From: an uncultured virus (IMG/VR IMGVR_UViG_3300039171_000040)
Lineage: Duplodnaviria; Heunggongvirae; Uroviricota; Caudoviricetes
Strand: one strand, 5' to 3'
Length of the DNA: 64,000 bases
IMG/VR virus record: IMGVR_UViG_3300039171_000040
Coordinates: 1 to 64,000 of that record
Shown: piece after piece, positions 1 through 64,000 of the stretch
How the letters are laid out: every line of letters begins with the position of its first letter
Numbering within the stretch: position 1 is the stretch's first letter
Notes under the pieces: model-generated
What the model was told of the DNA's origin: nothing
What the model saw: only the letters and a program-made list of their open reading frames with translations
Database searches by the model: none
Position numbers and translations under genes: made by a program

Positions 1-1449
1 TGCTAATATAGCTGTATCTTTAGAATCATTGAATGTATTAAACCAAAGAATATATGCCGCAGTAGTCTGTGTATTGTGTGTTGGTATTAGAGTTTCGCCA
101 CAAACAAACATATGATCATCATCATCAACCGTCAAACATTGCATATAAACCTTTTCTTCTTTTTCTAGTTTTTTATAAGAAGATAGATATATTCTTTCGT
201 TTTTGGGATGTGATTTGCAATTAGCTTGCCTTTCTAATTTTCTTGGGAGTTTGAATATCTCAAATTTATCAACAGGTACAGTAAATGATAGTGTATAATA
301 AGGATCACCATAACCACTAATATACTTTTCTCTGATTCTTGATTTAATACCAAGTGTAGATAGTATAAGGCGAACTTTATCTATAATCGCTTTATCTTTT
401 TGATAAAACTCACAAGCACCATACTCACTACAATGTCCATCTGAATCCATTAACCCACGAATGAGTTCCAATCTCACTTCTTTAGAATTATAGATGTAAT
501 TTTCTGGAATGTGTTTATTATTGGTTAAATTTGATAATCTAAGTTCTTTGTGTAACCCATCTACTCTAAATCTACCAGTGTGTGTTGTTCTTTTGTCTAG
601 TGTAAATTTATCATCTTTTGTAACATTGACAACAGACTTATAAAAATTAAAATCATCAAGATGACTACTAATAGAGCCGCCTTGAGAATCTCCATCACCA
701 ATCCATAGTCCCAAAGTATAAGGGTCAATCGAAACAGGTTTATGATCAAATTCTAAAGGATTTGTAATATCAATCCATAAACTACCGGATTTTTTATTTT
801 TTCTAACATTATCAAATTCAGAAATCATATATTCTGTATTGCGTACATATTCAAATTTGTTCTTGTTTGATGATTTAAACGCCCATAGATGCTCACCACA
901 AGCTTTTATTGTTTGTCCATTATCAAAAGTAAGCTCATATTGATTCATATCATTACGTTGTTCACTTATGAACGTAATATCAGTCGTCTTTCCATTTCTA
1001 CCGTAAATTTTATCACCAACTTTAAGATCACCATTTTTAACAAACCCGTTTGGTGTCATAATTGGTGTATCAAGATCAATCATTTTACCACTTTGGCGAG
1101 ACTGCAAAGTTATTATAAATCTGTTTTTTTGATACTTATCCAGTAATTCTTCTTGAAAGTCATACAAATCAAAAGGAATCACACCATCATCAATTGATAT
1201 TATTTTTATATATTTTCTAGTAAAATAGGCACAATTATTCATACACTTAATGTATTCAAGTTTTTGCATCAATGAGTATTCTGGCTTTTCTTTCTTATTA
1301 AGAATATGCTCATTTTTTTGATAATAGTAAGCAGGGCCAAGAAATATATCATCAACTTGAACACTATAAGTATTCTTTCTGATATATTTCTTGACAAGAG
1401 TTCTATTTTCTTTTACAAATTCTCTTACATTAAATGGATGTATTTGCAT
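1..1449 (-). CDS. terL: Terminase large subunit (gp17-like), intein-containing, runs off window start
   Basis: Manual translation from ATG at 1449: ..EYIKCMNNCAYFTRKYIKIISIDDGVIPFDLYDFQEELL..ITLQSRQSGK/intein/TQTTAAYILWF..TAILA. Lies directly downstream of gp16. Confidence 0.95.
   Translation of the reverse strand, partial: MQIHPFNVREFVKENRTLVKKYIRKNTYSVQVDDIFLGPAYYYQKNEHILNKKEKPEYSLMQKLEYIKCMNNCAYFTRKYIKIISIDDGVIPFDLYDFQEELLDKYQKNRFIITLQSRQSGKMIDLDTPIMTPNGFVKNGDLKVGDKIYGRNGKTTDITFISEQRNDMNQYELTFDNGQTIKACGEHLWAFKSSNKNKFEYVRNTEYMISEFDNVRKNKKSGSLWIDITNPLEFDHKPVSIDPYTLGLWIGDGDSQGGSISSHLDDFNFYKSVVNVTKDDKFTLDKRTTHTGRFRVDGLHKELRLSNLTNNKHIPENYIYNSKEVRLELIRGLMDSDGHCSEYGACEFYQKDKAIIDKVRLILSTLGIKSRIREKYISGYGDPYYTLSFTVPVDKFEIFKLPRKLERQANCKSHPKNERIYLSSYKKLEKEEKVYMQCLTVDDDDHMFVCGETLIPTHNTQTTAAYILWFNTFNDSKDTAILA
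73..1083 (-). mobile_element. Class 3 intein (337 aa) with LAGLIDADG homing endonuclease, inserted in TerL Walker A
   Basis: Starts MIDLDTPIMTPNG; block B ACGEHLW; LAGLIDADG blocks YTLGLWIGDG and LIRGLMDSDG; block F VYMQCLTV; ends LIPTHN followed by Thr+1. Confidence 0.93.
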
Positions 1450-1451
1450 TA

Positions 1452-1943
1452 TTATTTTTTGTCATCGTCATCTAGGTCATCTAGAAGATCATCGACACCC
1501 TTTGGTTGTTTCTCGTTGTAGAAATTGTTTTGTGTGTTATGAACTGTGCTAGGAGTAGATACAGCACCTTTCTCATTTTCCAGATGTTTGTGTAGCTCCA
1601 TGAGGTCTTTGCTCATTTCTGAAATATTTTTCATCAGTGTGCTAGAGACTTCAAACGCTCTCGGATGCTCTGATTCCTTAGCAAGCATTAGAGAGCCTTC
1701 TAACGCGCTTGTACCACGTTCTATCAAACCCCTAAGAACCGTCCTAGTGTAATTGTAATCATCGTATACATCACTCTCACGCTGTTCTACAGGCACTTTG
1801 GATGTAACAGGACTATATTCAACCAAATCGAATCTTTCACGAGGTATTGATTCGTCATCCAGACCATCTAAATGAGAATCAACATCATGCTCAATTCCAA
1901 TAAAGGCTTCAATGTCTTTGTTGATTTTATCTCGCTTGCTCAT
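1452..1943 (-). CDS. terS: Terminase small subunit (gp16-like)
   Basis: DYNYTR..LIERG..AL..AKESEHPRAFEV motif; adjacent to terL. Confidence 0.9.
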   Translation of the reverse strand: MSKRDKINKDIEAFIGIEHDVDSHLDGLDDESIPRERFDLVEYSPVTSKVPVEQRESDVYDDYNYTRTVLRGLIERGTSALEGSLMLAKESEHPRAFEVSSTLMKNISEMSKDLMELHKHLENEKGAVSTPSTVHNTQNNFYNEKQPKGVDDLLDDLDDDDKK

Positions 1944-2620
1944 GGTATGATATCCGTTTCTAAAATTGTGTCAGGATCGTTTAAATCGTAATAGTTTAGG
2001 GTGATGCTTTGGATAACACCTTGGTTGCTTGTTGGCATGTACAAGAATCCCTCTACATCAAAATTGAATGTAGATATCAGTGTTTTTTCATCTTCCATTT
2101 GCCCCTCATAATCATCTGCTAAACTAGAATCTGTCATCATAACATTCAAAGAAGTTTCAATACCCAAATCTGGGTTCTCTGTGATGTTGATATTCAATGA
2201 CGGATTAAACCACGCCGCGATTTGTTCCATTATCTGAAACATATCGTCGAGGTTTTTTGTCCCTACAGTTACTTGGTAGTTGAAAATATAAGGAACTCTG
2301 TTAAGCTGTTTGTTAACTGTGTTTACTTGTGTTCTGTCAATTTGTTGATACATCAAGTCATGTTTGTTTTGGATTCTTTGTGGGTCACGACTCCAACCAG
2401 TAAGAACAAAACCGATTCTTGGAAACTTTACTTTAATGTGGGCATTAGTTTCTTCATACTTTTGTGTAATATCAAACTTTTGTCTGGATGAATAAGACAA
2501 AGGAATTTTAATTTTCTTTCCGTCACTTCTCACAATATAGATGTTGTTAAATATCGTACCAAATGCGGCTGTGTATGTTCTAATAGAATTATGATAAAAG
2601 TGTTGGTCTAAAGCTGCCAT
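1940..2620 (-). CDS. gp15: Tail sheath stabilizer/terminator gp15
   Basis: HFYHNSIR..FGTIFNNI..KIPLSY..PRIGF..QIMEQI..FNP; synteny. Confidence 0.92.
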   Translation of the reverse strand: MAALDQHFYHNSIRTYTAAFGTIFNNIYIVRSDGKKIKIPLSYSSRQKFDITQKYEETNAHIKVKFPRIGFVLTGWSRDPQRIQNKHDLMYQQIDRTQVNTVNKQLNRVPYIFNYQVTVGTKNLDDMFQIMEQIAAWFNPSLNINITENPDLGIETSLNVMMTDSSLADDYEGQMEDEKTLISTFNFDVEGFLYMPTSNQGVIQSITLNYYDLNDPDTILETDIIP

Positions 2621-2621
2621 A

Positions 2622-3272
2622 TTATTTTACCCCAAATGGGTCATTTTCGTTAAAATCAACAAACGTATCACTCTCTGTTTGAATTTCATCATTCTTTCCG
2701 TATTCTTCTGTTTCTGTTTCAGGATCATAATACATAAGATCTTTGTTAATCAGATCATCAATTGTTGAATCACCTGTTTCAAAACTCTCATAAGAGAATT
2801 CGAACGTTTCTGTCTTAACTTCCCAGATGTATTGTTTACCAAGCTCATAAAACGGACTCTCATCCTCTACATGCTTGATTTCAAGAAATGATCGAGTGAT
2901 GGGTAGGTATAAAAGATCACCCACCATAGGCTTTGTAATGCTTTGTGGTTGAAGTTCTTCTGCAAATCGAGACTTGCTAACAAGGAATGTAGCTGTATCT
3001 TTGATTTCAAAACCAATTGTGGTGATCATGTCGCCACCACCACCAAACCCATCAACATTAGCAGGGTACATTTCTATGGTATAAGAACCATTAAAAGCAG
3101 AACTAGGGTCTTCACCAAACAAGTAATCATAATCAACCAGTGTTCGAGGAAGATAATTCATATCCACCCCTTTCATCTGGATAGCCTCAACAACAAGATC
3201 ATCTTGTAGGTCTTGTTCGCTTGTTTCGTTGTAATTACTAACGTATTGATTAATCATATAAGTAGCACACAT
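2622..3272 (-). CDS. gp14: Neck protein gp14 (start may be 3257)
   Basis: EQDL..DLVVEAIQMKG..YLPR..FGED..GDLLYLP..FYELGK..FSYE motifs. Confidence 0.92.
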   Translation of the reverse strand: MCATYMINQYVSNYNETSEQDLQDDLVVEAIQMKGVDMNYLPRTLVDYDYLFGEDPSSAFNGSYTIEMYPANVDGFGGGGDMITTIGFEIKDTATFLVSKSRFAEELQPQSITKPMVGDLLYLPITRSFLEIKHVEDESPFYELGKQYIWEVKTETFEFSYESFETGDSTIDDLINKDLMYYDPETETEEYGKNDEIQTESDTFVDFNENDPFGVK

Positions 3273-3357
3273 TTGTGGTGTTTATACTTCTATTTATAAC
3301 AGATATAAAAAAGGGCCAAAAGAGGCCCATAAGTTTATTTTTATTATATTTTTGTTT

Positions 3358-3603
3358 TTATATTTTTGCCAGATAATCAAAACCAAGATGACCAAGTATA
3401 ATAGAAGCAAACACAGCGCACTGAGTAATGATAATAGCATTAAACTGTTCTAAAATATTTGCTTGATCTAAGCTCATATACAAACTACCGATCATATAAA
3501 ACAGGCATATGAATATAAGAAAAACAAAAGACGTAATAGCCGCGTTTCTTCTGAATTTTCTCTTTTTTATATCAAGTGTTGTTTGTTCTGTATTGTCTAA
3601 CAT
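3358..3603 (-). CDS. Small two-TM membrane protein, holin candidate
   Basis: Basic N-terminus, two hydrophobic segments, own TATAAATA late promoter (3638-3645), near endolysin. Confidence 0.45.
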   Translation of the reverse strand: MLDNTEQTTLDIKKRKFRRNAAITSFVFLIFICLFYMIGSLYMSLDQANILEQFNAIIITQCAVFASIILGHLGFDYLAKI

Positions 3604-3666
3604 TGTTTACTCATAATATTTGCCATCTACAAGTGTATATTTATAAAAGTTAACCGACTAAGAAGT

Positions 3667-4398
3667 CTAGCCTGTGAAAAAATCAACTGGCTCAGAATAT
3701 TTTGTCAGTAGCTCTTGATCAAGTATTTCAATTTCTGCTATAGCCTCATCATAAAACTGTTGACCATTTACAGTAACACCACCCAACAACTGAACATCAC
3801 CATGCTTTTTCATGTTGTTGCCCCATTGCATCTTGATTAGCGCAGTAGCATACTTCTTTAACCAAATATCAGTGTAGATGCTTTTGTGAAGTTCTGGGTC
3901 AATTATTCTAAACACTCTCAAACCAATAACACTATCTACAGGTAAATCGGAGAAGCCATTATACAATTGAACCTTGTTCATAAATCGTGTATGTTCAATT
4001 CTAGGGCTTGCATTCACCATATCATGAACTTGATTGATGTTGGTTATTGCCATGAAGTAATTAACCATATCAAGCGTTTGAAAAGGTGATAAATTCTGAA
4101 TAGCAAATTTGTACTGATAAGAAAACATATCATTGGTAGTCATTCCCAAATTCATAGTTTCAACAACAGTTAGAATATCGTCAGAAATGGTTAGATATCC
4201 ATTATCAATATCATCTTGTACTATCTTATACGCAAGCCAAGTTTCTTCGGTTCCATCATAATGTTCTTCCTGAAATCGTTCAAGCGCATCATCAATACGA
4301 TCTTCAACTTGTGTGTCGCTGCAATTTATTTTTATTACACCCGAACCCAGTTTTCTTAAACAATATTGTTTGAAATCATTTCTATTAAGAATTGCCAT
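3667..4398 (-). CDS. gp13: Neck protein gp13
   Basis: YCLRKLG..INCSDTQVEDRIDDAL..WLKKYATALIKMQWG.N..K..LLGGVTVNG motifs. Confidence 0.93.
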   Translation of the reverse strand: MAILNRNDFKQYCLRKLGSGVIKINCSDTQVEDRIDDALERFQEEHYDGTEETWLAYKIVQDDIDNGYLTISDDILTVVETMNLGMTTNDMFSYQYKFAIQNLSPFQTLDMVNYFMAITNINQVHDMVNASPRIEHTRFMNKVQLYNGFSDLPVDSVIGLRVFRIIDPELHKSIYTDIWLKKYATALIKMQWGNNMKKHGDVQLLGGVTVNGQQFYDEAIAEIEILDQELLTKYSEPVDFFTG

Positions 4399-4931
4399 TA
4401 GAAGCTCACTCTATTTTTGAACCAGCCATACATAAACGTTTCGTCTTTTTCTCTTCGTTCTGCAAGATCTATGTAAAAAGCACCCTGCAAAGAGTTGAGC
4501 ATTTTATAAAGAACTTTATCACCGCGCTTAGAATAAATGGCTTTTAGGCTTTTTAGTGTGTTTCCACCAACTAAACCATCAACACCAATATCAGGAGTGA
4601 TAGATTGTTTGTTGTTTAGTACGTTTAAAGACCTCTGTAAGAAGGTTCCTGCTCTAGCCCTACCCATGTTTACACCAGTGTCAAACATCTCGTGAGCGAT
4701 GTCGTATGAGATCACAGACACATCATCAAGCATCAGCTTATCCCAAAATTGTGTTTTGTAGATTTGTTTAGCTTTGCTTAGAGGCATGTCTTTCATGCGA
4801 CCAACATACCCATACCTTCGAGCCAATTGTTCAGTAATTCCGTACTTGGTTTTTCCACCCGAGTCAAAAGGGTTATCGGAATAACCACCTTCAACCAGAA
4901 TGATATGATCAAATGCTTTTTCAAATCCCAT
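4398..4931 (-). CDS. Endolysin, glycoside hydrolase family 108 with peptidoglycan-binding domain
   Basis: EGGYSDNPFDSGGKTKYGIT, FDTGVNMG, VDGLVG and F.YGWF.NR motifs; probable start MGFEKAF at 4931. Confidence 0.9.
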   Translation of the reverse strand: MGFEKAFDHIILVEGGYSDNPFDSGGKTKYGITEQLARRYGYVGRMKDMPLSKAKQIYKTQFWDKLMLDDVSVISYDIAHEMFDTGVNMGRARAGTFLQRSLNVLNNKQSITPDIGVDGLVGGNTLKSLKAIYSKRGDKVLYKMLNSLQGAFYIDLAERREKDETFMYGWFKNRVSF

Positions 4932-5124
4932 CTTTTTCTGCCATCCTTTTGATGATTGATTCAAGGTATTCGATTCTTTCTTCAAGACTTTGTTGTTTCT
5001 GTCTTTCTTTAAGAATTCTTCTTTTGTTAGCCTTAGCCAATTCGTAAGAATTTTTATCATTGTTTATTATAGCCCCTGAATCTGGGTCTTTATACAAGTT
5101 CTCTTTACCTTCTACCCTATGCAT
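4921..5124 (-). CDS. Small conserved T4-like virion-region protein with C-terminal coiled coil
   Basis: MHRVEGKENLYKDPDSGAIIN motif; GGGGA RBS upstream. Confidence 0.65.
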   Translation of the reverse strand: MHRVEGKENLYKDPDSGAIINNDKNSYELAKANKRRILKERQKQQSLEERIEYLESIIKRMAEKDGI

Positions 5125-5137
5125 TGTCTGATCCCCT

Positions 5138-8100
5138 TTAGGAGAAGTCAGACAATGCAATGACGCGAAGACGCTTGCATGTTGGGTAAAATACCGCACT
5201 TTCAGATTTCAATTGGATCATGATCTGATAGAATGAAAATTCTGAAAACCCAGTCTTCTCATATTGATACTCATAAAAGTTGTTACCATCAGATGGGGTG
5301 TCAACCGTTGTGTTTGGAATTTCTACCCATACAGAATCTTGAAGCTCTTCTTCACTGTTGGCTACTCTCGCAGATATAATAACATTGGATGAATTAACAC
5401 TCTTAATGTCAAGAAATATCTTAAACATATCAGAAGGACTATCCAAAGGATTCACTCGTGTTCTGTAGTTTGCCCAATTATTGGAACCATCTGCTTCTGT
5501 GGTTTGATTGTATGTAACTTGTGAGAATGGTGTGATAACACTAGCACCACTCATATCAATCACAGGAGAAACGTTTTCGTTTGTAGATGTCAATTCCATA
5601 AGCATTTTAAACGTTCGTTGATTGCTTGCATTGAAAACTTCATCGTTTCTGTTAGTTATCAACAATGGAAAACTAACTTGGTTGATAGTTTCATTATCAA
5701 CAGGACTATAAAGAGATTGAACAGCATAAGGTGTTTCTGAGCCATTAATGGACTTACCAGTGGTTCCCTTTGCAAAAAACGCAACATTAGTATCTGTCAA
5801 GTCAATCACAGGAATGTTTGGATTGATCAAAGAAGCCTGAATGGTGTCTGAAACCTCAACAGAACCCCCACCAATATCACCGCTAGTATCCGCAACACTT
5901 ATTACTGTTATTTTAACCCGATTAGGATCAAGAACTTCAATAACAGTATGTGAATCATTCAATTCATTAGCTGTGATGTTATTCGCTGCCGTAGCTCCCG
6001 TAATGGTAAGTTGAGTACCCAATACATAGTTATGATTTTCACGATTAACAATAACATCACTAGAACCAAGTTCTGTAGTAATAGGATTACTTGGAAGCCT
6101 GATCATAGCAAGGTCTTTGTTTTCTGTTACCACAATACCAGTCACGCTAGTATCAAACTTAGCAACAAAAATTTCAAATTGTAAATCAGCTTGTTGATCT
6201 TCTGTCCAAGTCGAGTTATTCTGAGACTTGAAAAGAACACCAGCATAAGGTTGTCTAACAATAAACTGATCAGTTTGTAGGTCTTGCTTACCCATACGAC
6301 CAATATAAGCATTGTATGCATTAGAGTTTGACATCAACACAAAGCAATACTCGTTTCCGTCCTCAAGATAAACAGGATGATCAAATTCAAACGTGGTTGG
6401 TGTTGTCGCATCTGTTGTGAGAGTGACCTCAGATGGATTCAAAAGCTTTTCACCACCGGGAACCATTCTCTGTGTTGGGAAGCCATTTTCCATTTCACGA
6501 ATTTGAATAGCTACAGGAACATTATCATCCTTTGTACTAAAGAATGTGTTGATTTTAGTAACAAACATACCACCTTTTCTTTCGACTAAGAAAGATTGAG
6601 CTAATGGATCACTCCATACACGTCTGGTCAATCTTGTGTTTGAGTTGATAGATCGTGTGGCTGTAATAGTTTGTCTTCTAATTTGTCGGGTGCCTGTTGC
6701 TGTAAACAATGACTGCGCGTATGAAGTAGACAACTGTTGTTGATTATCCACTTCATCAGTAGCAATAACCGTTTTCTCACCAGTTCTAAAGCTTTGTACG
6801 TCATTGTTTGGAATTTTGAAAGTAGCATTGAAAGAACCGTTCGCATCAGCAAAAACAGGATCGCCAAAGTTTCCACCATCAGGCTTAACATAAGCGTCAA
6901 TACTTGTTTCATCAAAAAAGAAGTACATGATAGAATTAGGTCTATTACCCTTACCAGCCAAATCAACATCAATGCTACGCATAAACGGAATGACAGATGT
7001 ATCAATAACTCGATCATTAACCACATCAATATTGGTTCTGTTGGTTGTGGTGGTTCTGAAAGTATCAGTGGTTCTCATACGGAAACCACGATTTCTGTTC
7101 CACACAGTATGTGGTGCAGAAGTTCTACTAAAATCTCTGGTTTCTGTAGTGGATGAACCTGTCCAACTTAGCTGCCATGACTTCCATGACTGAGTAAGTT
7201 GACCGTTATTAAAGATACGATACGTTACTTCTGGGGCTTTGTAGTGTGTATCAATCCAAGAATCCATTGATGGAGTCAGTTTTAGCGTACCTGTCCATCT
7301 GTAGATAGCATATGGATTAACGTTCATAGTTTCTGAACTTAGATTCTGTCTTACATAAGAAACATGATCGTATGGCAAAGTAATAATGTCATCATTGATA
7401 ACAACATTACTGGATTCTGAACTCACATACTGCAAGTCAATTGCGTTCAAAGAAAATTCAGGGCGTATTTCGCCAGCTTCGTCAGAGATTGCTACGTGAT
7501 AACCTTCCCATGAAAAATCAGCCACACCATGATCAATAAACCGATCTGTCAAAAATCCATTCTTAAATCTGTTTGCGCCAGTCACTGGATCAGCAACCTG
7601 TGTAGCATCAGCCTCTTGCTCCAAAAGCGTAAGGCTAACATAATATTCAACGTTAGAAAGACGAGTTTCAATATTACCGATATCACTCATGGTATAACGG
7701 CGATTATTGACCCTCTCAGCCTGTACGTCAGAGATATTGAACGTATAAGGGGGAACGTATAGTGTGTATAGAACCATTGCCTCAGAAGGGTCTGAGGGCG
7801 CTGTTGGTTCAATAGAGGGAATACCTTTCTTAACACCAAAATCACCACTAGCATTCAAATATACTTTGTCAATACGCTTCAAGTAATGTTCAAGGTCTGC
7901 TCTGATAATAGTAAATGGTGTCGGAATATTACCAACGGAAGAACCAGTACCAGTAAAACCAGTCCCTGCATCATTAATACGGGGTCTAAAGTCAAGAACA
8001 TCAGACAAACGAGTACCATTTTCTGTTTGGATATCTTCATAGGCAATATCCACGTAAGAATCAGGGCCAAAGTAATCACCAGAACCATGTGAAAAGAAAT

Positions 8101-10033
8101 CAAAGGTTACAGTGATTGGTTGGCTTATGGTAGATGAAGTGGATACCGTAGAGATGTCATAAAATGACTGTGTTTTGTTGGTGTTTAGTGTAAACAAGCT
8201 AGTAACATCGTTTGAGTCATTATCTATAACAGAAACAATATTGTAAGCATCAGCTTTTCCAAGTGACAACACACCAGAAGTTAAACTTCCTGTAATAGTA
8301 ATTGTTTGCTTGCTCTTGATCTTCTGAACAACTTCCTGTTTAGCAACTTGTAGATTTACACGAATAGGGCGTGAAGCATTACCAACACCCAAGGAAATAG
8401 TAATAACTGATCCTGTTGGTGTACCGCTTAAAGTGACATTACTTGCCACATCAAAAGCTTCGTTGGTATCTGTATAATAACCAATCGCATAACGAGCATC
8501 TTGAGAAACAAAAACTTCGTTTGAATTTGCGCTGAATGTGACTTGACCGGATGTGTCGGTTGTGTTGGTCAACTGCTTAACAGAAGCATAGCTTGTGTCA
8601 GAAAACCCTGAATTGACGTTCAGAGTCTTTACAAACTCAACGTTCATAGGAAAAATCAAACTATTAAAAGAGGCTTCCTTAATAAGAGCATCAATGATAT
8701 CACAAGTAAATGATACTGTGTCTGTAGAATCAATGACGGTTGCGCTTGAAATAAATGAGGTAGTACGAAGACCTGCAACATTCTTTATGTTGAACAGGTA
8801 CAACCTAAACACACCAGATGTTGTTTCTGAAATAAAACGAATTCTAGCAGTACCGATAATACTACCACCTGAATCTTTAAAGTTTACAGACTGCAACGCA
8901 GTTATGCTAGGAAGTGTAGAAAGGTTTTCAACCTCAACATAATAACCAAGCCCACCAGAAATTGAACTGTTGTTGATTACACCAGTATCACGAGCTTTGT
9001 CAGCAACAATTTTTGTCTTTGAATTAGTCTCTACTCTGTAACCACGAACATACGCAATGCCGGGGTCTAACTCGATACCAAACTTAGTTTCATCAACAGA
9101 ATTGAATATTTCATTGTGTGTACCAAATCCAATCTTGTAAGATTTTACAGTGTAATCACCAGACTCTTCATATGTTCTTTGTGCTAGTGCATCACCCAAA
9201 ACACTATAATCAGGCCCACGATAAGTTTTTTGATTATTACCATTATCTACACGGAATATCTCAACATAGTTGTCTGGAATAGTTGGTAAATCGGCAAGAT
9301 CAACAACCACTAGATTTGTATCAACTTTTAGACGATGAGCGCCGGGAGCAGTAAAGTTAGTTGTGCCTTGAGCGTTATCAAATAATGAACTATCATCATT
9401 TTCAGTGACCACTACTTCATTATATTCGATACACACAGATTTTGAAGGTGTTGAACTGTATTTGTCAAGAATAACGGTTTGTTGCTCAACAAGAACAAAT
9501 CGACCTTTAATGTAATACACACCAGAATCAATAGTAAACTTTGAACCGAGTCCTGTTTCACTAATAATAGCGGTTGTGAGTTCGGTTGTACCATTAAAAA
9601 GAGTAACAACTTCTGCATCAGCAAAAGTAGATTCAAGGCCATCGGTAGATGGTTGAATATATTCTAGGAAAAATGTGGATGGGTCTGTACCGTCAGGTTG
9701 ACGAAACAGCTTGACATTTGCAGTAATACCAGATGTGCCAACGAGTCTGAGGTTAGACCCACCCAGAAACTGAACCACATTAGCAAAGTTGTCTATTGTA
9801 GCTTTGGCGTATTTTAGTTCTAGATCATAGTTGCTTTCGCCCGGAATAACAACAGACCCATCTTCAAAGACATGATCACCAAAGCGATTAATCTGCTCAT
9901 AGAACATACTTTGGATTTGATTAAGCTCACGTACTTGCACAGCGCGAGAAGGGACAAACAAGACCTCTTGAAACCCTTTATCTTCATTGTAGTCATCAAA
10001 GTACGGGCTACGTGATTTATCTACTATTGTCAT
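5138..10033 (-). CDS. Giant baseplate/tail structural protein (VrlC/DUF4815-like), 1631 aa
   Basis: SPYFDDY..LF.P.RAVQ.RELNQIQS, APGAHRLK, RTYEESGDY, DPLAQSF and LFKSQN.STWT motifs; late promoter at 10071-10078. Confidence 0.85.
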   Translation of the reverse strand: MTIVDKSRSPYFDDYNEDKGFQEVLFVPSRAVQVRELNQIQSMFYEQINRFGDHVFEDGSVVIPGESNYDLELKYAKATIDNFANVVQFLGGSNLRLVGTSGITANVKLFRQPDGTDPSTFFLEYIQPSTDGLESTFADAEVVTLFNGTTELTTAIISETGLGSKFTIDSGVYYIKGRFVLVEQQTVILDKYSSTPSKSVCIEYNEVVVTENDDSSLFDNAQGTTNFTAPGAHRLKVDTNLVVVDLADLPTIPDNYVEIFRVDNGNNQKTYRGPDYSVLGDALAQRTYEESGDYTVKSYKIGFGTHNEIFNSVDETKFGIELDPGIAYVRGYRVETNSKTKIVADKARDTGVINNSSISGGLGYYVEVENLSTLPSITALQSVNFKDSGGSIIGTARIRFISETTSGVFRLYLFNIKNVAGLRTTSFISSATVIDSTDTVSFTCDIIDALIKEASFNSLIFPMNVEFVKTLNVNSGFSDTSYASVKQLTNTTDTSGQVTFSANSNEVFVSQDARYAIGYYTDTNEAFDVASNVTLSGTPTGSVITISLGVGNASRPIRVNLQVAKQEVVQKIKSKQTITITGSLTSGVLSLGKADAYNIVSVIDNDSNDVTSLFTLNTNKTQSFYDISTVSTSSTISQPITVTFDFFSHGSGDYFGPDSYVDIAYEDIQTENGTRLSDVLDFRPRINDAGTGFTGTGSSVGNIPTPFTIIRADLEHYLKRIDKVYLNASGDFGVKKGIPSIEPTAPSDPSEAMVLYTLYVPPYTFNISDVQAERVNNRRYTMSDIGNIETRLSNVEYYVSLTLLEQEADATQVADPVTGANRFKNGFLTDRFIDHGVADFSWEGYHVAISDEAGEIRPEFSLNAIDLQYVSSESSNVVINDDIITLPYDHVSYVRQNLSSETMNVNPYAIYRWTGTLKLTPSMDSWIDTHYKAPEVTYRIFNNGQLTQSWKSWQLSWTGSSTTETRDFSRTSAPHTVWNRNRGFRMRTTDTFRTTTTNRTNIDVVNDRVIDTSVIPFMRSIDVDLAGKGNRPNSIMYFFFDETSIDAYVKPDGGNFGDPVFADANGSFNATFKIPNNDVQSFRTGEKTVIATDEVDNQQQLSTSYAQSLFTATGTRQIRRQTITATRSINSNTRLTRRVWSDPLAQSFLVERKGGMFVTKINTFFSTKDDNVPVAIQIREMENGFPTQRMVPGGEKLLNPSEVTLTTDATTPTTFEFDHPVYLEDGNEYCFVLMSNSNAYNAYIGRMGKQDLQTDQFIVRQPYAGVLFKSQNNSTWTEDQQADLQFEIFVAKFDTSVTGIVVTENKDLAMIRLPSNPITTELGSSDVIVNRENHNYVLGTQLTITGATAANNITANELNDSHTVIEVLDPNRVKITVISVADTSGDIGGGSVEVSDTIQASLINPNIPVIDLTDTNVAFFAKGTTGKSINGSETPYAVQSLYSPVDNETINQVSFPLLITNRNDEVFNASNQRTFKMLMELTSTNENVSPVIDMSGASVITPFSQVTYNQTTEADGSNNWANYRTRVNPLDSPSDMFKIFLDIKSVNSSNVIISARVANSEEELQDSVWVEIPNTTVDTPSDGNNFYEYQYEKTGFSEFSFYQIMIQLKSESAVFYPTCKRLRVIALSDFS

Positions 10034-10105
10034 TTGTAACTATCCTAATTATGATTCTGTATATACATTGTATTTATACCTTAGAATCTTAGTACAAATC
10101 GAAGT

Positions 10106-11431
10106 TCAGAACGAAAGAACGAAACGAATTTCCTCAGATTGGTTCAAACCCCTTGTAATCTTCTCTCTAGTAGAACCGTAAAGAAGCTCACCAGACAAAG
10201 ACTTAATACTTGAGGATGCAACAACTGCGGTTGTAATAGGTAAGCTTTCATCCGAAAAAACACCAAATATTTGTGTTGTGTTGTATGTCTGAGATTCTAC
10301 GTTTTCGTTTTGTGTAAATGACCCTGTTACATTAGAAAGGTATACATAGTTTTTGTTTTGATCAACAGAAACTATCGTCCCCTCTGCTGTTGATTTCTGC
10401 CCAACAATGGTTTCGTTTGGTTGATAAAAAGAAACATCACCCAGCGCCAAAACAACACCTGTTTCACTTGCAAGCTTAGGAACTGATAAAATGCCTGCTT
10501 TTCTGTAGTTGATACCCGTAGGCAAAATCCCACCTTCGTCACCTTCAAACACAACTCGAATCATCTTGTAGATAGAACCAAGCTCAGACCTCGCATCATG
10601 ACCGTGGCCGTTGATTGGTGACACTACTGGTACAACGGTAGCGCCTACGCCATCCCCGTTGCTGGAAACCACCACAGAGGCTTGTGAGTAACCAGAACCT
10701 ACGTCAGTGACTGTGATAGATTCAATAAGGCCAGTAGCATCATTAATTTGTGCAATCGCTGTTGCACCGCTGCCATTTCCGGTTATCTGAATAGTTGGTG
10801 GATTGGAACTGGTATAGTTAGCACCACTACCCGTGACATAGATGTGGTCAATAGTACCCTCAACAGAAGATTGCTGAACCAACCATTGACTTGATCCGTT
10901 ATTTGTATAAAGTGTATAACATGGAATCCAGCTTGGTGTCATATAAGAAAACGCATCTGGTGAACGAACAGTATACATATACTTCCACAAATACCCATCA
11001 GGAGTTTGAAATGTGTTGATGGTTGTACCAGAAGGTTTTATAGTAGACACATTTCTGTAGTTATTAGAAATACACTTATAAACATTAAACTCATCTGTAA
11101 TAACATAAAACTTATAAGCTTCGCCTGTGTCTGGATTGTTTTCGTCAATTAAATTTACGTCATCTCTGTACTCATCAAACACAACACTGTCTTGCCAGTC
11201 AATTCTAGGAAGAACCGAAATCACGTCAGCGGATTGAATTCTTTTCGCACCAATCAGTTCATCGTAAAGAAATACTTTATCTAAAACAGAATCTGTAATG
11301 CTTGGCGGTGCATTTTCATCTGCCCATTCACTTGTACCACCGACAAAAACATAGGTGGGTATGGTTCTTAGATCATTCTGAAAATAATCCGCTGCAACAA
11401 TTCTGTGATCGTTCGTAATTATAGCCGACAT
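10106..11431 (-). CDS. gp8: Baseplate wedge subunit gp8
   Basis: MSAIIT, PRIDW, FYVITDEFNVYKCISN, DGYLWKYMY, R..NQSEEIR motifs. Confidence 0.88.
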   Translation of the reverse strand: MSAIITNDHRIVAADYFQNDLRTIPTYVFVGGTSEWADENAPPSITDSVLDKVFLYDELIGAKRIQSADVISVLPRIDWQDSVVFDEYRDDVNLIDENNPDTGEAYKFYVITDEFNVYKCISNNYRNVSTIKPSGTTINTFQTPDGYLWKYMYTVRSPDAFSYMTPSWIPCYTLYTNNGSSQWLVQQSSVEGTIDHIYVTGSGANYTSSNPPTIQITGNGSGATAIAQINDATGLIESITVTDVGSGYSQASVVVSSNGDGVGATVVPVVSPINGHGHDARSELGSIYKMIRVVFEGDEGGILPTGINYRKAGILSVPKLASETGVVLALGDVSFYQPNETIVGQKSTAEGTIVSVDQNKNYVYLSNVTGSFTQNENVESQTYNTTQIFGVFSDESLPITTAVVASSSIKSLSGELLYGSTREKITRGLNQSEEIRFVLSF

Positions 11432-11464
11432 TTTTCGATATTCCTTATGTTTCTCTATATCACT

Positions 11465-11691
11465 CTATTTAGTAACATTATCATGTTCATCATTTTCCAT
11501 CCAAGGAAAATGATGAACAAACAAATTTTCTCGTGTCAGTGTGCGAACCACACAAGTCTGAAATGATTGATGCGATTAGACTTATCGGCTGGTGATTTCT
11601 TTGCACGAATAAAAACGTGAAAAATGAACAAAATCCCAATCAATGATGGGATTAAAAATATTCCTAATAGGAATGTAATAAGAATTACCAT
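11465..11691 (-). pseudogene. Small membrane protein coupled to pagL, apparently frameshifted
   Basis: ATG overlaps the pagL end. MVILITFLLGIFL..RINHFRLVWFAH* stops after GCACAC; removing 2 nt gives ..WFALTRENLFVHHFPWMENDEHDNVTK*. Confidence 0.45.
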
Positions 11692-12167
11692 GGCGCTTGT
11701 ACCGTATAATTTAGCATAATATAATCTATGCCTGTATTTGGATTGTGAATGCCCGCAGAACTATGATGCACATACTCCACACGTAATACTTCATTAAAGT
11801 CTAAACCAAGACCCAATCGAAAGTTTGTTCTTCCAACAAGTTCACTTCCATCATTATAACTCAAACCCAACCGAACATAAGGCTCAATTCCTTTATATCC
11901 CCATTGTGGCTTAGTTAGATAAGACACAGAATAAATCTGCATTTTATCTTGTTGGCCATTTTTGGTTGAACCATCTTCCATTAGTGATGCTTGAACTTCA
12001 AAGTTATTTTTTTCGTACCCAATCTCACCAATCGCAAGGGAAGAGTTAACAAATGTCTTACCAAGTCCAAGGTGAATAGAATCGGCATTTGACTTCGCTG
12101 AATATCCTGCAAAAATGAGAATAACAACAAAAAGTCCTACTCCAAACGCGGTTTTGTTAAATTTCAT
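11685..12167 (-). CDS. pagL: PagL-like lipid A 3-O-deacylase (outer-membrane beta-barrel)
   Basis: Signal peptide, alternating beta strands, C-terminal VEYVHHSSAGIHNPNTGID matching the PagL H-x-S-N-A-G..P-N-x-G catalytic motif. Confidence 0.8.
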   Translation of the reverse strand: MKFNKTAFGVGLFVVILIFAGYSAKSNADSIHLGLGKTFVNSSLAIGEIGYEKNNFEVQASLMEDGSTKNGQQDKMQIYSVSYLTKPQWGYKGIEPYVRLGLSYNDGSELVGRTNFRLGLGLDFNEVLRVEYVHHSSAGIHNPNTGIDYIMLNYTVQAPW

Positions 12168-12487
12168 AGATTTTTTATTCCGTCTGTGTAAGTTTTCCAA
12201 ATAACTTTGCCTTGTGCGATACCAGAGAGAAGACACTCTTCCATTTCTGCTATCGTGAGTTCTCGCACATCGTTGTTATCCATGACCCAATCTTCGTTCA
12301 AGCCTTCATTGATAGCCATTCTAAGGTTAGCCAAATCTTCTGGGCGCACTTGCACAATTGCCCCGTCTTCTAACGTGTGAGTAATAGCCTTTAGGTCTGC
12401 GTCACGAGTAGTTTTCAAAGCCGTGCGATTAGCTTCTACTTGCTCGGCTGCAAGAACCTCTGCTGATTTAACATTGATTGATCCCAT
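12164..12487 (-). CDS. Tail fibre assembly-like protein (DUF4376-like)
   Basis: Position; LKTTRD..I and W.MDNN pattern; N-terminus paralogous to 15225..15551. Confidence 0.55.
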   Translation of the reverse strand: MGSINVKSAEVLAAEQVEANRTALKTTRDADLKAITHTLEDGAIVQVRPEDLANLRMAINEGLNEDWVMDNNDVRELTIAEMEECLLSGIAQGKVIWKTYTDGIKNL

Positions 12488-12860
12488 TACACAGCCCCTT
12501 GGCGAGTAGTTACTTTAGGTGTACCGCTGAATTCTTTTTCTTGATTCAACTTCACGTACACGGTATCTGGATTGTAGCTTTCGCTGTCCAGTACGTCAGA
12601 TGCTTCCCAATGACCTGAGCCTACGCCTTGGCATAGAGTTACATGTAGCTCCCCAGATTCATCACGGTATGCTTTACGGATGATCTGGCTTGGTGATGTA
12701 TCCAGTGTGTCTACAACAACAGACTGGAACTGAGCACTGGCGACAAGTGAAGACAAGTCGAAGTCTTCCTGTTCACCTTTGCAGAATGCGGTAATAGTCT
12801 CTCCGTTGAATGCGTAATGTGTATGGGCTTACAATACTTTATTACTTTACATTATTTCAT
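12487..12860 (-). pseudogene. 5'-degenerate duplicate of the fibre-accessory gene 15551..15922
   Basis: Near-identical from THYAF onward, but 5' end reads ATG AAA TAA and is out of frame. Confidence 0.7.
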
Positions 12861-12875
12861 AAAACTTACTATTAC

Positions 12876-13352
12876 CTACGTTTTTCTACCACCATAAAAA
12901 TCAGATAAACTTATTTGTCCAGACGTAGGTACATCCTGATTCACAGACGTTGTGGTAGTTGATCCGCTTGAGCGGTAAATACCGTGAGAATTTACGAATA
13001 AAAACTGATTAGACCCGTAAGGCACAGCGTCTTGTTGTCTGAGGGTTCCTTTGTAATACGTCTTACCGTTAATCACAACAGAGCTTAACGTGTTGTCATT
13101 AGACTGATATATTTGTTGGCCTCCCCAAAAAACTATTGTACGATTGTATGCACCGCTCATCAAGCGCCAAGACGTATTACTTCCTATGTAATTTTCACCA
13201 CTAGAAGGCTCTCTTAATACAGTACTTGTTGTAATACTGGCGGGTACGTAAGACCCACCTCTGTAATAATCACCAATGCTTATAGGATTGCCACCACCAA
13301 ACTCTGACTCTATATCCTCAAGACTGATTGAACCTGACGTTTGTAAAGCCAT
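12876..13352 (-). CDS. Tail fibre tip/adhesin-like protein
   Basis: MALQTSGSISL.DI..EFGG..ISIGDYY and SGQISLSDFYG flanks around a variable core; follows the S74 fibre. Confidence 0.6.
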   Translation of the reverse strand: MALQTSGSISLEDIESEFGGGNPISIGDYYRGGSYVPASITTSTVLREPSSGENYIGSNTSWRLMSGAYNRTIVFWGGQQIYQSNDNTLSSVVINGKTYYKGTLRQQDAVPYGSNQFLFVNSHGIYRSSGSTTTTSVNQDVPTSGQISLSDFYGGRKT

Positions 13353-14800
13353 TACCCAATTCTCCGTTTTAGTTCATCAATCTGAGTCTGCTGTTCTTTA
13401 ATGGATTCAATCAACAACCCAATCATGTTTCCGTAAGCAACAGAGTAATGACCTTCTGGATCATTTTCTGTAGGTCCACCAGTCACAGCTTCTGGTAAAA
13501 CCTTAATTACTTCTTGTGCTATTACACCTGTTTGCTTAACTGCTTCACCAGTCATGTCATCTTTGATGTCTGTGCGTTCATACGTGTAACCAGACAACTG
13601 TTTAACTTTGGCTATTGCTTCAGGTATAACATTAATATTTGTCTTTACTCGGATGTCTGAGTAGGCAGTAACGTTACCGCTTGTCCAGATCCCGTCACCC
13701 ATGGCGGCACGAGGAGTGCCACCAGCACACCACACCATCTGATGACCGCCTGCCATTGCACCGCCGGTAGAGTTATCAGTGTGCTTGTAAGCAAGGCCGT
13801 ACAAATCACCAAAGTTTGAACCATCTGCAGGAACACGATACTGGGAACCCATAGACCATATATGGTTTGTTTTCTGGGAGTCATAATCACCGTAAACACC
13901 ATGGTCTCTGTAATTATTTTCGTTTTCAATGTCCCCTCTAAGCCGCAATTTACCGGTCAAGTAATCTGTAGTATCGGACCTTAAAAACTGAGTACTATTA
14001 ACGCCATCAAGTTTATTAGAATCAGCAGCTTTAGCTCCAATAGCCAGATAACGAGCGTCATAGTCGCCCCTGCTGTAGTTGTCTACAGAACCTAAACCTA
14101 CGTCAGCCTTTGTTGTTTCTGTTTCATCTGTGAATAATGCTTCATTCTCTGCATTTGTTCTGATTTGTGAAGGATTAACACCCATGTCAACAAAAGCAGC
14201 ACTACCAACATCAGTTTCAGATAAGAATAAAGTTTCATTTTGCGTGTTTGTTCTGATTTGTGAAGCACTAACCCCCATGTCAACAAGTGCAGCCGTTCCC
14301 AATTCGTCTAACGTGAGTGATGACTTGAACCACACAGCCGCACCATTGGTTGCATCAAGACATAAAAAGTATTCGTTGTTTGATGTATTGACCCAACGTG
14401 AAAATGCTGCATACCCTTCTGAGGTATCGTTGTTAACCGTTGGATCAGAAGTAGCAGAAAGATTATTCTTAACACCCAAAGCATTAAGAGCTTCTTCAAC
14501 ATTGCTTGCACTCAAATTAGCATTGGAATAAACAATATCCGAAGCGTCATGCGCTGTAGTTGAGGCAATATGCTCATTAGACTCAACACCCAAAGCATTA
14601 AGAGCTTCTTCAACATTACTTGCACTCAAATTAGCATTGGAATAAACAATATCAGAAGCATCATGAGCTGTGGTTGATGCAATATGCTCATTAGACTCAA
14701 CAATAACATATTTCAGTTCTTGAAAATTAGTATCAAGTTCCTCATAATAAAGAGGTCGCCCAATATCAATTCTTAATGTTACGTTTGATGGTGTTGACAT
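13352..14800 (-). CDS. Tail fibre with C-terminal peptidase S74 intramolecular chaperone
   Basis: AYSDIRVKTNI, GVIAQEV..VLPEAV, SVAYGNMIGLLIESIKE motifs; ADSNKLDG..S.QFLRSD; late promoter at 14832-14839. Confidence 0.9.
   Translation of the reverse strand: MSTPSNVTLRIDIGRPLYYEELDTNFQELKYVIVESNEHIASTTAHDASDIVYSNANLSASNVEEALNALGVESNEHIASTTAHDASDIVYSNANLSASNVEEALNALGVKNNLSATSDPTVNNDTSEGYAAFSRWVNTSNNEYFLCLDATNGAAVWFKSSLTLDELGTAALVDMGVSASQIRTNTQNETLFLSETDVGSAAFVDMGVNPSQIRTNAENEALFTDETETTKADVGLGSVDNYSRGDYDARYLAIGAKAADSNKLDGVNSTQFLRSDTTDYLTGKLRLRGDIENENNYRDHGVYGDYDSQKTNHIWSMGSQYRVPADGSNFGDLYGLAYKHTDNSTGGAMAGGHQMVWCAGGTPRAAMGDGIWTSGNVTAYSDIRVKTNINVIPEAIAKVKQLSGYTYERTDIKDDMTGEAVKQTGVIAQEVIKVLPEAVTGGPTENDPEGHYSVAYGNMIGLLIESIKEQQTQIDELKRRIG
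14471..14698. repeat. Two-copy 114-bp tandem repeat (38 aa) in fibre N-terminus
   Basis: ESNEHIASTTAHDASDIVYSNANLSASNVEEALNALGV x2; copies start at 14471 and 14585. Confidence 0.95.
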
Positions 14801-14844
14801 ATCTATTCTCTATCCTTTATGTTCATACACTTATTTATAACGAA

Positions 14845-15141
14845 TTATGTATAGTAATATAAAACAGCAAAAAATAAGCATGTTAATGTTGGTACAATAA
14901 CATCAAGCAATGAATCTCTTGACCAACCTTTAACAAGTCCTTCATGCCACTTCACAGGTTTAACTTCACCCCATAACCAGCCACGGGTTATAGCCAATTT
15001 GTATTCATGCTGTGCTATCTCACGCCCCAATAGAAGAGCGATAGCAATTGAACCGGATGCCCATAGCCCAAACACAGGCCATAGGCACAATTGAATAATA
15101 ACCGCAATGACAGAGTGTTCTGCGTGTGTTTTATTCAGCAT
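14845..15141 (-). CDS. Small multi-TM membrane protein in the fibre module
   Basis: Hydrophobic segments, GREIAQHE motif; probable start MLNKTH with GAGGA RBS. Confidence 0.6.
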   Translation of the reverse strand: MLNKTHAEHSVIAVIIQLCLWPVFGLWASGSIAIALLLGREIAQHEYKLAITRGWLWGEVKPVKWHEGLVKGWSRDSLLDVIVPTLTCLFFAVLYYYT

Positions 15142-15224
15142 CGTGTATATCCTCAAACGTGACTTGATCAGGAAAGCTATAACACACAGGCGCAACACCA
15201 CCCGCGTATATCCGAATAGGCGTA

Positions 15225-15551
15225 CTAGGCTGTGGGCCACACAAATACAGGCAAATCTGCAAGCAACTCATCGACTGTCGGAATAGCCCGCGCTCCACTC
15301 TCAACATCGGCAAGAATGGCATAACCCTTGGCCCATACTTCATCACGCCATGACACGCCAGCCTGACCCTCGGCGGAGAACTTTGCGGCGGTTGATGTGG
15401 CATAGGTGCATAGGCTCAAGATGCTGTCGTAGCCTCTCTCCTTGGCCGTCTCGTCAAGCATGGACTGGATAGCTGAGGTAAGCCGAGACTTGGTAGAAGC
15501 CAGGAACTCTTCCTGAATTACGGCTGCGCTTTTTACGTTTACTTGGCCCAT
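15225..15551 (-). CDS. Tail fibre assembly/chaperone protein
   Basis: [37 protein letters not shown]...WP pattern. Confidence 0.75.
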
Positions 15552-15922
15552 TACATGGCCCCTTGGCGAGTCGTTACTTTAGGTGTACCACTGAATGCTT
15601 TCTCTTGATTCAGCTTTACGTACACGGTATCTGGATTGTAGCTTTCGCTGTCTAGCTCGTCAGAGGCTTCCCAATGACCTGAGCCTACGCCTTGGCATAG
15701 GGTTACATGCAACTCCCCAGATTCATCACGATACGCTTTACGGATAACCTGACTTGGTGACGTATCCAGTGTGTCTACAACAACGGATTGAAACTCTGCA
15801 CTGGCGACAAGTGAAGACAAGTCGAAGTCTTCTTGTTCACCTTTGCAGAATGCAGTAATAGTCTCACCACTGAAAGCGTAATGAGTTACGGGTGTGCCTG
15901 TTGGGATTACTGTGATTTTCAT
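15551..15922 (-). CDS. Tail fibre accessory protein
   Basis: Directly after the fibre gene; AAGGA RBS; duplicated at 12487-12820. Confidence 0.65.
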
Positions 15923-15946
15923 AGTGTATTCCTTATGTTTGTTTGT

Positions 15947-17371
15947 TTATTTCCAGCGGCCAATGACATTGATATTATAAACCCAAGACAGTGTACCGCC
16001 GGGGTAGGTGGCATTAGATACCCATCTAGCCTTAAATTCGTTTGATTGCGTAGTGGTTACTTCACCCGCACCCATGTTGATTGAATGGTGTTCTGTCCAA
16101 GTACCGACAATAGTACAGACTGAACTAATATCCGCTGCGGTAATAAAAGTGGAGGGCCAAGAAAACGTATTGACAATGGTTCCATTAGTATATGGAGTAA
16201 CAATTTGGGTAGCAGTTATACCACATAGCATTGTCCCATCAGCCCACCGAGTCCACTCCCCATCCGCATTACTCCCACTCTCAACAATAGGATCGCCGCC
16301 GACTTGTGGCATGGCTGTGAAGTTGGCAGCTGCGCCACCGGCTATGGCCGCCTTGTCGTCAAGCAACCCGTCAACTTCTGTTTCAGTGTAGGTTGTGGCT
16401 TGGTCGGCCTTGGCGTNNNNNNNNNNGAAGTTGGCGGATGCGCCACCGGCTAACGAGGGTATTTCTTGCCAGTCCGAATAAGAGCCATTGCCCCCTGTGT
16501 TTGAAGGGTTGCCACTGCGTTGCCACAACCTGCCAGTAAAATTACTTACTATTTGAAGTATCGTGTCCCCACCTCTTGACACTATCAATTGGCCGTAATT
16601 AGCCCCAGATGGTAAATTTGCGTTTTCTTGAACTCTATAAAAGCCGCTTTTTACGAGGGTGTCTACATCGTCAGTTGTTGAACCAAAATCAACAGCAGCC
16701 TCAGATGAAAATTTAGAAATATTAGAATTGACAACATCAAGTTCTTCTTGTAATGTGTTTCCCCCCTCAACTCCTATTAGAGAAGCGCCTTCTTGTGGTG
16801 CAGAAGAAGCAAGAATTTCTGCAAAAGCACCAACATCAATACCAACCCATGCATCATTACGAAACGAATTCAGTGACTGTGTGGTGGTGTTAAAATACAA
16901 CGCGCCTGCAAGTATTGCATCACCATTGTTGTCGGTTGTTGGTTCAGATGATTTAGCGCCAAGATATTTGGTATCAAAATCGTCATATAAAGCAGCCACA
17001 AAATCACGAATAACAATGCTTTCTTCTTTGTGATCAAAAGCTAACAATTCACTATCTAACGCATTACTAGCTGATAGTATAGCTTGGTCTGTAAGTGTGG
17101 TTACTTGTTGAATCGAATCTTTAACATCTAAAAATTCAATGACGGATGAGTAGCTTCTTGATCCTGCCGTAATAAGCAGATCATATACTCCATCAACAGC
17201 AGCAAAAGCGATTTTACCACTAGCACCAGACACAATTGGATTGGTAATTGAGTTTCCATCAATATCGAATATGGATATCGGTGTTTGTGTCCCTTGTACA
17301 TACACAGAAGCAGATGCGCTTGCAACTGTGTTTCCTGATTCGTCTTGTGCGAAGAATGTTCTAAACTGCAT
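15947..17371 (-). CDS. Tail fibre protein (contains a 10-N assembly gap)
   Basis: YLGAKSS.PT.DN.G.A...GALYFNT, knob-like SGFYRV..NLP domain, and C-terminal IVESGSNADGEWTRWADGTM.C...IGRWK tip. Confidence 0.85.
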   Translation of the reverse strand: MQFRTFFAQDESGNTVASASASVYVQGTQTPISIFDIDGNSITNPIVSGASGKIAFAAVDGVYDLLITAGSRSYSSVIEFLDVKDSIQQVTTLTDQAILSASNALDSELLAFDHKEESIVIRDFVAALYDDFDTKYLGAKSSEPTTDNNGDAILAGALYFNTTTQSLNSFRNDAWVGIDVGAFAEILASSAPQEGASLIGVEGGNTLQEELDVVNSNISKFSSEAAVDFGSTTDDVDTLVKSGFYRVQENANLPSGANYGQLIVSRGGDTILQIVSNFTGRLWQRSGNPSNTGGNGSYSDWQEIPSLAGGASANFXXXXAKADQATTYTETEVDGLLDDKAAIAGGAAANFTAMPQVGGDPIVESGSNADGEWTRWADGTMLCGITATQIVTPYTNGTIVNTFSWPSTFITAADISSVCTIVGTWTEHHSINMGAGEVTTTQSNEFKARWVSNATYPGGTLSWVYNINVIGRWK

Positions 17372-17386
17372 TTTTATATCCTACGT

Positions 17387-19066
17387 TTAAGAAACAATGA
17401 TTGTATCAAAGTTAATGATCAATGATCGTGGAGTTCTTATAGATGTATACCCAGTTTCAAAATATTGTATACCGCTTTCTGTTTCTTCTGTGTATTCTTG
17501 AGGTACGTAAAGAAAATAATCAGCAGCATTTGATTTACTCATCCACCCTTTCTTGTTTGGGTATTCATAGCTTGCAATACGATCTGCTAAGAATTTCGAC
17601 TCAAGATCATAACCAGATTCACCGTTCAAATAATCCTGATCCAGTGCGTCAAAGAAAGACTGTCGATACAATCTAATAGAAGCTTTGTCCTTAAACCTAT
17701 TTATAAAGTTATAATTGCCACCCAAACCATATTTAGGTAAAAGTGTTTGAACTGTGTTAGGAATTTCAATGTCATCTTGATATTGTAAAATCAATTCAAT
17801 AACACTGAGATAGCTCAACTGACCAAACAACAAGAAACCCGCTGGATGCAAGACTTGTTTTACGATGTCTGCATATGCCAAGAAATCTTGTTGTGTTCTA
17901 ATAGCGTAAGAATAGTTCTGGTAAAAGAAGCTATCTTGAATATACATGTTAGAGGATAACTGACCTTTGGTTCCGCTGTAATATCCTTTAACAGACTTGA
18001 CAAGACCAAAGTGTGGTGTCCCTGAAAAAGAACTACTTGACACATCAGTAGAAAGAGTGTACGTGTCATTTTTTCCAATCGGTAAATCTAGGATGTCAAC
18101 TGTTTTCACACCCTGTGATTCATCTATGCTGTCAATAACGATATACCCCTGATAAGCAGGTATAACCACTTTTATTTCATCCGATTGACTAATATCATCA
18201 CTGACAATAAATCGACCATCGTAAAGATAGTTGATCGTGGCCACATCGTTAATATACACGGTCGCATCGTTTTTGTTGAAGAATGAAGTTATTCTTGTGT
18301 CAAAAGAACCATCTACGTTAGCCAATCTAACAACTTCGTTGGTGGTCATTCCATCAATAAGGATTCTTTGGCCGATTTGGTGGCCACTTCCTGAATCTGT
18401 GATGTCAACATTGTTGACAACAGGGATAAGCCATTCACTAGCACCAAGTTCTGTCTCAATTGGGAACCCCTCTTTAAACTCTCCACTGATCCCTGAGAGC
18501 GTCAGTTCAGTTACCACGTATCGACCTACATATCTTGTCTTAACACCCTGCACAGAAGCTGTGGCAACCTCTACGATGTCTTGATAGATAGGGCGTGTCT
18601 GAGTTATCAATTGGAATTGGAATTGTTCAAAGTTATTGGCATTGAACGTGACGTAAATCAAAGATTCGCCAGAATTCCACTCACCGTCACTGGTTTTCAG
18701 AATGTTGTCTTTTGGAACGTACATTTCTGTAGTTTGTTCGTTAAACAAAGTCTTGAACAAAAACTTATAAGACTCATGGGAACCACGAGCCAAGTTAAAA
18801 TCTTTTGACCACTTGATGAACAATTCTTTATCCAACAACACACTATCAGGAATATCAGTAAGATATTCGTTTTTCATGTGTTCTACATAAGAATCCAGCG
18901 TCTTTTCAAAAGCCATGTAATCAAGGTGATCCCTAATATTTGCATAGGGATTTTCATCTTGTGACAACCACTCATAATACGCGGCGATAAAGTCTAAGAA
19001 CCTTGGATAGCTCTCAACAATATGACTGGGTATTTGTGATAAAATGTTATCTTTTATACTAGGCAT
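17387..19066 (-). CDS. gp7: Baseplate wedge subunit (gp7-like)
   Basis: YPRF.DF..AYYEWL, RGSHESYKFLF, IQDSFFYQNYSY and HPAG motifs. Confidence 0.8.
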   Translation of the reverse strand: MPSIKDNILSQIPSHIVESYPRFLDFIAAYYEWLSQDENPYANIRDHLDYMAFEKTLDSYVEHMKNEYLTDIPDSVLLDKELFIKWSKDFNLARGSHESYKFLFKTLFNEQTTEMYVPKDNILKTSDGEWNSGESLIYVTFNANNFEQFQFQLITQTRPIYQDIVEVATASVQGVKTRYVGRYVVTELTLSGISGEFKEGFPIETELGASEWLIPVVNNVDITDSGSGHQIGQRILIDGMTTNEVVRLANVDGSFDTRITSFFNKNDATVYINDVATINYLYDGRFIVSDDISQSDEIKVVIPAYQGYIVIDSIDESQGVKTVDILDLPIGKNDTYTLSTDVSSSSFSGTPHFGLVKSVKGYYSGTKGQLSSNMYIQDSFFYQNYSYAIRTQQDFLAYADIVKQVLHPAGFLLFGQLSYLSVIELILQYQDDIEIPNTVQTLLPKYGLGGNYNFINRFKDKASIRLYRQSFFDALDQDYLNGESGYDLESKFLADRIASYEYPNKKGWMSKSNAADYFLYVPQEYTEETESGIQYFETGYTSIRTPRSLIINFDTIIVS

Positions 19067-19069
19067 GTA

Positions 19070-20791
19070 TTAAGTGCCTCTTGTAGTGATTTGTATTAGC
19101 TCAATATCTGTTTGATCAATACTAATAATCTGATTCTGATTGACGTAAAAATTATCTTGTAATGGCCGAACAAAAACTCGTAGACTTTCTGTTCCATCAA
19201 TTATGTTCAGAGCAAATTCAACTTCACCCGTTTTGTAATCAATTGTACCTATGTTAGAAACTCTGGTTATTGATGAGCTATCTACATAAGACAAAAATAC
19301 ATTACCCAACTTGTCATCATATACTTTTGTTTCTGTTGAATTGTTAGCTACAGAAAATCCATCAATAGCCAATGATCCAACATGGATTTCATTTTTAAAA
19401 TTTACTGAGTACAAAGGATTTTCAAAGTTTAAAACATTCACATCTTTGTAAACAAGTTTATTAATGTCTACGCTGGTAATACCAGAAATCATCTTGATTC
19501 TTGAAATCAATTCCGATGGGTTTAGAAACAAACCAAAATCGGATATTTCTTCATTGTATTCTGTGACCACATTTTTAATAGCAGCCACAAGACTTGAAAA
19601 GCTCAAGTTGGTGCGTCTGTTGTCATATGAAAAAATTATGTTTAGATTGGCATGGAATATATCAGGCTCAACAATAGTGGGTGTTACAGAACCAACATTC
19701 TTTGTTGAAAGAAAAGAAACCATCTGTTGCTTAACGGATGTTGTGATTTGACCACTATCACTCAAGATAGAAATAAAAACCGTTCCATAAGCTGGTGGAA
19801 TGTTTGTTTCTCCACCCCACGCAATAGCAGACCTAATAAAAGGAAATCTTGTTTTTAAGATAGGAATATAATCAGTATCTGTTAAAGCCCTGTCTTGTGC
19901 TTGATATATTTTTGGCGCTTGAAAACGGATGCTATCAATATCTTCTCTTTCTGACCCACCATATGCTGCCGTTGTCACTGTGGTTACGATGTTGCTGTAT
20001 CCAGATATCGTTGATGCTGGAACCAAGTTACTCAGTCCATTTGCACTGTCTTTCTCGGTTGCAATATAGGTGATGGTAACGATATCGCCATCACTAGGCT
20101 CAAGACCTAGAATATTTTTACCAAACTCAATAACAGGCTGTGTATACTGGTTTTCTCCTAAAAAGTAAACCAATGCTGTATTACTAAACTCATCAATGCT
20201 TGTAGCCTTTGTGTAAGGCGTAGAGTTAACATTGATCAACATTGTTGCTGTGTCAGCATTTGTATTAGAAAGATTAATAGACTCACTAGCATATGTGTAT
20301 CGTTCTGTGATACGTTGTCCCTGATATAAGTCTACATTGAATGCTTTGTAAGACTGAGAAACGTTTGAATATGAAAGAACATAAGCTTCATTGTTAATGA
20401 ATGTGAATGAAACGTTGTCGCTTGATGCAATAAATTGTGTGCCAGCATCCATGACAATAGAGGTAGGGATGTTGGTTTTTTGTACAGGAATAACTTCAAT
20501 ATCACAAATGAGTCGTGAAGCTGTGGTTGATTTTGGAACATAGGACAATTTTTGTGCGTGTGATACCACGTTTCTTCGAATTTGTGCCGTGTCTAGAAAA
20601 GACTCGTTGGCAACCATATTCGCTTGATACGAAGTAAAGCTTGTGTTATAAACCAAAAGATCAACAATGGTGTTGATAGCTGAACCTTCATAATCAATGT
20701 CTGAGAACTCAGGTTTTTCTTGAACAAAACTAATAAGACTTTGTTTTAAGTCTTCGGTGTCCAAAGATGTGACATTAAGTTGGTTAGCCAT
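19070..20791 (-). CDS. gp6: Baseplate wedge subunit gp6
   Basis: DYEGSA...DLL.YNT, ESFLDTAQIR.NVVSHA, AQDRA.T.TDY, AWGGE motifs. Confidence 0.93.
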   Translation of the reverse strand: MANQLNVTSLDTEDLKQSLISFVQEKPEFSDIDYEGSAINTIVDLLVYNTSFTSYQANMVANESFLDTAQIRRNVVSHAQKLSYVPKSTTASRLICDIEVIPVQKTNIPTSIVMDAGTQFIASSDNVSFTFINNEAYVLSYSNVSQSYKAFNVDLYQGQRITERYTYASESINLSNTNADTATMLINVNSTPYTKATSIDEFSNTALVYFLGENQYTQPVIEFGKNILGLEPSDGDIVTITYIATEKDSANGLSNLVPASTISGYSNIVTTVTTAAYGGSEREDIDSIRFQAPKIYQAQDRALTDTDYIPILKTRFPFIRSAIAWGGETNIPPAYGTVFISILSDSGQITTSVKQQMVSFLSTKNVGSVTPTIVEPDIFHANLNIIFSYDNRRTNLSFSSLVAAIKNVVTEYNEEISDFGLFLNPSELISRIKMISGITSVDINKLVYKDVNVLNFENPLYSVNFKNEIHVGSLAIDGFSVANNSTETKVYDDKLGNVFLSYVDSSSITRVSNIGTIDYKTGEVEFALNIIDGTESLRVFVRPLQDNFYVNQNQIISIDQTDIELIQITTRGT

Positions 20792-20803
20792 GATATACCT
20801 TTT

Positions 20804-21169
20804 TTAAAAATTAATGCTTAATTGTTGTTCTTCTAATGTATTTATAACAGAATAATAAATGTTTATGGTGATTGCGTTAGGGTCATCAGGAGTGAAAACT
20901 TCAACCTCAATAATTTCTACTTGCGGTTCAAAGTTTTCAATAGCACGAATAACGTTTTGTCGAATACCCTGAAAAAATACATCACCTACATTATTTTCAA
21001 ACAAAGAAGATTTTACGTTCGTTCCATACTCTACAAAATACCCACGTTCGTAAAAATTAGTGAGTACGATGTTTCGAAGCGACTGATTGATTGCAGCCAC
21101 ACCAGACTTAGTAGCCAGATCGCCTGTTAGTGGGTGTGTTGTAAAAGAAATATCTATATCACGGCGCAT
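20804..21169 (-). CDS. gp25: Baseplate wedge subunit gp25
   Basis: DIDISF..HPLTGD..AINQSLRNIVLT...ER..IENFEP motifs. Confidence 0.9.
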   Translation of the reverse strand: MRRDIDISFTTHPLTGDLATKSGVAAINQSLRNIVLTNFYERGYFVEYGTNVKSSLFENNVGDVFFQGIRQNVIRAIENFEPQVEIIEVEVFTPDDPNAITINIYYSVINTLEEQQLSINF

Positions 21170-21170
21170 A

Positions 21171-21764
21171 CTAAAAAACCTTTTCTGGAAATGATGCAGG
21201 ACTGCCATTTGGCATCATTTCTGTTACTATCCACGTTACTTGTGGTAATGCTATGGCTTCTATATTTTCCATTAAATGGTTCATCACAGGATATTTATAC
21301 TCAGTTGTAATGCTTGCTAAAATTGCATCCTGAAATGCTGCAATTTTAGAAGGCGCATCATTAACTACAGATATAACAGACACACCACCATGTAAAGGTA
21401 ATCCGTTTATTACAAGAACGGTTCCCCAGTAGTTAGCAAGTGCTGTTGCAAAATCAATAATAGAATTACTAAAAGTTCTCATAAAGGATTCTATTATTAT
21501 TGGTTGTTGTGCGCCATGCACAGAACCAAGCACAACCCCCTCTAATGAATATTCTTCATACGATGATGCAAAAGAAGATGGATAATCACCCACTGGTTGT
21601 GTGATACTTCCATCGTCATTTGTTTTTGAAACAAACTTGTTTTTGTCTGGCGTAAACTCATCAACAACATCATCCCAATCATCAGGCTTTTCCGGTTGAA
21701 CCAGTGATATGTAGTTGTTCATGAATGATTCAAAACTATATGAGAATGTATTTGGAGTAAGCAT
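21171..21764 (-). CDS. Hypothetical baseplate-region protein
   Basis: Intact ORF coupled between gp5 and gp25. Confidence 0.6.
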   Translation of the reverse strand: MLTPNTFSYSFESFMNNYISLVQPEKPDDWDDVVDEFTPDKNKFVSKTNDDGSITQPVGDYPSSFASSYEEYSLEGVVLGSVHGAQQPIIIESFMRTFSNSIIDFATALANYWGTVLVINGLPLHGGVSVISVVNDAPSKIAAFQDAILASITTEYKYPVMNHLMENIEAIALPQVTWIVTEMMPNGSPASFPEKVF

Positions 21765-22732
21765 TATTGATTTGTGTTTACCTTTGAATAGACAGCACCG
21801 CCCTTAGCACCAGTACCGGGAACAAATGGGCCTAGTGTACCAGTTGCGGCTGGACTTGTGGGGAAGCCAATGTTGCCGATGTGTGTATGGTTATTTAACC
21901 AAGGCACCAATTCACTTACAATCCATAATGCTAATTTGTCGCCTAGTACAGAAGGTTCAACAGCAGCATCTTCACCAAGTTGAATTTCTGGCGCTCGTAG
22001 TGTATCTTTACCCTCTACATCATGTGTTCTAGTTTTTGCAATGGTGACATCTTGACTACCATTAACAACTAAATCATCATTACCACCAACATATTTAGAT
22101 ACATTTCCCTCGATACAAACGTAATCATCACCCATCACAATAGAATAATCATCCTTGACAACCTTAACTACCTGTGATCCATTTGGGTGTATTTCATAAA
22201 ATGTTCCTGTTTTATGATATACATGAAGTCTTTCAGCACCTTCTGTATCATCTGTTTCAAACGTGTGTCCCGAATTTGATTCTGTTACTTTGTTGTTTGG
22301 ATATACACTGTTATAAGGTGTTTCTGGTTCTGACCATGTTGATTTGGTTGTATTTACGTTATTGCGTACACTGTCTTTCTTTTTCTTGACAATTGTTTCA
22401 TCAATGTCTTCATTTCTGGCAAGCTTGTTGATATCGTTTATACCATCAGGTATACCGTTCAACGAACCAATAATCATTCCGTTTTGTAATGTCTGATCAA
22501 TGAAATAACCAAACACCAAAGACCCGATGTTGTATTTTGGGTTTGTGCCAATGCCACCTTGTGATTCTGAGTTATTAACAACGCACATAAACCATTTCAA
22601 CTGGCTTGTGGGTAGCTCAGAAGGGTTTTCAGAGTGATAACTGACAACCCTGACCCGAACCCTACCTAATTTTTCTGGGTCGTTCACGTCCTCTACAAAG
22701 CCCCAGAATGGAATAAACGGCGTTCCTATCAT
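21764..22732 (-). CDS. gp5: Baseplate central spike gp5 (no lysozyme domain)
   Basis: G.VEDVNDPEKLGRVRVR OB fold; YP.NKV.E..SGH.FE.DDT.GAERL..YH.TGT; C-terminal HTH triplet. Confidence 0.9.
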   Translation of the reverse strand: MIGTPFIPFWGFVEDVNDPEKLGRVRVRVVSYHSENPSELPTSQLKWFMCVVNNSESQGGIGTNPKYNIGSLVFGYFIDQTLQNGMIIGSLNGIPDGINDINKLARNEDIDETIVKKKKDSVRNNVNTTKSTWSEPETPYNSVYPNNKVTESNSGHTFETDDTEGAERLHVYHKTGTFYEIHPNGSQVVKVVKDDYSIVMGDDYVCIEGNVSKYVGGNDDLVVNGSQDVTIAKTRTHDVEGKDTLRAPEIQLGEDAAVEPSVLGDKLALWIVSELVPWLNNHTHIGNIGFPTSPAATGTLGPFVPGTGAKGGAVYSKVNTNQ

Positions 22733-23928
22733 TTACCAACCTCAAATGCGTCTTTAACTAATTTCATAGTTTGTGTGTATTGAGTTCTTTTTAGTGTGTG
22801 TTTTATTTCAGCTACAAGAAACTTACCAGAATACGGGTCTGGGATTTTTCCTTTGTTAGCTTCTGTACCCCACACTGGCAAAGCACAAATAATGATGCTT
22901 CCACACACGTTGTTTGTATCACCAAACACGGTTATTCTTGCCGCATATCTCTGTGTGTTTAAAATAGTGTTGATATTTTTTAACCTAAAGTTCTGAAAAG
23001 GTTTCTGAAAATCATCAACATAGGTATAAAGTTTGTCTGTGTTCTTGTTATTTACTAGCTCATTATTAAGGTTTGGAGTCTTTGCCAGCGAATTTGTTTT
23101 GTTAAACTGGCTTATATTGTCATATTCACTTTTGTAGAAGCTTTTTTCAAGCAAATTTAAGTTTGTGCTACTTGAACCCAACACACCATCATCAATCTGT
23201 TGCATGAAATCAGGGACATCAATAATAGAATAATCTTGAATGGCTGAAAATGATTCTTCTTCTTTTTTTGAAACATCATCATAAATGTTGGCTGTCTTAT
23301 ATTTGTACTGTGTGATTGGTTCTTGCTTGTACAAATACTCAATAGGAAAATAACAAAATTGTTGATTGTTCTCAAAGTAAAGATACCCGCTTTCATTGTT
23401 AACTGACATGGAACGGCGCGACAAATTAGCAATGACCTGAATCGGGTTTTGATTAGCCCCTACAAAGTGATTAATTTCTTTTGTTTCTACGCTTATAAAT
23501 TTCTTAGTCGAAATTTTTTCATGAAGAGACTTGACAATATTCGAACACACATCATTATATGATTTGGTGACTCGTGTTCTTGAATTGTTAATGATTTCAT
23601 CTGAACAAAAATTTAAAAGCAATCCCGATGTGTGTTCGTTAATACGTGTTGGTGGTGAACACTTATACACAATTCCACTGACTGAAATTTCTTTGTTGGT
23701 TCCAGATGTTTCAAAAACAATCTCAATTCTTTCCCCGTTGCCTAGAAAGTTTTCATTGTAAATTGAATTGGTATCCATGATTGTGATATTTCCAGACATA
23801 CCAACACTGAACATGGATTCATAGATAGAAACATCCATAAACAATGGTATCAAGTTATGAGCAACCCCATCATCAAATTGTAGTTCCAACTTTTTAAGAA
23901 CATACGAACCATTTTGTGTATACTTCAT
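22729..23928 (-). CDS. Baseplate hub protein (gp27-like)
   Basis: IYESMF..GMSG.I...D, YLYFEN and YSGKFLV.EIKH motifs; position before gp5. Confidence 0.7.
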   Translation of the reverse strand: MKYTQNGSYVLKKLELQFDDGVAHNLIPLFMDVSIYESMFSVGMSGNITIMDTNSIYNENFLGNGERIEIVFETSGTNKEISVSGIVYKCSPPTRINEHTSGLLLNFCSDEIINNSRTRVTKSYNDVCSNIVKSLHEKISTKKFISVETKEINHFVGANQNPIQVIANLSRRSMSVNNESGYLYFENNQQFCYFPIEYLYKQEPITQYKYKTANIYDDVSKKEEESFSAIQDYSIIDVPDFMQQIDDGVLGSSSTNLNLLEKSFYKSEYDNISQFNKTNSLAKTPNLNNELVNNKNTDKLYTYVDDFQKPFQNFRLKNINTILNTQRYAARITVFGDTNNVCGSIIICALPVWGTEANKGKIPDPYSGKFLVAEIKHTLKRTQYTQTMKLVKDAFEVGK

Positions 23929-24425
23929 AGCCTTTCAGCTTCCTCATCATGCATATTGACATAATCACCAATATAGTCTGTTCGAATCAAACGAATACTT
24001 CTCTTTTCATCGTTCACTTCTGTTTCATATTCGTAATTGTTAACATCCAGTCTGTCATAAGCAGGGTGTTCAACCTGAACAAAATTCCCTGTCTGAATAC
24101 TTACACTGTGGTGTCTTGCATACGGATCGTCATAAGTATTTACAATATACTGAACGAGTGATTCTTGTTCCATGGGCCATTCATTATAATAATCAACAAT
24201 CTCATTGAAGTGGAGAATCACCCATGCCAGTTCTACATCATCATAAAGCTTATCAGCTAGTATAACAGGCGTGTCGCCTTCTTTTAAGTCATACTCAATA
24301 TAATAACTAGGGTTTTTAAAAAGTGGATTGATGTAAAAGGATCGCTTTGCAACATCAACCACTGTGTAAGAATTACCACCCATTAAATAATTCAGTATAA
24401 TCGGAAACTTTTTAAAATAAGCCAT
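23925..24425 (-). CDS. gp53: Baseplate wedge subunit gp53
   Basis: MAYFKKFP, GDTP..LA.KLY...LAWVIL, EWP and YEYE..VNDEKR.I motifs. Confidence 0.9.
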   Translation of the reverse strand: MAYFKKFPIILNYLMGGNSYTVVDVAKRSFYINPLFKNPSYYIEYDLKEGDTPVILADKLYDDVELAWVILHFNEIVDYYNEWPMEQESLVQYIVNTYDDPYARHHSVSIQTGNFVQVEHPAYDRLDVNNYEYETEVNDEKRSIRLIRTDYIGDYVNMHDEEAERL

Positions 24426-24426
24426 C

Positions 24427-25359
24427 TTAAAATCCTTCCGTATGTCTTTGTTTTGAAAGCGTTTCAAGCTCGAAAAATTCAAGCGTTAGTTCTGTAAAGA
24501 ATGGCGAACCATCTGTGTATGTTGAAAAGGTATTATCACCACCATACGTCACGTTCATATTTGTTAATGCACAGGTAGAGACTTTAAAAAGAAATTCGTT
24601 TTCTGTTCCTTTGTTTAAAAAAGAAATATCAAATTCCGATGGAAAAAGTTGATAATTATTGACATTTCCGTACTTAATTTCTGGTGCGCGATGAAATTTC
24701 AAAAGATCAATAATATTTTTGATAATCTTTTGTTCTTCTTCTGATTTTGGGATAAATTTAAAGGTGAAGCTGAATGACCTGTTCTGTACCCCGTTAAAGA
24801 TAACCTCTGTATAGGGGTTAGATATACTTCGAGTGTATGCTTGCTTTGCATCTTTTGTGTTTATACCTGTAAGTGTTTGTGTCGCACCTGCAAGTGTGTT
24901 TAACAAAGCATCTGGTGCAACAGTCTTTGCAGCTTCCCACATGGATTTCCACGACTGTGTACCTGACAAGTCACCAATACTGGTTGCGGCATCAAAAACA
25001 CTGCCAACACTCTCTAGATTGGTTGTGTTCCAATCTGCACCATACGCTGTCTGAATGTTATTAGGAATATACAACGCAATGCTTTTATCAATACGTCTTG
25101 TCGAACCTTTCATCTTACGGGCAAGGCTTCCTGACGATGATTGTTGATAAACTGGAACTTCACCATCAACAATTTTATATTTCTTTCCCGCGTATTTTGA
25201 GCCTTCAACCACATTGATGTTAATGAACATGACATTTCGTGTGCCATTGATATCAATGTCTTGTGGAAAAGAAAGTACGCTGTAAGCGCCTCGCTTATTT
25301 CTGTTTTCATTATCCAGATCATTATCCAGCTTTTTAAACATACTTGATGATATACTCAT
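24427..25359 (-). CDS. gp48: Baseplate tail tube cap gp48
   Basis: IALYIP, NPYTEVIF.G...RSFSF.FKF.PKS..E, FPSEF.I and LEF.ELE motifs. Confidence 0.85.
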   Translation of the reverse strand: MSISSSMFKKLDNDLDNENRNKRGAYSVLSFPQDIDINGTRNVMFININVVEGSKYAGKKYKIVDGEVPVYQQSSSGSLARKMKGSTRRIDKSIALYIPNNIQTAYGADWNTTNLESVGSVFDAATSIGDLSGTQSWKSMWEAAKTVAPDALLNTLAGATQTLTGINTKDAKQAYTRSISNPYTEVIFNGVQNRSFSFTFKFIPKSEEEQKIIKNIIDLLKFHRAPEIKYGNVNNYQLFPSEFDISFLNKGTENEFLFKVSTCALTNMNVTYGGDNTFSTYTDGSPFFTELTLEFFELETLSKQRHTEGF

Positions 25360-25823
25360 GGTTGAATTTCAACCTCCGTCATAATTTTAAATACCCAACC
25401 TTTGTTTTTACAATAGGCTGTTGCTGCTTTCCATTTTGCTTTGTTAACGTGATAAGTGATGACTTCGTTCAAGTATCGTTCTTTTTTCTTACCTTTAGCC
25501 TTTGGAAGTTGTGTTTCTCTAAGGGGTTTGATTTCAATCAGTGTAATAACTCTTACCCCGTTATTATCTGCAACCACAAAAACATCTGGATAATAACGAT
25601 GAACTCTGTTAGTCTTAGGAGAAACATAAGGAATTTCTATAATTTCTGCCCCCCATGCCACCACTTTTGGATTGAGGTCAAATTTCTTGAATACCTTCTT
25701 TTCCCAGCCGCTCCGAAAAACGCATTTTCTAGGATCACCCAAATATTTATCAGGGTTTTGTATGTTATAAATCCCTTGGTGATATTGACCGCGTTTATTT
25801 GGTGGAGATACGTTTTCTGCCAT
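25356..25823 (-). CDS. gp4: Head completion nuclease gp4
   Basis: NPDKYLGD, RSGWE, IPYVSP, HRYYPD, IEIKP and NKAKWKAA motifs; late promoter at 25854-25861. Confidence 0.93.
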   Translation of the reverse strand: MAENVSPPNKRGQYHQGIYNIQNPDKYLGDPRKCVFRSGWEKKVFKKFDLNPKVVAWGAEIIEIPYVSPKTNRVHRYYPDVFVVADNNGVRVITLIEIKPLRETQLPKAKGKKKERYLNEVITYHVNKAKWKAATAYCKNKGWVFKIMTEVEIQP

Positions 25824-25925
25824 GCTGATTCCTAGCTATTTTGATCACATGACTATTTATAACGTGGTTGTTGACAGGAATTTTTTGGTGTGTTAGTATT
25901 TTACCCAACATAAAGGGATAAAAAT

Positions 25926-26492
25926 ATGAAATACAGAAAAGCACTAAAAATACTAAAAAAAGAAAAAGGACTTGTTTTTGATTCAGATGATGTGTATCAT
26001 GTATCTGAAAGACTAGAACTTTGTGATATATTTCTTCCTGTAACAATAAAAAACAGAATAGAAATTCTTCTTTGGATTGTTTCTTTAACAAAAGAAGAAG
26101 ACTATAAATTACCATCGAGAAAATACAAAAAAGTATATATACACAGAACCCGATACAAATATAAAAATAAAAAGCAAAAAAACTTTTTTATGTCTAAAAG
26201 ATGGAAAAATTTAAGACAAGTTGTTATTAATAATTATGGAAAGAGATGTATGCGGTGTGGTGTACTTGGTGGGCCTTGTCATATAGATCATATATTTCCT
26301 AGAAGTCGCTATCCAAACTTGGAGTTTGATTTTGATAATTTGCAAGTATTGTGTAATGATTGCAATATGAAAAAATCAAACAAATTCTATTGTGATTTTA
26401 GAAAAATTAGTGATGAAGAAAAAATGATAATTATTAGAAAGGCTAATTGCTTTTCTCTTAATATAACAAAAATTCATTCAATGGATGGTTGA
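25926..26492 (+). CDS. HNH endonuclease
   Basis: W..LR...CMRCG..HIDHIFP..NLQVLCNDCN..KSN; AT-rich; sits at the late/early junction. Confidence 0.88.
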   Translation: MKYRKALKILKKEKGLVFDSDDVYHVSERLELCDIFLPVTIKNRIEILLWIVSLTKEEDYKLPSRKYKKVYIHRTRYKYKNKKQKNFFMSKRWKNLRQVVINNYGKRCMRCGVLGGPCHIDHIFPRSRYPNLEFDFDNLQVLCNDCNMKKSNKFYCDFRKISDEEKMIIIRKANCFSLNITKIHSMDG

Positions 26493-26563
26493 CACCCATC
26501 CAAAATTCCTTTATACTGACTGTAGAAATTGAGAAATACCTACCCAAAAGGAAATACATTATG
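26489..26563 (+). promoter_or_regulatory. Early promoter cassette family B (copies at about 26489, 27197, 40702, 58442)
   Basis: TTGA(C/A)N-17bp-TATACT followed by a shared TAGAAATTGAGAAA leader and RBS. Confidence 0.85.
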
Positions 26564-27529
26564 AACACATACACCACACCCCTCATCAAAGAAGCTGCAA
26601 AAAGCGCATTTTCGTCAGCCGAACTCTCCGAAGTAAATTTTGTTGTTGTTGTTGACATGGGAATGAACGATTTCACTGTCATTGATTATGACAACAACTT
26701 TGACGCATTGATCCCAACCGTTGCAGACATATATGACCCTGTGTATATTGTTGACCGTAACCTAATCGTGAGTGAATTTTCATGAGATACGTAATTCACA
26801 TTTTCTGGTCAGACGATTCAATCCCTGAACGTCATTGCTCTACAGGGATTGAAGAGGTGGCGCACTGGCAAGCCAAGGTCATCAGTATGACAGAACAGGT
26901 TAAGGTCAGTGTGTTTGATACTGAAACCAGTGAACGAACCTTTTACGATAAACTCCAAATGCCAAATAGGAAATAACTATCATGGATAGCAAATTGATAA
27001 GATTAGTTAATGCAATTCAAGATATGGATTGGGGATTGGATAATTCTCTTTCTGCCCCTGAAAAAGAAAATTTTTGGGTTCAGTATCCAAACAAACGATG
27101 TACCATGAAACACAATAATAAGAAAAGTAGGATGTCAAAAAAAGATAGGATAGAAAAGAGAAAGCAAAAGAAATCTGCAAGAAAGAAAAATAGGACTTGA
27201 CCCCATATACAAAATGACTTATACTGGTTGTAGAAATTGAGAAACACTTAGGAGATTAACAATGAAATATTCAGACGTTGTTTCAAAGAATCTAATTCTA
27301 CCAAAAAAATCATTGTATACAATGAAAGATTGTGATAAAGTTCTTACAAATAGTTTGTTTGAAAAGAAAACGCTAACATTAAGTCAGGCAGTTTTTATCG
27401 TAAAATGTAGTGCAATTTACCACGACACAGACTATAGTAAATCAGTAGGAGATTATTCCTACGCAAACGGAATATATACATGGGTTTCTAAAACTGAGTC
27501 TGCTTAAAATTTTACTAGGGGATTAGATA

Positions 27530-27853
27530 ATGTCTGTAGCAAATACAATTCTTGAGCAGTTTGGTGGTGGTCGTAGCACATACATGATTGGCGCTAAAAA
27601 TCTTGTATCCCACAACGAAAAACGTGGTGGTGTTTCTATGAAGCACATGAAAACCACCATCAATTCAAAGCCTGCTAATTATTTCAAAGTGTTGTTAAAT
27701 GAAAATGATCTTTATGATCTTGAGTTTGGTTGGATTCGTGGACACACTTACACAGTTCGTGAAACTATTGAAAACGTTTACGCAGAGGACTTAAAACCCG
27801 TTTTTGAAAATACCACCAAACTTTACTTGACTATGGGAAAAGTGAAAGTATGA
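27530..27853 (+). CDS. Conserved phage early hypothetical protein
   Basis: ANTILEQFGG...MIGAKN..DLYDLEF..VYAEDL...FE..T.L pattern; strong RBS. Confidence 0.7.
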   Translation: MSVANTILEQFGGGRSTYMIGAKNLVSHNEKRGGVSMKHMKTTINSKPANYFKVLLNENDLYDLEFGWIRGHTYTVRETIENVYAEDLKPVFENTTKLYLTMGKVKV

Positions 27854-28165
27854 GCGATTTTGAAAATTCAGTAAGAAGGTTGTACTGGCTTGACGGATTG
27901 GGTCAAAACGGAAAAGATTGTTTATCAGAAATTTTGTATGAATTTTTAGAGGTTCCACCAACAGACACACAAATTGAAAAAGCATTTTTATTGATACCTT
28001 TTGACGACATTTGTGACGCTATGAAATTTGGAATGTCTGATACAGAGGTCAGAGAAAATATTTACACATATTTCGAAAAGAATCCCTTGTAATTCAGACC
28101 TCAGTATGAGAAGATGCCCTTGCACTGAGAGATTGACCAACCAATTTGAATTAGGAAACTATATT

Positions 28166-28378
28166 ATGAGCAACGTAACTTATATTGATCGTGAATTTTC
28201 AGCCCGTTTTGATGAAGAAATCGCGCCAATGGTTCTTGAAACTTATGATGCAGATGATAGTATCGCATTTAATGAGTCTTTCAATGACTGGACTGATAGC
28301 CTGTGTAAAGATGGTGATATCAGCCAAGAAGTTTATAACAACGTGTGTTATGTTGGCAAATATTCAGGAGAAGAATAA
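28166..28378 (+). CDS. Small acidic early protein
   Basis: Follows hairpin promoter at 28087; FNDWTDSLCKDGDIS motif; D/E-rich. Confidence 0.65.
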   Translation: MSNVTYIDREFSARFDEEIAPMVLETYDADDSIAFNESFNDWTDSLCKDGDISQEVYNNVCYVGKYSGEE

Positions 28379-28546
28379 TGAGCGTTTATGAGAATTTGGG
28401 ATACAAAGATCGTGCTGATTATCTAGAATTTCTTTCTGGTAATCTTGAAATTGATATTGATACCGTGTATGCTTTAGCAGAACTACTAGGCCCAACAGAA
28501 GATTTTGACGGTCTTGTTAGTTCACTTGAAGACATATAAATGAAAC

Positions 28547-28623
28547 GGGCCTATACCATAGCGGTCTAATGGAACGTACTCATAATGCGTTATACTCGTG
28601 TTCGAATCACGGTAGGCCCACCA
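28547..28623 (+). tRNA. tRNA with CAT anticodon (Ile2 or Met)
   Basis: Acceptor GGGCCTA/TAGGCCC, D stem CCAT/ATGG, anticodon arm ACGTA-CTCATAA-TGCGT, TTCGAAT loop, encoded ACCA. Confidence 0.92.
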
Positions 28624-29314
28624 TTAAACTCAGGAGAATTATTATGAACAAAGAATATTCTGATCCACTTCTCGTGTGTACTTTTATTGTTGCTGTCTTG
28701 ATTGTTATCATGGGAATCTTCGCACCAAAAAAAAAGCAACAAAGTCAAGAAATGAATGTGTCAATACAATACTGCGAAATGTGGCAAATCTGGCATGACT
28801 CAGATGGAGAATATGGTTGGCCTGATAAAAACAATTCCTATGAGAAGTGGTGTGTAGAATGAGCAGAGATAAACTAGAAAGTTTAATATTGCAAGGAAAA
28901 AATATAGAAGATGTCGTTAATGAGTCAATAAAGAAAGGTGTTGAATTTAATATCATAAAAACTACTTCTAACAAGGATATGATTAAGTGTTATGAATATC
29001 TCCAAGAACATATTTTTTTAATTCAGTATCATGCTGACAAAATGGCAGAAGCGATATCAGAACAGTGTATGGCTGTTTCAGAGGAAGAATGCTTGATAGC
29101 GGATTCATTAATCTTTAACGCACATGAAGATTATCTGATTTACAAAGAAGACAAAGAGACTTTTTAAATGGATAAATTACACGCTCTTGAATGGCTTCTT
29201 CTCCAAACATAATTGATGTTCGGTTCCCTTTGAAACATCCTAAAAATTTGTGATGGGACTGTGTGAGAGCTTGATGACACAACTTTAAACATAGACCTAC
29301 ATGAACGCATAGGG

Positions 29315-29359
29315 CAAAAAGAAAGCCTCTTAGAGTGTGTCTAAGAGGCTTTCTTTTTG
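29315..29359. terminator. Bidirectional intrinsic terminator
   Basis: CAAAAAGAAAGCCTCTTAGA-gtgtg-TCTAAGAGGCTTTCTTTTTG between convergent units. Confidence 0.9.
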
Positions 29360-29373
29360 AGAGAAATTTAATA

Positions 29374-29664
29374 TTAAATTTCTCGAATTTTTGCAATCAC
29401 TATTTGTCTCCATTCACCTTTTAATCCATCAGCATTAATCTTAGTCACAAGAATATAATTTCGGTTATCAATAAATGGTAAATCTATAGGTATATCTGCC
29501 CTATATTCACCACCACCAATATGAGATAGAGTAACAGATGCCATCAATTCTTCACTTGTTTTAAAAATATCAACCACAACAGAAGCGTTTTCAAGATAAC
29601 CAGCTTCATTAGTTGATGTAATTTTTTTAACACCCAAGTATTGACTATTATTTAAAAATATCAT
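29374..29664 (-). CDS. Small beta-rich virion-island protein
   Basis: Last gene of the coupled leftward cluster; GGGEYRA Ig-like strand pattern. Confidence 0.55.
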   Translation of the reverse strand: MIFLNNSQYLGVKKITSTNEAGYLENASVVVDIFKTSEELMASVTLSHIGGGEYRADIPIDLPFIDNRNYILVTKINADGLKGEWRQIVIAKIREI

Positions 29665-29666
29665 CG

Positions 29667-29951
29667 TTATTTGCCTATGTTAATATTTGGGACTATTTCA
29701 GTTTCCTTTGCATCCAATTTTGACTCTGCAAAAGTCTTATCAGCTTTCATTTTTTGTGATATGGTTACTCTATCTGTATTCAATTTTTCCCTTATGTAAA
29801 CATTTGACCCGCCGACATGAGACTTTATAAAAGTTGTGGCATTTGTCAAAAAACCAATAAGGAATGATCTAGTGCTAAATGCTTGTGTGCTAAATGCTTG
29901 TGTGCTGAAACTCTTTTCATCAAATCCAGACATTAGGAAGTACCTCTCCAC
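29667..29951 (-). CDS. Small protein with FSTQA repeats
   Basis: 15-bp tandem repeat encoding FSTQA-FSTQA-FSTRS. Confidence 0.5.
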   Translation of the reverse strand: MERYFLMSGFDEKSFSTQAFSTQAFSTRSFLIGFLTNATTFIKSHVGGSNVYIREKLNTDRVTISQKMKADKTFAESKLDAKETEIVPNINIGK

Positions 29952-30454
29952 TTGTCATTATCAGAACCAGACCCATACACTTTAGAATTGTTGATGGACA
30001 ATTGATTAACGTCAAGTTCGTTTTCTTTAGTGAATACCATGTTATCTGTTTTGTCTTTGATTGATTGTATCAAAGAAGTTAACAAACTATTATCAACAAC
30101 ACCACCACTTCCATTAACAGAAATTGCTGTAGCTTGTACAGGAGTTTCCAAATTGACCAACACCTGAAAATTTCCAAGTGTTGGTGCAATAGGGTTTCCG
30201 CCTTCTTCAACAATCAAGTTGCCTGAAATTGTTGTTACACCATTTGATTCCTTTGGTCTAACTCGCCAACCATTTTGAAGAAATATATAAAGAGCTACAG
30301 GAACTTGACCACCAAGTTGTCTAAGTATTGGTCCGTATTTTAAATTATCCCCTAACACAGACCAGTCAACAAAAGCTGTCCATAACTGGTTAGTAGATAC
30401 TGTAAAAGAATCAAGGTTAATAATTTTATTTTCTGGATCAAATGTAATAGCCAT
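29933..30454 (-). CDS. Putative virion structural protein
   Basis: MAITFDP.NK.I, FL.NGWRVRP motifs; in late island. Confidence 0.6.
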   Translation of the reverse strand: MAITFDPENKIINLDSFTVSTNQLWTAFVDWSVLGDNLKYGPILRQLGGQVPVALYIFLQNGWRVRPKESNGVTTISGNLIVEEGGNPIAPTLGNFQVLVNLETPVQATAISVNGSGGVVDNSLLTSLIQSIKDKTDNMVFTKENELDVNQLSINNSKVYGSGSDNDKWRGTS

Positions 30455-30462
30455 AATTCACC

Positions 30463-31821
30463 TTAGATATATGCGCGGTCTCTTTCTGCTACCAATGAAA
30501 GCGTCAAAGCTTTGCTTCGAGTTAGTGTACCTGTGGCTACTGCGAACTTAGAAGCGTTAGGGCGTATACCTATAAGAGTAACACCCTTGTCTGTACCTGC
30601 TGTTCCACCAAAAGAATCACCGTCATAGTCAAAGTCAAAGCCGATAGAACCAGATGTAATCACACCAGTTATATCAGAACCACTAGAATCTTGAACTGTA
30701 ATAGCACCAGATTCACCATAGTTATTATCTGCACCAGCGGGAGAAGTATACATCAAACGATAACTTGATCCAGCACCCACCATGATATCATTGAAGTTAA
30801 GAGTGCCCGCTGCCGTAAACGGATTAGTTCTAACAATACCATTCTGATCAGTGAACTCGATACGGTTGCTATCAGCTTGTTGAATATTATCAACATAAAC
30901 ACCTGTAGCAGTTACCAGCGTTTCGCCAACAAAGGCAAGCAAAGCATCTGCTGTTTGTCCAATTACACTTCCAGTACCATTATCAATGTCACTGTTCTGA
31001 CGTAGCAGGTATTGAATCTTTTCATAAATCTCTTCTAGTGTTGCACCATTGCCTTCAATAATTACTTGGTAAGGGTAATTAGTACCACCAACCAATCTAT
31101 TCTGATCAGTCGCAAAATACTCAACATTGATTCCGGTATAAGGAGCGTTTGTTGCTATGTTTGCATCTGTTTCTGTAATCTTCAAATCGTCTTGGTTAGA
31201 CAACAAGAGGTTTACAATAAAAGCACCGGTATCTGTTTTACCAGTATCCGCCAACACAGAATCAGCAAAAATCTTACCTTGCTCACGAACAAAGCCTTTA
31301 AAGAATGTTCTGTTGTCAAAACTACCGTTATCAGCATTACCAAAAACTTGAATACCTTCGTTAACCTGATCCGTAAATGTAAAATCTACAGGAGCAGATG
31401 TAGATGTAATTTGGTAGTATGGTTGTGAACCGCCACTGATTGATCCCAGACCTACGACACCAGCATACACACGCAACAGAGTACCAGCATCGTTGTACTC
31501 TTCCCAACCACCATCCCTCATGACCTGCCTTGTGAAGTCGTTAAGAGGTGCCCATCCGTTAGAATTACCACCAGCATCAATACCGATCTGATACTGACCA
31601 GACAAAGCATCGAGTGCGTTCATCGGGAATGGACTGTCTTGATATGTAGATGTTGCCCACAAGTCAACCAACTTTGAATAGAGAGCCTGAATAGTTACAC
31701 CATCCTTTGCTGTTAAATTATTGCCAGCCCCTGTTTCACTCAGTCCAAATGTTCTTGCTACCTCGTCTATAAGTAACTCAGTACCTACGTTGAGACTTGA
31801 TCTATCTGTAATTTTAGCCAT
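30463..31821 (-). CDS. Putative virion structural protein (acidic, G/T/D-rich)
   Basis: 452 aa; GVTIQALYS.L...W; in late island. Confidence 0.65.
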   Translation of the reverse strand: MAKITDRSSLNVGTELLIDEVARTFGLSETGAGNNLTAKDGVTIQALYSKLVDLWATSTYQDSPFPMNALDALSGQYQIGIDAGGNSNGWAPLNDFTRQVMRDGGWEEYNDAGTLLRVYAGVVGLGSISGGSQPYYQITSTSAPVDFTFTDQVNEGIQVFGNADNGSFDNRTFFKGFVREQGKIFADSVLADTGKTDTGAFIVNLLLSNQDDLKITETDANIATNAPYTGINVEYFATDQNRLVGGTNYPYQVIIEGNGATLEEIYEKIQYLLRQNSDIDNGTGSVIGQTADALLAFVGETLVTATGVYVDNIQQADSNRIEFTDQNGIVRTNPFTAAGTLNFNDIMVGAGSSYRLMYTSPAGADNNYGESGAITVQDSSGSDITGVITSGSIGFDFDYDGDSFGGTAGTDKGVTLIGIRPNASKFAVATGTLTRSKALTLSLVAERDRAYI

Positions 31822-32006
31822 TATACTTTACCTTTTGTTTTTGTAGTTACAACATAGTTTGAGTTTGAATACTTTATTATCCCATTTCCTAAATCCTGAA
31901 TTTTTGTGGGTCTGAATAATGAACCTCCCAAAATAAAAGCGGTTTGATCATCAAAAACAAACCCAATATACTTCCCATCGGTTGTTTCGATAATTTGTCT
32001 TATCAT
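31821..32006 (-). CDS. Small hypothetical protein
   Basis: Translationally coupled on both sides. Confidence 0.55.
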   Translation of the reverse strand: MIRQIIETTDGKYIGFVFDDQTAFILGGSLFRPTKIQDLGNGIIKYSNSNYVVTTKTKGKV

Positions 32007-33895
32007 AAGTAATTCCTGTCTACTCTAAGAGAAATAGGTAGTGTTGCACTATTGCCAGTAAGAGAATAGCCGTATGTATAATTAACTTGAAAACCGGGTT
32101 TAATAACACCTATATCAACATCAAACGTTCCGCTAAAGTTATACAGGAAAGTGTTACCTGCTTGAGCGTCAACACTTGCCAACACGTTGTCAGTGCCTGC
32201 TTCTAGGATTACTACATCACACCCTGTTTGGTTTATTTTTATAGTAAGTGTGCTAGTAACAGGGGGAGTATATATTGCCCCGTTATCTGACTGCATAGTT
32301 AATACACCGGCAAATGGATTACCGTTTTGATCAATGACTCTTACGCCTTTGTTGCCATTTGAGTAAGATGCTCTTACAGTTGAACTACCTGCCATTGGTA
32401 TTAAGTCGTGCCAAAGCAACCCACCAGATTTACCACCTATGCTATTGTTCCTACCTAGCACTGCTTGCAAGTAATGTTGTATATCAGTCAATGTTAAACC
32501 TGAGTTTACCGAAGTGTCACCGGTAACTGTTATTGAAAAAGGTAAGCCATTCCATGTAACGGGCGAGGTATCTGCAATTGTAATTCCTGTATGCGCTAAG
32601 GCAGTAGACAAAGACTGAGTAACTAAATTATCGTCGCTTAATGCTACGCTTTGTTTTATAGCATTACTAATTGGAGAGTTTAATGAAGCCCAAACATAGC
32701 CGTACTTTCTAATTCTAATTCTAAAAGGCCCAAAGTATGTATTAGCTTCTTGAAACTCTGCAAGTATTTCAGGAACTACGCCGCTTGCATCACTTATTAC
32801 AGGATTGGGTGAGCTATCATTAGCTGCGTTTATTCTAACGCAAACATCTTCTAAAGCTGCACCACTTGAATCAGTTGTAACATAGTTTACTGATTTAAAT
32901 TGATGGGCATCACCAGAGTCAGTACCAAAAGTTGTACAATCAATAAAGTCAATTTGTCCATCACCTGCATTATTAAAAACAGTTCCATTACTATCGGTAA
33001 AAATAGTATCTCTGAAAGTACCAGTAAAAGATTCAAAGTTTTTCATCACTGTGTCATTCTGGAAGAATATTACAGAAGACACTGGGCGTGTAAAAGTAGC
33101 ACCTAATGACCAAGCAGGGACAGCGTTATTATTACCAGACATACGACATTGCGCCCACTCAGTAGCTTCATGGTAAAATCTCCCACCCATTGGGCCATCA
33201 AAAGAACAGCCAATAAATCGAGTCGGGCCTCTCATACGTTGAAAGCTCCAATCACCTGATGTGGGATTCTTAGTTTGAATCAGCGACCCGTAATAGTTAA
33301 TCACTGCCCCGTTGCTGTCTTTGCTATTATCGTTTTTGTAGTAACTATTACCAACCGTTGATGTTTTATTAAAAAATATGTTACACCCGTTAGTTGTTTC
33401 TACTGAGTTATTCTTTTCTCCACCCCACAACAATCCAAACTGGATTACTGTTCCTGAATCAATATTCCACAAAAGTCCATTGTCTCCATGCTTCATTTCT
33501 AGGGATATGTCTGTGTCACCAAAAAAGCCATCATTAATAATGTCCCACTGTGCATCCCACTGGAAACTACTATCGCCAATTTTTCTTAAGTTAGAGTTTC
33601 CGATATCGTGTACATCTTGACAAGTGTGAGCCACACGGAAAGTTCCCGAAGCACTACCTAAGTTTCTCCAAGCATCATGTACAGTTATGTTATCACCAGA
33701 AACTCCTGTTACTAACCTAACTTGTGTATCAGTTGAACTAGAAGTTGAAGGAGCGAAAGCAATTAACCTACCAATCCAACTAGAACTAGAACTTGTGCCT
33801 GATGTGCGAGTAAGGGTAGTTCCTGATATTGATGCGTTACCGTCAGCAAACGAACCGTTTATTGTTACTTTGTTGTTTCCATATGAAACTGACAT
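32003..33895 (-). CDS. Putative appendage/fibre protein (S/T/G/N-rich, beta-helix-like centre)
   Basis: 630 aa; late promoter at 33948-33955. Confidence 0.6.
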   Translation of the reverse strand: MSVSYGNNKVTINGSFADGNASISGTTLTRTSGTSSSSSWIGRLIAFAPSTSSSTDTQVRLVTGVSGDNITVHDAWRNLGSASGTFRVAHTCQDVHDIGNSNLRKIGDSSFQWDAQWDIINDGFFGDTDISLEMKHGDNGLLWNIDSGTVIQFGLLWGGEKNNSVETTNGCNIFFNKTSTVGNSYYKNDNSKDSNGAVINYYGSLIQTKNPTSGDWSFQRMRGPTRFIGCSFDGPMGGRFYHEATEWAQCRMSGNNNAVPAWSLGATFTRPVSSVIFFQNDTVMKNFESFTGTFRDTIFTDSNGTVFNNAGDGQIDFIDCTTFGTDSGDAHQFKSVNYVTTDSSGAALEDVCVRINAANDSSPNPVISDASGVVPEILAEFQEANTYFGPFRIRIRKYGYVWASLNSPISNAIKQSVALSDDNLVTQSLSTALAHTGITIADTSPVTWNGLPFSITVTGDTSVNSGLTLTDIQHYLQAVLGRNNSIGGKSGGLLWHDLIPMAGSSTVRASYSNGNKGVRVIDQNGNPFAGVLTMQSDNGAIYTPPVTSTLTIKINQTGCDVVILEAGTDNVLASVDAQAGNTFLYNFSGTFDVDIGVIKPGFQVNYTYGYSLTGNSATLPISLRVDRNYL

Positions 33896-34023
33896 TTATA
33901 GATTACCTGATTGTGTTATTGTAGTGCCACTTAAAGAAAATCTCATTTATTTATATACCCACTGTTTTAATTATTAACTTAGAAGAGAAACAAACCACTT
34001 TAAAATTTCTTTCCAAATTTTTC

Positions 34024-34344
34024 TTAACGCACTTGCAAATCCACCGGAGGCATTGGAATTCCGGTCATAGTAAAAGTTACAGAATTAGACCACGCAGATT
34101 TTGAATTCGGTCGTGACTTGACAAATGAACGTAGGGCGATTTCTTGATCGCCTTTGCCAAGCTCAAGTTCAGCTAGTGGAGCTTCATACTGACCGTCAGG
34201 CTGTAAATCACCAACCAATGTATAGATAGGAACAAATTCTTCATTGACTTTCTGACCAACTTCGTATTCAATAGATTCTTCAATAGGAGAACCATCTTCA
34301 AACGTGGTTGGTGCTGTCCAAACTAATTTAGTAAAATTTTCCAT
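34024..34344 (-). CDS. Stand-alone fibronectin type III/Ig-like domain protein
   Basis: L.WTAPT..EDGSPI...YEV...S.WSNSV..P.PP..L.V pattern; late promoter at 34375-34382. Confidence 0.7.
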   Translation of the reverse strand: MENFTKLVWTAPTTFEDGSPIEESIEYEVGQKVNEEFVPIYTLVGDLQPDGQYEAPLAELELGKGDQEIALRSFVKSRPNSKSAWSNSVTFTMTGIPMPPVDLQVR

Positions 34345-34836
34345 TTTATTTTTCCTCTGTATGTGCTATACTTCTATTTATAAACTCTGATGGAGAAAAG
34401 TTTGTGGCTAATAAAATGATTTACGCAAAGGACTTGAAATCTAACAGTATAATTTTTATCAATAACACTGCTGTGATGATAAAATTTGTTGACGTTGGCC
34501 CAAAATCTGTGTATGCTAAGGCTCTTGGTGGCAAATCGCTGTCGTTTCCTGTTAATAAAGTTATCGAGGTATCTTCATGAAAAGATTCATTATTGAACCT
34601 CTTACAATAGATGTTTCCGATCCAGTCAAGATCAATCTGAACTGGTGGTGGCCACTGAGTGCAAAAGGATTTGGTGAATACAGTCAATTTATTTCACACG
34701 TTGTTTATTACAAACTAACAAAATCATCACATTCATTCTGTATTGAAGATGAGTTTGAAAAGAAATACTTGTTGGTTGTGAAAAAGATTGACAGAGACTG
34801 CTTTCTTTCAATTACTCCAATGATTGAGAAACTTGA

Positions 34837-35151
34837 ATGATGTTCTTATTCGATGATACATGCAAAGTAGTGAACAGATCAAAAGACATATACGATGTCT
34901 ACATTGGCAGGCCCAGTATTTTTCAAAACCCTTATGTTATTGGAAGGGATGGAACCAGAGAAGATGTTATCGAAAAGTTCAAATCTTATTTCATCGACAA
35001 GATAAAAACTGATAAGGACTTCAAATTTAAAGTTGACAGATTGAAAGGTAAAGTTCTTGGCTGTCACTGCAAACCAAAAGATTGCCATGGTGATATAATA
35101 AAGGCTTATATCGAAGGGAAATTAAAAATTGAAATGCCAAAAAATGATTGA
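34837..35151 (+). CDS. DUF4326-family protein
   Basis: YIGRPS.F.NP, L.GKVLGCHCKP..CHGD motifs. Confidence 0.85.
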   Translation: MMFLFDDTCKVVNRSKDIYDVYIGRPSIFQNPYVIGRDGTREDVIEKFKSYFIDKIKTDKDFKFKVDRLKGKVLGCHCKPKDCHGDIIKAYIEGKLKIEMPKND

Positions 35152-35653
35152 TCATCTACAATCAAGACACTTTGAAATACAACGATACAATGGTGTTTAC
35201 ATTTCTGATGATGCTGCCTGCCTTACGTTATGGAACTTATCAGGGCAGATGTGTGGATATCAGCAATACACACCAGCCGCTGGAAAAGAAAAAAGAAACA
35301 ATCCTAGAGAGGGTCGGTACTACACTTCTGTCCATGGAAGAAAAAATGAAAAACCGATTGCAATTTGGGGTTTGGAAAGTTTAGACTACAGAAAGGACAT
35401 TATAGTTATCACAGAAGGCGTTTTTGATGCTGTGAGGTTCCACAACTACAATATTCCAGCCGTAGCTCTTCTTTCATCTAGCTGCAAACCCTATAAGAAC
35501 TGGTTGCTTTCACTAGGGAGAAAGATTTATAAAGGTGAAGATGAATCTGGTAGTGGGTTAGGCCCATTTCCAAATATAGAATGTCCAGAAAAAGATTTTG
35601 GGGAATGCTCCATTGATCAGATGGACAAAATCATAAGGGAGAATTTTAGATGA
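35144..35653 (+). CDS. Small TOPRIM/primase-like protein
   Basis: LWNLSGQ..GYQQY.P, WGLESL, ITEGVFDA and KDFGE motifs. Confidence 0.75.
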   Translation: MIDHLQSRHFEIQRYNGVYISDDAACLTLWNLSGQMCGYQQYTPAAGKEKRNNPREGRYYTSVHGRKNEKPIAIWGLESLDYRKDIIVITEGVFDAVRFHNYNIPAVALLSSSCKPYKNWLLSLGRKIYKGEDESGSGLGPFPNIECPEKDFGECSIDQMDKIIRENFR

Positions 35654-35903
35654 GTAAAGATAACAAGCCAACACCAGAAAACATTCGAAACATGACAGAT
35701 GACGAGCTACAATTCTCATTCGATGCATGGCAAGACGAAAAGAAGAAGCTATTAGAACAATACGGAAATATGTGTAGAATCACTGGCGCTATCTGGCGTG
35801 AGATAGCAGAAAGAAAATGTGAAAAAGAGATTGACGGATACAAAAAATTCCATTAGTATTAAATTGAACTAAACCAAAAACTGAAATTAAAAGGAAATGA
35901 ATT

Positions 35904-36191
35904 ATGTTTTTCTCAACCGGGGCGACCCAGATTCCAGACTCTGATCTTCCGGATTATCGCTATACGCTTGAGCGTGACCGGGACAACAACCCAGTTACCC
36001 GATTGATGACTGGATCGGCCGTGAGCCGGGTTCAGGGCATCAGCATAATAGCTTCGGAATATCGGGATGGCAGCGGTGCTATCGCTTACGTAACATCAGT
36101 GACCCCGGGCTTTCAAAGCGCCCGATTCGAGGCACCAACATGGCAAGAGGCGTTTCGCCTCGGCGCGGCACACCGCCGCAAGTTTCTTTAA
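35904..36191 (+). CDS. Hypothetical protein on a GC-rich insert
   Basis: Intact ORF with AAGGA RBS; visibly higher GC than flanks. Confidence 0.55.
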   Translation: MFFSTGATQIPDSDLPDYRYTLERDRDNNPVTRLMTGSAVSRVQGISIIASEYRDGSGAIAYVTSVTPGFQSARFEAPTWQEAFRLGAAHRRKFL

Positions 36192-37019
36192 CGCGCATCA
36201 GGAGGCCGAATCATGGCTAAAGCAAAGCGCAAGGTAACGGCCTTGAATTTGAACAGTACGCAGATGCACGACATTTGAAATTTGTTCATGGTAAGGGTGT
36301 TCCAAAAAGCGAAATTCACAAAATTTACAAATAGGTAAAATTATGTTTGTTATTGTAAAAAATCCAGTATACGTAAAAAATTCAAACCTCATTGATATCA
36401 ATAGTGGGTTTCAGGTATCAACTATGCGTGTTGACTTTAGTGAGTTTTCTTCCTTAAAAGAAATCAAAGAAACTTTGACGTATATGAATAGCGTGAATGT
36501 TCATCTAATGAATGATCGAGAAATGGTTTTTCGATCAGATAAGATGGTTGAGATGATTGAGCTTCTAGAAAACATGACTTCTTCTAATGGATTTCGTGAT
36601 AATAGACTATTGACCAGAAAAGCTAATCTTAGATGGGCTGTATTAGATTTGCTAGAAGATGGTGAGGAAGAAAAAAATTTGCCTCTCAGTAAGAATTCAG
36701 GTATAGTTTAGGTATAGATTATTCATTGAAGAGGATTTATGCGATGTCTAACTCAAATCGAATCAAAGAATTTGTGAAGTCTGTTAAGGAAGATAGAGAA
36801 TTCGGACACATCTATGCAAGGGTTTCATACAACGATGATTTGATTACCCGAGAAGGCGTTACACAAATTCGCAGCAAGAAACACAATATCCAAGCAATGG
36901 CTTGGGATGATCTTGGAAATATGACTGCTTTGTATCCAAATGGGGCAATTCGTCAATACATCACTAAAAAAGAAATCCGTGACGCTGGTATCACAGGAAT
37001 TTAAGAGGAAGTTAATAAT

Positions 37020-37997
37020 ATGGAACACATTAGTTTTGGATCGGTGGAATCTCTTCACAATAAAGTTAAGGAAGCTTATCGATATAACATTCAGAAGAAT
37101 ACGTTTTTTGCTAAGCCTAAACTTCATGGAACAAATGCAAGCATTGTATTTACACCTAATGAAGTATACGCGCAATCTCGTAAAAACGTTCTCAGTCTAG
37201 AAAATGACAATGCTGGTTTTGCTCGTTGGGTTTCTGAGCTTTCTCTTTCTAATAAAACCTCAGATGGAATTACGTATATTTTGTATGGTGAATGGGCTGG
37301 CCAAGGCATTCAGAAAAATGATGCAGTGACTAAAATTGGAAAGAAAGCATTTTTTCCAATTTGTCTTCGTCGCATCTATAGTGATGATAGACCTGATCGT
37401 GTAGATAATGAAGAATACCTTATTAAATCGGGGCTTGAGAATATGGGGATTGCTGATCATCCAGACATTCACATCATTCCGAAAATGGGAGAAATCAGCA
37501 TTTGTCTTAACGGTGATGTTGATCACCTGACACAAGTAGAAACTTATGTCAACAAAATGGTTGAAAGTTTCGAAACGGTTGATCCATACATCAAAGAAGA
37601 ATTTGGGGTTGAAGGCGTTGGCGAAGGCGTGGTATTCTATCCAGACACAAACGATTGGAACACATACAAGAATCTGATGTTCAAGGCCAAGACAGAAGCG
37701 CACAGGGTGAACAAGTCAAAGTCTGCGGCAAGTATGAAGGTTGAAGTGAGTCCTGATGTGGCTGACTTTGCTGATCGCTTTGCAACCATTCAGCGATTTG
37801 AACAAGCAATGACAGAATTAAACACTGGCTTTGACATGAAAGCCATGGGACAATTCCTCAAGTGGGTGAATGTTGACATCATCAAAGAAAGCAAAGACGA
37901 GCTTGAAGAGTCTGAGCTTGAATGGAAAGAATGTGCTAAAGAAATCACAAAAGTGAGCCGTAGTTGGTTCATGAACAATGCAAAAAGGATTACATAA
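37020..37997 (+). CDS. RNA ligase, Rnl2 family
   Basis: Motif I KLHGTN, YGEWAG, EGVV and FKAK nucleotidyltransferase motifs. Confidence 0.88.
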   Translation: MEHISFGSVESLHNKVKEAYRYNIQKNTFFAKPKLHGTNASIVFTPNEVYAQSRKNVLSLENDNAGFARWVSELSLSNKTSDGITYILYGEWAGQGIQKNDAVTKIGKKAFFPICLRRIYSDDRPDRVDNEEYLIKSGLENMGIADHPDIHIIPKMGEISICLNGDVDHLTQVETYVNKMVESFETVDPYIKEEFGVEGVGEGVVFYPDTNDWNTYKNLMFKAKTEAHRVNKSKSAASMKVEVSPDVADFADRFATIQRFEQAMTELNTGFDMKAMGQFLKWVNVDIIKESKDELEESELEWKECAKEITKVSRSWFMNNAKRIT

Positions 37998-38674
37998 TGA
38001 ATTTTAAAGATGTAAAAGTAGGTAAAGAAGTTAAAGTCGTATCAGAGTGTAGTGTTTGGGGACGTATTGGTAAAATTGTGAAATTTAATTCTTCTTCTGA
38101 TGTGTATGTTTTATTTGATACCTTGCCATGTTCTTATGGAGGCAAAAATCCTGTTCGACTATCATCAAGGTCTCTTGAACTTGTGAACAAAGTAAAAGTA
38201 GAACCAGAGGTTGAAGATAACTTGGATGATGTGCGGATTGGTGTATTCTACGATTCAAACTATATAAAAACAGACACATTTATTACAGCTAATTATTTTT
38301 CTACCAACGAAGAAGTTTTAATTGTCAGGGAGAAAAGCAAAGAAGCCTGTATGAAAATCTTAGATGATTTAATTGTAGAGGGTGATGTCGATGATGATGA
38401 ATATGATACGTTTGTATTTGATAATCAAAAATACAAAATCAAAACACAACTTTCTGTGGTGATTGATTATGATTGATACAAATGAGCCGATAAAAGCGAT
38501 TTATCGGATCATTGAAAAAGTGACTAGATCATATTAAAACACTCCAAACAATGAGGAAGAATTCGTAATGACGCTTAATAAAATCATTAACCACAAAGGC
38601 GATGTGAGTTGCGTGATACAGTGGTTAATGGAATGAAGCTGGATTTTGTGAAGAAATTCTTTGTTCGATAAAGC

Positions 38675-38749
38675 TTGACGCCAGACCCTCAGTATGAAAT
38701 AATACCTTTGTACTGAGGGAATACCGAATCAATTAGGAGATTAAACATG
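38675..38749 (+). promoter_or_regulatory. Early hairpin promoter cassette family A (-35 at 28087, 38675, 38972, 39218, 45275, 52528, 53171, 57986, 59659)
   Basis: TTGNNN-17bp-(A/C)ATAAT with inverted repeat CCTCAGTA/TACTGAGG around the -10 box; TAGGAGATT RBS. Confidence 0.9.
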
Positions 38750-39043
38750 GAATTTATCGAAAGCCACACCACTATCACTAATGTAGTTATTGAATTGTAC
38801 AGCACTGGTAAAGGATTCAAGACAATAACCCATCGTCCAGCAACCAAAAATTCAAAAGCTGAAACCAAAATCAAAACACATAGAACAGAAAGTGCGGCAT
38901 ACTCAAAAATCAATAAAAGTCGTAAAGTTATACGGGAATTGGAAGAGAAGTTGGCAAGAATAAAATAGTTCTTGCAATATCCACCTCAGTATGAAATAAT
39001 ACCTTTGTACTGAGGAAATGACGAAAAAACTAGGAGATTAGAT

Positions 39044-39214
39044 ATGAAAAACGCTAACCAATTTTTACGCGAATTGTTTCTCGACTACTTCAACAACTAC
39101 CTAACCGTTGCATTGTTTGCAGAACATAATGAATTGAGTGTAACAGAAGCAACCTCATTGATTGAAATGGGCAGAAAGCTGCACGAAGAATATGTTGAAC
39201 TGATGAAGAAATAG
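39044..39214 (+). CDS. Small early protein, 56 aa (below ORF-track cutoff)
   Basis: Family A promoter plus TAGGAG RBS; MKNANQFLRELFLDYFNNYLTV..KK*. Confidence 0.75.
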   Translation: MKNANQFLRELFLDYFNNYLTVALFAEHNELSVTEATSLIEMGRKLHEEYVELMKK

Positions 39215-41606
39215 TTCTTGCAATACACACCTCACTATGACATAATATCCTTGTAGTGAGGGATGGCCCTCGAAAGAAAGCCTTTAGGAGATTACATTAT
39301 GAGCCGAATTATCAAAGAAGTCGTTGCATCCTTTCCAGCCTATGATGTTATCAAGCCACGTAAATGTTCACTAACTGGTTTGCCAGTGTTTAAAGATAAT
39401 GATGTTGTTGCAGTTTCAGGCAGTCGCAACTACAGGATGTTGACTTTCGGATCAGTCATCTCTTACGCAATTGAAAACAACGATGATCCGATTGAATCTT
39501 ACAATGATGCTGTTGAACGTGGACACGATCTTCACTGGTTGAATAAGAATTGTGTTTCAATTACCTCTAACAACGAAGCCAAAGAAACCTACCTAGAACT
39601 GAACATTGGTGATGAGATTCTGTTTGAAGGTATCGTGTTTCGGATTGATACTTACTGGGACAAATCACCAAAGCTTGTAAAAGTCGGTACAAAAGAAGGT
39701 TACACTCTAATCTAGAATGAAAAAGCCTCGATTGAGACTTTTTGCTTAAACCACAAAAGGAAATGCAAATGATTTACATTAGTAAGGATTTTCGATTCAA
39801 GACAGATCAATATGGCCATACCCTAGAATCTCGATCTGATGGCAAGGTCAAGGCAACAGGCGAAGACAAAGACATGTGGACAGTGAGTTATCATCCAACA
39901 CACAAACAGGTTGCTAAAAAGGTTCTTGAAACAGCCTTGAACAAAGAAACAGTTGAAGAGAGCGTTAATGAGCTTAACAAAATTCAAGACACACTAGAAC
40001 GGCTTTCTGGGTCGCTGGGTAGTCAAATTACAAAAGTGGTGGAATCATAATGGATATTCATACTCGTGATGGAATTAAAGAACTAACTAAGATGTTAAAA
40101 GAAAAAACTCAAAATAATCCAAATTTTCTTGTAGAAGACAATCTCGGAAATTTTTTCATGAAGCTTGTAGCACAGAAGCTGGCCTATAATCACGGCATTT
40201 ATTATGTTGATGCGGTTCGTATTTCAACTTCAATGAATGTTGAAACAGAAGTTTTAATGGAAGAAGATGATCCTATGAAAGACATTGATGACCTTGCAGT
40301 AATCTATGCAAAGTTTATTGTAGAGATGAATAACTCCATGTATGATGATGAGACAAAAGACATTCAAGTAATGCAAAATTTTGCATCACAAATGAGCTTC
40401 AAGGTCTAATCTATTATGTCTACTAAAGTCGAACCTCACCAATATACAGAAGCCGAAATTCAACAAGTGTTGATGTGGTATACGAAGATCATCAAGATAA
40501 CATTGATGATTATTTTGATTCTGGTGTTCTTTTAGGAGGAATCGCTGGATTAGTTGACAAGCCTTGGAATAGAAGCTACATAAGAGAAAACGTTGTTCTT
40601 ATTTATAATACAAAATAAAAGCATAAAATACTTTACAATCTGGTAGATTCTAATCAGTTTGTAAAGTATTTTCAACATAACAAAAATGATATAATTAGAA
40701 TTTGAAACCAGATCACCAAGTCTGTATACTGATTTTAGAAATTGAGAAAATTTGGAGTCGGTATGTTTGATGATCTGGTTGTTAAGAAATACCCGAATGG
40801 AATGGTGACGTGTGAGTACGTACCATTCCCCAACACAAGAAACACGTACACACTCACGGTCATCTTTAACGACAAACGAGTAACCACTATTCTTGAAAGC
40901 AAGGTTTACAATCGCAAGGAAGATGTGGTAAGATATCTTTGAACTAACAGGAGATTGGATTATGAAAACATTAACTTTTGTACAAATATCAGATAGTAGG
41001 TTTTTGGGATCAGAAAAAGAACTTGAAAGCATACACCAAGCGAAGAAACATTTGAACCAAACGTTCATTACGAGCTTGTAATTCCAATAGAAGCTATTTT
41101 AATGTAGAATCGCTTGTTGGTAGAGAAGAATTCATTGCAATTCTGGGAACAGAGTTGTATGATCAACTAAAAGAGGTTCATAAAAATGACCAAAAAAAAT
41201 AAAGCGTTTATGATTGAAGTCATTGAAGAGTCCTATGAGTAGAGAACCATAATCAGGAACTGGGTAGAGATTGAAGGTTATACAGAAATCGTTTATCAAG
41301 AATGGTGTATGAGTATTGGGCAATGGGTAGACAAAACTACGCTACCTGCTTTTTCAAAAGAACAGTTGCAGTGCTTTCAAGATTCTGTTAATGTGGTTCT
41401 AGAAAACTTTTTATAAATAGAATATGTTGGGGGTGACACCTTAGCAGCTTAGAAAAGATGTTCTCGCTCAGGATAATGGCGAAAACTCTTCCGGCAAATT
41501 TTGTTCAACAATAGCAACATAACATGGTGAAAGACCAAACGCCTTATTTAATGGTGGATTAGAGGTGGTGTTGTGGCGGGACAACTTTTCTAAGCATAGG
41601 AGATAT

Positions 41607-41627
41607 GCGGGGTTAGCTCAGTGGTAG
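41607..41627 (+). pseudogene. 5' fragment of a tRNA gene
   Basis: GCGGGGT-TAGCTCAGTGGTAG is an acceptor 5' strand plus D arm; the rest is absent. Confidence 0.5.
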
Positions 41628-41906
41628 TAAGAAATGTCAACAAGAAGCAAACAAAAAGGATGGTTTAGACTTTTAAAACAGGTCAAAGAATCTGAAATGG
41701 AATTTCTTGAATACGGTGTAGAGAAAATCCGTTGGGAATCTCACCACGACACACTGATTGATGCCATATTTTATGATCGTCAACCAAGAACAATCCAGAA
41801 GTCTTGGAAGACCCATAGAAAAACACAATACAAACCCCTTTGATGGGGTTTTTTAGTTTGTGGTGATTGATAAATAGATACATAACACAAACGATAAGGT
41901 TTCTTT

Positions 41907-42782
41907 ATGATTCCATTCTCAAAATTCATCAACGAGGTCAAGATCATTGGCCGTGGCGCTCCTAAGCAGCCGTTGAAAGACTCTGATACGATCAGGGTAT
42001 ACCATGGGGCATCTGATATTGAAACCATCGTCAAAGCCCTTACATACGGTCTGAGTGGCGACAGAAAAGCACCTAGACGCTACTCTTATGAAAATAACAA
42101 CAATCCAACAGGTCTGTTCGTAAGTCCTGATTTGGATGTGTCAAAAGAGTTTGGTGATTACATTCTAGAATTCCATACCCGCGTGTCTGACTTGATAGCT
42201 CCTATTTGGCCCGGAGGTTCATTCACGGTTCAAGGTGGAATGGCACAGAGTTTTTCTGACGAAGATGAAAGAACAGTTGAACGAGCCGCACAAAAAGCCC
42301 GAATCACAAAAGACGCATCCGAACACATTCTCAAAAGTGAAAGCCCTGACGTTGCGTACTGGTTAATGGACACAGGCGAAACACAGGCATTATTCACTGG
42401 AAATCTGAACAAGAACTCTGTAAGAGCAGTGTGGGTGAGTACAAACCCCGAAAGAATCAATCAACCGTACAAAAGAATGAAGCCAAAAGAGTTCATGAAA
42501 CAATTTAATACGACTGGTATTGATAATCGGTTTGGATCAAAGTTTGGGCCTGATAACATACAAGCAAAACAGATGAGGGATGTGAAAAATAGACTGGTTG
42601 AGCCTAGAGAAAACATTACACTGGATATTCTTGTTAGTCGGTATGTTGAAAAGTTTTCTCATATGACTCGTGACGGAATTATTGACATTCTCAGAAAAAG
42701 TCCTGACTATATTGATCGCGCTGTCTGGAACCAAAAACAAGTGAATCAGGTTCAGAAAGACTTGCAATCACTCAAAAAATAA
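41907..42782 (+). CDS. Putative capsid-packaged ADP-ribosyltransferase-fold protein
   Basis: CTS-like MIPFSKFINE; RVYHG..GL..GLFVSPD..VS.EFG pattern; GATAAATA at 41869. Confidence 0.6.
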   Translation: MIPFSKFINEVKIIGRGAPKQPLKDSDTIRVYHGASDIETIVKALTYGLSGDRKAPRRYSYENNNNPTGLFVSPDLDVSKEFGDYILEFHTRVSDLIAPIWPGGSFTVQGGMAQSFSDEDERTVERAAQKARITKDASEHILKSESPDVAYWLMDTGETQALFTGNLNKNSVRAVWVSTNPERINQPYKRMKPKEFMKQFNTTGIDNRFGSKFGPDNIQAKQMRDVKNRLVEPRENITLDILVSRYVEKFSHMTRDGIIDILRKSPDYIDRAVWNQKQVNQVQKDLQSLKK

Positions 42783-42793
42783 AGAGAATTATA

Positions 42794-44383
42794 ATGCTAC
42801 CATTCGCAAAATATTTTTACGATACACAACTAGATGAAGCTAGAAAAAATGCAGCACAGCCATCACAAAAGAGAATGGATGCTATAGAAACACTTGCTCA
42901 GTACGCTAAAGATAAAGACGTACACATTACATATACAATATTGGATAAAGTGGGTATAAATCCAAAATCAAAATTTCCTGATACACCATTAGCAGTATTC
43001 ACATACCCACTAGCTCAGGTATGGAAAGACTTAAAATCTCATGGCATAACCAACGTACCATTTGCCGCAGGGCGGGCAAACTATGTTTATGTGTTAAGAG
43101 AAAAAGGTAGAAGTGTAGATGTTTCAGATTACAAATTATCCAATTTGAAATCCGATTTGAAATCTTTAGAAAAAATGTGGGGTGAAGAATCATACAACGA
43201 AATTATAACTGGTCACGAAAGTTCGCTTTCTGATATGGGTGTTGGTGATAGACAACACCAAAAACGAATAAAAGATAAACCATTTGGTTATCTGAAAGAA
43301 CTATTATATAGGTATGGTGATTATATTAGTTCTTCAAAAGCTTCTTCTTATATGGCAACCGCACTAATAAAACTTGGTTATACGATAATTACAGATAAGA
43401 AAGGAACAGGACAGATTCACCCTTCTGAACCCATGCAAGCCTTTTTCTTGAAATCTAGCTCTTATGATGTTATTGATAAGATTGATTTGAAATATGGTGA
43501 TAAGTCTGTGGCGAGTGTTAGAGATATTAGAACAATGCTTAAAGCAGGTGATACATTATCTGATGCCGATTTGTTGGATGCTATATCACAAGAACCGCGA
43601 TTATTAAAATATGTGAAAAATCCTAGTGATGATTTGATCATACACGCCTATAATACAAACCTTGGGGAATGGTTTGCACCAAAGAACCCGTATAAGGATA
43701 TGACAGACCATGATCATGACAGACCATCTCGTGGTATGGTGAAAGGATTTTCTGCCATAATGTCATTATCAAAAATCAGTGATCGTGTGTTTTCTTACAT
43801 AGCTGCCAAAAATTTTGGTGATATAGTAAGATGGTCATTAATCAAAGAAAAAAGTCTCACACCAAAAAAACTTAATATTGTGATGGATGCTATTGATGAA
43901 AATATAATGGAAAATATTAAAATTAATTACTTAGTTGCTCTCATTAAAAAGACTCGGGGCGTAAGTGATTCTGATATGGACAAGTATATTGAAAAATTCC
44001 CGAACTTAGAATTTAAAGTTAGAAGTGACAAAGAGATAGAGAAAAAAATGCGTGATTCTATAATGAATGCTGAATACACTTTTCGATTATACGATGGGAG
44101 TTATCCATACAATGAAGTGTATTTTGATGCCTTGGCCGATAGAATTGAAAGTATAAAAAATTCATCTTTGCAAAATACCGAATTGAGTAAATTTGCTAGT
44201 AAAATTAAGGATACTAAAGGCTTTCCAAAACCACCAAAGCAGGTCAGCCAAAGAATGATAAAGATTCTTCTTGCCTATCACGAAGAAAAGAAAGATAACA
44301 AATTTTATACTGATATGAACGGCCCTAGAAGTACCCAAAGCGAATTAGAAGTTTTTGGATATAAAGGTGTTGCAATCGGATGA
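42794..44383 (+). CDS. Putative capsid-packaged internal protein, 529 aa
   Basis: CTS-like MLPFAKYF..QLDE; KVGINPKS..DTPL.VFTYPL and GQIHPSEPMQA motifs. Confidence 0.55.
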   Translation: MLPFAKYFYDTQLDEARKNAAQPSQKRMDAIETLAQYAKDKDVHITYTILDKVGINPKSKFPDTPLAVFTYPLAQVWKDLKSHGITNVPFAAGRANYVYVLREKGRSVDVSDYKLSNLKSDLKSLEKMWGEESYNEIITGHESSLSDMGVGDRQHQKRIKDKPFGYLKELLYRYGDYISSSKASSYMATALIKLGYTIITDKKGTGQIHPSEPMQAFFLKSSSYDVIDKIDLKYGDKSVASVRDIRTMLKAGDTLSDADLLDAISQEPRLLKYVKNPSDDLIIHAYNTNLGEWFAPKNPYKDMTDHDHDRPSRGMVKGFSAIMSLSKISDRVFSYIAAKNFGDIVRWSLIKEKSLTPKKLNIVMDAIDENIMENIKINYLVALIKKTRGVSDSDMDKYIEKFPNLEFKVRSDKEIEKKMRDSIMNAEYTFRLYDGSYPYNEVYFDALADRIESIKNSSLQNTELSKFASKIKDTKGFPKPPKQVSQRMIKILLAYHEEKKDNKFYTDMNGPRSTQSELEVFGYKGVAIG

Positions 44384-44423
44384 ATAATCTGTATAATTAG
44401 AATAAATCAAAAAGAGAATTATC

Positions 44424-44717
44424 ATGAAGCCATTTACACAATACATTCAAGAAAAAGTTGCACTGTATCACAGCTTTTACCGTGATGCCGTTCAAGCCGC
44501 TCTAGACGATGCAACAGCCAAAGGCTGGACATGGGATGATCAGAATGAAATGATCATGGCTACAAGCAACCACAAACCCTCTGTTGGCAAAACTACAAGC
44601 TGGACAATGCCTGTGTACAAAGAAAAGAATGGTAGAACAACAGAGGCATTGTTATCAGTTCAAATCTATGGAATGGATAACAACAAGTATGAACTCAACC
44701 ATTACATTAGTCGATAG
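44424..44717 (+). CDS. Putative internal head protein
   Basis: CTS-like MKPFTQYIQE. Confidence 0.65.
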   Translation: MKPFTQYIQEKVALYHSFYRDAVQAALDDATAKGWTWDDQNEMIMATSNHKPSVGKTTSWTMPVYKEKNGRTTEALLSVQIYGMDNNKYELNHYISR

Positions 44718-44732
44718 AAAATAATTTCACAC

Positions 44733-44766
44733 AGGGCTTGCAAAAGCCCTTTTTTATTGCTAAGAT
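44733..44766 (+). promoter_or_regulatory. Fused terminator-promoter cassette family C (also 52266-52300, 58881-58918)
   Basis: GGG(GG)C-TTGCAA..-CCC-T-tract hairpin containing the -35; exactly 17 bp to TAAGAT/TACTCT/TAGACT. Confidence 0.8.
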
Positions 44767-44808
44767 GGTTGTGTTGAATGAGGAAACAACCAATTAGGAG
44801 ATTAGATC

Positions 44809-45267
44809 ATGGATAACACCAAGATGCTTGCAGAAACACTTGCTTCCGACATCGAAGTTGTTTTGAGAAAGAACTTCCCCAACGGGTACATTCGTGCCTT
44901 CTATTCAAACAACCTTGCTCCTGTCGTGTTCGTTAGCTTCGGTTTGATCGAAGACATCAATGATGTGGCTAACAAGATTCGTCACAACGATCCACTGATT
45001 CACTCTTTTTGTGTTCACATCAACGGCGAAGACAGCTACGAAGCAAGCTCTTCCATGAGTGGTCTTAGCGTTAACCCAGAGGCTGGTTCTTATATGGCAA
45101 TGGGTAACATCAAAACCCCATTCCGCAAGACCACAGGTGACTCTAAGAAGATCGTAAAAGCATTCACACGGTTTGCTTCTCGTGTTGCCAAGATCGTTGA
45201 AGATAACAAAGCTGACATCTACGGTGTTGAAAGGATTGACCCAAAATACTTAGAAGTTATTTTGTAA
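44809..45267 (+). CDS. Early hypothetical protein
   Basis: Family C promoter and TAGGAG RBS; codon usage typical of high expression. Confidence 0.7.
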   Translation: MDNTKMLAETLASDIEVVLRKNFPNGYIRAFYSNNLAPVVFVSFGLIEDINDVANKIRHNDPLIHSFCVHINGEDSYEASSSMSGLSVNPEAGSYMAMGNIKTPFRKTTGDSKKIVKAFTRFASRVAKIVEDNKADIYGVERIDPKYLEVIL

Positions 45268-45660
45268 ATAGTTCTTGCACAAAATCCCTTGGTATGAAAT
45301 AATACGTTCGTACTAAGGGATTGACCACTTACTAGGAGATTTTCATGAACAAGACCACGATGTTTTTAGAAACCATTTCAAAGACTGCTAAAAATCTGAT
45401 TCTTGACAACATTGCTAATCATTACGGTATTAGCCGCGATGAAGCATTTGAAGAAGTTGTTGATGATGAAGCAGAACATTTGTTAGAGTATGTAACTGGT
45501 GTCGAGCGTAACGCGACTTTGATTCTGATGAAAAAATATGGGTACGCATAACATGATCAATTTCTCTAAAGTAGTAGACACACCCAGTCAGTTGTGACAT
45601 AATATCTGTGTTGAGTAAGGGGGGACTTCCCCAAAATTGAAAACCAAAAGGTAATATATT

Positions 45661-45804
45661 ATGAAAATGTTCTTTGACGCACGTTCAGCCGCACGTAACT
45701 TCAAAAAATCTTCTGTTAACGCTGTAAAAGTTGTTGACAGCAAATCAAACCCAAGCGCAAAAGGCAGCCGGTGGGCTGTAGTTTCTCCCAACCGAAAAGC
45801 CTAA
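45661..45804 (+). CDS. Small basic early protein, 47 aa (below ORF-track cutoff)
   Basis: AAAGGT RBS; MKMFFDARSAARNFKK..KGSRWAVV..KA*. Confidence 0.65.
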   Translation: MKMFFDARSAARNFKKSSVNAVKVVDSKSNPSAKGSRWAVVSPNRKA

Positions 45805-45870
45805 CATCTAAATAGTTAGTATACACTGAAAAGGCCATTCATTTGGCCTTTTTTCTTATCGGGAACACTC

Positions 45871-46461
45871 ATGACAATCAGCAAAGATTTAGCTTCAAGG
45901 TTAGCTAAGTACAATAAACCAACAGAGAAAAACTACATCAACAAAACAGGGTTCTGGATTTCTCCAAAAGGAAAGATAACAGACACCAACAACAAGAATC
46001 ATATTGATCAGATTATATCCTCACCCACCAGTTTTAATATTAGTTCTAGTTACATCAAATCCGAACACGAAAAATACGGTGAGCGAATTGGTAAAGAAGG
46101 GGATGCTCGTGATAATATCATGACAAAGGTGTTGCAAGATGGCTGGATTCGTGTTAGGGCGCGTAGAAACTTTATCTCTGTTCAAGTCTGGGAATTCTCA
46201 CGCAAGACGATTAAGAATTTGGAAGACTTTGCTACACAGGGGCTAGAGTCTGGCTTTTCCGGTGAGTTTATACAGCCTAACGAGATGTTCAAGGTGTCTT
46301 CACTCAGCAATGGTAGAGCAAGGCAGGTTGAAGTTGAAAGCCTCGCTAAAGGGGGTCTGGTTGAGTCGTGTGAGTTCGATACATATTCAGGGTTCTTGAT
46401 TGAAGAGTCCATGCCTACATTAAAAGAATTCATAAATAACAAGAAAAACGAACTAAAATAA
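45871..46461 (+). CDS. Late hypothetical protein with C-terminal CTS-like segment
   Basis: CTAAATA at 45808; GFWISP.G..H..GWIRVR; ends LIEESMPTLKEFINNKK. Confidence 0.6.
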   Translation: MTISKDLASRLAKYNKPTEKNYINKTGFWISPKGKITDTNNKNHIDQIISSPTSFNISSSYIKSEHEKYGERIGKEGDARDNIMTKVLQDGWIRVRARRNFISVQVWEFSRKTIKNLEDFATQGLESGFSGEFIQPNEMFKVSSLSNGRARQVEVESLAKGGLVESCEFDTYSGFLIEESMPTLKEFINNKKNELK

Positions 46462-46476
46462 AATGGGTATAAAAAC

Positions 46477-47316
46477 ATGAAAAAGTTTACTGAATTTACA
46501 AATGAATTGATCAGTGAAAAGCTGATCACATTTGGCGGAAGGGCTTATCCAAAGTTTGGACAAGTGGTTATTTTGGCAGGCGGAGCAGGTAGCGGGAAAG
46601 GCTTCGTACTTGAAAAGCTTCTGGGTATTGAGGGAGCTGTATTGGATGTTGACGCACTCAAGAAATTGGTAATGGGTTCTAAGGAAATGTCTAAGCGCAT
46701 TAAAGATGAAACTGGACAGGACATTAAAAATTTCGATTTGAAAAAATCAGAGAACGTGTCTAAGTTGCATGAGCTTCTGTCTGATGTGTATGGCATTACC
46801 AAGGCAAACGAACGTAGAATTTTTACGGGTGCGCTTGCTGCCCCTGCTGATCGCAAACCCAACATTATCTTTGACGTAACTCTAAAAGATATGAGAAAGC
46901 TGGAAAAACTTACAAGGAATGCTCTTGAGCTTGGTTATCAAAAAGAAAACATTCATCTTGTATGGGTGATCAATGACGTTGCTATTGCCATGGAACAGAA
47001 TACTGGCCGTGACAGAGTTGTACCAGAAGAGATTCTTCTATCTACTCATGAAGGCGCAAGCCTTACAATGCGTAAACTGGTTGATACAGATTCAAAAATT
47101 TCTAAGTATCTGGATGGTGATATCTGGTTTTCGTTTAATAAAGTGGGTGTTGATACAGAGTTGTCAAAATCTAAACAAGGTGGTTCTTATATTTCTGATG
47201 CTAACTACATTCAGATTAAAAAGAAAGGCCAAAAACCAATGAATTTGTTGGATATTGGTGATAGACTACTTTTGAAAATACAATTCTACACACCACAAAC
47301 AAAAGCATGGAACTAA
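46477..47316 (+). CDS. Zeta-toxin-like P-loop kinase, putatively capsid-packaged
   Basis: CTS-like MKKFTEFTNELISE; AGGAGSGKG, LDVD, IIFDVT and N..RDRVVPE..L..TH motifs. Confidence 0.75.
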   Translation: MKKFTEFTNELISEKLITFGGRAYPKFGQVVILAGGAGSGKGFVLEKLLGIEGAVLDVDALKKLVMGSKEMSKRIKDETGQDIKNFDLKKSENVSKLHELLSDVYGITKANERRIFTGALAAPADRKPNIIFDVTLKDMRKLEKLTRNALELGYQKENIHLVWVINDVAIAMEQNTGRDRVVPEEILLSTHEGASLTMRKLVDTDSKISKYLDGDIWFSFNKVGVDTELSKSKQGGSYISDANYIQIKKKGQKPMNLLDIGDRLLLKIQFYTPQTKAWN

Positions 47317-47397
47317 AAAATATCCTTTGACAGATGGGCACCCGAAGGTGCTATACTGTTGTTCTGATGAGAGATTAACCAACCAAGAGGAATTATT

Positions 47398-47877
47398 TTG
47401 AAAATCTACTTCGACATGGATGGGGTTATTGCTGATTGGGTCGCAGGATTCAATGCAACCTTTCCCATTTCCTACGATGTCTTTAACGCATTGCCTCGTG
47501 ATCGGTATGATGCATATAAAAACCTGATCCAAAACACCCCAAACTTTTTTTATGACTTGCCCGCTTTCTCTAAAACTGTTTCTATTTTGAAGAAATTGAT
47601 TGCTGATGGCTATGACGTTGAAATCATGACCAGCGCAGGAACCAACAATACCGCTAAAATCGTCAAGCAAAAGAAAAATTGGTTGAAGAAAAACGGAATC
47701 AATGCCCCGTTCAATTTCACCACCACCAGCAAAGACAAAGCAAAATTTGCGAGTCCAGACACTGTGTTGATTGATGATCGAGAAAAAAGCACCAAACCCT
47801 TCAAAGCCGCAGGTGGTAACATCATTCTTCACACTGATGGTAATAACCTGATGAAAGAACTTAAAAAATACCTGTAA
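47398..47877 (+). CDS. HAD 5'(3')-deoxyribonucleotidase (NT5C-like)
   Basis: IYFDMDGVIADW, IMTS, K..WL and LIDD motifs. Confidence 0.88.
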   Translation: MKIYFDMDGVIADWVAGFNATFPISYDVFNALPRDRYDAYKNLIQNTPNFFYDLPAFSKTVSILKKLIADGYDVEIMTSAGTNNTAKIVKQKKNWLKKNGINAPFNFTTTSKDKAKFASPDTVLIDDREKSTKPFKAAGGNIILHTDGNNLMKELKKYL

Positions 47878-47958
47878 ATTGATTTACTATCATTGTCTAT
47901 TATGAGATAATGAGTACGTAAGAGAAATAAACTACTTAGATTGATGAGATGCTATATT

Positions 47959-48468
47959 ATGAAAAAATTACTCGCTATTACTTTACTCGTTTCTGCATTT
48001 TCCGCACCAACCCTAGCCGAAAATATATTCACACCAGATAACTTAGATGATTGGACCTATTCAATCTCATACAACTTTTACACCTCACACTACCTTAGTG
48101 ATGGTTATATTGATGAGGATGATGGTAAATTTGTTGAGTGGAATGAAACCAACAATCTTTTTGGTTTTCGTGTTAATGTAAATGAAAATATTGGCTACTT
48201 CATTGCCACTGGTAAAAACAGTTTCTATGAAACATCGGTTATGAGTGGGATTGAATTTTCAACCGCTCATGAAATTATTGAATATGGATTTGATGCTGGA
48301 CTTGCCACTGGATACGAGAAATTTGTGTCTTTTGAAGTTCTTCCTTTTGTAAATCCTTTTGTAAAACTTAACCTAAAACTAACAGATAAATTGACTGCCT
48401 CTGTGAGAGTTGGTAATATGAACTTTATGGCTACAAACGCCTTCTTTGAACTTAAAATGGGATTCTAA
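47959..48468 (+). CDS. Outer-membrane beta-barrel, PagP-like
   Basis: Signal peptide MKKLLAITLL..TLA; SH, WNE.N..FG and KNSF motifs; C-terminal Phe. Confidence 0.55.
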   Translation: MKKLLAITLLVSAFSAPTLAENIFTPDNLDDWTYSISYNFYTSHYLSDGYIDEDDGKFVEWNETNNLFGFRVNVNENIGYFIATGKNSFYETSVMSGIEFSTAHEIIEYGFDAGLATGYEKFVSFEVLPFVNPFVKLNLKLTDKLTASVRVGNMNFMATNAFFELKMGF

Positions 48469-48478
48469 AGGATCAGAA

Positions 48479-50935
48479 ATGAAACCACTACACTCTAGTA
48501 ATAAGCTTGTTTCCAGTGTCAACAACACCACATCATTTAAAATGGAAACATCTGCTGAAACATTTGAAATTTTCAGTAGTCAGATTTACGAACACAAGGC
48601 CCGCGCCATCATTCGTGAACTTTCATGTAACGCACATGATGCCCATGTGGATGCAGGTAAGCGTGAAGTGCCATTCTACATCCACTTTCCAACAATATTT
48701 GAGCCATGGTTTTCTGTTGAAGATTTTGGCGTAGGTCTTGACGACTATGATATTCGGGGTGAAGAAAAGGTTCTGTATGATTCTGATGGTAATGAAGCAT
48801 CACGGTATATGGAAGGTGGTATCTACACTACCTACTTTGCATCATCAAAGCGTGAAAGTAATGAGTCTATCGGTCATTTGGGGCTAGGTTCAAAATCACC
48901 TATGGCATACACCAAGTCTATGACTGTTGTAGCTAGGAAAGACGGTGTAGAGCGTCATTACGTATGTTTTATTGGTGAGGACGGACAACCCCAAACAACA
49001 TTTAACAGCGAACATGAAACTGATCAGGGCAATGGTGTAAAGGTTAGTTTCTCTGTGTCAAGTGACGATTTTGAAGAATTCCGCAGAGAAGCACAATTTG
49101 TTCTTTCATTGCTTCGTGTAAAGCCAGAAAGCAACATCACTATTGAGCCATTTCTTTCAGAAGAAGAGTGTTCTGAATTGCGTGATGAAGGTACGCTGAT
49201 CATTAAAAACACACATCCGTTTGTTCAACACGAAACAGCGGCTGTGTACGCTAACATGGGTGGTGTCGTTTATCCTGTTCGCAATATTGATTTCTACTTT
49301 CTAGGGAAAACTGTTCTTGTTAATGAAGATGCCTATAACACTGGTGAAGAAGATACACCCATCTATCACGACTTTGACAAGGCTACTGTTTCTTTTATTA
49401 AAAACGTGACAGATCGTAGCAATCGCTGCATCATTGTTAACTTTGACATTGGGCAACTTTCTTTCATGCCTTCACGCGAGGGTCTTTCTCAGGACACCAC
49501 AACAAAGCTGAATCTGTATAAGAGATTGGTTGGGTCTTTTGAACAAAAAGTTTTTGAACTTAAATCAAAGATAGAAGAATGTGGATCACCGCTGGAAGCT
49601 ATCAATAAGTTTGGTGAATTTTCATCACCTACTGATATGTTTGCCATGGACTATAATTATAAAGGTCAATCTATTTCACAGATTTCGCACAAACGAGCTT
49701 TTACAGGAATCCGTGATTGGTTAAGTAGTGAAGATTCAGAAAAGTTTGTAATGCACTACAAAGATTATGTTGGGAGCAACTCATGGACTCGATCAGAAAA
49801 AAATACGTGTGTGCGTAGGCAGAACATCTTTACAATGAATAACTATCATCTGTATTATTTGATGAAAGAAAAAAATCAAGATTCATTCGATTGTTTTTAC
49901 TGTAATGAAAAAGATGATTATAAAGGACTTTCAAAAGCGATTCGATTATACATCAATCAATCTGATATTAATGGTGAACGGGTTATGTTCTTTTACACTC
50001 CTGTAGAATCAGAAGTGTTTAAAAAAGTTAGTGACGTTCTTTACGGCAATGTTCGGTATCGTCATATCTCTGAGCTTGTTGAAGAAGTCAAGGTTATTGA
50101 ACCAACATTCTTTGATAAGAAAACTCGGGCTGTATCTGGTGGTCGAAAAGTTTCAAAGAAAAATGAAACAAAAGCAAAACTGATCAGATGGGATAGTAAA
50201 GAAAAATCTTATATTTTTACTGACAAACAGGTTCTGGTTAACCTAGACAAGTTAAACCATAGCAATTGTGTGTGGGTTAATTATTGTGATATGGGATTAA
50301 GCGCAAACTATTCCATTGAAGTAGGTGGGTCGGTACAAACGATATCACGATCAAAGCTTATAAAAATATTGGAAGATTTTAATATCAAGGTTGTTTTGAT
50401 TGCCAATAAAAAGAATGGTGCTAAAATTGCCCGTTCTGGACTCTCTAACATCAATGAGGTGATTAAACCAGTCTTTGACGCACACTATGACACCATCTTG
50501 AAAAGTCGTGTGTATGCGCGTCTGGATTCGGTGTACAGGGTTGATGATGAATCTGAGATTTTTGACAGATTTGTTAGGATGCAATTTAACTCAGAAAGAA
50601 ACTTGTTCAAATACCTTTACAAAAGCGACACAGAATATTCTCAACCAATGATTCAGTTTGTGGTTGACAAGGTGATTAAATTCAGAGAGGAAAATGCCTG
50701 TCAAGAAAATTTCTTTGATAGCCTGAGAGAATTTGTTGATGCGGAAGAGGTAGATAAGCTGGTGATCGCTAATAGATCGTTTGATTCTGATATTCATGAT
50801 GAAATTGAACAGATTATGAAATCCATAAGAACTAGATATCCGCTTCTTTTTGGTGTTGACGAAGACGAATCTCTTGTGTTAGAGTACGTCGAGATGATCA
50901 ATGAAAGAAACCACAAACAAATGAAATTAGCATAA
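48479..50935 (+). CDS. rIIA: rIIA protein
   Basis: GHKL-type IY..K.RA.IRELSCNA.DAH, DFGVGL, SSKRESN..IG..GLGSKSP.AY and PSREGL motifs. Confidence 0.93.
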   Translation: MKPLHSSNKLVSSVNNTTSFKMETSAETFEIFSSQIYEHKARAIIRELSCNAHDAHVDAGKREVPFYIHFPTIFEPWFSVEDFGVGLDDYDIRGEEKVLYDSDGNEASRYMEGGIYTTYFASSKRESNESIGHLGLGSKSPMAYTKSMTVVARKDGVERHYVCFIGEDGQPQTTFNSEHETDQGNGVKVSFSVSSDDFEEFRREAQFVLSLLRVKPESNITIEPFLSEEECSELRDEGTLIIKNTHPFVQHETAAVYANMGGVVYPVRNIDFYFLGKTVLVNEDAYNTGEEDTPIYHDFDKATVSFIKNVTDRSNRCIIVNFDIGQLSFMPSREGLSQDTTTKLNLYKRLVGSFEQKVFELKSKIEECGSPLEAINKFGEFSSPTDMFAMDYNYKGQSISQISHKRAFTGIRDWLSSEDSEKFVMHYKDYVGSNSWTRSEKNTCVRRQNIFTMNNYHLYYLMKEKNQDSFDCFYCNEKDDYKGLSKAIRLYINQSDINGERVMFFYTPVESEVFKKVSDVLYGNVRYRHISELVEEVKVIEPTFFDKKTRAVSGGRKVSKKNETKAKLIRWDSKEKSYIFTDKQVLVNLDKLNHSNCVWVNYCDMGLSANYSIEVGGSVQTISRSKLIKILEDFNIKVVLIANKKNGAKIARSGLSNINEVIKPVFDAHYDTILKSRVYARLDSVYRVDDESEIFDRFVRMQFNSERNLFKYLYKSDTEYSQPMIQFVVDKVIKFREENACQENFFDSLREFVDAEEVDKLVIANRSFDSDIHDEIEQIMKSIRTRYPLLFGVDEDESLVLEYVEMINERNHKQMKLA

Positions 50936-50949
50936 AGGAAAGTATTAGT

Positions 50950-52257
50950 ATGAGCGTGACACTATCAGCACAAAAGAAATTTGAAATTATCGAGTCATTC
51001 ATTAGTAATGAAAACAAAACCAAGACAGGGGAAATACATTGTGTGAGCGCCCGAACGGTTGGGCGCATTGTAAAAGAGTATAAGTTGGTAATGAATCACA
51101 CACCATACAACAAAATTTACACAGAAATGAACATTTTGGTTATGCCTGATGACAAAGTTGGTGATTATGCGTTTAATGTAACTGACTTAGAAACACTAGA
51201 TGATATATGTGATGCGCTTCGATTGTATTCCAATACAGACTTTGCACATATTTCTCATTTTATTTTTTTAGGGGATACATTTAAGGATGTGTTTGATCGA
51301 GCTAAAGGCTCTTTGGTTGATGCAATTCCAGAAGATGACGAATACCAAGAAGTTGTTTTTGCATTTTCGAGTGAGCTTGATGAACTGGAAAATGTTATTG
51401 ATGAAGAATTTGTAGATGCTATGGAGAAAGCAATTATTGAAGAGTTATCAAATCCTGATGCTTCTGATGAAGGTAGTTCTCTTATTGATAATTTTGATTG
51501 GAACCTGATTGCAACAGCAAAATCAATTACTGTTACTCGAACCAATAAAACAAGCTCAGAAACGAATTCGGTAGAGATTGCCAAGGGTAGTGAGAACTTC
51601 CGTTCTGCATGGACAATCATTCGTGAAACTGATATGTCTGATGAAGATGAGGTAGCTATCAGTGCTGATGAAATCTTCACCATGGCTGATCCAAAATCGG
51701 CTATTGAAAAGTTCAGCCAAGGGAAATTGACGGTTAACGTGAAAGAAGAGTGTGTTTACTATGATGGAAACCCCATCCACAACAGTCTGACAAATCGCGT
51801 TATCAGAATGGTGACAATGAATGGTATTGAAGGCACACAAAGTCTGATCAATTTCCTAGAAAAGTTGATGGAAAACCCAAGCTATCGCGCTGTCAATTCT
51901 CTGTATGATTTCATGCAACACAATGATATTGAAATTAACGGTGAAGGGAACTTCTATGCATGGAAACGAGTTCGTGACAACTACACAGATTGTCGTACCG
52001 GAACGTTTGATAACAGTGTTGGTGCAGAACCTTCAATGGCGCGCAACATGGTTAATGAAGACCCTGAACAAACTTGTAGTCATGGGCTTCATGTGGCTGC
52101 TAAACACTATCTAAACTGCTTCTATGGGCCTATTACATTAATGTGTGAGGTTGATCCAAGAGATGTTTGCTGCGTCCCCCACGATTACGTCAACGCAAAA
52201 ATGAGAACTTGTCGTTATAAAGTAGTTGAAGATGTAAGCAATCAATTTAACTACTAA
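50950..52257 (+). CDS. rIIB: rIIB protein
   Basis: FLEKLMENPS..AV..LY.F, TCSHGLHV, V.PRDV...P.DY..KMRTC.Y.V motifs. Confidence 0.93.
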   Translation: MSVTLSAQKKFEIIESFISNENKTKTGEIHCVSARTVGRIVKEYKLVMNHTPYNKIYTEMNILVMPDDKVGDYAFNVTDLETLDDICDALRLYSNTDFAHISHFIFLGDTFKDVFDRAKGSLVDAIPEDDEYQEVVFAFSSELDELENVIDEEFVDAMEKAIIEELSNPDASDEGSSLIDNFDWNLIATAKSITVTRTNKTSSETNSVEIAKGSENFRSAWTIIRETDMSDEDEVAISADEIFTMADPKSAIEKFSQGKLTVNVKEECVYYDGNPIHNSLTNRVIRMVTMNGIEGTQSLINFLEKLMENPSYRAVNSLYDFMQHNDIEINGEGNFYAWKRVRDNYTDCRTGTFDNSVGAEPSMARNMVNEDPEQTCSHGLHVAAKHYLNCFYGPITLMCEVDPRDVCCVPHDYVNAKMRTCRYKVVEDVSNQFNY

Positions 52258-53553
52258 TTTAATCAGGGGGCTTGCAAAGGCTCCCTTTTTCGTTTACTCT
52301 GGTAATACAACACATACAACAGGAGAAAAATAATGTTGACTTATTCGACACCAGATGGGGTCTATCGAGAACTTACAGTGTTTCACTTTAGGCCAATGAT
52401 TTCTTTTATTGACAATCCAGAAGGGTCTGGAAAGATAACACAAAAGAGATGGCTTCGATTTTCAATTATTAAACAGAAAAGAGTCTATGGTACATGGGTA
52501 ACAATGGAATTTCTGGACAAATAGTTCTTGCATCTGATCACTCACTATGAAATAATATCCTTGTAGTGAGGGACTAACCAATTAGGAGATTTAAAATGAA
52601 ACGCAAAAACTTTGAAATTATTAAGAACGGTGTTTACCTTGAAACCAAACACGCATGGAACTCATCTATTCGTGCCATTGGAAAGAACATTGGTGTTGTC
52701 GCCAATGAGGAAAACACAACATACAATCTGACAGACTCAAATTCAACAAAAGTTGGTTTCTATTTTGAGACAGGGTATCGTGTTTGGACTGGTGACAACG
52801 GAAATGTTGTTAAATATGAAATCAATTTGTTAGGCTAAGAGAGTGTTCTATGAAAATTGTAAGTAATCATCAATATCGTTATTTTTTGTACGGATACGAA
52901 TTGTCAGAAAAAATTAGAAAATCAGAATTTGATTATATGGATGATGGGACATTTGCAGAAGAAAATTTCATTCTATACAAGGGCGAATATTATTGCCTGA
53001 ATGATTTTGTTAGAATTGTTTCTCCAACCGTTGATTGTGGGTTTGCTCATATTGATTATTCTGGCGAACTGAAAGGTTGGAATGGAATCTTTTCAGAGAC
53101 TCACTTTTCTGGTCTGGTGATAAGTATTGGTGATCACGGTGACACATACAAAATTGGTCGATATTGCAGCTTGTAATTCATCACTTGTTATGAAATAATG
53201 GATCTGTACTGAGGGAATGACCTCTAACCCATTTAGGAGTTTTTGATATGAGCAACGAAGTAAAGTTTTTCGAATTGTCTGAGCTACTTTACAACAATGA
53301 CCCTGCGGGGACATGTTGTGTAGAGAATGAAATGAATGATGAGTATGACGCAGAAGCCTATAAACTTTGTCTGTTAAAAGAAGATGATCTTAAAGATAAC
53401 AAAGCTGTTCTTGGTATTTTTAGTGAAATGTTTGATGACAATTATGATGCAGAAGTCATCAAGAAAATCTTCCCTACAATCAAGCGCATCATCTTGTCAT
53501 AGAAATAAATAATATAAATAGAGATACAACCCATAAAAGGTATTATCTCTAAA

Positions 53554-54027
53554 ATGAAAACAATCAAGTCCATCCTCATTGAATCCCGCCAAATGGGTCG
53601 TTTCGCCTCAGTCAGAGGAAAAGGAAAACGATCTAAGTCCGAAGAACAAGAAGTAGCAAAAGATTCAAACATCTTTTTTAAATATCCTTTCAAGGGATGG
53701 AAGTTTGAAGCTACTATTCACGCAGCCGCACAAGAATATGATCGCCGCCCTGATATGCTAGAAGACGATTGGAAAGATTTTCATTCCCGCGTTTTTGACA
53801 AGATTGAAAAAATGAAGCCTATCAGTGGTGTTTTTGTGTTCTTTTCAAAAAAGTATCAACAATCATACATCGCCGCAGTTAATTTTGAAACAAAAACTGT
53901 TAAGATCATAACCGTTTTGCCTAAAGGTAAATCTGACCCCAGACAATCTGGTTCATCAAACGCACCCACTATTCGTATGATCATCGAAGGTCAGCAATAC
54001 GATCTTGAAATGATCGAGTGTGAATAA
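53554..54027 (+). CDS. Putative internal head protein with possible BECR-RNase-like fold
   Basis: TATAAATA at 53513; CTS-like MKTIKSILIE; TIHA..QE.DR and KIITVLP. Confidence 0.5.
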   Translation: MKTIKSILIESRQMGRFASVRGKGKRSKSEEQEVAKDSNIFFKYPFKGWKFEATIHAAAQEYDRRPDMLEDDWKDFHSRVFDKIEKMKPISGVFVFFSKKYQQSYIAAVNFETKTVKIITVLPKGKSDPRQSGSSNAPTIRMIIEGQQYDLEMIECE

Positions 54028-54074
54028 ACCATTCTAAATACAATTGAGTATAACAGATATAGGGAATAAAAGAT

Positions 54075-54383
54075 ATGCGAGTATTGCCAATTTGGGCTAA
54101 GAAGCCTAAGAATAAAAAAGAAGTTATTGCAACACCTAAAGGATGGGTGGTCAAAGAAACTGGTGAAGTCTTGGCTAGTTATAAAGGGCTTGATGAAAAA
54201 CTAAAAGAATTGTTCAAAGAAATTGATCAAATTTCTTTTGTATCACCAGAGGCTGTAGAACAAGATGAAGAACCAGCACCCCAACAGAAGCAAGACGAAC
54301 AAGAAGAAAGCGAATATAAAAAGACAGTCGAAGTAGCAAAACCAAAAGGTCGAGGCCGACCAAAGAAAAATGCAACTAACTAA
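54075..54383 (+). CDS. Late hypothetical protein with C-terminal GRGRPKK
   Basis: CTAAATA at 54034; AT-hook-like tail. Confidence 0.55.
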   Translation: MRVLPIWAKKPKNKKEVIATPKGWVVKETGEVLASYKGLDEKLKELFKEIDQISFVSPEAVEQDEEPAPQQKQDEQEESEYKKTVEVAKPKGRGRPKKNATN

Positions 54384-54726
54384 TAAGACGTTTAAGTTGT
54401 TCGCTATGAAAGCTTATGATAATCCATATTGCATTAGCGAACAAGAATTTGAAGAGGACTTGAAAAAAATTCAAACGATCAAAAAGATGATTTCAAATGA
54501 GTCATCTGATGAGAGTTCGAATATTCGTTTGTTGGTGAACTACTTCATTTCATTTTACAATGTGTTTGAACATAAGTCTGCGACAAAGATTATTTTTCAT
54601 AAGTTGCAGCCTCATCACAAACCATACGCCAATGCAATATTGGCGTATCTTTCATTGCCTATTGGTGATGGTGGAGTGGTTGAGGAATTTTACGACCAAA
54701 TAGAAGAAGAATATAGGGGAGTATAA
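54370..54726 (+). CDS. Conserved T4-like hypothetical protein
   Basis: L...F.LFAMK.YDNP.C....EF.EDL..RLL.N..I.FYNVF pattern. Confidence 0.7.
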   Translation: MQLTNKTFKLFAMKAYDNPYCISEQEFEEDLKKIQTIKKMISNESSDESSNIRLLVNYFISFYNVFEHKSATKIIFHKLQPHHKPYANAILAYLSLPIGDGGVVEEFYDQIEEEYRGV

Positions 54727-54729
54727 GGC

Positions 54730-55143
54730 ATGAAAGAATTTAAAGACTACTTACAAGAAAAGAAAGCTGCCGATGATCCTTGTTGGAAAGGATACAAACA
54801 GGTTGGAATGAAAACCAAAGACGGTAAGCAGGTTCCAAACTGTGTACCAGAAGCTGATGAAGGCGTGGATGAGTCAGACGCACCTACAAACGTCACAGCA
54901 GGCGTTGCTAATCCAGACGCACAAACCCTCACCAAAGGCTCTTTTGCTGGCTATCCATGCTTAGACGTGGACTCAGAGACATATGTGAAGTGTAGTCGCG
55001 GTAAAGGTAAGCAACCATACGCACGTTGGAAGAATTACGTAGGTGATAAAGACTTAGAAGACTTTATCAAAAAGAATTTTAACAAAGAAAAGAAACTACT
55101 CATAAAGAATCGGGACACAGGTTCAATGACGTTTCTAAAATAA
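54730..55143 (+). CDS. Putative internal head protein
   Basis: CTS-like MKEFKDYLQE; DPCWKGYKQVGMK.K.GKQVPNCVP motif. Confidence 0.7.
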   Translation: MKEFKDYLQEKKAADDPCWKGYKQVGMKTKDGKQVPNCVPEADEGVDESDAPTNVTAGVANPDAQTLTKGSFAGYPCLDVDSETYVKCSRGKGKQPYARWKNYVGDKDLEDFIKKNFNKEKKLLIKNRDTGSMTFLK

Positions 55144-55155
55144 GGAACTCATCAA

Positions 55156-55572
55156 ATGTTTGCACTCATCAAAGCAATTCCACTGATGATGAAAACCGCA
55201 AAGTTTTGGATAATCGCGGCTCTTGTATCAAGTCTTGTTGGTGGTGTTACATGGTTGGCATACGACTATAGAAAAACACTACAAGAACTTGCGGTTTCAG
55301 AACAACAGGTTGATAATTTACAGAATCAATTGTTGGTTGTTAATGGCAGAATTAAAGAAGAGAGGGACAGAACACAAAGTCTCCGCAGTGACAATTCAAA
55401 AATATCCTCTCAGTACCTAGCCAAGATTCGAGAACTACAAGACTTGAAAGAAAATTATCAAATGCTCAAAGACAAACCCAACGAAGCCGCCTTAAAAATC
55501 GAATCATCATTCAACACGTTTATGAATGATGTGTCTTGCATTACAGGGGATGCAGCATTATGTCCAAAATAA
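55156..55572 (+). CDS. Inner-membrane spanin (Rz-like)
   Basis: N-terminal TM, long coiled coil, C-terminal Cys; overlaps a lipoprotein gene. Confidence 0.75.
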   Translation: MFALIKAIPLMMKTAKFWIIAALVSSLVGGVTWLAYDYRKTLQELAVSEQQVDNLQNQLLVVNGRIKEERDRTQSLRSDNSKISSQYLAKIRELQDLKENYQMLKDKPNEAALKIESSFNTFMNDVSCITGDAALCPK

Positions 55573-55919
55573 TTCTTTTACTGATGTTTTGCGTTATCCT
55601 ATCAGGATGTGCGTCAACACCACCAGACATCTCATTCAATGAAACATTTTCACACCCAGAACTACCGAATCCTGTACAACCGTATAAATTTGATTTTTAC
55701 GTGGTGACAGAGGACAATGTGGAAGAGTTTATTAATCAGCCAAAAGTATTTGTTGCGATTGAGTATCAACAAACTCTAGACTTTAGACAATTTCTTGAAG
55801 ATATGAAACGATTTATGCTTGAAGCCAATGGTGTGATCTGCTACTATAGAGAAGACTTAAAAGAGCAATTTTGCGAAAACCAACAAAGGTACTTTAATCG
55901 TGGAAAAGATCAGCAATAA
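55560..55919 (+). CDS. Outer-membrane lipoprotein spanin (Rz1-like)
   Basis: Lipobox LSGC; Pro-rich linker; YYR near the end. Confidence 0.75.
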   Translation: MSKIILLLMFCVILSGCASTPPDISFNETFSHPELPNPVQPYKFDFYVVTEDNVEEFINQPKVFVAIEYQQTLDFRQFLEDMKRFMLEANGVICYYREDLKEQFCENQQRYFNRGKDQQ

Positions 55920-55934
55920 TTTTAGAGTTTTGTC

Positions 55935-56411
55935 ATGATTACATTTGTTAACAGATTCGCATTTAAAGAAATGCTTCGCAACAAGAACGCAGATTTCAAT
56001 CCTTTAATTTCTACCAAGCTTGCGTATGTTTCTATTAGCGATACAAACCACGAGCAAGGGGAAATTGAATCTCTATTTACATTTACAGAAATTGATCCAT
56101 ATTCTTATATCACACTATCCTTTCCAGACAACGATGATGGTATCCCCTCAGACGAAGCACAGCGCCTTGTAGACTTCATTAAGAAACACCCTGATAAGGA
56201 CTTCATAGTTCACTGCTTCATGGGTATATCGAGGTCTGGGGCTGTTGCAAAGTTCATTAACGAATACTATGATATGAATGATGTGATTTTGAATACTTAC
56301 ACAGGCTATAACAAACAAGTGTATAATAGTCTGAATGCTGTGATTGGTAAGGATATTGCATCTTATTACGCAGAACTTGAAAAAGCTGATAAAGGATGCT
56401 GGTCAGAATAA
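55935..56411 (+). CDS. Cys-dependent phosphatase (PTP/DSP-like)
   Basis: VHCFMGISRSGAVA (HCx5R). Confidence 0.85.
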   Translation: MITFVNRFAFKEMLRNKNADFNPLISTKLAYVSISDTNHEQGEIESLFTFTEIDPYSYITLSFPDNDDGIPSDEAQRLVDFIKKHPDKDFIVHCFMGISRSGAVAKFINEYYDMNDVILNTYTGYNKQVYNSLNAVIGKDIASYYAELEKADKGCWSE

Positions 56412-56457
56412 TTTTTATAAATAGGTTATACTTTGAACAATAAGGAATAGTATTAAT

Positions 56458-56892
56458 ATGGCGTACATTGATAAAGGACTAACTCTACCGGAAGTATTTA
56501 AAAGAGTTGCAGAAAAAGAAACAATTGAAGAAAAGGCAAAACTGTTAAAAGCATACGAAACAAAAAGCTTGCGTTGGTTCATTGATTCATTGTATAATCG
56601 TGACTTATCTGATATTGTGATTCCAGAATACAAAGTTTCTAAAAATCCGTCTGGTATTGCTTTCATGAACATTAACAATTCTATGAACAGAATTGAAGCA
56701 GCTATCAGCAATAAAGATAAACCATGGATTGTGAATCGCAACTTAACATTGGTTCTGGAAGGTGTTACTTCTGAGGAAGCAAGTCTCATTGAAAAACTAT
56801 TAAAAGGCGAACGCAGAATTACTGGCGTGTCGAAAACGGTTTTTAAGAAGGCATATCCTGAATTTTTTCGTACTGAGGAAGAGGTTCAATAA
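56458..56892 (+). CDS. Conserved T4-like hypothetical protein
   Basis: EVF..V....T..EK..LL and LEG....EA.L motifs; TATAAATA at 56416. Confidence 0.6.
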   Translation: MAYIDKGLTLPEVFKRVAEKETIEEKAKLLKAYETKSLRWFIDSLYNRDLSDIVIPEYKVSKNPSGIAFMNINNSMNRIEAAISNKDKPWIVNRNLTLVLEGVTSEEASLIEKLLKGERRITGVSKTVFKKAYPEFFRTEEEVQ

Positions 56893-56976
56893 TTTAAAGC
56901 GGGGATGGAAAAAGATATTCGCTTAAAATAAACCCCATTCATTCGTTTGGGGTTTTCAAAAATAGAGAGGATTAAA

Positions 56977-57141
56977 ATGTCATTCCAACATGATAAAGGA
57001 AAAATTAAACACAATGCGTTGGCAGCATTGGTAACATCCAATGCCTTCTTACCAAAGAAAGAAAAGATCAAAAAAGGCAAAGGATCATACAACCGAAACA
57101 GTAAACACAAATCAGACTACTCACACAAACGCATTTTTTAA
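56977..57141 (+). CDS. arfA: Alternative ribosome rescue factor A, 54 aa
   Basis: QH.KG.IK.NAL.AL....F....EK.KKGKGSY.R..KH matches ArfA; GAGG RBS. Confidence 0.88.
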   Translation: MSFQHDKGKIKHNALAALVTSNAFLPKKEKIKKGKGSYNRNSKHKSDYSHKRIF

Positions 57142-57167
57142 AGTGTTTTTGTATGAGTAGTTTTTTT
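57116..57167 (+). terminator. Long hairpin plus U-tract spanning the arfA stop codon
   Basis: ACTACTCAcACAAA..TTTGTaTGAGTAGT followed by a T run; TAA lies at the apex. Confidence 0.7.
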
Positions 57168-57192
57168 ATTTGACTACACAAAAGAGAATTAT

Positions 57193-57714
57193 ATGGAAAA
57201 CTCAAACAAAAAACCAGTACGGATACTATTTCTTGACATAGAAGGGGTTCTAGCCACGCATCGCGCTCAGTTCTCAAAACTTGAAAGAGGGGCTTTGGAA
57301 GATTTTGATTCCGTGGTGGTCGAATTCCTAGATTCTATTTGTAGCAAGTATCTATGTTATATTGTAATAACATCCAGAAAAAGAAAATTATTTGACAGTG
57401 TTGATATTTTTAAGTCAAAAATGATAGGATGGGGTGGTGGGTATCTAACGGACTTTTTATTTCCTGATGATGATTTATGGAGAACAACAACAAAAACTCT
57501 CGATTATAAATCTTTAGAAATTGACGACTGGTTTGAAAAGTTTGAAAAGAAATTTAAAAATAAATTTTATATTGACAACTACGTTATTATAGATGACAAT
57601 CTTCTTGGCTCTATATCAAAGCATGATGATCATTTTGTCTATGTTAAAAATGGATATAATGGAATGGGATGTGATGAGTATAGGGAATTAATTAAAATAC
57701 TTGATAAGGAATGA
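57193..57714 (+). CDS. HAD-domain protein (Swiss Army Knife RNA-repair-like)
   Basis: ILFLDIEGVL, IVITS, EI..W and YVIIDD motifs. Confidence 0.75.
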   Translation: MENSNKKPVRILFLDIEGVLATHRAQFSKLERGALEDFDSVVVEFLDSICSKYLCYIVITSRKRKLFDSVDIFKSKMIGWGGGYLTDFLFPDDDLWRTTTKTLDYKSLEIDDWFEKFEKKFKNKFYIDNYVIIDDNLLGSISKHDDHFVYVKNGYNGMGCDEYRELIKILDKE

Positions 57715-59091
57715 TTTAGTTATGACAATTGAAAAAGTTTTAGTGTGTGACGCATGTAAACAACCGATTAATGATAACAAGCTAGACGCGATTTCGGTTC
57801 TTGGTAATATCCATAAAACAGACTGTAATGAAACTAATGGTTTTGGTGGTAGGTTGTTTGGTGATTGTAATTGGCTTGCGATTGCGAATTTTGAGGCTCT
57901 AGATTATTGTGAGATTCCAGTAACCCACGTTCATTTAAAATGCTTGATTGATTACTTGCAGCCAAAGCTACGACAACGATAGATGTTGACACAATCCCTC
58001 ATCATCTGTAGAATGGGTACTGTGATGAGGGAAACTTAGGAGATTAAAGCATGGCTAACATGAAAGCAGTGAATAAAGGAATCAAAGAAGCATTTCTTGG
58101 TGATATCGGAATTGAAGCTGTTCGTGGTGATGGATACGTCTATTTTCATGGGTTATATGGATTTGATAACGTAGAATCAATAATGACTCACCCTGTAAGC
58201 ACCAGCACAGAAGATATGATTAGACTGTGTGTTGATAACATTGATTGTGCTATTGAATCAGGACTTGATATTTATGGAGAAGAATTGTGAGCTATGAAGA
58301 ATTCAAATTAAAGTACGCAACCTTTCTTGTTCAAATGATGAGATATGAGCCTGATCAAGCTGGTTCAAACATCTATGCAGAAAAGCTTGGTGCGCTTTGT
58401 GATGAGTATCCAGAGTTTGAAAAGAAATTAGATGAAGATGATTGACACCAGAACGCATTTCCTTTATACTGAGTGTAGAAATTGAGAAATACCTACCGGA
58501 GATTAGACATGGACAAGATTCAATTCGCAGTTATCGAAGCCAAAGTTTCAAACGCAGTTCTGGCTTATGAAGAAGACTTTGCATTTCGTAATGCAGGTTG
58601 CTTAGATTTCGGGACTTGTGGTTATGCCATTGTTCTACTAGGATTTGGTCGCAAGCGTAAGATCAAGCAAGAATTTCTTGACGCAGGATTCATCAAAGAA
58701 AACAACACTTGGGACAGCTACGGAAAAAAGGAATATGTGTTCCAGCTACAAAAGCCAACCGTAGGAACTCAGTACATCGGTTTCTATGAAGATCGAGTTC
58801 GTGCCGCTGTTAATGTTCTTCGTGAAGAGCTTGATGGAACTGGGGTTGATGTTAATATGCATACGTGGGTAGATTAATTCAAAGGGGGCTTGCAAGAGTC
58901 CCCTTTTTCGTGTAGACTGTATGTATTGATTGGGAAAACTTAGGAGATTGAATATGAACATTACCAAAAGTCAGAAAAAGACGATTGATGATCGGGAAGC
59001 GTGGAAAGACATTTGAAACAGAAAGTGGTGAATATTAAATTAGCAATAAATACTCTACACAATATAGAAATTAAAAAAAAAAGGAATAATT

Positions 59092-59349
59092 ATGAAAAGT
59101 TACGAAGCATTCTTAGAAGAAAGCAAATCAAACATGAAAATTAAAATTTTTAATAGTGATAACAATGTTGTTGGTAATCGTTTAGTTTCTGACATACACC
59201 AAAGGGCTGATGTGATTACTGGTGATATTTCATCATTTGCTACTGTAAAAATTAATAAAAAAGTGTATACTGTTAAATTGAATAGTTCGGGAACTGTTGG
59301 TAAGGTTATTTTAAAAAGAGCTTTAGAAATAAACTACAAAATTGTCTAA
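59092..59349 (+). CDS. Putative internal head protein
   Basis: AATAAATA at 59045; CTS-like MKSYEAFLEE. Confidence 0.65.
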   Translation: MKSYEAFLEESKSNMKIKIFNSDNNVVGNRLVSDIHQRADVITGDISSFATVKINKKVYTVKLNSSGTVGKVILKRALEINYKIV

Positions 59350-60389
59350 TTGGAAATATCTGTAATGAGGAATTAAACAAACATTTTAAGAGATTTACTT
59401 ATGAAACTTTTCAAGTATGTAGAAGCAGCCAACGAGTTTTACGTTTTCTACCCACACATCACCATCGGTGTTAAAATTGAGAATACCTTTGATGGCGAGA
59501 AGGCTGTTGTTTTTGAAGACACATACGCCATGAAAGAATTCTTGAATTACCTCGAAGATAATTCAGTTGACGTTTCTGAGTTAGAAGCATATGCCTTCGA
59601 TTCATCATGGGAAGAGACTGCATTCATGATGAATGACTTGCTTGAATTGAAATAGGTCTTGACTCTAAACCCTTAGTATGAAATAATACCTTTGTACTGA
59701 GGAAATGACGAAACAAACTAGGAGATTACATTATGATCAACCAAAGAATCAAAGTTTTAGAGTCGGAAATAATTGTTTCTGAGTCCGAAGAATTAGCAAT
59801 TTAGTTTTGATGATGGAATTTGGAAAGACTAAAACCCCCACGAAAGGAATTATACATGACCGACATCGTTATTGAAAAGAAATCATCCAAGCATCTTTAT
59901 GAAATTGTCACAGTGATTGATGGGGAAATCACTAGCATAGGAGTTGAGGCAAACACCAGCACACAAGCGGCTTCAATAGCAAAAAAGAATGGCTACACAG
60001 TACGTGACGTAAACATGATAGGCTAAATTTTTATAGGAGTATCCACGGAAACGATTGTGTATGCCATGCAATCGTTTCTTTTTAAAACCAAACCAAAAGG
60101 TAATACACAATGGCTGAAATTTTTGATAGCTACACGAAAGCAATGACTCAATTTAACACTGTATTTGGAACCAATTGGCAGCGACATATTCACCCACAAG
60201 ATCGTGATGAAATGTGTGGTTATCTGATTCGTATGCTTGCTGAGTCTGTTCGTCCTTTGTTTAACGTGTGGAACGCAACCACCAATCGACCACACGGTGT
60301 TGATAAACTGAGTGGGTGTGTTAAGACTTTGATCAAGACACAATCGGGTCGCAGCTACTATGTGGAAGCACCTACAAGGGGATTAATGT

Positions 60390-61343
60390 ATGGAACCCAT
60401 TAAATACGGGCGTAAGAAGAATGGTATCAAAGCCGAATTAACCAAAAAAGTTAATGATTGGCTAGACACTATTGATGACCCAGTAGTTCAGGAACTGGCA
60501 GCTAAAAATACCATTGTAACCGGTGGGTCAATTGCTTCGATGTTGCTTGGTGAGCAAGTAAACGATTATGACCTATATTTTCGTGATAAAGAAACGACAC
60601 TGGCTGTTGCTAATTATTATGTTAACAAGTTCAATGAGGCTCAATCTTTAAAAGTTGGTGACGGAGTAGTAGCATCGTGTTCGCCAGAAGTTAAAGAAGA
60701 CACTCTTAAAAATGCGAAAGGTGAACTAGAAGAACGTGTCCTTATCTGGCTACAGTCATCTGGTGTTGCTGGTGAAAATCAAGAGCAATACGAATACTTT
60801 GAAGGGAAACCACCAGAGGCAACACAAAAGTTTGTCGAGTCACTTGCTAAAAGTATGGATGATGTAGGCAAATCAAGTCATCGACCTGTGTTCTTGTCAG
60901 CAAATGCAATCACACTCTCTGACAAATTTCAGCTTGTGATTCGGTTCTACGGTGAGCCTTCTGAGATACACGACAACTACGACTTTGTTCATGCTATGAA
61001 CTACTATGACCATGGGGCAAAAGCTCTTGTATTGAAGCAAGAGGCTCTAGAATGCTTGCTTAGTCGAACGTTGGTCTATGCTGGTTCCCTATACCCTATC
61101 GCCTCGGTATTCAGAACCAAAAAGTTTATCGAACGGGGTTGGAGAATCTCGGCTGGTCAGCAGTTGAAAATGATGTGGCAGATTTCTGAATTGGATTTAA
61201 GGAACCCAGTTGTTCTAAGAGAACAGTTGACTGGTGTTGATCAGGCTTATATGCATCAATTAATTCAAGCTCTAAAGAATGTGGAGCCTGAAAAAATCAA
61301 TTCTACGTATGTAGCAGAAATCATTGATCGAATCTTTGATTAA
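60390..61343 (+). CDS. Pol-beta-superfamily nucleotidyltransferase-like protein
   Basis: TGGSIAS..NDYDLYF, NAITL and YDFVH motifs. Confidence 0.7.
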   Translation: MEPIKYGRKKNGIKAELTKKVNDWLDTIDDPVVQELAAKNTIVTGGSIASMLLGEQVNDYDLYFRDKETTLAVANYYVNKFNEAQSLKVGDGVVASCSPEVKEDTLKNAKGELEERVLIWLQSSGVAGENQEQYEYFEGKPPEATQKFVESLAKSMDDVGKSSHRPVFLSANAITLSDKFQLVIRFYGEPSEIHDNYDFVHAMNYYDHGAKALVLKQEALECLLSRTLVYAGSLYPIASVFRTKKFIERGWRISAGQQLKMMWQISELDLRNPVVLREQLTGVDQAYMHQLIQALKNVEPEKINSTYVAEIIDRIFD

Positions 61344-61362
61344 ATCCTAACTGGTGATGGGG

Positions 61363-61863
61363 TTATTCCCCATCACCAAAGTTTCCATGCAGCTTAACAA
61401 TGGCGTTGAAATGTTCTTTTGTGACGAAGTTCTTTTGATTCTCATTTTGTAACTTCATCATCTGTTTTTCTAGTTCGTGACTTTTTTCACGAGTAATGTC
61501 AATCTTTTTTTCTAAGTCCGTTATTAATACTTTTATCAGATTAATCTCACCAAATATAAAGTCTCTAAGTTCTTTGTTTTTATTGTCAATCGCGGAATAA
61601 ATCTCACTTATACGTTTGTCAAAGTGTTCTCTAAATTCTTTTAAGTCTTGTCTTGCCTCTGTTGATGTCTTATCTTGTGTAGTAACAATAGAATTTATCA
61701 TTTCTTTGGTTGACTCTTTAAGTGCGACAACCATTTTTTCAGCGGATTGTTGTGTTTTTGTTGACTGAGTGCGAGAATACCATATAGCAGGAGCTACCAG
61801 AGTAAAACACATCCCAAATATAATTGATACTATCTGCCATATTTCTAGTTGTTCTGCACCCAT
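61363..61863 (-). CDS. Late single-TM coiled-coil protein (holin/lysis candidate)
   Basis: TATAAATA on the minus strand at 61907-61914; one N-terminal TM, then coiled coil. Confidence 0.5.
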   Translation of the reverse strand: MGAEQLEIWQIVSIIFGMCFTLVAPAIWYSRTQSTKTQQSAEKMVVALKESTKEMINSIVTTQDKTSTEARQDLKEFREHFDKRISEIYSAIDNKNKELRDFIFGEINLIKVLITDLEKKIDITREKSHELEKQMMKLQNENQKNFVTKEHFNAIVKLHGNFGDGE

Positions 61864-61935
61864 AAGGATTGCCCACTATCTTTTATTGTGTTAGAATTTA
61901 TACTACTATTTATATACTTAGGAAACGAACTTATT

Positions 61936-62970
61936 ATGTTTCAAACGAAGCTCTATGTAGATGAGGCTTGGATGAAGCGATTGAGCTTAGGTCTTCTTCG
62001 TTTCAGGAAAGTCAAACCTAATGTTCATGTATGTCGGTGTCCATTTTGTGGTGACTCAAAGAAAAGCAGCACAATCACTCGATTCTTTTTGTATGTTAGA
62101 AAAGGATCATTGAATGTGCAGTGTAAAAATTGCAATTACTCTCGATCCTTTTATAACTTTGTGTTTGACTACGCACCACAACAATTTGAAGAATACAAAA
62201 AAGAAACACTACTCCATAGCTTCACAACAAAGAAAAAAGAAGTTCCTGTTAAAAAGACAACAAAACCATCTTTCAATACAGTCATAAACAAAAAAGAAGA
62301 AACTTCACTAACTGTTTTGACTAATACGGTAAATTGTGCTACCTTACCTGACAATCATCCTGCTATAACTTATTTATGTGAGCGAGGATTCAAAAAAGCT
62401 CAGATTGAACGGCTTTTGTATACCGATGATTTTAAATCGGTTTGTATGCAGTTAAGTAAAAGTTCGTCTAAGAATTTACTTGAAAACGAGCCAAGAATCG
62501 TGATACCTTTTTATGACGAACTTGGTAACATAAAATTGATTCAAGGCAGAGCTTTAAAGAAATCTAAGATGAAATACATCACCATCAAAACACATGATGA
62601 CGTGACAAAAATATACGGGTTGGAGAATTTGGATAAGACCAAAACAACCTACTGTGTTGAAGGGCCGCTTGATTCTTTGTTCGTAGATAACTGTCTTGCA
62701 ACATGTGATGCTAACCTAACAAGGTCAGATGCAGATGTTTTAATTTTTGACAATGAATCGCGTAACGAAAATATAGTAAAGCTCATTGATTCCGCCATAG
62801 ACCAAGGGCGATCTGTAGTGATCTGGCCAAACTCAACAGACAATAAGCAAGATATAAATGATATGATACAGTCTGGAATCTCACAAAAACTACTCATGGG
62901 AGTTATACGCAAAAGAACATTTAAAGGTTTGATGGCAAGACTAGAATTCAACAAATGGAAAAAGGTTTAA
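61936..62970 (+). CDS. gp61: DNA primase gp61
   Basis: RCPFCGDS..C.NC zinc finger; RIVIPF, QGRAL, VEGPLDSLF, FDNE.RN and DINDM motifs. Confidence 0.95.
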   Translation: MFQTKLYVDEAWMKRLSLGLLRFRKVKPNVHVCRCPFCGDSKKSSTITRFFLYVRKGSLNVQCKNCNYSRSFYNFVFDYAPQQFEEYKKETLLHSFTTKKKEVPVKKTTKPSFNTVINKKEETSLTVLTNTVNCATLPDNHPAITYLCERGFKKAQIERLLYTDDFKSVCMQLSKSSSKNLLENEPRIVIPFYDELGNIKLIQGRALKKSKMKYITIKTHDDVTKIYGLENLDKTKTTYCVEGPLDSLFVDNCLATCDANLTRSDADVLIFDNESRNENIVKLIDSAIDQGRSVVIWPNSTDNKQDINDMIQSGISQKLLMGVIRKRTFKGLMARLEFNKWKKV

Positions 62971-62971
62971 T

Positions 62972-64000
62972 ATGGCAGCATTACTAGAAGATGATAATGT
63001 CAAGTTAGAAGTTCTAAGATATAAACATGATAGTCTTTCAACGAGGCAGATCAGCCAATTGACAGGAATTGCAAAATCAACACTTAATGATTTTTTGTTG
63101 AAAAAGACATACATTAAATGGTGGGATGAGTACAGTGAAAAACCTGTAGCGTCTGGTAAATTGTCAGCATTGCACGAAGACATTGAAGTTTTGGGTGAAG
63201 GTGTTTACATTGCTATTTCTGCTCAGAACAACACGTTTGTGCATAACAAGTTTATGGACAGCTTAGAAGTGTTAGCGGGTGAAAGGAATGCACAAATTTT
63301 ATGTGGAACATTTACCTACAACACATCAGGGTTTCAGAACCTACAAAAAGGAACTGATTCAGAAGAGGTGTGGTATGATCCTCGGATTAAGAAGTATATC
63401 CTAGACAAGCCTATGATGCTCTGTAACGACCTTATGTGGTGTGGTGAACTCAACATACTACCTACAGCCGTAAACCCTCTCAGCGGTCTTCACAGCTACA
63501 CTCGTGCTGCTTCTGCTATAGTTCCTCATGCCAAATTGCAACTTGAGTCGATTCCAACACATAAATCACTCCCCGCGAAGATTATGTACACTACAGGTGC
63601 TGTGACAAAGCGAAACTATATTCAAAAGAAAGCTGGACAAAAGGCAGAGTTTCACCATGCTTTCAGTGCGCTTTTGATTGAGGTTGACAAAGAAGGGGAT
63701 TTCTTTGTTCGTCAGTTGAATGCAGAAACCAGTACAGGTTGCTTTTATGATCTGGACAAGTATTATACACCCAATGGAGTGTATAATTCTAATTATGTGG
63801 AAGCGATTAATTGGGGTGATCTGCATTCTGAGAAAAAAGATGTTGAAGTGTATGATCTGGCATTTGGTAGAAATTCAAACAGTATGATTGACACTCTGCG
63901 ACCTAAGTTTCAGTTTGCAAATGATCTTGCTGATTTCACCTCTAGGAATCATCACAGCATAGGTGATCCCTATTTTCGATTCAAGACACACACTCATGGA
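62972..64000 (+). CDS. HTH plus metallophosphoesterase-like protein, runs off window end
   Basis: Manual translation MAALLEDDNV..STRQISQLTGIAKST (HTH), SAQNNT, TTGAVT..NY..KAGQKAEFHH, WGDLH, NHH. Confidence 0.75.
   Translation, partial: MAALLEDDNVKLEVLRYKHDSLSTRQISQLTGIAKSTLNDFLLKKTYIKWWDEYSEKPVASGKLSALHEDIEVLGEGVYIAISAQNNTFVHNKFMDSLEVLAGERNAQILCGTFTYNTSGFQNLQKGTDSEEVWYDPRIKKYILDKPMMLCNDLMWCGELNILPTAVNPLSGLHSYTRAASAIVPHAKLQLESIPTHKSLPAKIMYTTGAVTKRNYIQKKAGQKAEFHHAFSALLIEVDKEGDFFVRQLNAETSTGCFYDLDKYYTPNGVYNSNYVEAINWGDLHSEKKDVEVYDLAFGRNSNSMIDTLRPKFQFANDLADFTSRNHHSIGDPYFRFKTHTHG

Follow-up and report, generated by a model that had tools for sequence, protein, structure and literature searches.

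A probable T4-type capsid-targeting leader on unrelated proteins of a pf16-related phage, two of them with predicted ART folds

Introduction

Where do the products of seven otherwise unrelated phage genes go, and what might they do there, if all of them begin with the same kind of short leader? The genes lie in a window of 64,000 nucleotides (the whole stretch of DNA analysed) from an uncultured T4-like tailed phage whose lineage is related to that of pf16 (52% for the primase); the fragment it belongs to is a 46%-complete genome of 73 kb. In T4, residues 4 and 7 of the capsid targeting sequence (Mullaney and Black 1996, cited in PMC9026906) bind the scaffold core, residues 8 and 10 define the cut (PMC9026906), and the head protease works inside the prohead (PMC5694885). 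Each of the T4 internal proteins IPI-III is an inhibitor of a variant of GmrSD (Silas et al. 2025, PMC12373910), and Alt, a packaged ADP-ribosyltransferase that is cleaved at both ends and injected (PMC9026906, PMC5694885), modifies RNA polymerase and is the sole injected enzyme with a known role (PMC9026906).

Results

A shared leader precedes unrelated mature domains

All seven ORFs of the initial annotation are present where it placed them, with the N-termini it gave:

41907..42782, plus strand: 291-aa leader protein, predicted cut after I-N-E10; predicted ART fold at about 27-194, helical C-terminal part
42794..44383, plus strand: 529-aa leader protein, predicted cut after L-D-E15; predicted ART-PolyVal/RES-like fold at about 39-235, variable C-terminal region
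44424..44717, plus strand: 97-aa IP-sized leader protein, orphan; I-Q-E10, strict pattern
46477..47316, plus strand: 279-aa leader protein, zeta-toxin-family P-loop kinase (Pfam Zeta_toxin); I-S-E14 site
53554..54027, plus strand: 157-aa leader protein; L-I-E10, IH.A..RR and T(V/I).P motifs, phrog_17629
54730..55143, plus strand: 137-aa leader protein with a PCW module, a V-D-E site in its interior, a copy of the N-arm of the major capsid protein (MCP) and a conserved C-terminal module
59092..59349, plus strand: 85-aa IP-sized leader protein, orphan; L-E-E10, strict pattern

The strict pattern M..[FY]..[FY][ILVMTF].E occurs in 5/108 called genes of the 73-kb genome (41907, 44424, 46477, 54730 and 59092) against 0.03 expected from within-gene shuffles, and at 0/346 internal Met positions; a count of 5 was attained in 0/5000 shuffles. 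A looser pattern matches eight of the 108 genes, all seven and 47959, where 0.9 would be expected. Both patterns were drawn up after inspection of the seven leaders, so these within-genome p-values are optimistic, while the outside tests in T4 and S-CREM2 are unaffected. The initial claim that unrelated ORFs have a leader in common is thus upheld. The start of 47959 resembles a signal peptide.

Within the N-terminal leader of 10-19 residues, positions 4 and 7 are hydrophobic or aromatic (aromatic in 6/7; 53554 has Ile at both). The cleavage Glu lies directly ahead of unrelated mature domains in 54/54 (E10 of 41907), 105/113 (E15 of 42794), 35/35 (E14 of 46477) and 5/5 aligned homologues, and is retained while leader length varies. 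The targeting half is less conserved than this Glu: position 4 is F in 15/54 sequences of the 41907 family, and the strict aromatic pair is found in 55/150 of the 42794 family. The orphans 44424 and 59092 have the (I/L)-x-E site and no homologues to compare. The leader proteins show no sequence similarity to T4 IPI-III and no link to GmrSD. The gp21 protease gene was not found in the 46%-complete fragment or in four related fragments; a gp21-type protease is present in pf16, whose gp23 has I-N-E ahead of its N-arm.

The strict pattern recovers ipII, ipIII and 61.1 among 253 called T4 genes, and the looser one gives nine T4 matches, five of them unrelated genes. In S-CREM2 the strict pattern is found in 4/218 genes, and all four products (SAM hydrolase, APH/ChoK kinase, cytidylyltransferase and gp136) are among the 51 proteins detected in its virion (PMC10665884), an enrichment with p=0.003, or 3e-4 without structural proteins. 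Of its 27 non-structural virion proteins, 23 are without the strict motif, an aromatic-only pattern is not enriched in the virion (5/15, p=0.26), gp51, which has a leader-like start by the loose pattern, is not detected, and a targeting leader is not mentioned in the available part of the proteome report. That proteome records which proteins are present and does not address cleavage or injection, and its authors allow for co-purification (PMC10665884). The S-CREM2 enzymes carry the same leader but differ from the cargo here, and in pf16, the closest cultured relative, the strict pattern matches 0/226 genes.

Sequence comparison therefore gives good support for T4-type capsid targeting of the leader proteins. 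Packaging into the head is likely, since the cleavage Glu is conserved and the pattern picks out virion-detected proteins in S-CREM2, and by analogy with T4 most of the proteins are probably injected with the DNA.

Two putative cargo families have predicted ART folds

The AF2 model of 41907 (pLDDT 91.5) has the split beta-sheet ART fold, and in structure comparison with VIA all its matches with Z>=5 are ART-superfamily chains, the best being TreX at a modest Z of 7.0, below 8 (rmsd 3.6, 108 aligned). H33 (52/54 sequences) lies on strand 28-35 and E158 (54/54) before strand 161-163, as placed by the model itself. The model indicates that 41907 is most likely an NAD+-dependent mono-ADP-ribosyltransferase, with the His on strand 1 and Glu158 as the putative catalytic Glu of strand 5, in keeping with its initial ART-like label.

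Its neighbour 42794, previously a "529-aa unknown", is by AF2 (pLDDT 92.2), VIA and Foldseek a second predicted ART-fold protein, and its family comprises 1,439 clusters at E<=0.001. VIA matches, all with Z below 8, are the A4 ejection protein domain (7.5), NatT (5.2) and ParT (5.2), and Foldseek matches ART-PolyVal (E 4e-4, TMt 0.50). Strand 1 is without the canonical His or Arg of an H-Y-E or R-S-E triad, having Y/F instead (His in 7/113 aligned sequences); Y69 is found in 108/113, and H209 and E212 each in 112/113. The domain is predicted to be ART-PolyVal/RES-like and to use NAD+, as a transferase or NADase.

Neither protein matches any Pfam, PHROG or NCBIfam model, that of Alt included. 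ESM leads also point to ART folds, with scores of at most 0.90. Model building and structure comparison, a check proposed at the outset for the mature domains, gave ART folds for 41907 and 42794 (modest, Z 7.0 and 7.5). ART-PolyVal domains (PF18760) of polyvalent proteins reportedly go back to Iyer et al. 2017. The fold neighbours of 42794 (ART-PolyVal, RES-domain NADases and AcrIF11) are linked to virion or ejection proteins; unlike ART-PolyVal, 42794 has no HMM match and, in place of a polyvalent/MuF context, a T4-type leader. Like T4 Alt, 41907 and 42794 are predicted from sequence and model to be head-packaged ART-fold enzymes whose propeptide is removed by protease, but theirs are compact N-terminal ART-like domains, two in tandem.

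A zeta-type kinase and smaller putative cargo

The zeta-like label of 46477 holds: it scores 36.6 bits against Pfam Zeta_toxin PF06414 (cut-off 22.3), with an intact Walker A motif (GxGxGSGKG, invariant in the family) and K41 of Walker A, D57, D59, D133, R178 and R180 in 35/35 sequences. No solved structure was matched at E<=0.1. Zeta toxins are defined by an epsilon antitoxin partner and UDP-GlcNAc kinase activity. The kinase occurs in 262 phage records, and no constant partner gene was found among 68 loci, the neighbours varying and a 5'-nucleotidase adjoining in 8/68. TAAATA lies 15-70 nt upstream in 49/60 parsed loci, and leader-bearing homologues 58-61% identical are found in cultured Klebsiella, Cronobacter, Vibrio and Aeromonas phages. 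In some polyproteins the kinase is fused behind internal L-x-E sites. The 46477 protein would be an ATP-dependent small-molecule or nucleotide kinase. A homologous locus (L004) has an intein-like insertion with a LAGLIDADG domain within the kinase P-loop.

The remaining cargo is small or less defined. For 44424 the homologue search gave just one 100%-identical contig and no family, and for 59092 just a 100%-identical contig and one 20-residue match. Homologues of 53554 in Aeh1 and EniLVp02 likewise carry leaders; it had no Pfam, NCBIfam or PDB profile or structure match, its only PHROG having no function label, and its motifs presumably resemble those of a RelE/BECR-type RNase, so that the initial RNase-like label stays tentative. 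A candidate eighth cargo protein carries its tag at the other end:

45871..46461, plus strand: 196-aa protein with a leader-like C-terminus (L-x-E sites, then P-T-F/L-K-x-F/Y-I-N) and no N-terminal leader

This C-terminal motif, defined post hoc, is seen in an alignment of nine sequences (62-93%) and in 1/111 genes.

54730 resembles a head component

Initially counted among the effectors, 54730 is probably a gp61.1-like head component and the exception among the cargo. T4 gp61.1, a 54-aa hypothetical protein, combines a leader with the MCP cut site and a copy of the MCP N-arm; 54730 shares this design, extended by a PCW module and by a C-terminal domain of greater length. The capsid gene of this phage itself is not in the fragment, and against the pf16 MCP arm the copy scores 41 (p=0.002). 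The arm copy matches the cognate MCP best in T4 (81), GAP161 (94), S-CREM2 (95), pf16 (43) and G007 (27, weak), but not in ACG-2014a (65 own vs 76). The virion proteome of S-CREM2 includes gp160, the positional counterpart of 54730. In L003, the 54730 gene is divided in two, and both parts bear a leader of their own.

Putative late promoters and strain variation

The promoter-like sites relevant to these genes are:

41871..41876, plus strand: TAAATA late-promoter core, 36 nt before the 41907 ATG, heading the 41907-42794-44424 cassette
44370..44397, plus strand: sigma70-like TTGCAA-N16-TATAAT, a regex match ahead of 44424
45809..45814, plus strand: TAAATA ahead of 45871, with a terminator-like hairpin after it; present in 4/4 related loci
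46433..46438, plus strand: TAAATA, 44 nt upstream of kinase gene 46477
53506..53520, plus strand: two TAAATA sites (starts 53506 and 53515) ahead of 53554
54035..54040, plus strand: TAAATA heading the 54075-DUF7207-54730-spanins unit, a gene order shared with pf16
59047..59052, plus strand: TAAATA, 45 nt upstream of 59092

TAAATA lies 25-65 nt upstream of 4/7 leader genes against 4/63 other plus-strand genes (Fisher p=0.002), and the other three leader genes sit downstream in units behind 41871 or 54035. The same site is found at 10/38 minus-strand genes, mostly structural, and so behaves as a late promoter. The proposal that late TAAATA sites head the leader units stands as an association, but the positions first given were off by 1-2 nt and 46433 was missed. 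The site put at 45808 (45809) heads no leader unit; it precedes 45871, which is without an N-terminal leader, and the hairpin (about 45829-45856, read by eye) lies between the two. The sigma70-like site at 44370 may give 44424 additional early transcription, which would not count against packaging, since T4 IPs are synthesised early as well as late (PMC6071114).

Leader genes also vary between strains:

39214..39299, plus strand: empty insertion site where near-identical strains hold further leader genes

At this site a leader gene of 116 aa is present in L085 (99.6% DNA identity), and in L086 two leader genes, of 192 aa and 79 aa, lie immediately ahead of the shared stretch, the 192-aa product matching ART-PolyVal at E 2.4e-5, below the cut-off. 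The 41907-44424 cassette is not at the corresponding place in L003, and relatives encode a leader-tagged SAM lyase (PF23780, 38 and 57 bits, cut-off 28). By sequence, the leader behaves as a portable tag, with cargo genes that strains gain or lose and that are split in some and fused in others; the modularity first envisaged is borne out by tagged genes swapped among 99% identical strains, the split of 54730 and the kinase fusions.

Discussion

The reading we favour, and consider fairly probable, is that T4-type leader cargo is packaged, trimmed and mostly delivered, and that two predicted ART-fold proteins and a kinase modify host targets early. Late transcription would start from the TAAATA sites, which are observed, their use being presumed; residues 4 and 7 would bind the scaffold core and 8 and 10 set the cut, as shown in T4. 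Glu conservation and the S-CREM2 test suggest loading into the prohead, the head protease likely trims the leader after (I/L)-x-E, and injection with the DNA would follow as for T4 IPs and Alt. The ART-fold proteins and the zeta-type kinase would then act within the first minutes, their targets most likely being, in line with Alt and IPI-III, proteins of host defence or of transcription/translation. We infer an anti-defence function for the cargo; none of the defence or anti-defence models matched the mature domains.

The same route up to injection would also serve enzymes of general host takeover or of metabolism, which would act on NAD+/nucleotide pools or, like Alt, modify RNA polymerase or the ribosome, instead of blocking specific defence systems. 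The action of T4 Alt on RNA polymerase (PMC9026906), the translation-targeting ART toxins and NADases among the top fold neighbours, and the widespread kinase (262 records) with its 5'-nucleotidase neighbour in 8/68 loci favour this account, but the ART genes are patchy and swappable in distribution, and we regard it as rather unlikely. A role mostly in head assembly or in-capsid DNA organisation, as core filler or scaffold helpers, appears improbable. The capsid N-arm copy of 54730, the head-assembly defects of T4 IPIII mutants (PMC9026906) and the lack of a demonstrated enzymatic domain in 44424, 59092 and 53554 would fit such a role; against it, 41907, 42794 and 46477 retain putative catalytic residues across 30-60% identical relatives, strain-level gain and loss together with tagged SAM lyases fit conflict genes, and each T4 internal protein from IPI to IPIII acts as inhibitor of a variant of GmrSD (PMC12373910). 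Less probable still is that the leader marks proteins for late protease activation or scaffold binding, or is a vestige, most of them never being packaged in meaningful amounts: many homologues lose targeting positions yet keep the Glu, and gp51 was not detected in S-CREM2 virions, but all four strict matches there are virion-detected and the T4 head protease acts within the prohead (PMC5694885). Chance likeness from AT-rich, Lys-rich gene starts, although looser patterns do match unrelated genes (47959; 5/9 in T4), is largely refuted and most improbable given the strict count, the internal Met positions, the S-CREM2 test and the invariant Glu in three unrelated families.

Under the favoured reading of packaged and mostly delivered cargo, the likeness to T4 IPI, IPII and IPIII extends to a leader of 10-15 residues with aromatic 4 and 7, the (I/L)-x-E cut, unrelated mature parts and strain-variable loci, but the cargo here includes enzyme-fold proteins of 279-529 aa, dispersed across 17 kb and with late promoters of their own. 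The "much larger payload" claimed initially is right in so far as seven leader proteins occur in a 46%-complete genome, but modest against the four pattern matches of T4 plus Alt, itself an ADP-ribosyltransferase that T4 injects. Both the mechanism and the packaging principle are familiar from T4, the latter from its IPs and Alt; the new part is two ART-fold cargo families. More speculatively, and with some doubt on our part, the leader might serve T4-like phages as a plug-in socket for a large, strain-swappable set of injected enzymes that consume NAD+ or phosphorylate to counter defence. The 42794 domain, whose 1,439 clusters match no library model and mostly carry the leader, would then be a major and so far overlooked class of virion-delivered ART/NADase effectors, and the tag could sometimes be C-terminal, as in 45871.

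This opens two large unnamed ART-fold families to testing, and kinase homologues are available in cultured phages. If the favoured reading is true, it would explain the kinases, SAM lyases and nucleotidyltransferases found in purified virions and provide a short list of candidate anti-defence enzymes, and the proteins that a T4-like phage delivers before gene expression would be readable from its sequence.

Leader genes in the genome and their promoters

The sequence argues for a real set of leader-bearing genes that would operate like the internal-protein (IP) system of T4, with seven open reading frames (ORFs) as candidate members. All seven have the start and N-terminal leader ascribed to them in the initial annotation, the leader being of the T4 capsid targeting sequence (CTS) type, i.e. 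hydrophobic or aromatic residues at positions 4 and 7 and then an (I/L)-x-E cut site. By ORF start, these and one further candidate are:

41907, plus strand, predicted ADP-ribosyltransferase (ART)-fold protein
42794, plus strand, protein with a predicted ART-fold domain
44424, plus strand, orphan
46477, plus strand, zeta-like kinase
53554, plus strand, leader protein
54730, plus strand, probable head component
59092, plus strand, orphan
45871-46461, candidate eighth member, with a leader-like C-terminus

The virus record is linear, 73 kb long and ~46% complete, the window being its initial 64 kb, and the stretch turns up in metagenome runs from lakes and salt lakes. It encodes rIIA, rIIB, spanins and DUF7207, and its primase is 52% identical to that of Pseudomonas phage pf16 (best among 2,391 matching records), therefore the phage is a pf16-related T4-like myovirus. 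Head genes, gp21 included, were not found in this ~46%-complete fragment and lie outside it.

In a gene set of crude calls (108 genes, after removal of 6 shadow ORFs and addition of 3 small ones), the strict leader pattern M..[FY]..[FY][ILVMTF].E matches five genes against a null of 0.03, and neither 5,000 shuffles (none reaching five) nor 346 internal methionines reproduce it. A looser pattern recovers eight genes, the seven leader ORFs and 47959, against a null of 0.9. Both patterns were fitted to the very genes counted here, so independent tests were needed.

The proposed association with late promoters holds: a TAAATA core lies 25-65 nt upstream of 4/7 leader genes vs 4/63 other plus-strand genes (p=0.002), and the remaining leader genes sit downstream, 42794 and 44424 behind 41907, and 54730 behind 54075/54370. 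A sigma70-like site is also present for 44424. No RNA dataset was listed as containing 41800-47900, which has no bearing on expression. Since T4 IPs are produced both early and late in infection, according to the available text of PMC6071114, early transcription would not count against an IP-like reading. Leader genes would be expressed late from TAAATA sites, with residues 4 and 7 mediating loading and residues 8 and 10 defining the cut, as in the T4 data accessible in PMC9026906.

Two loci with 41907 homologues (L093 and L096) carry strings of 4-6 successive leader genes whose TAAATA stands just 11-15 nt 5' of the start codon, a spacing that suggests leaderless late mRNAs in other lineages. 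Further late sites, TATAAATA, occur at 41414-41419, heading a non-coding stretch, and at 56418-56423, heading 56458, a conserved gene that lacks a leader; a 54-aa ORF lies at 56977-57141. An early-promoter/leader cassette, TTG...TATGAAATAATA...GTACTGAGG...TTAGGAG, is repeated at 38677-39260, 45267-45330, 52528-52580 and 59657-59720, upstream of many small early genes, and flanks a strain-variable insertion site.

Tests of the leader in other phages and in homologues

Applied unchanged to T4, the strict pattern matches 3/253 called genes: ipII, ipIII and 61.1. The looser pattern adds a 95-aa gene at 73591-73878, presumably ipI, and five unrelated genes; Alt matches neither. For the cyanophage S-CREM2, 218/219 CDS were scanned (gp128 left out), 51 of them virion-detected in the accessible part of PMC10665884. 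All four strict matches are virion-detected (SAM hydrolase, APH/ChoK kinase, cytidylyltransferase and gp136), an enrichment at p=0.003, or 3e-4 without 24 structural proteins. By the same partial record, 5/8 looser matches and 5/15 aromatic-only matches (p=0.26) are virion-detected, the strict motif is absent from 23/27 non-structural virion proteins, and the authors allow for co-purification. No virion proteomics was found in the accessible part of the pf16 paper. The payload had been described as much larger than that of T4; the leader set is indeed denser (6.8 vs 1.8 strict matches per 100 kb; GAP161 0.6, pf16 and EniLVp02 0), but it is not exceptional. In phage GAP161, UvsW.1 (L001 11708-11938) starts with a strict leader.

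The leaders are conserved in homologues. For 41907, 54 homologues were found at E<=0.001, and an alignment of the query with 53 of them keeps E10 in 54/54 and L or I at position 8 in 52/54, with F at position 4 in just 15/54. Residues 1-240 of 42794 recover 1,439 clusters at 50% identity, and the best 150 of these have, as a descriptive count, hydrophobic-x-Glu within the first 30 residues in 139, with a hydrophobic pair in 115 and an aromatic pair in 55; E15 is kept in 105/113 aligned sequences. The 46477 kinase occurs in 262 phage records and 79 viral loci; among 60/80 parsed loci, duplicates included, the start is leader-like in 44 and a TAAATA precedes the gene by 15-70 nt in 49, and E14 and F4 are kept in 35/35 and 32/35 aligned sequences (35 of 49 distinct). 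Homologues of 53554 occur in 23 records, with leaders on the Aeh1 and EniLVp02 copies and L8 and E10 aligned in 5/5.

Predicted enzymatic cargo

The zeta-like label of 46477 is borne out by a score above the Zeta_toxin Pfam cut-off and an invariant Walker A motif, and no antitoxin-like constant neighbour was found in its viral loci. Pairing of kinase and nucleotidase as a general rule was rejected (8/68 loci only). The kinase is also found C-terminally in 400-1,000-aa polyproteins, after an internal L-D-E site. In five polyproteins (L038, L068, L071, L064, L059), internal leader/L-x-E sites connect the kinase with a nucleotidyltransferase-like or other domain and a PCW module (CWxGY...VPNCVP). 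The PCW module also lies at 54766-54850 in the window, recurs in numerous proteins of cyanophages and haloviruses (230 records) and is a stand-alone tagged gene in the related locus L003. Elsewhere, an intein-like insertion with a LAGLIDADG domain interrupts the kinase Walker A motif (L004 3941-5737), and a leader-tagged HAD-type (DxDG) protein lies immediately downstream of the kinase (L057 6155-6673).

The ART-like label of 41907 is moderately supported by its predicted structure (pLDDT 91.5), whose matches among 48,161 chains are mostly of the ART superfamily and are led by TreX, an Rhs toxin (Z 7.0, rmsd 3.6, 108 aligned), and by conserved H33 and E158. The 42794 domain (pLDDT 92.2) best matches a cyanophage A4 ejection protein domain (Z 7.5, rmsd 5.0, 161 aligned), then NatT and ParT (5.2), and reaches a Foldseek E of 4e-4 against ART-PolyVal models; its strand 1 lacks the usual His/Arg, and near-invariance is seen at Y69, H209 and E212. 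In the A4 paper the ejection protein domain is not identified as ART, and 'ADP-ribosyl' is absent from the text. No fold Z value reaches 8 and the ESM leads score 0.86-0.90, so the ART-fold call, modest for both proteins and with enzymatic activity predicted, rests on several modest signals agreeing. Pfam, PHROG, NCBIfam and PADLOC gave no match for 41907, 42794, 44424, 45871 or 59092; member-wise Pfam scans yielded only ART-PolyVal at E 0.037 in 2/54 and C-terminal repeats. No match was found by tblastn of 41907 and the 42794 domain against 50,697 phage records, nothing significant by PDB sequence searches with 41907 (A1), the 42794 domain (A3), the 46477 kinase (A5) and 53554 (A6), and Foldseek of 41907 against BFVD gave weak matches, most without a name. 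Profile comparison of A1 and A3 gives a probability of 26%, thus close kinship of the two families is not established.

A probable head component and a possible C-terminal tag

For 54730, the proposed role of injected effector is the less likely reading. After an internal V-D-E, residues encoded at 54871-54920 match the pf16 capsid N-arm (score 41, p=0.002), and the S-CREM2 counterpart, gp160, is virion-detected in the accessible record, so that 54730 is probably a head component. T4 gp61.1 (18966-19130) likewise matches its own capsid arm (score 81; next of 656 ORFs 46), and the equivalent small protein best matches the cognate arm in T4, GAP161, S-CREM2, pf16 and, weakly, G007, not in ACG-2014a. 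Copies of both the capsid cut site and the N-arm, present also at L155 2956-3279, mostly track the cognate capsid protein.

The late-promoter gene 45871-46461 has a leader-like segment at its C-terminus in 9/9 sequences, which are 62-93% identical and so not independent. The C-terminal pattern was composed after the examples, and its 1/111 genes is a descriptive count. The virion-detected S-CREM2 gp12 has a similar C-terminal end and additionally bears a leader not far from its N-terminus, by the accessible record; T4 Alt is cleaved at its N- and C-terminal ends, according to the available text of PMC5694885. The tag on 45871 is a candidate cargo signal, a post-hoc lead.

Strain-level exchange and implications

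Leader genes are swapped between related phages. L003, whose kinase is 88% identical, has no 41907-44424 cassette at the corresponding place and has two genes for 54730, each with its own leader. L085 (99.6% DNA identity) carries an extra 116-aa leader gene inserted near 39250, where L086 has a 192-aa ART-PolyVal-like (E 2.4e-5, under the cut-off) and a 79-aa leader gene. The SAM-lyase domain PF23780 lies above the Pfam cut-off in leader proteins at L004 1027-2058 and L083 2478-3524. Both genes have TAAATA upstream and internal x-x-E sites ahead of the enzyme domain. SAM lyases counter methylation-based defences, according to the available text of PMC10665884.

The T4 CTS and at least ten T-even IPs with their GmrSD targets are already published (PMC12373910, available part), the injected ART Alt of T4 is in print, and the CTS has been proposed as a general loading device in T4-like phages (PMC9026906, available part). 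Openly accessible literature, supplements aside, yielded no extension of the CTS to these cargo families or to cyanophage virion enzymes, and the matches listed from 2022 on included no general survey of the motif in T4-like phages. The leader proteins are very probably packaged and are likely to be injected with the genome; enzymatic action on host targets is somewhat favoured, and a specifically anti-defence role may be suggested tentatively.
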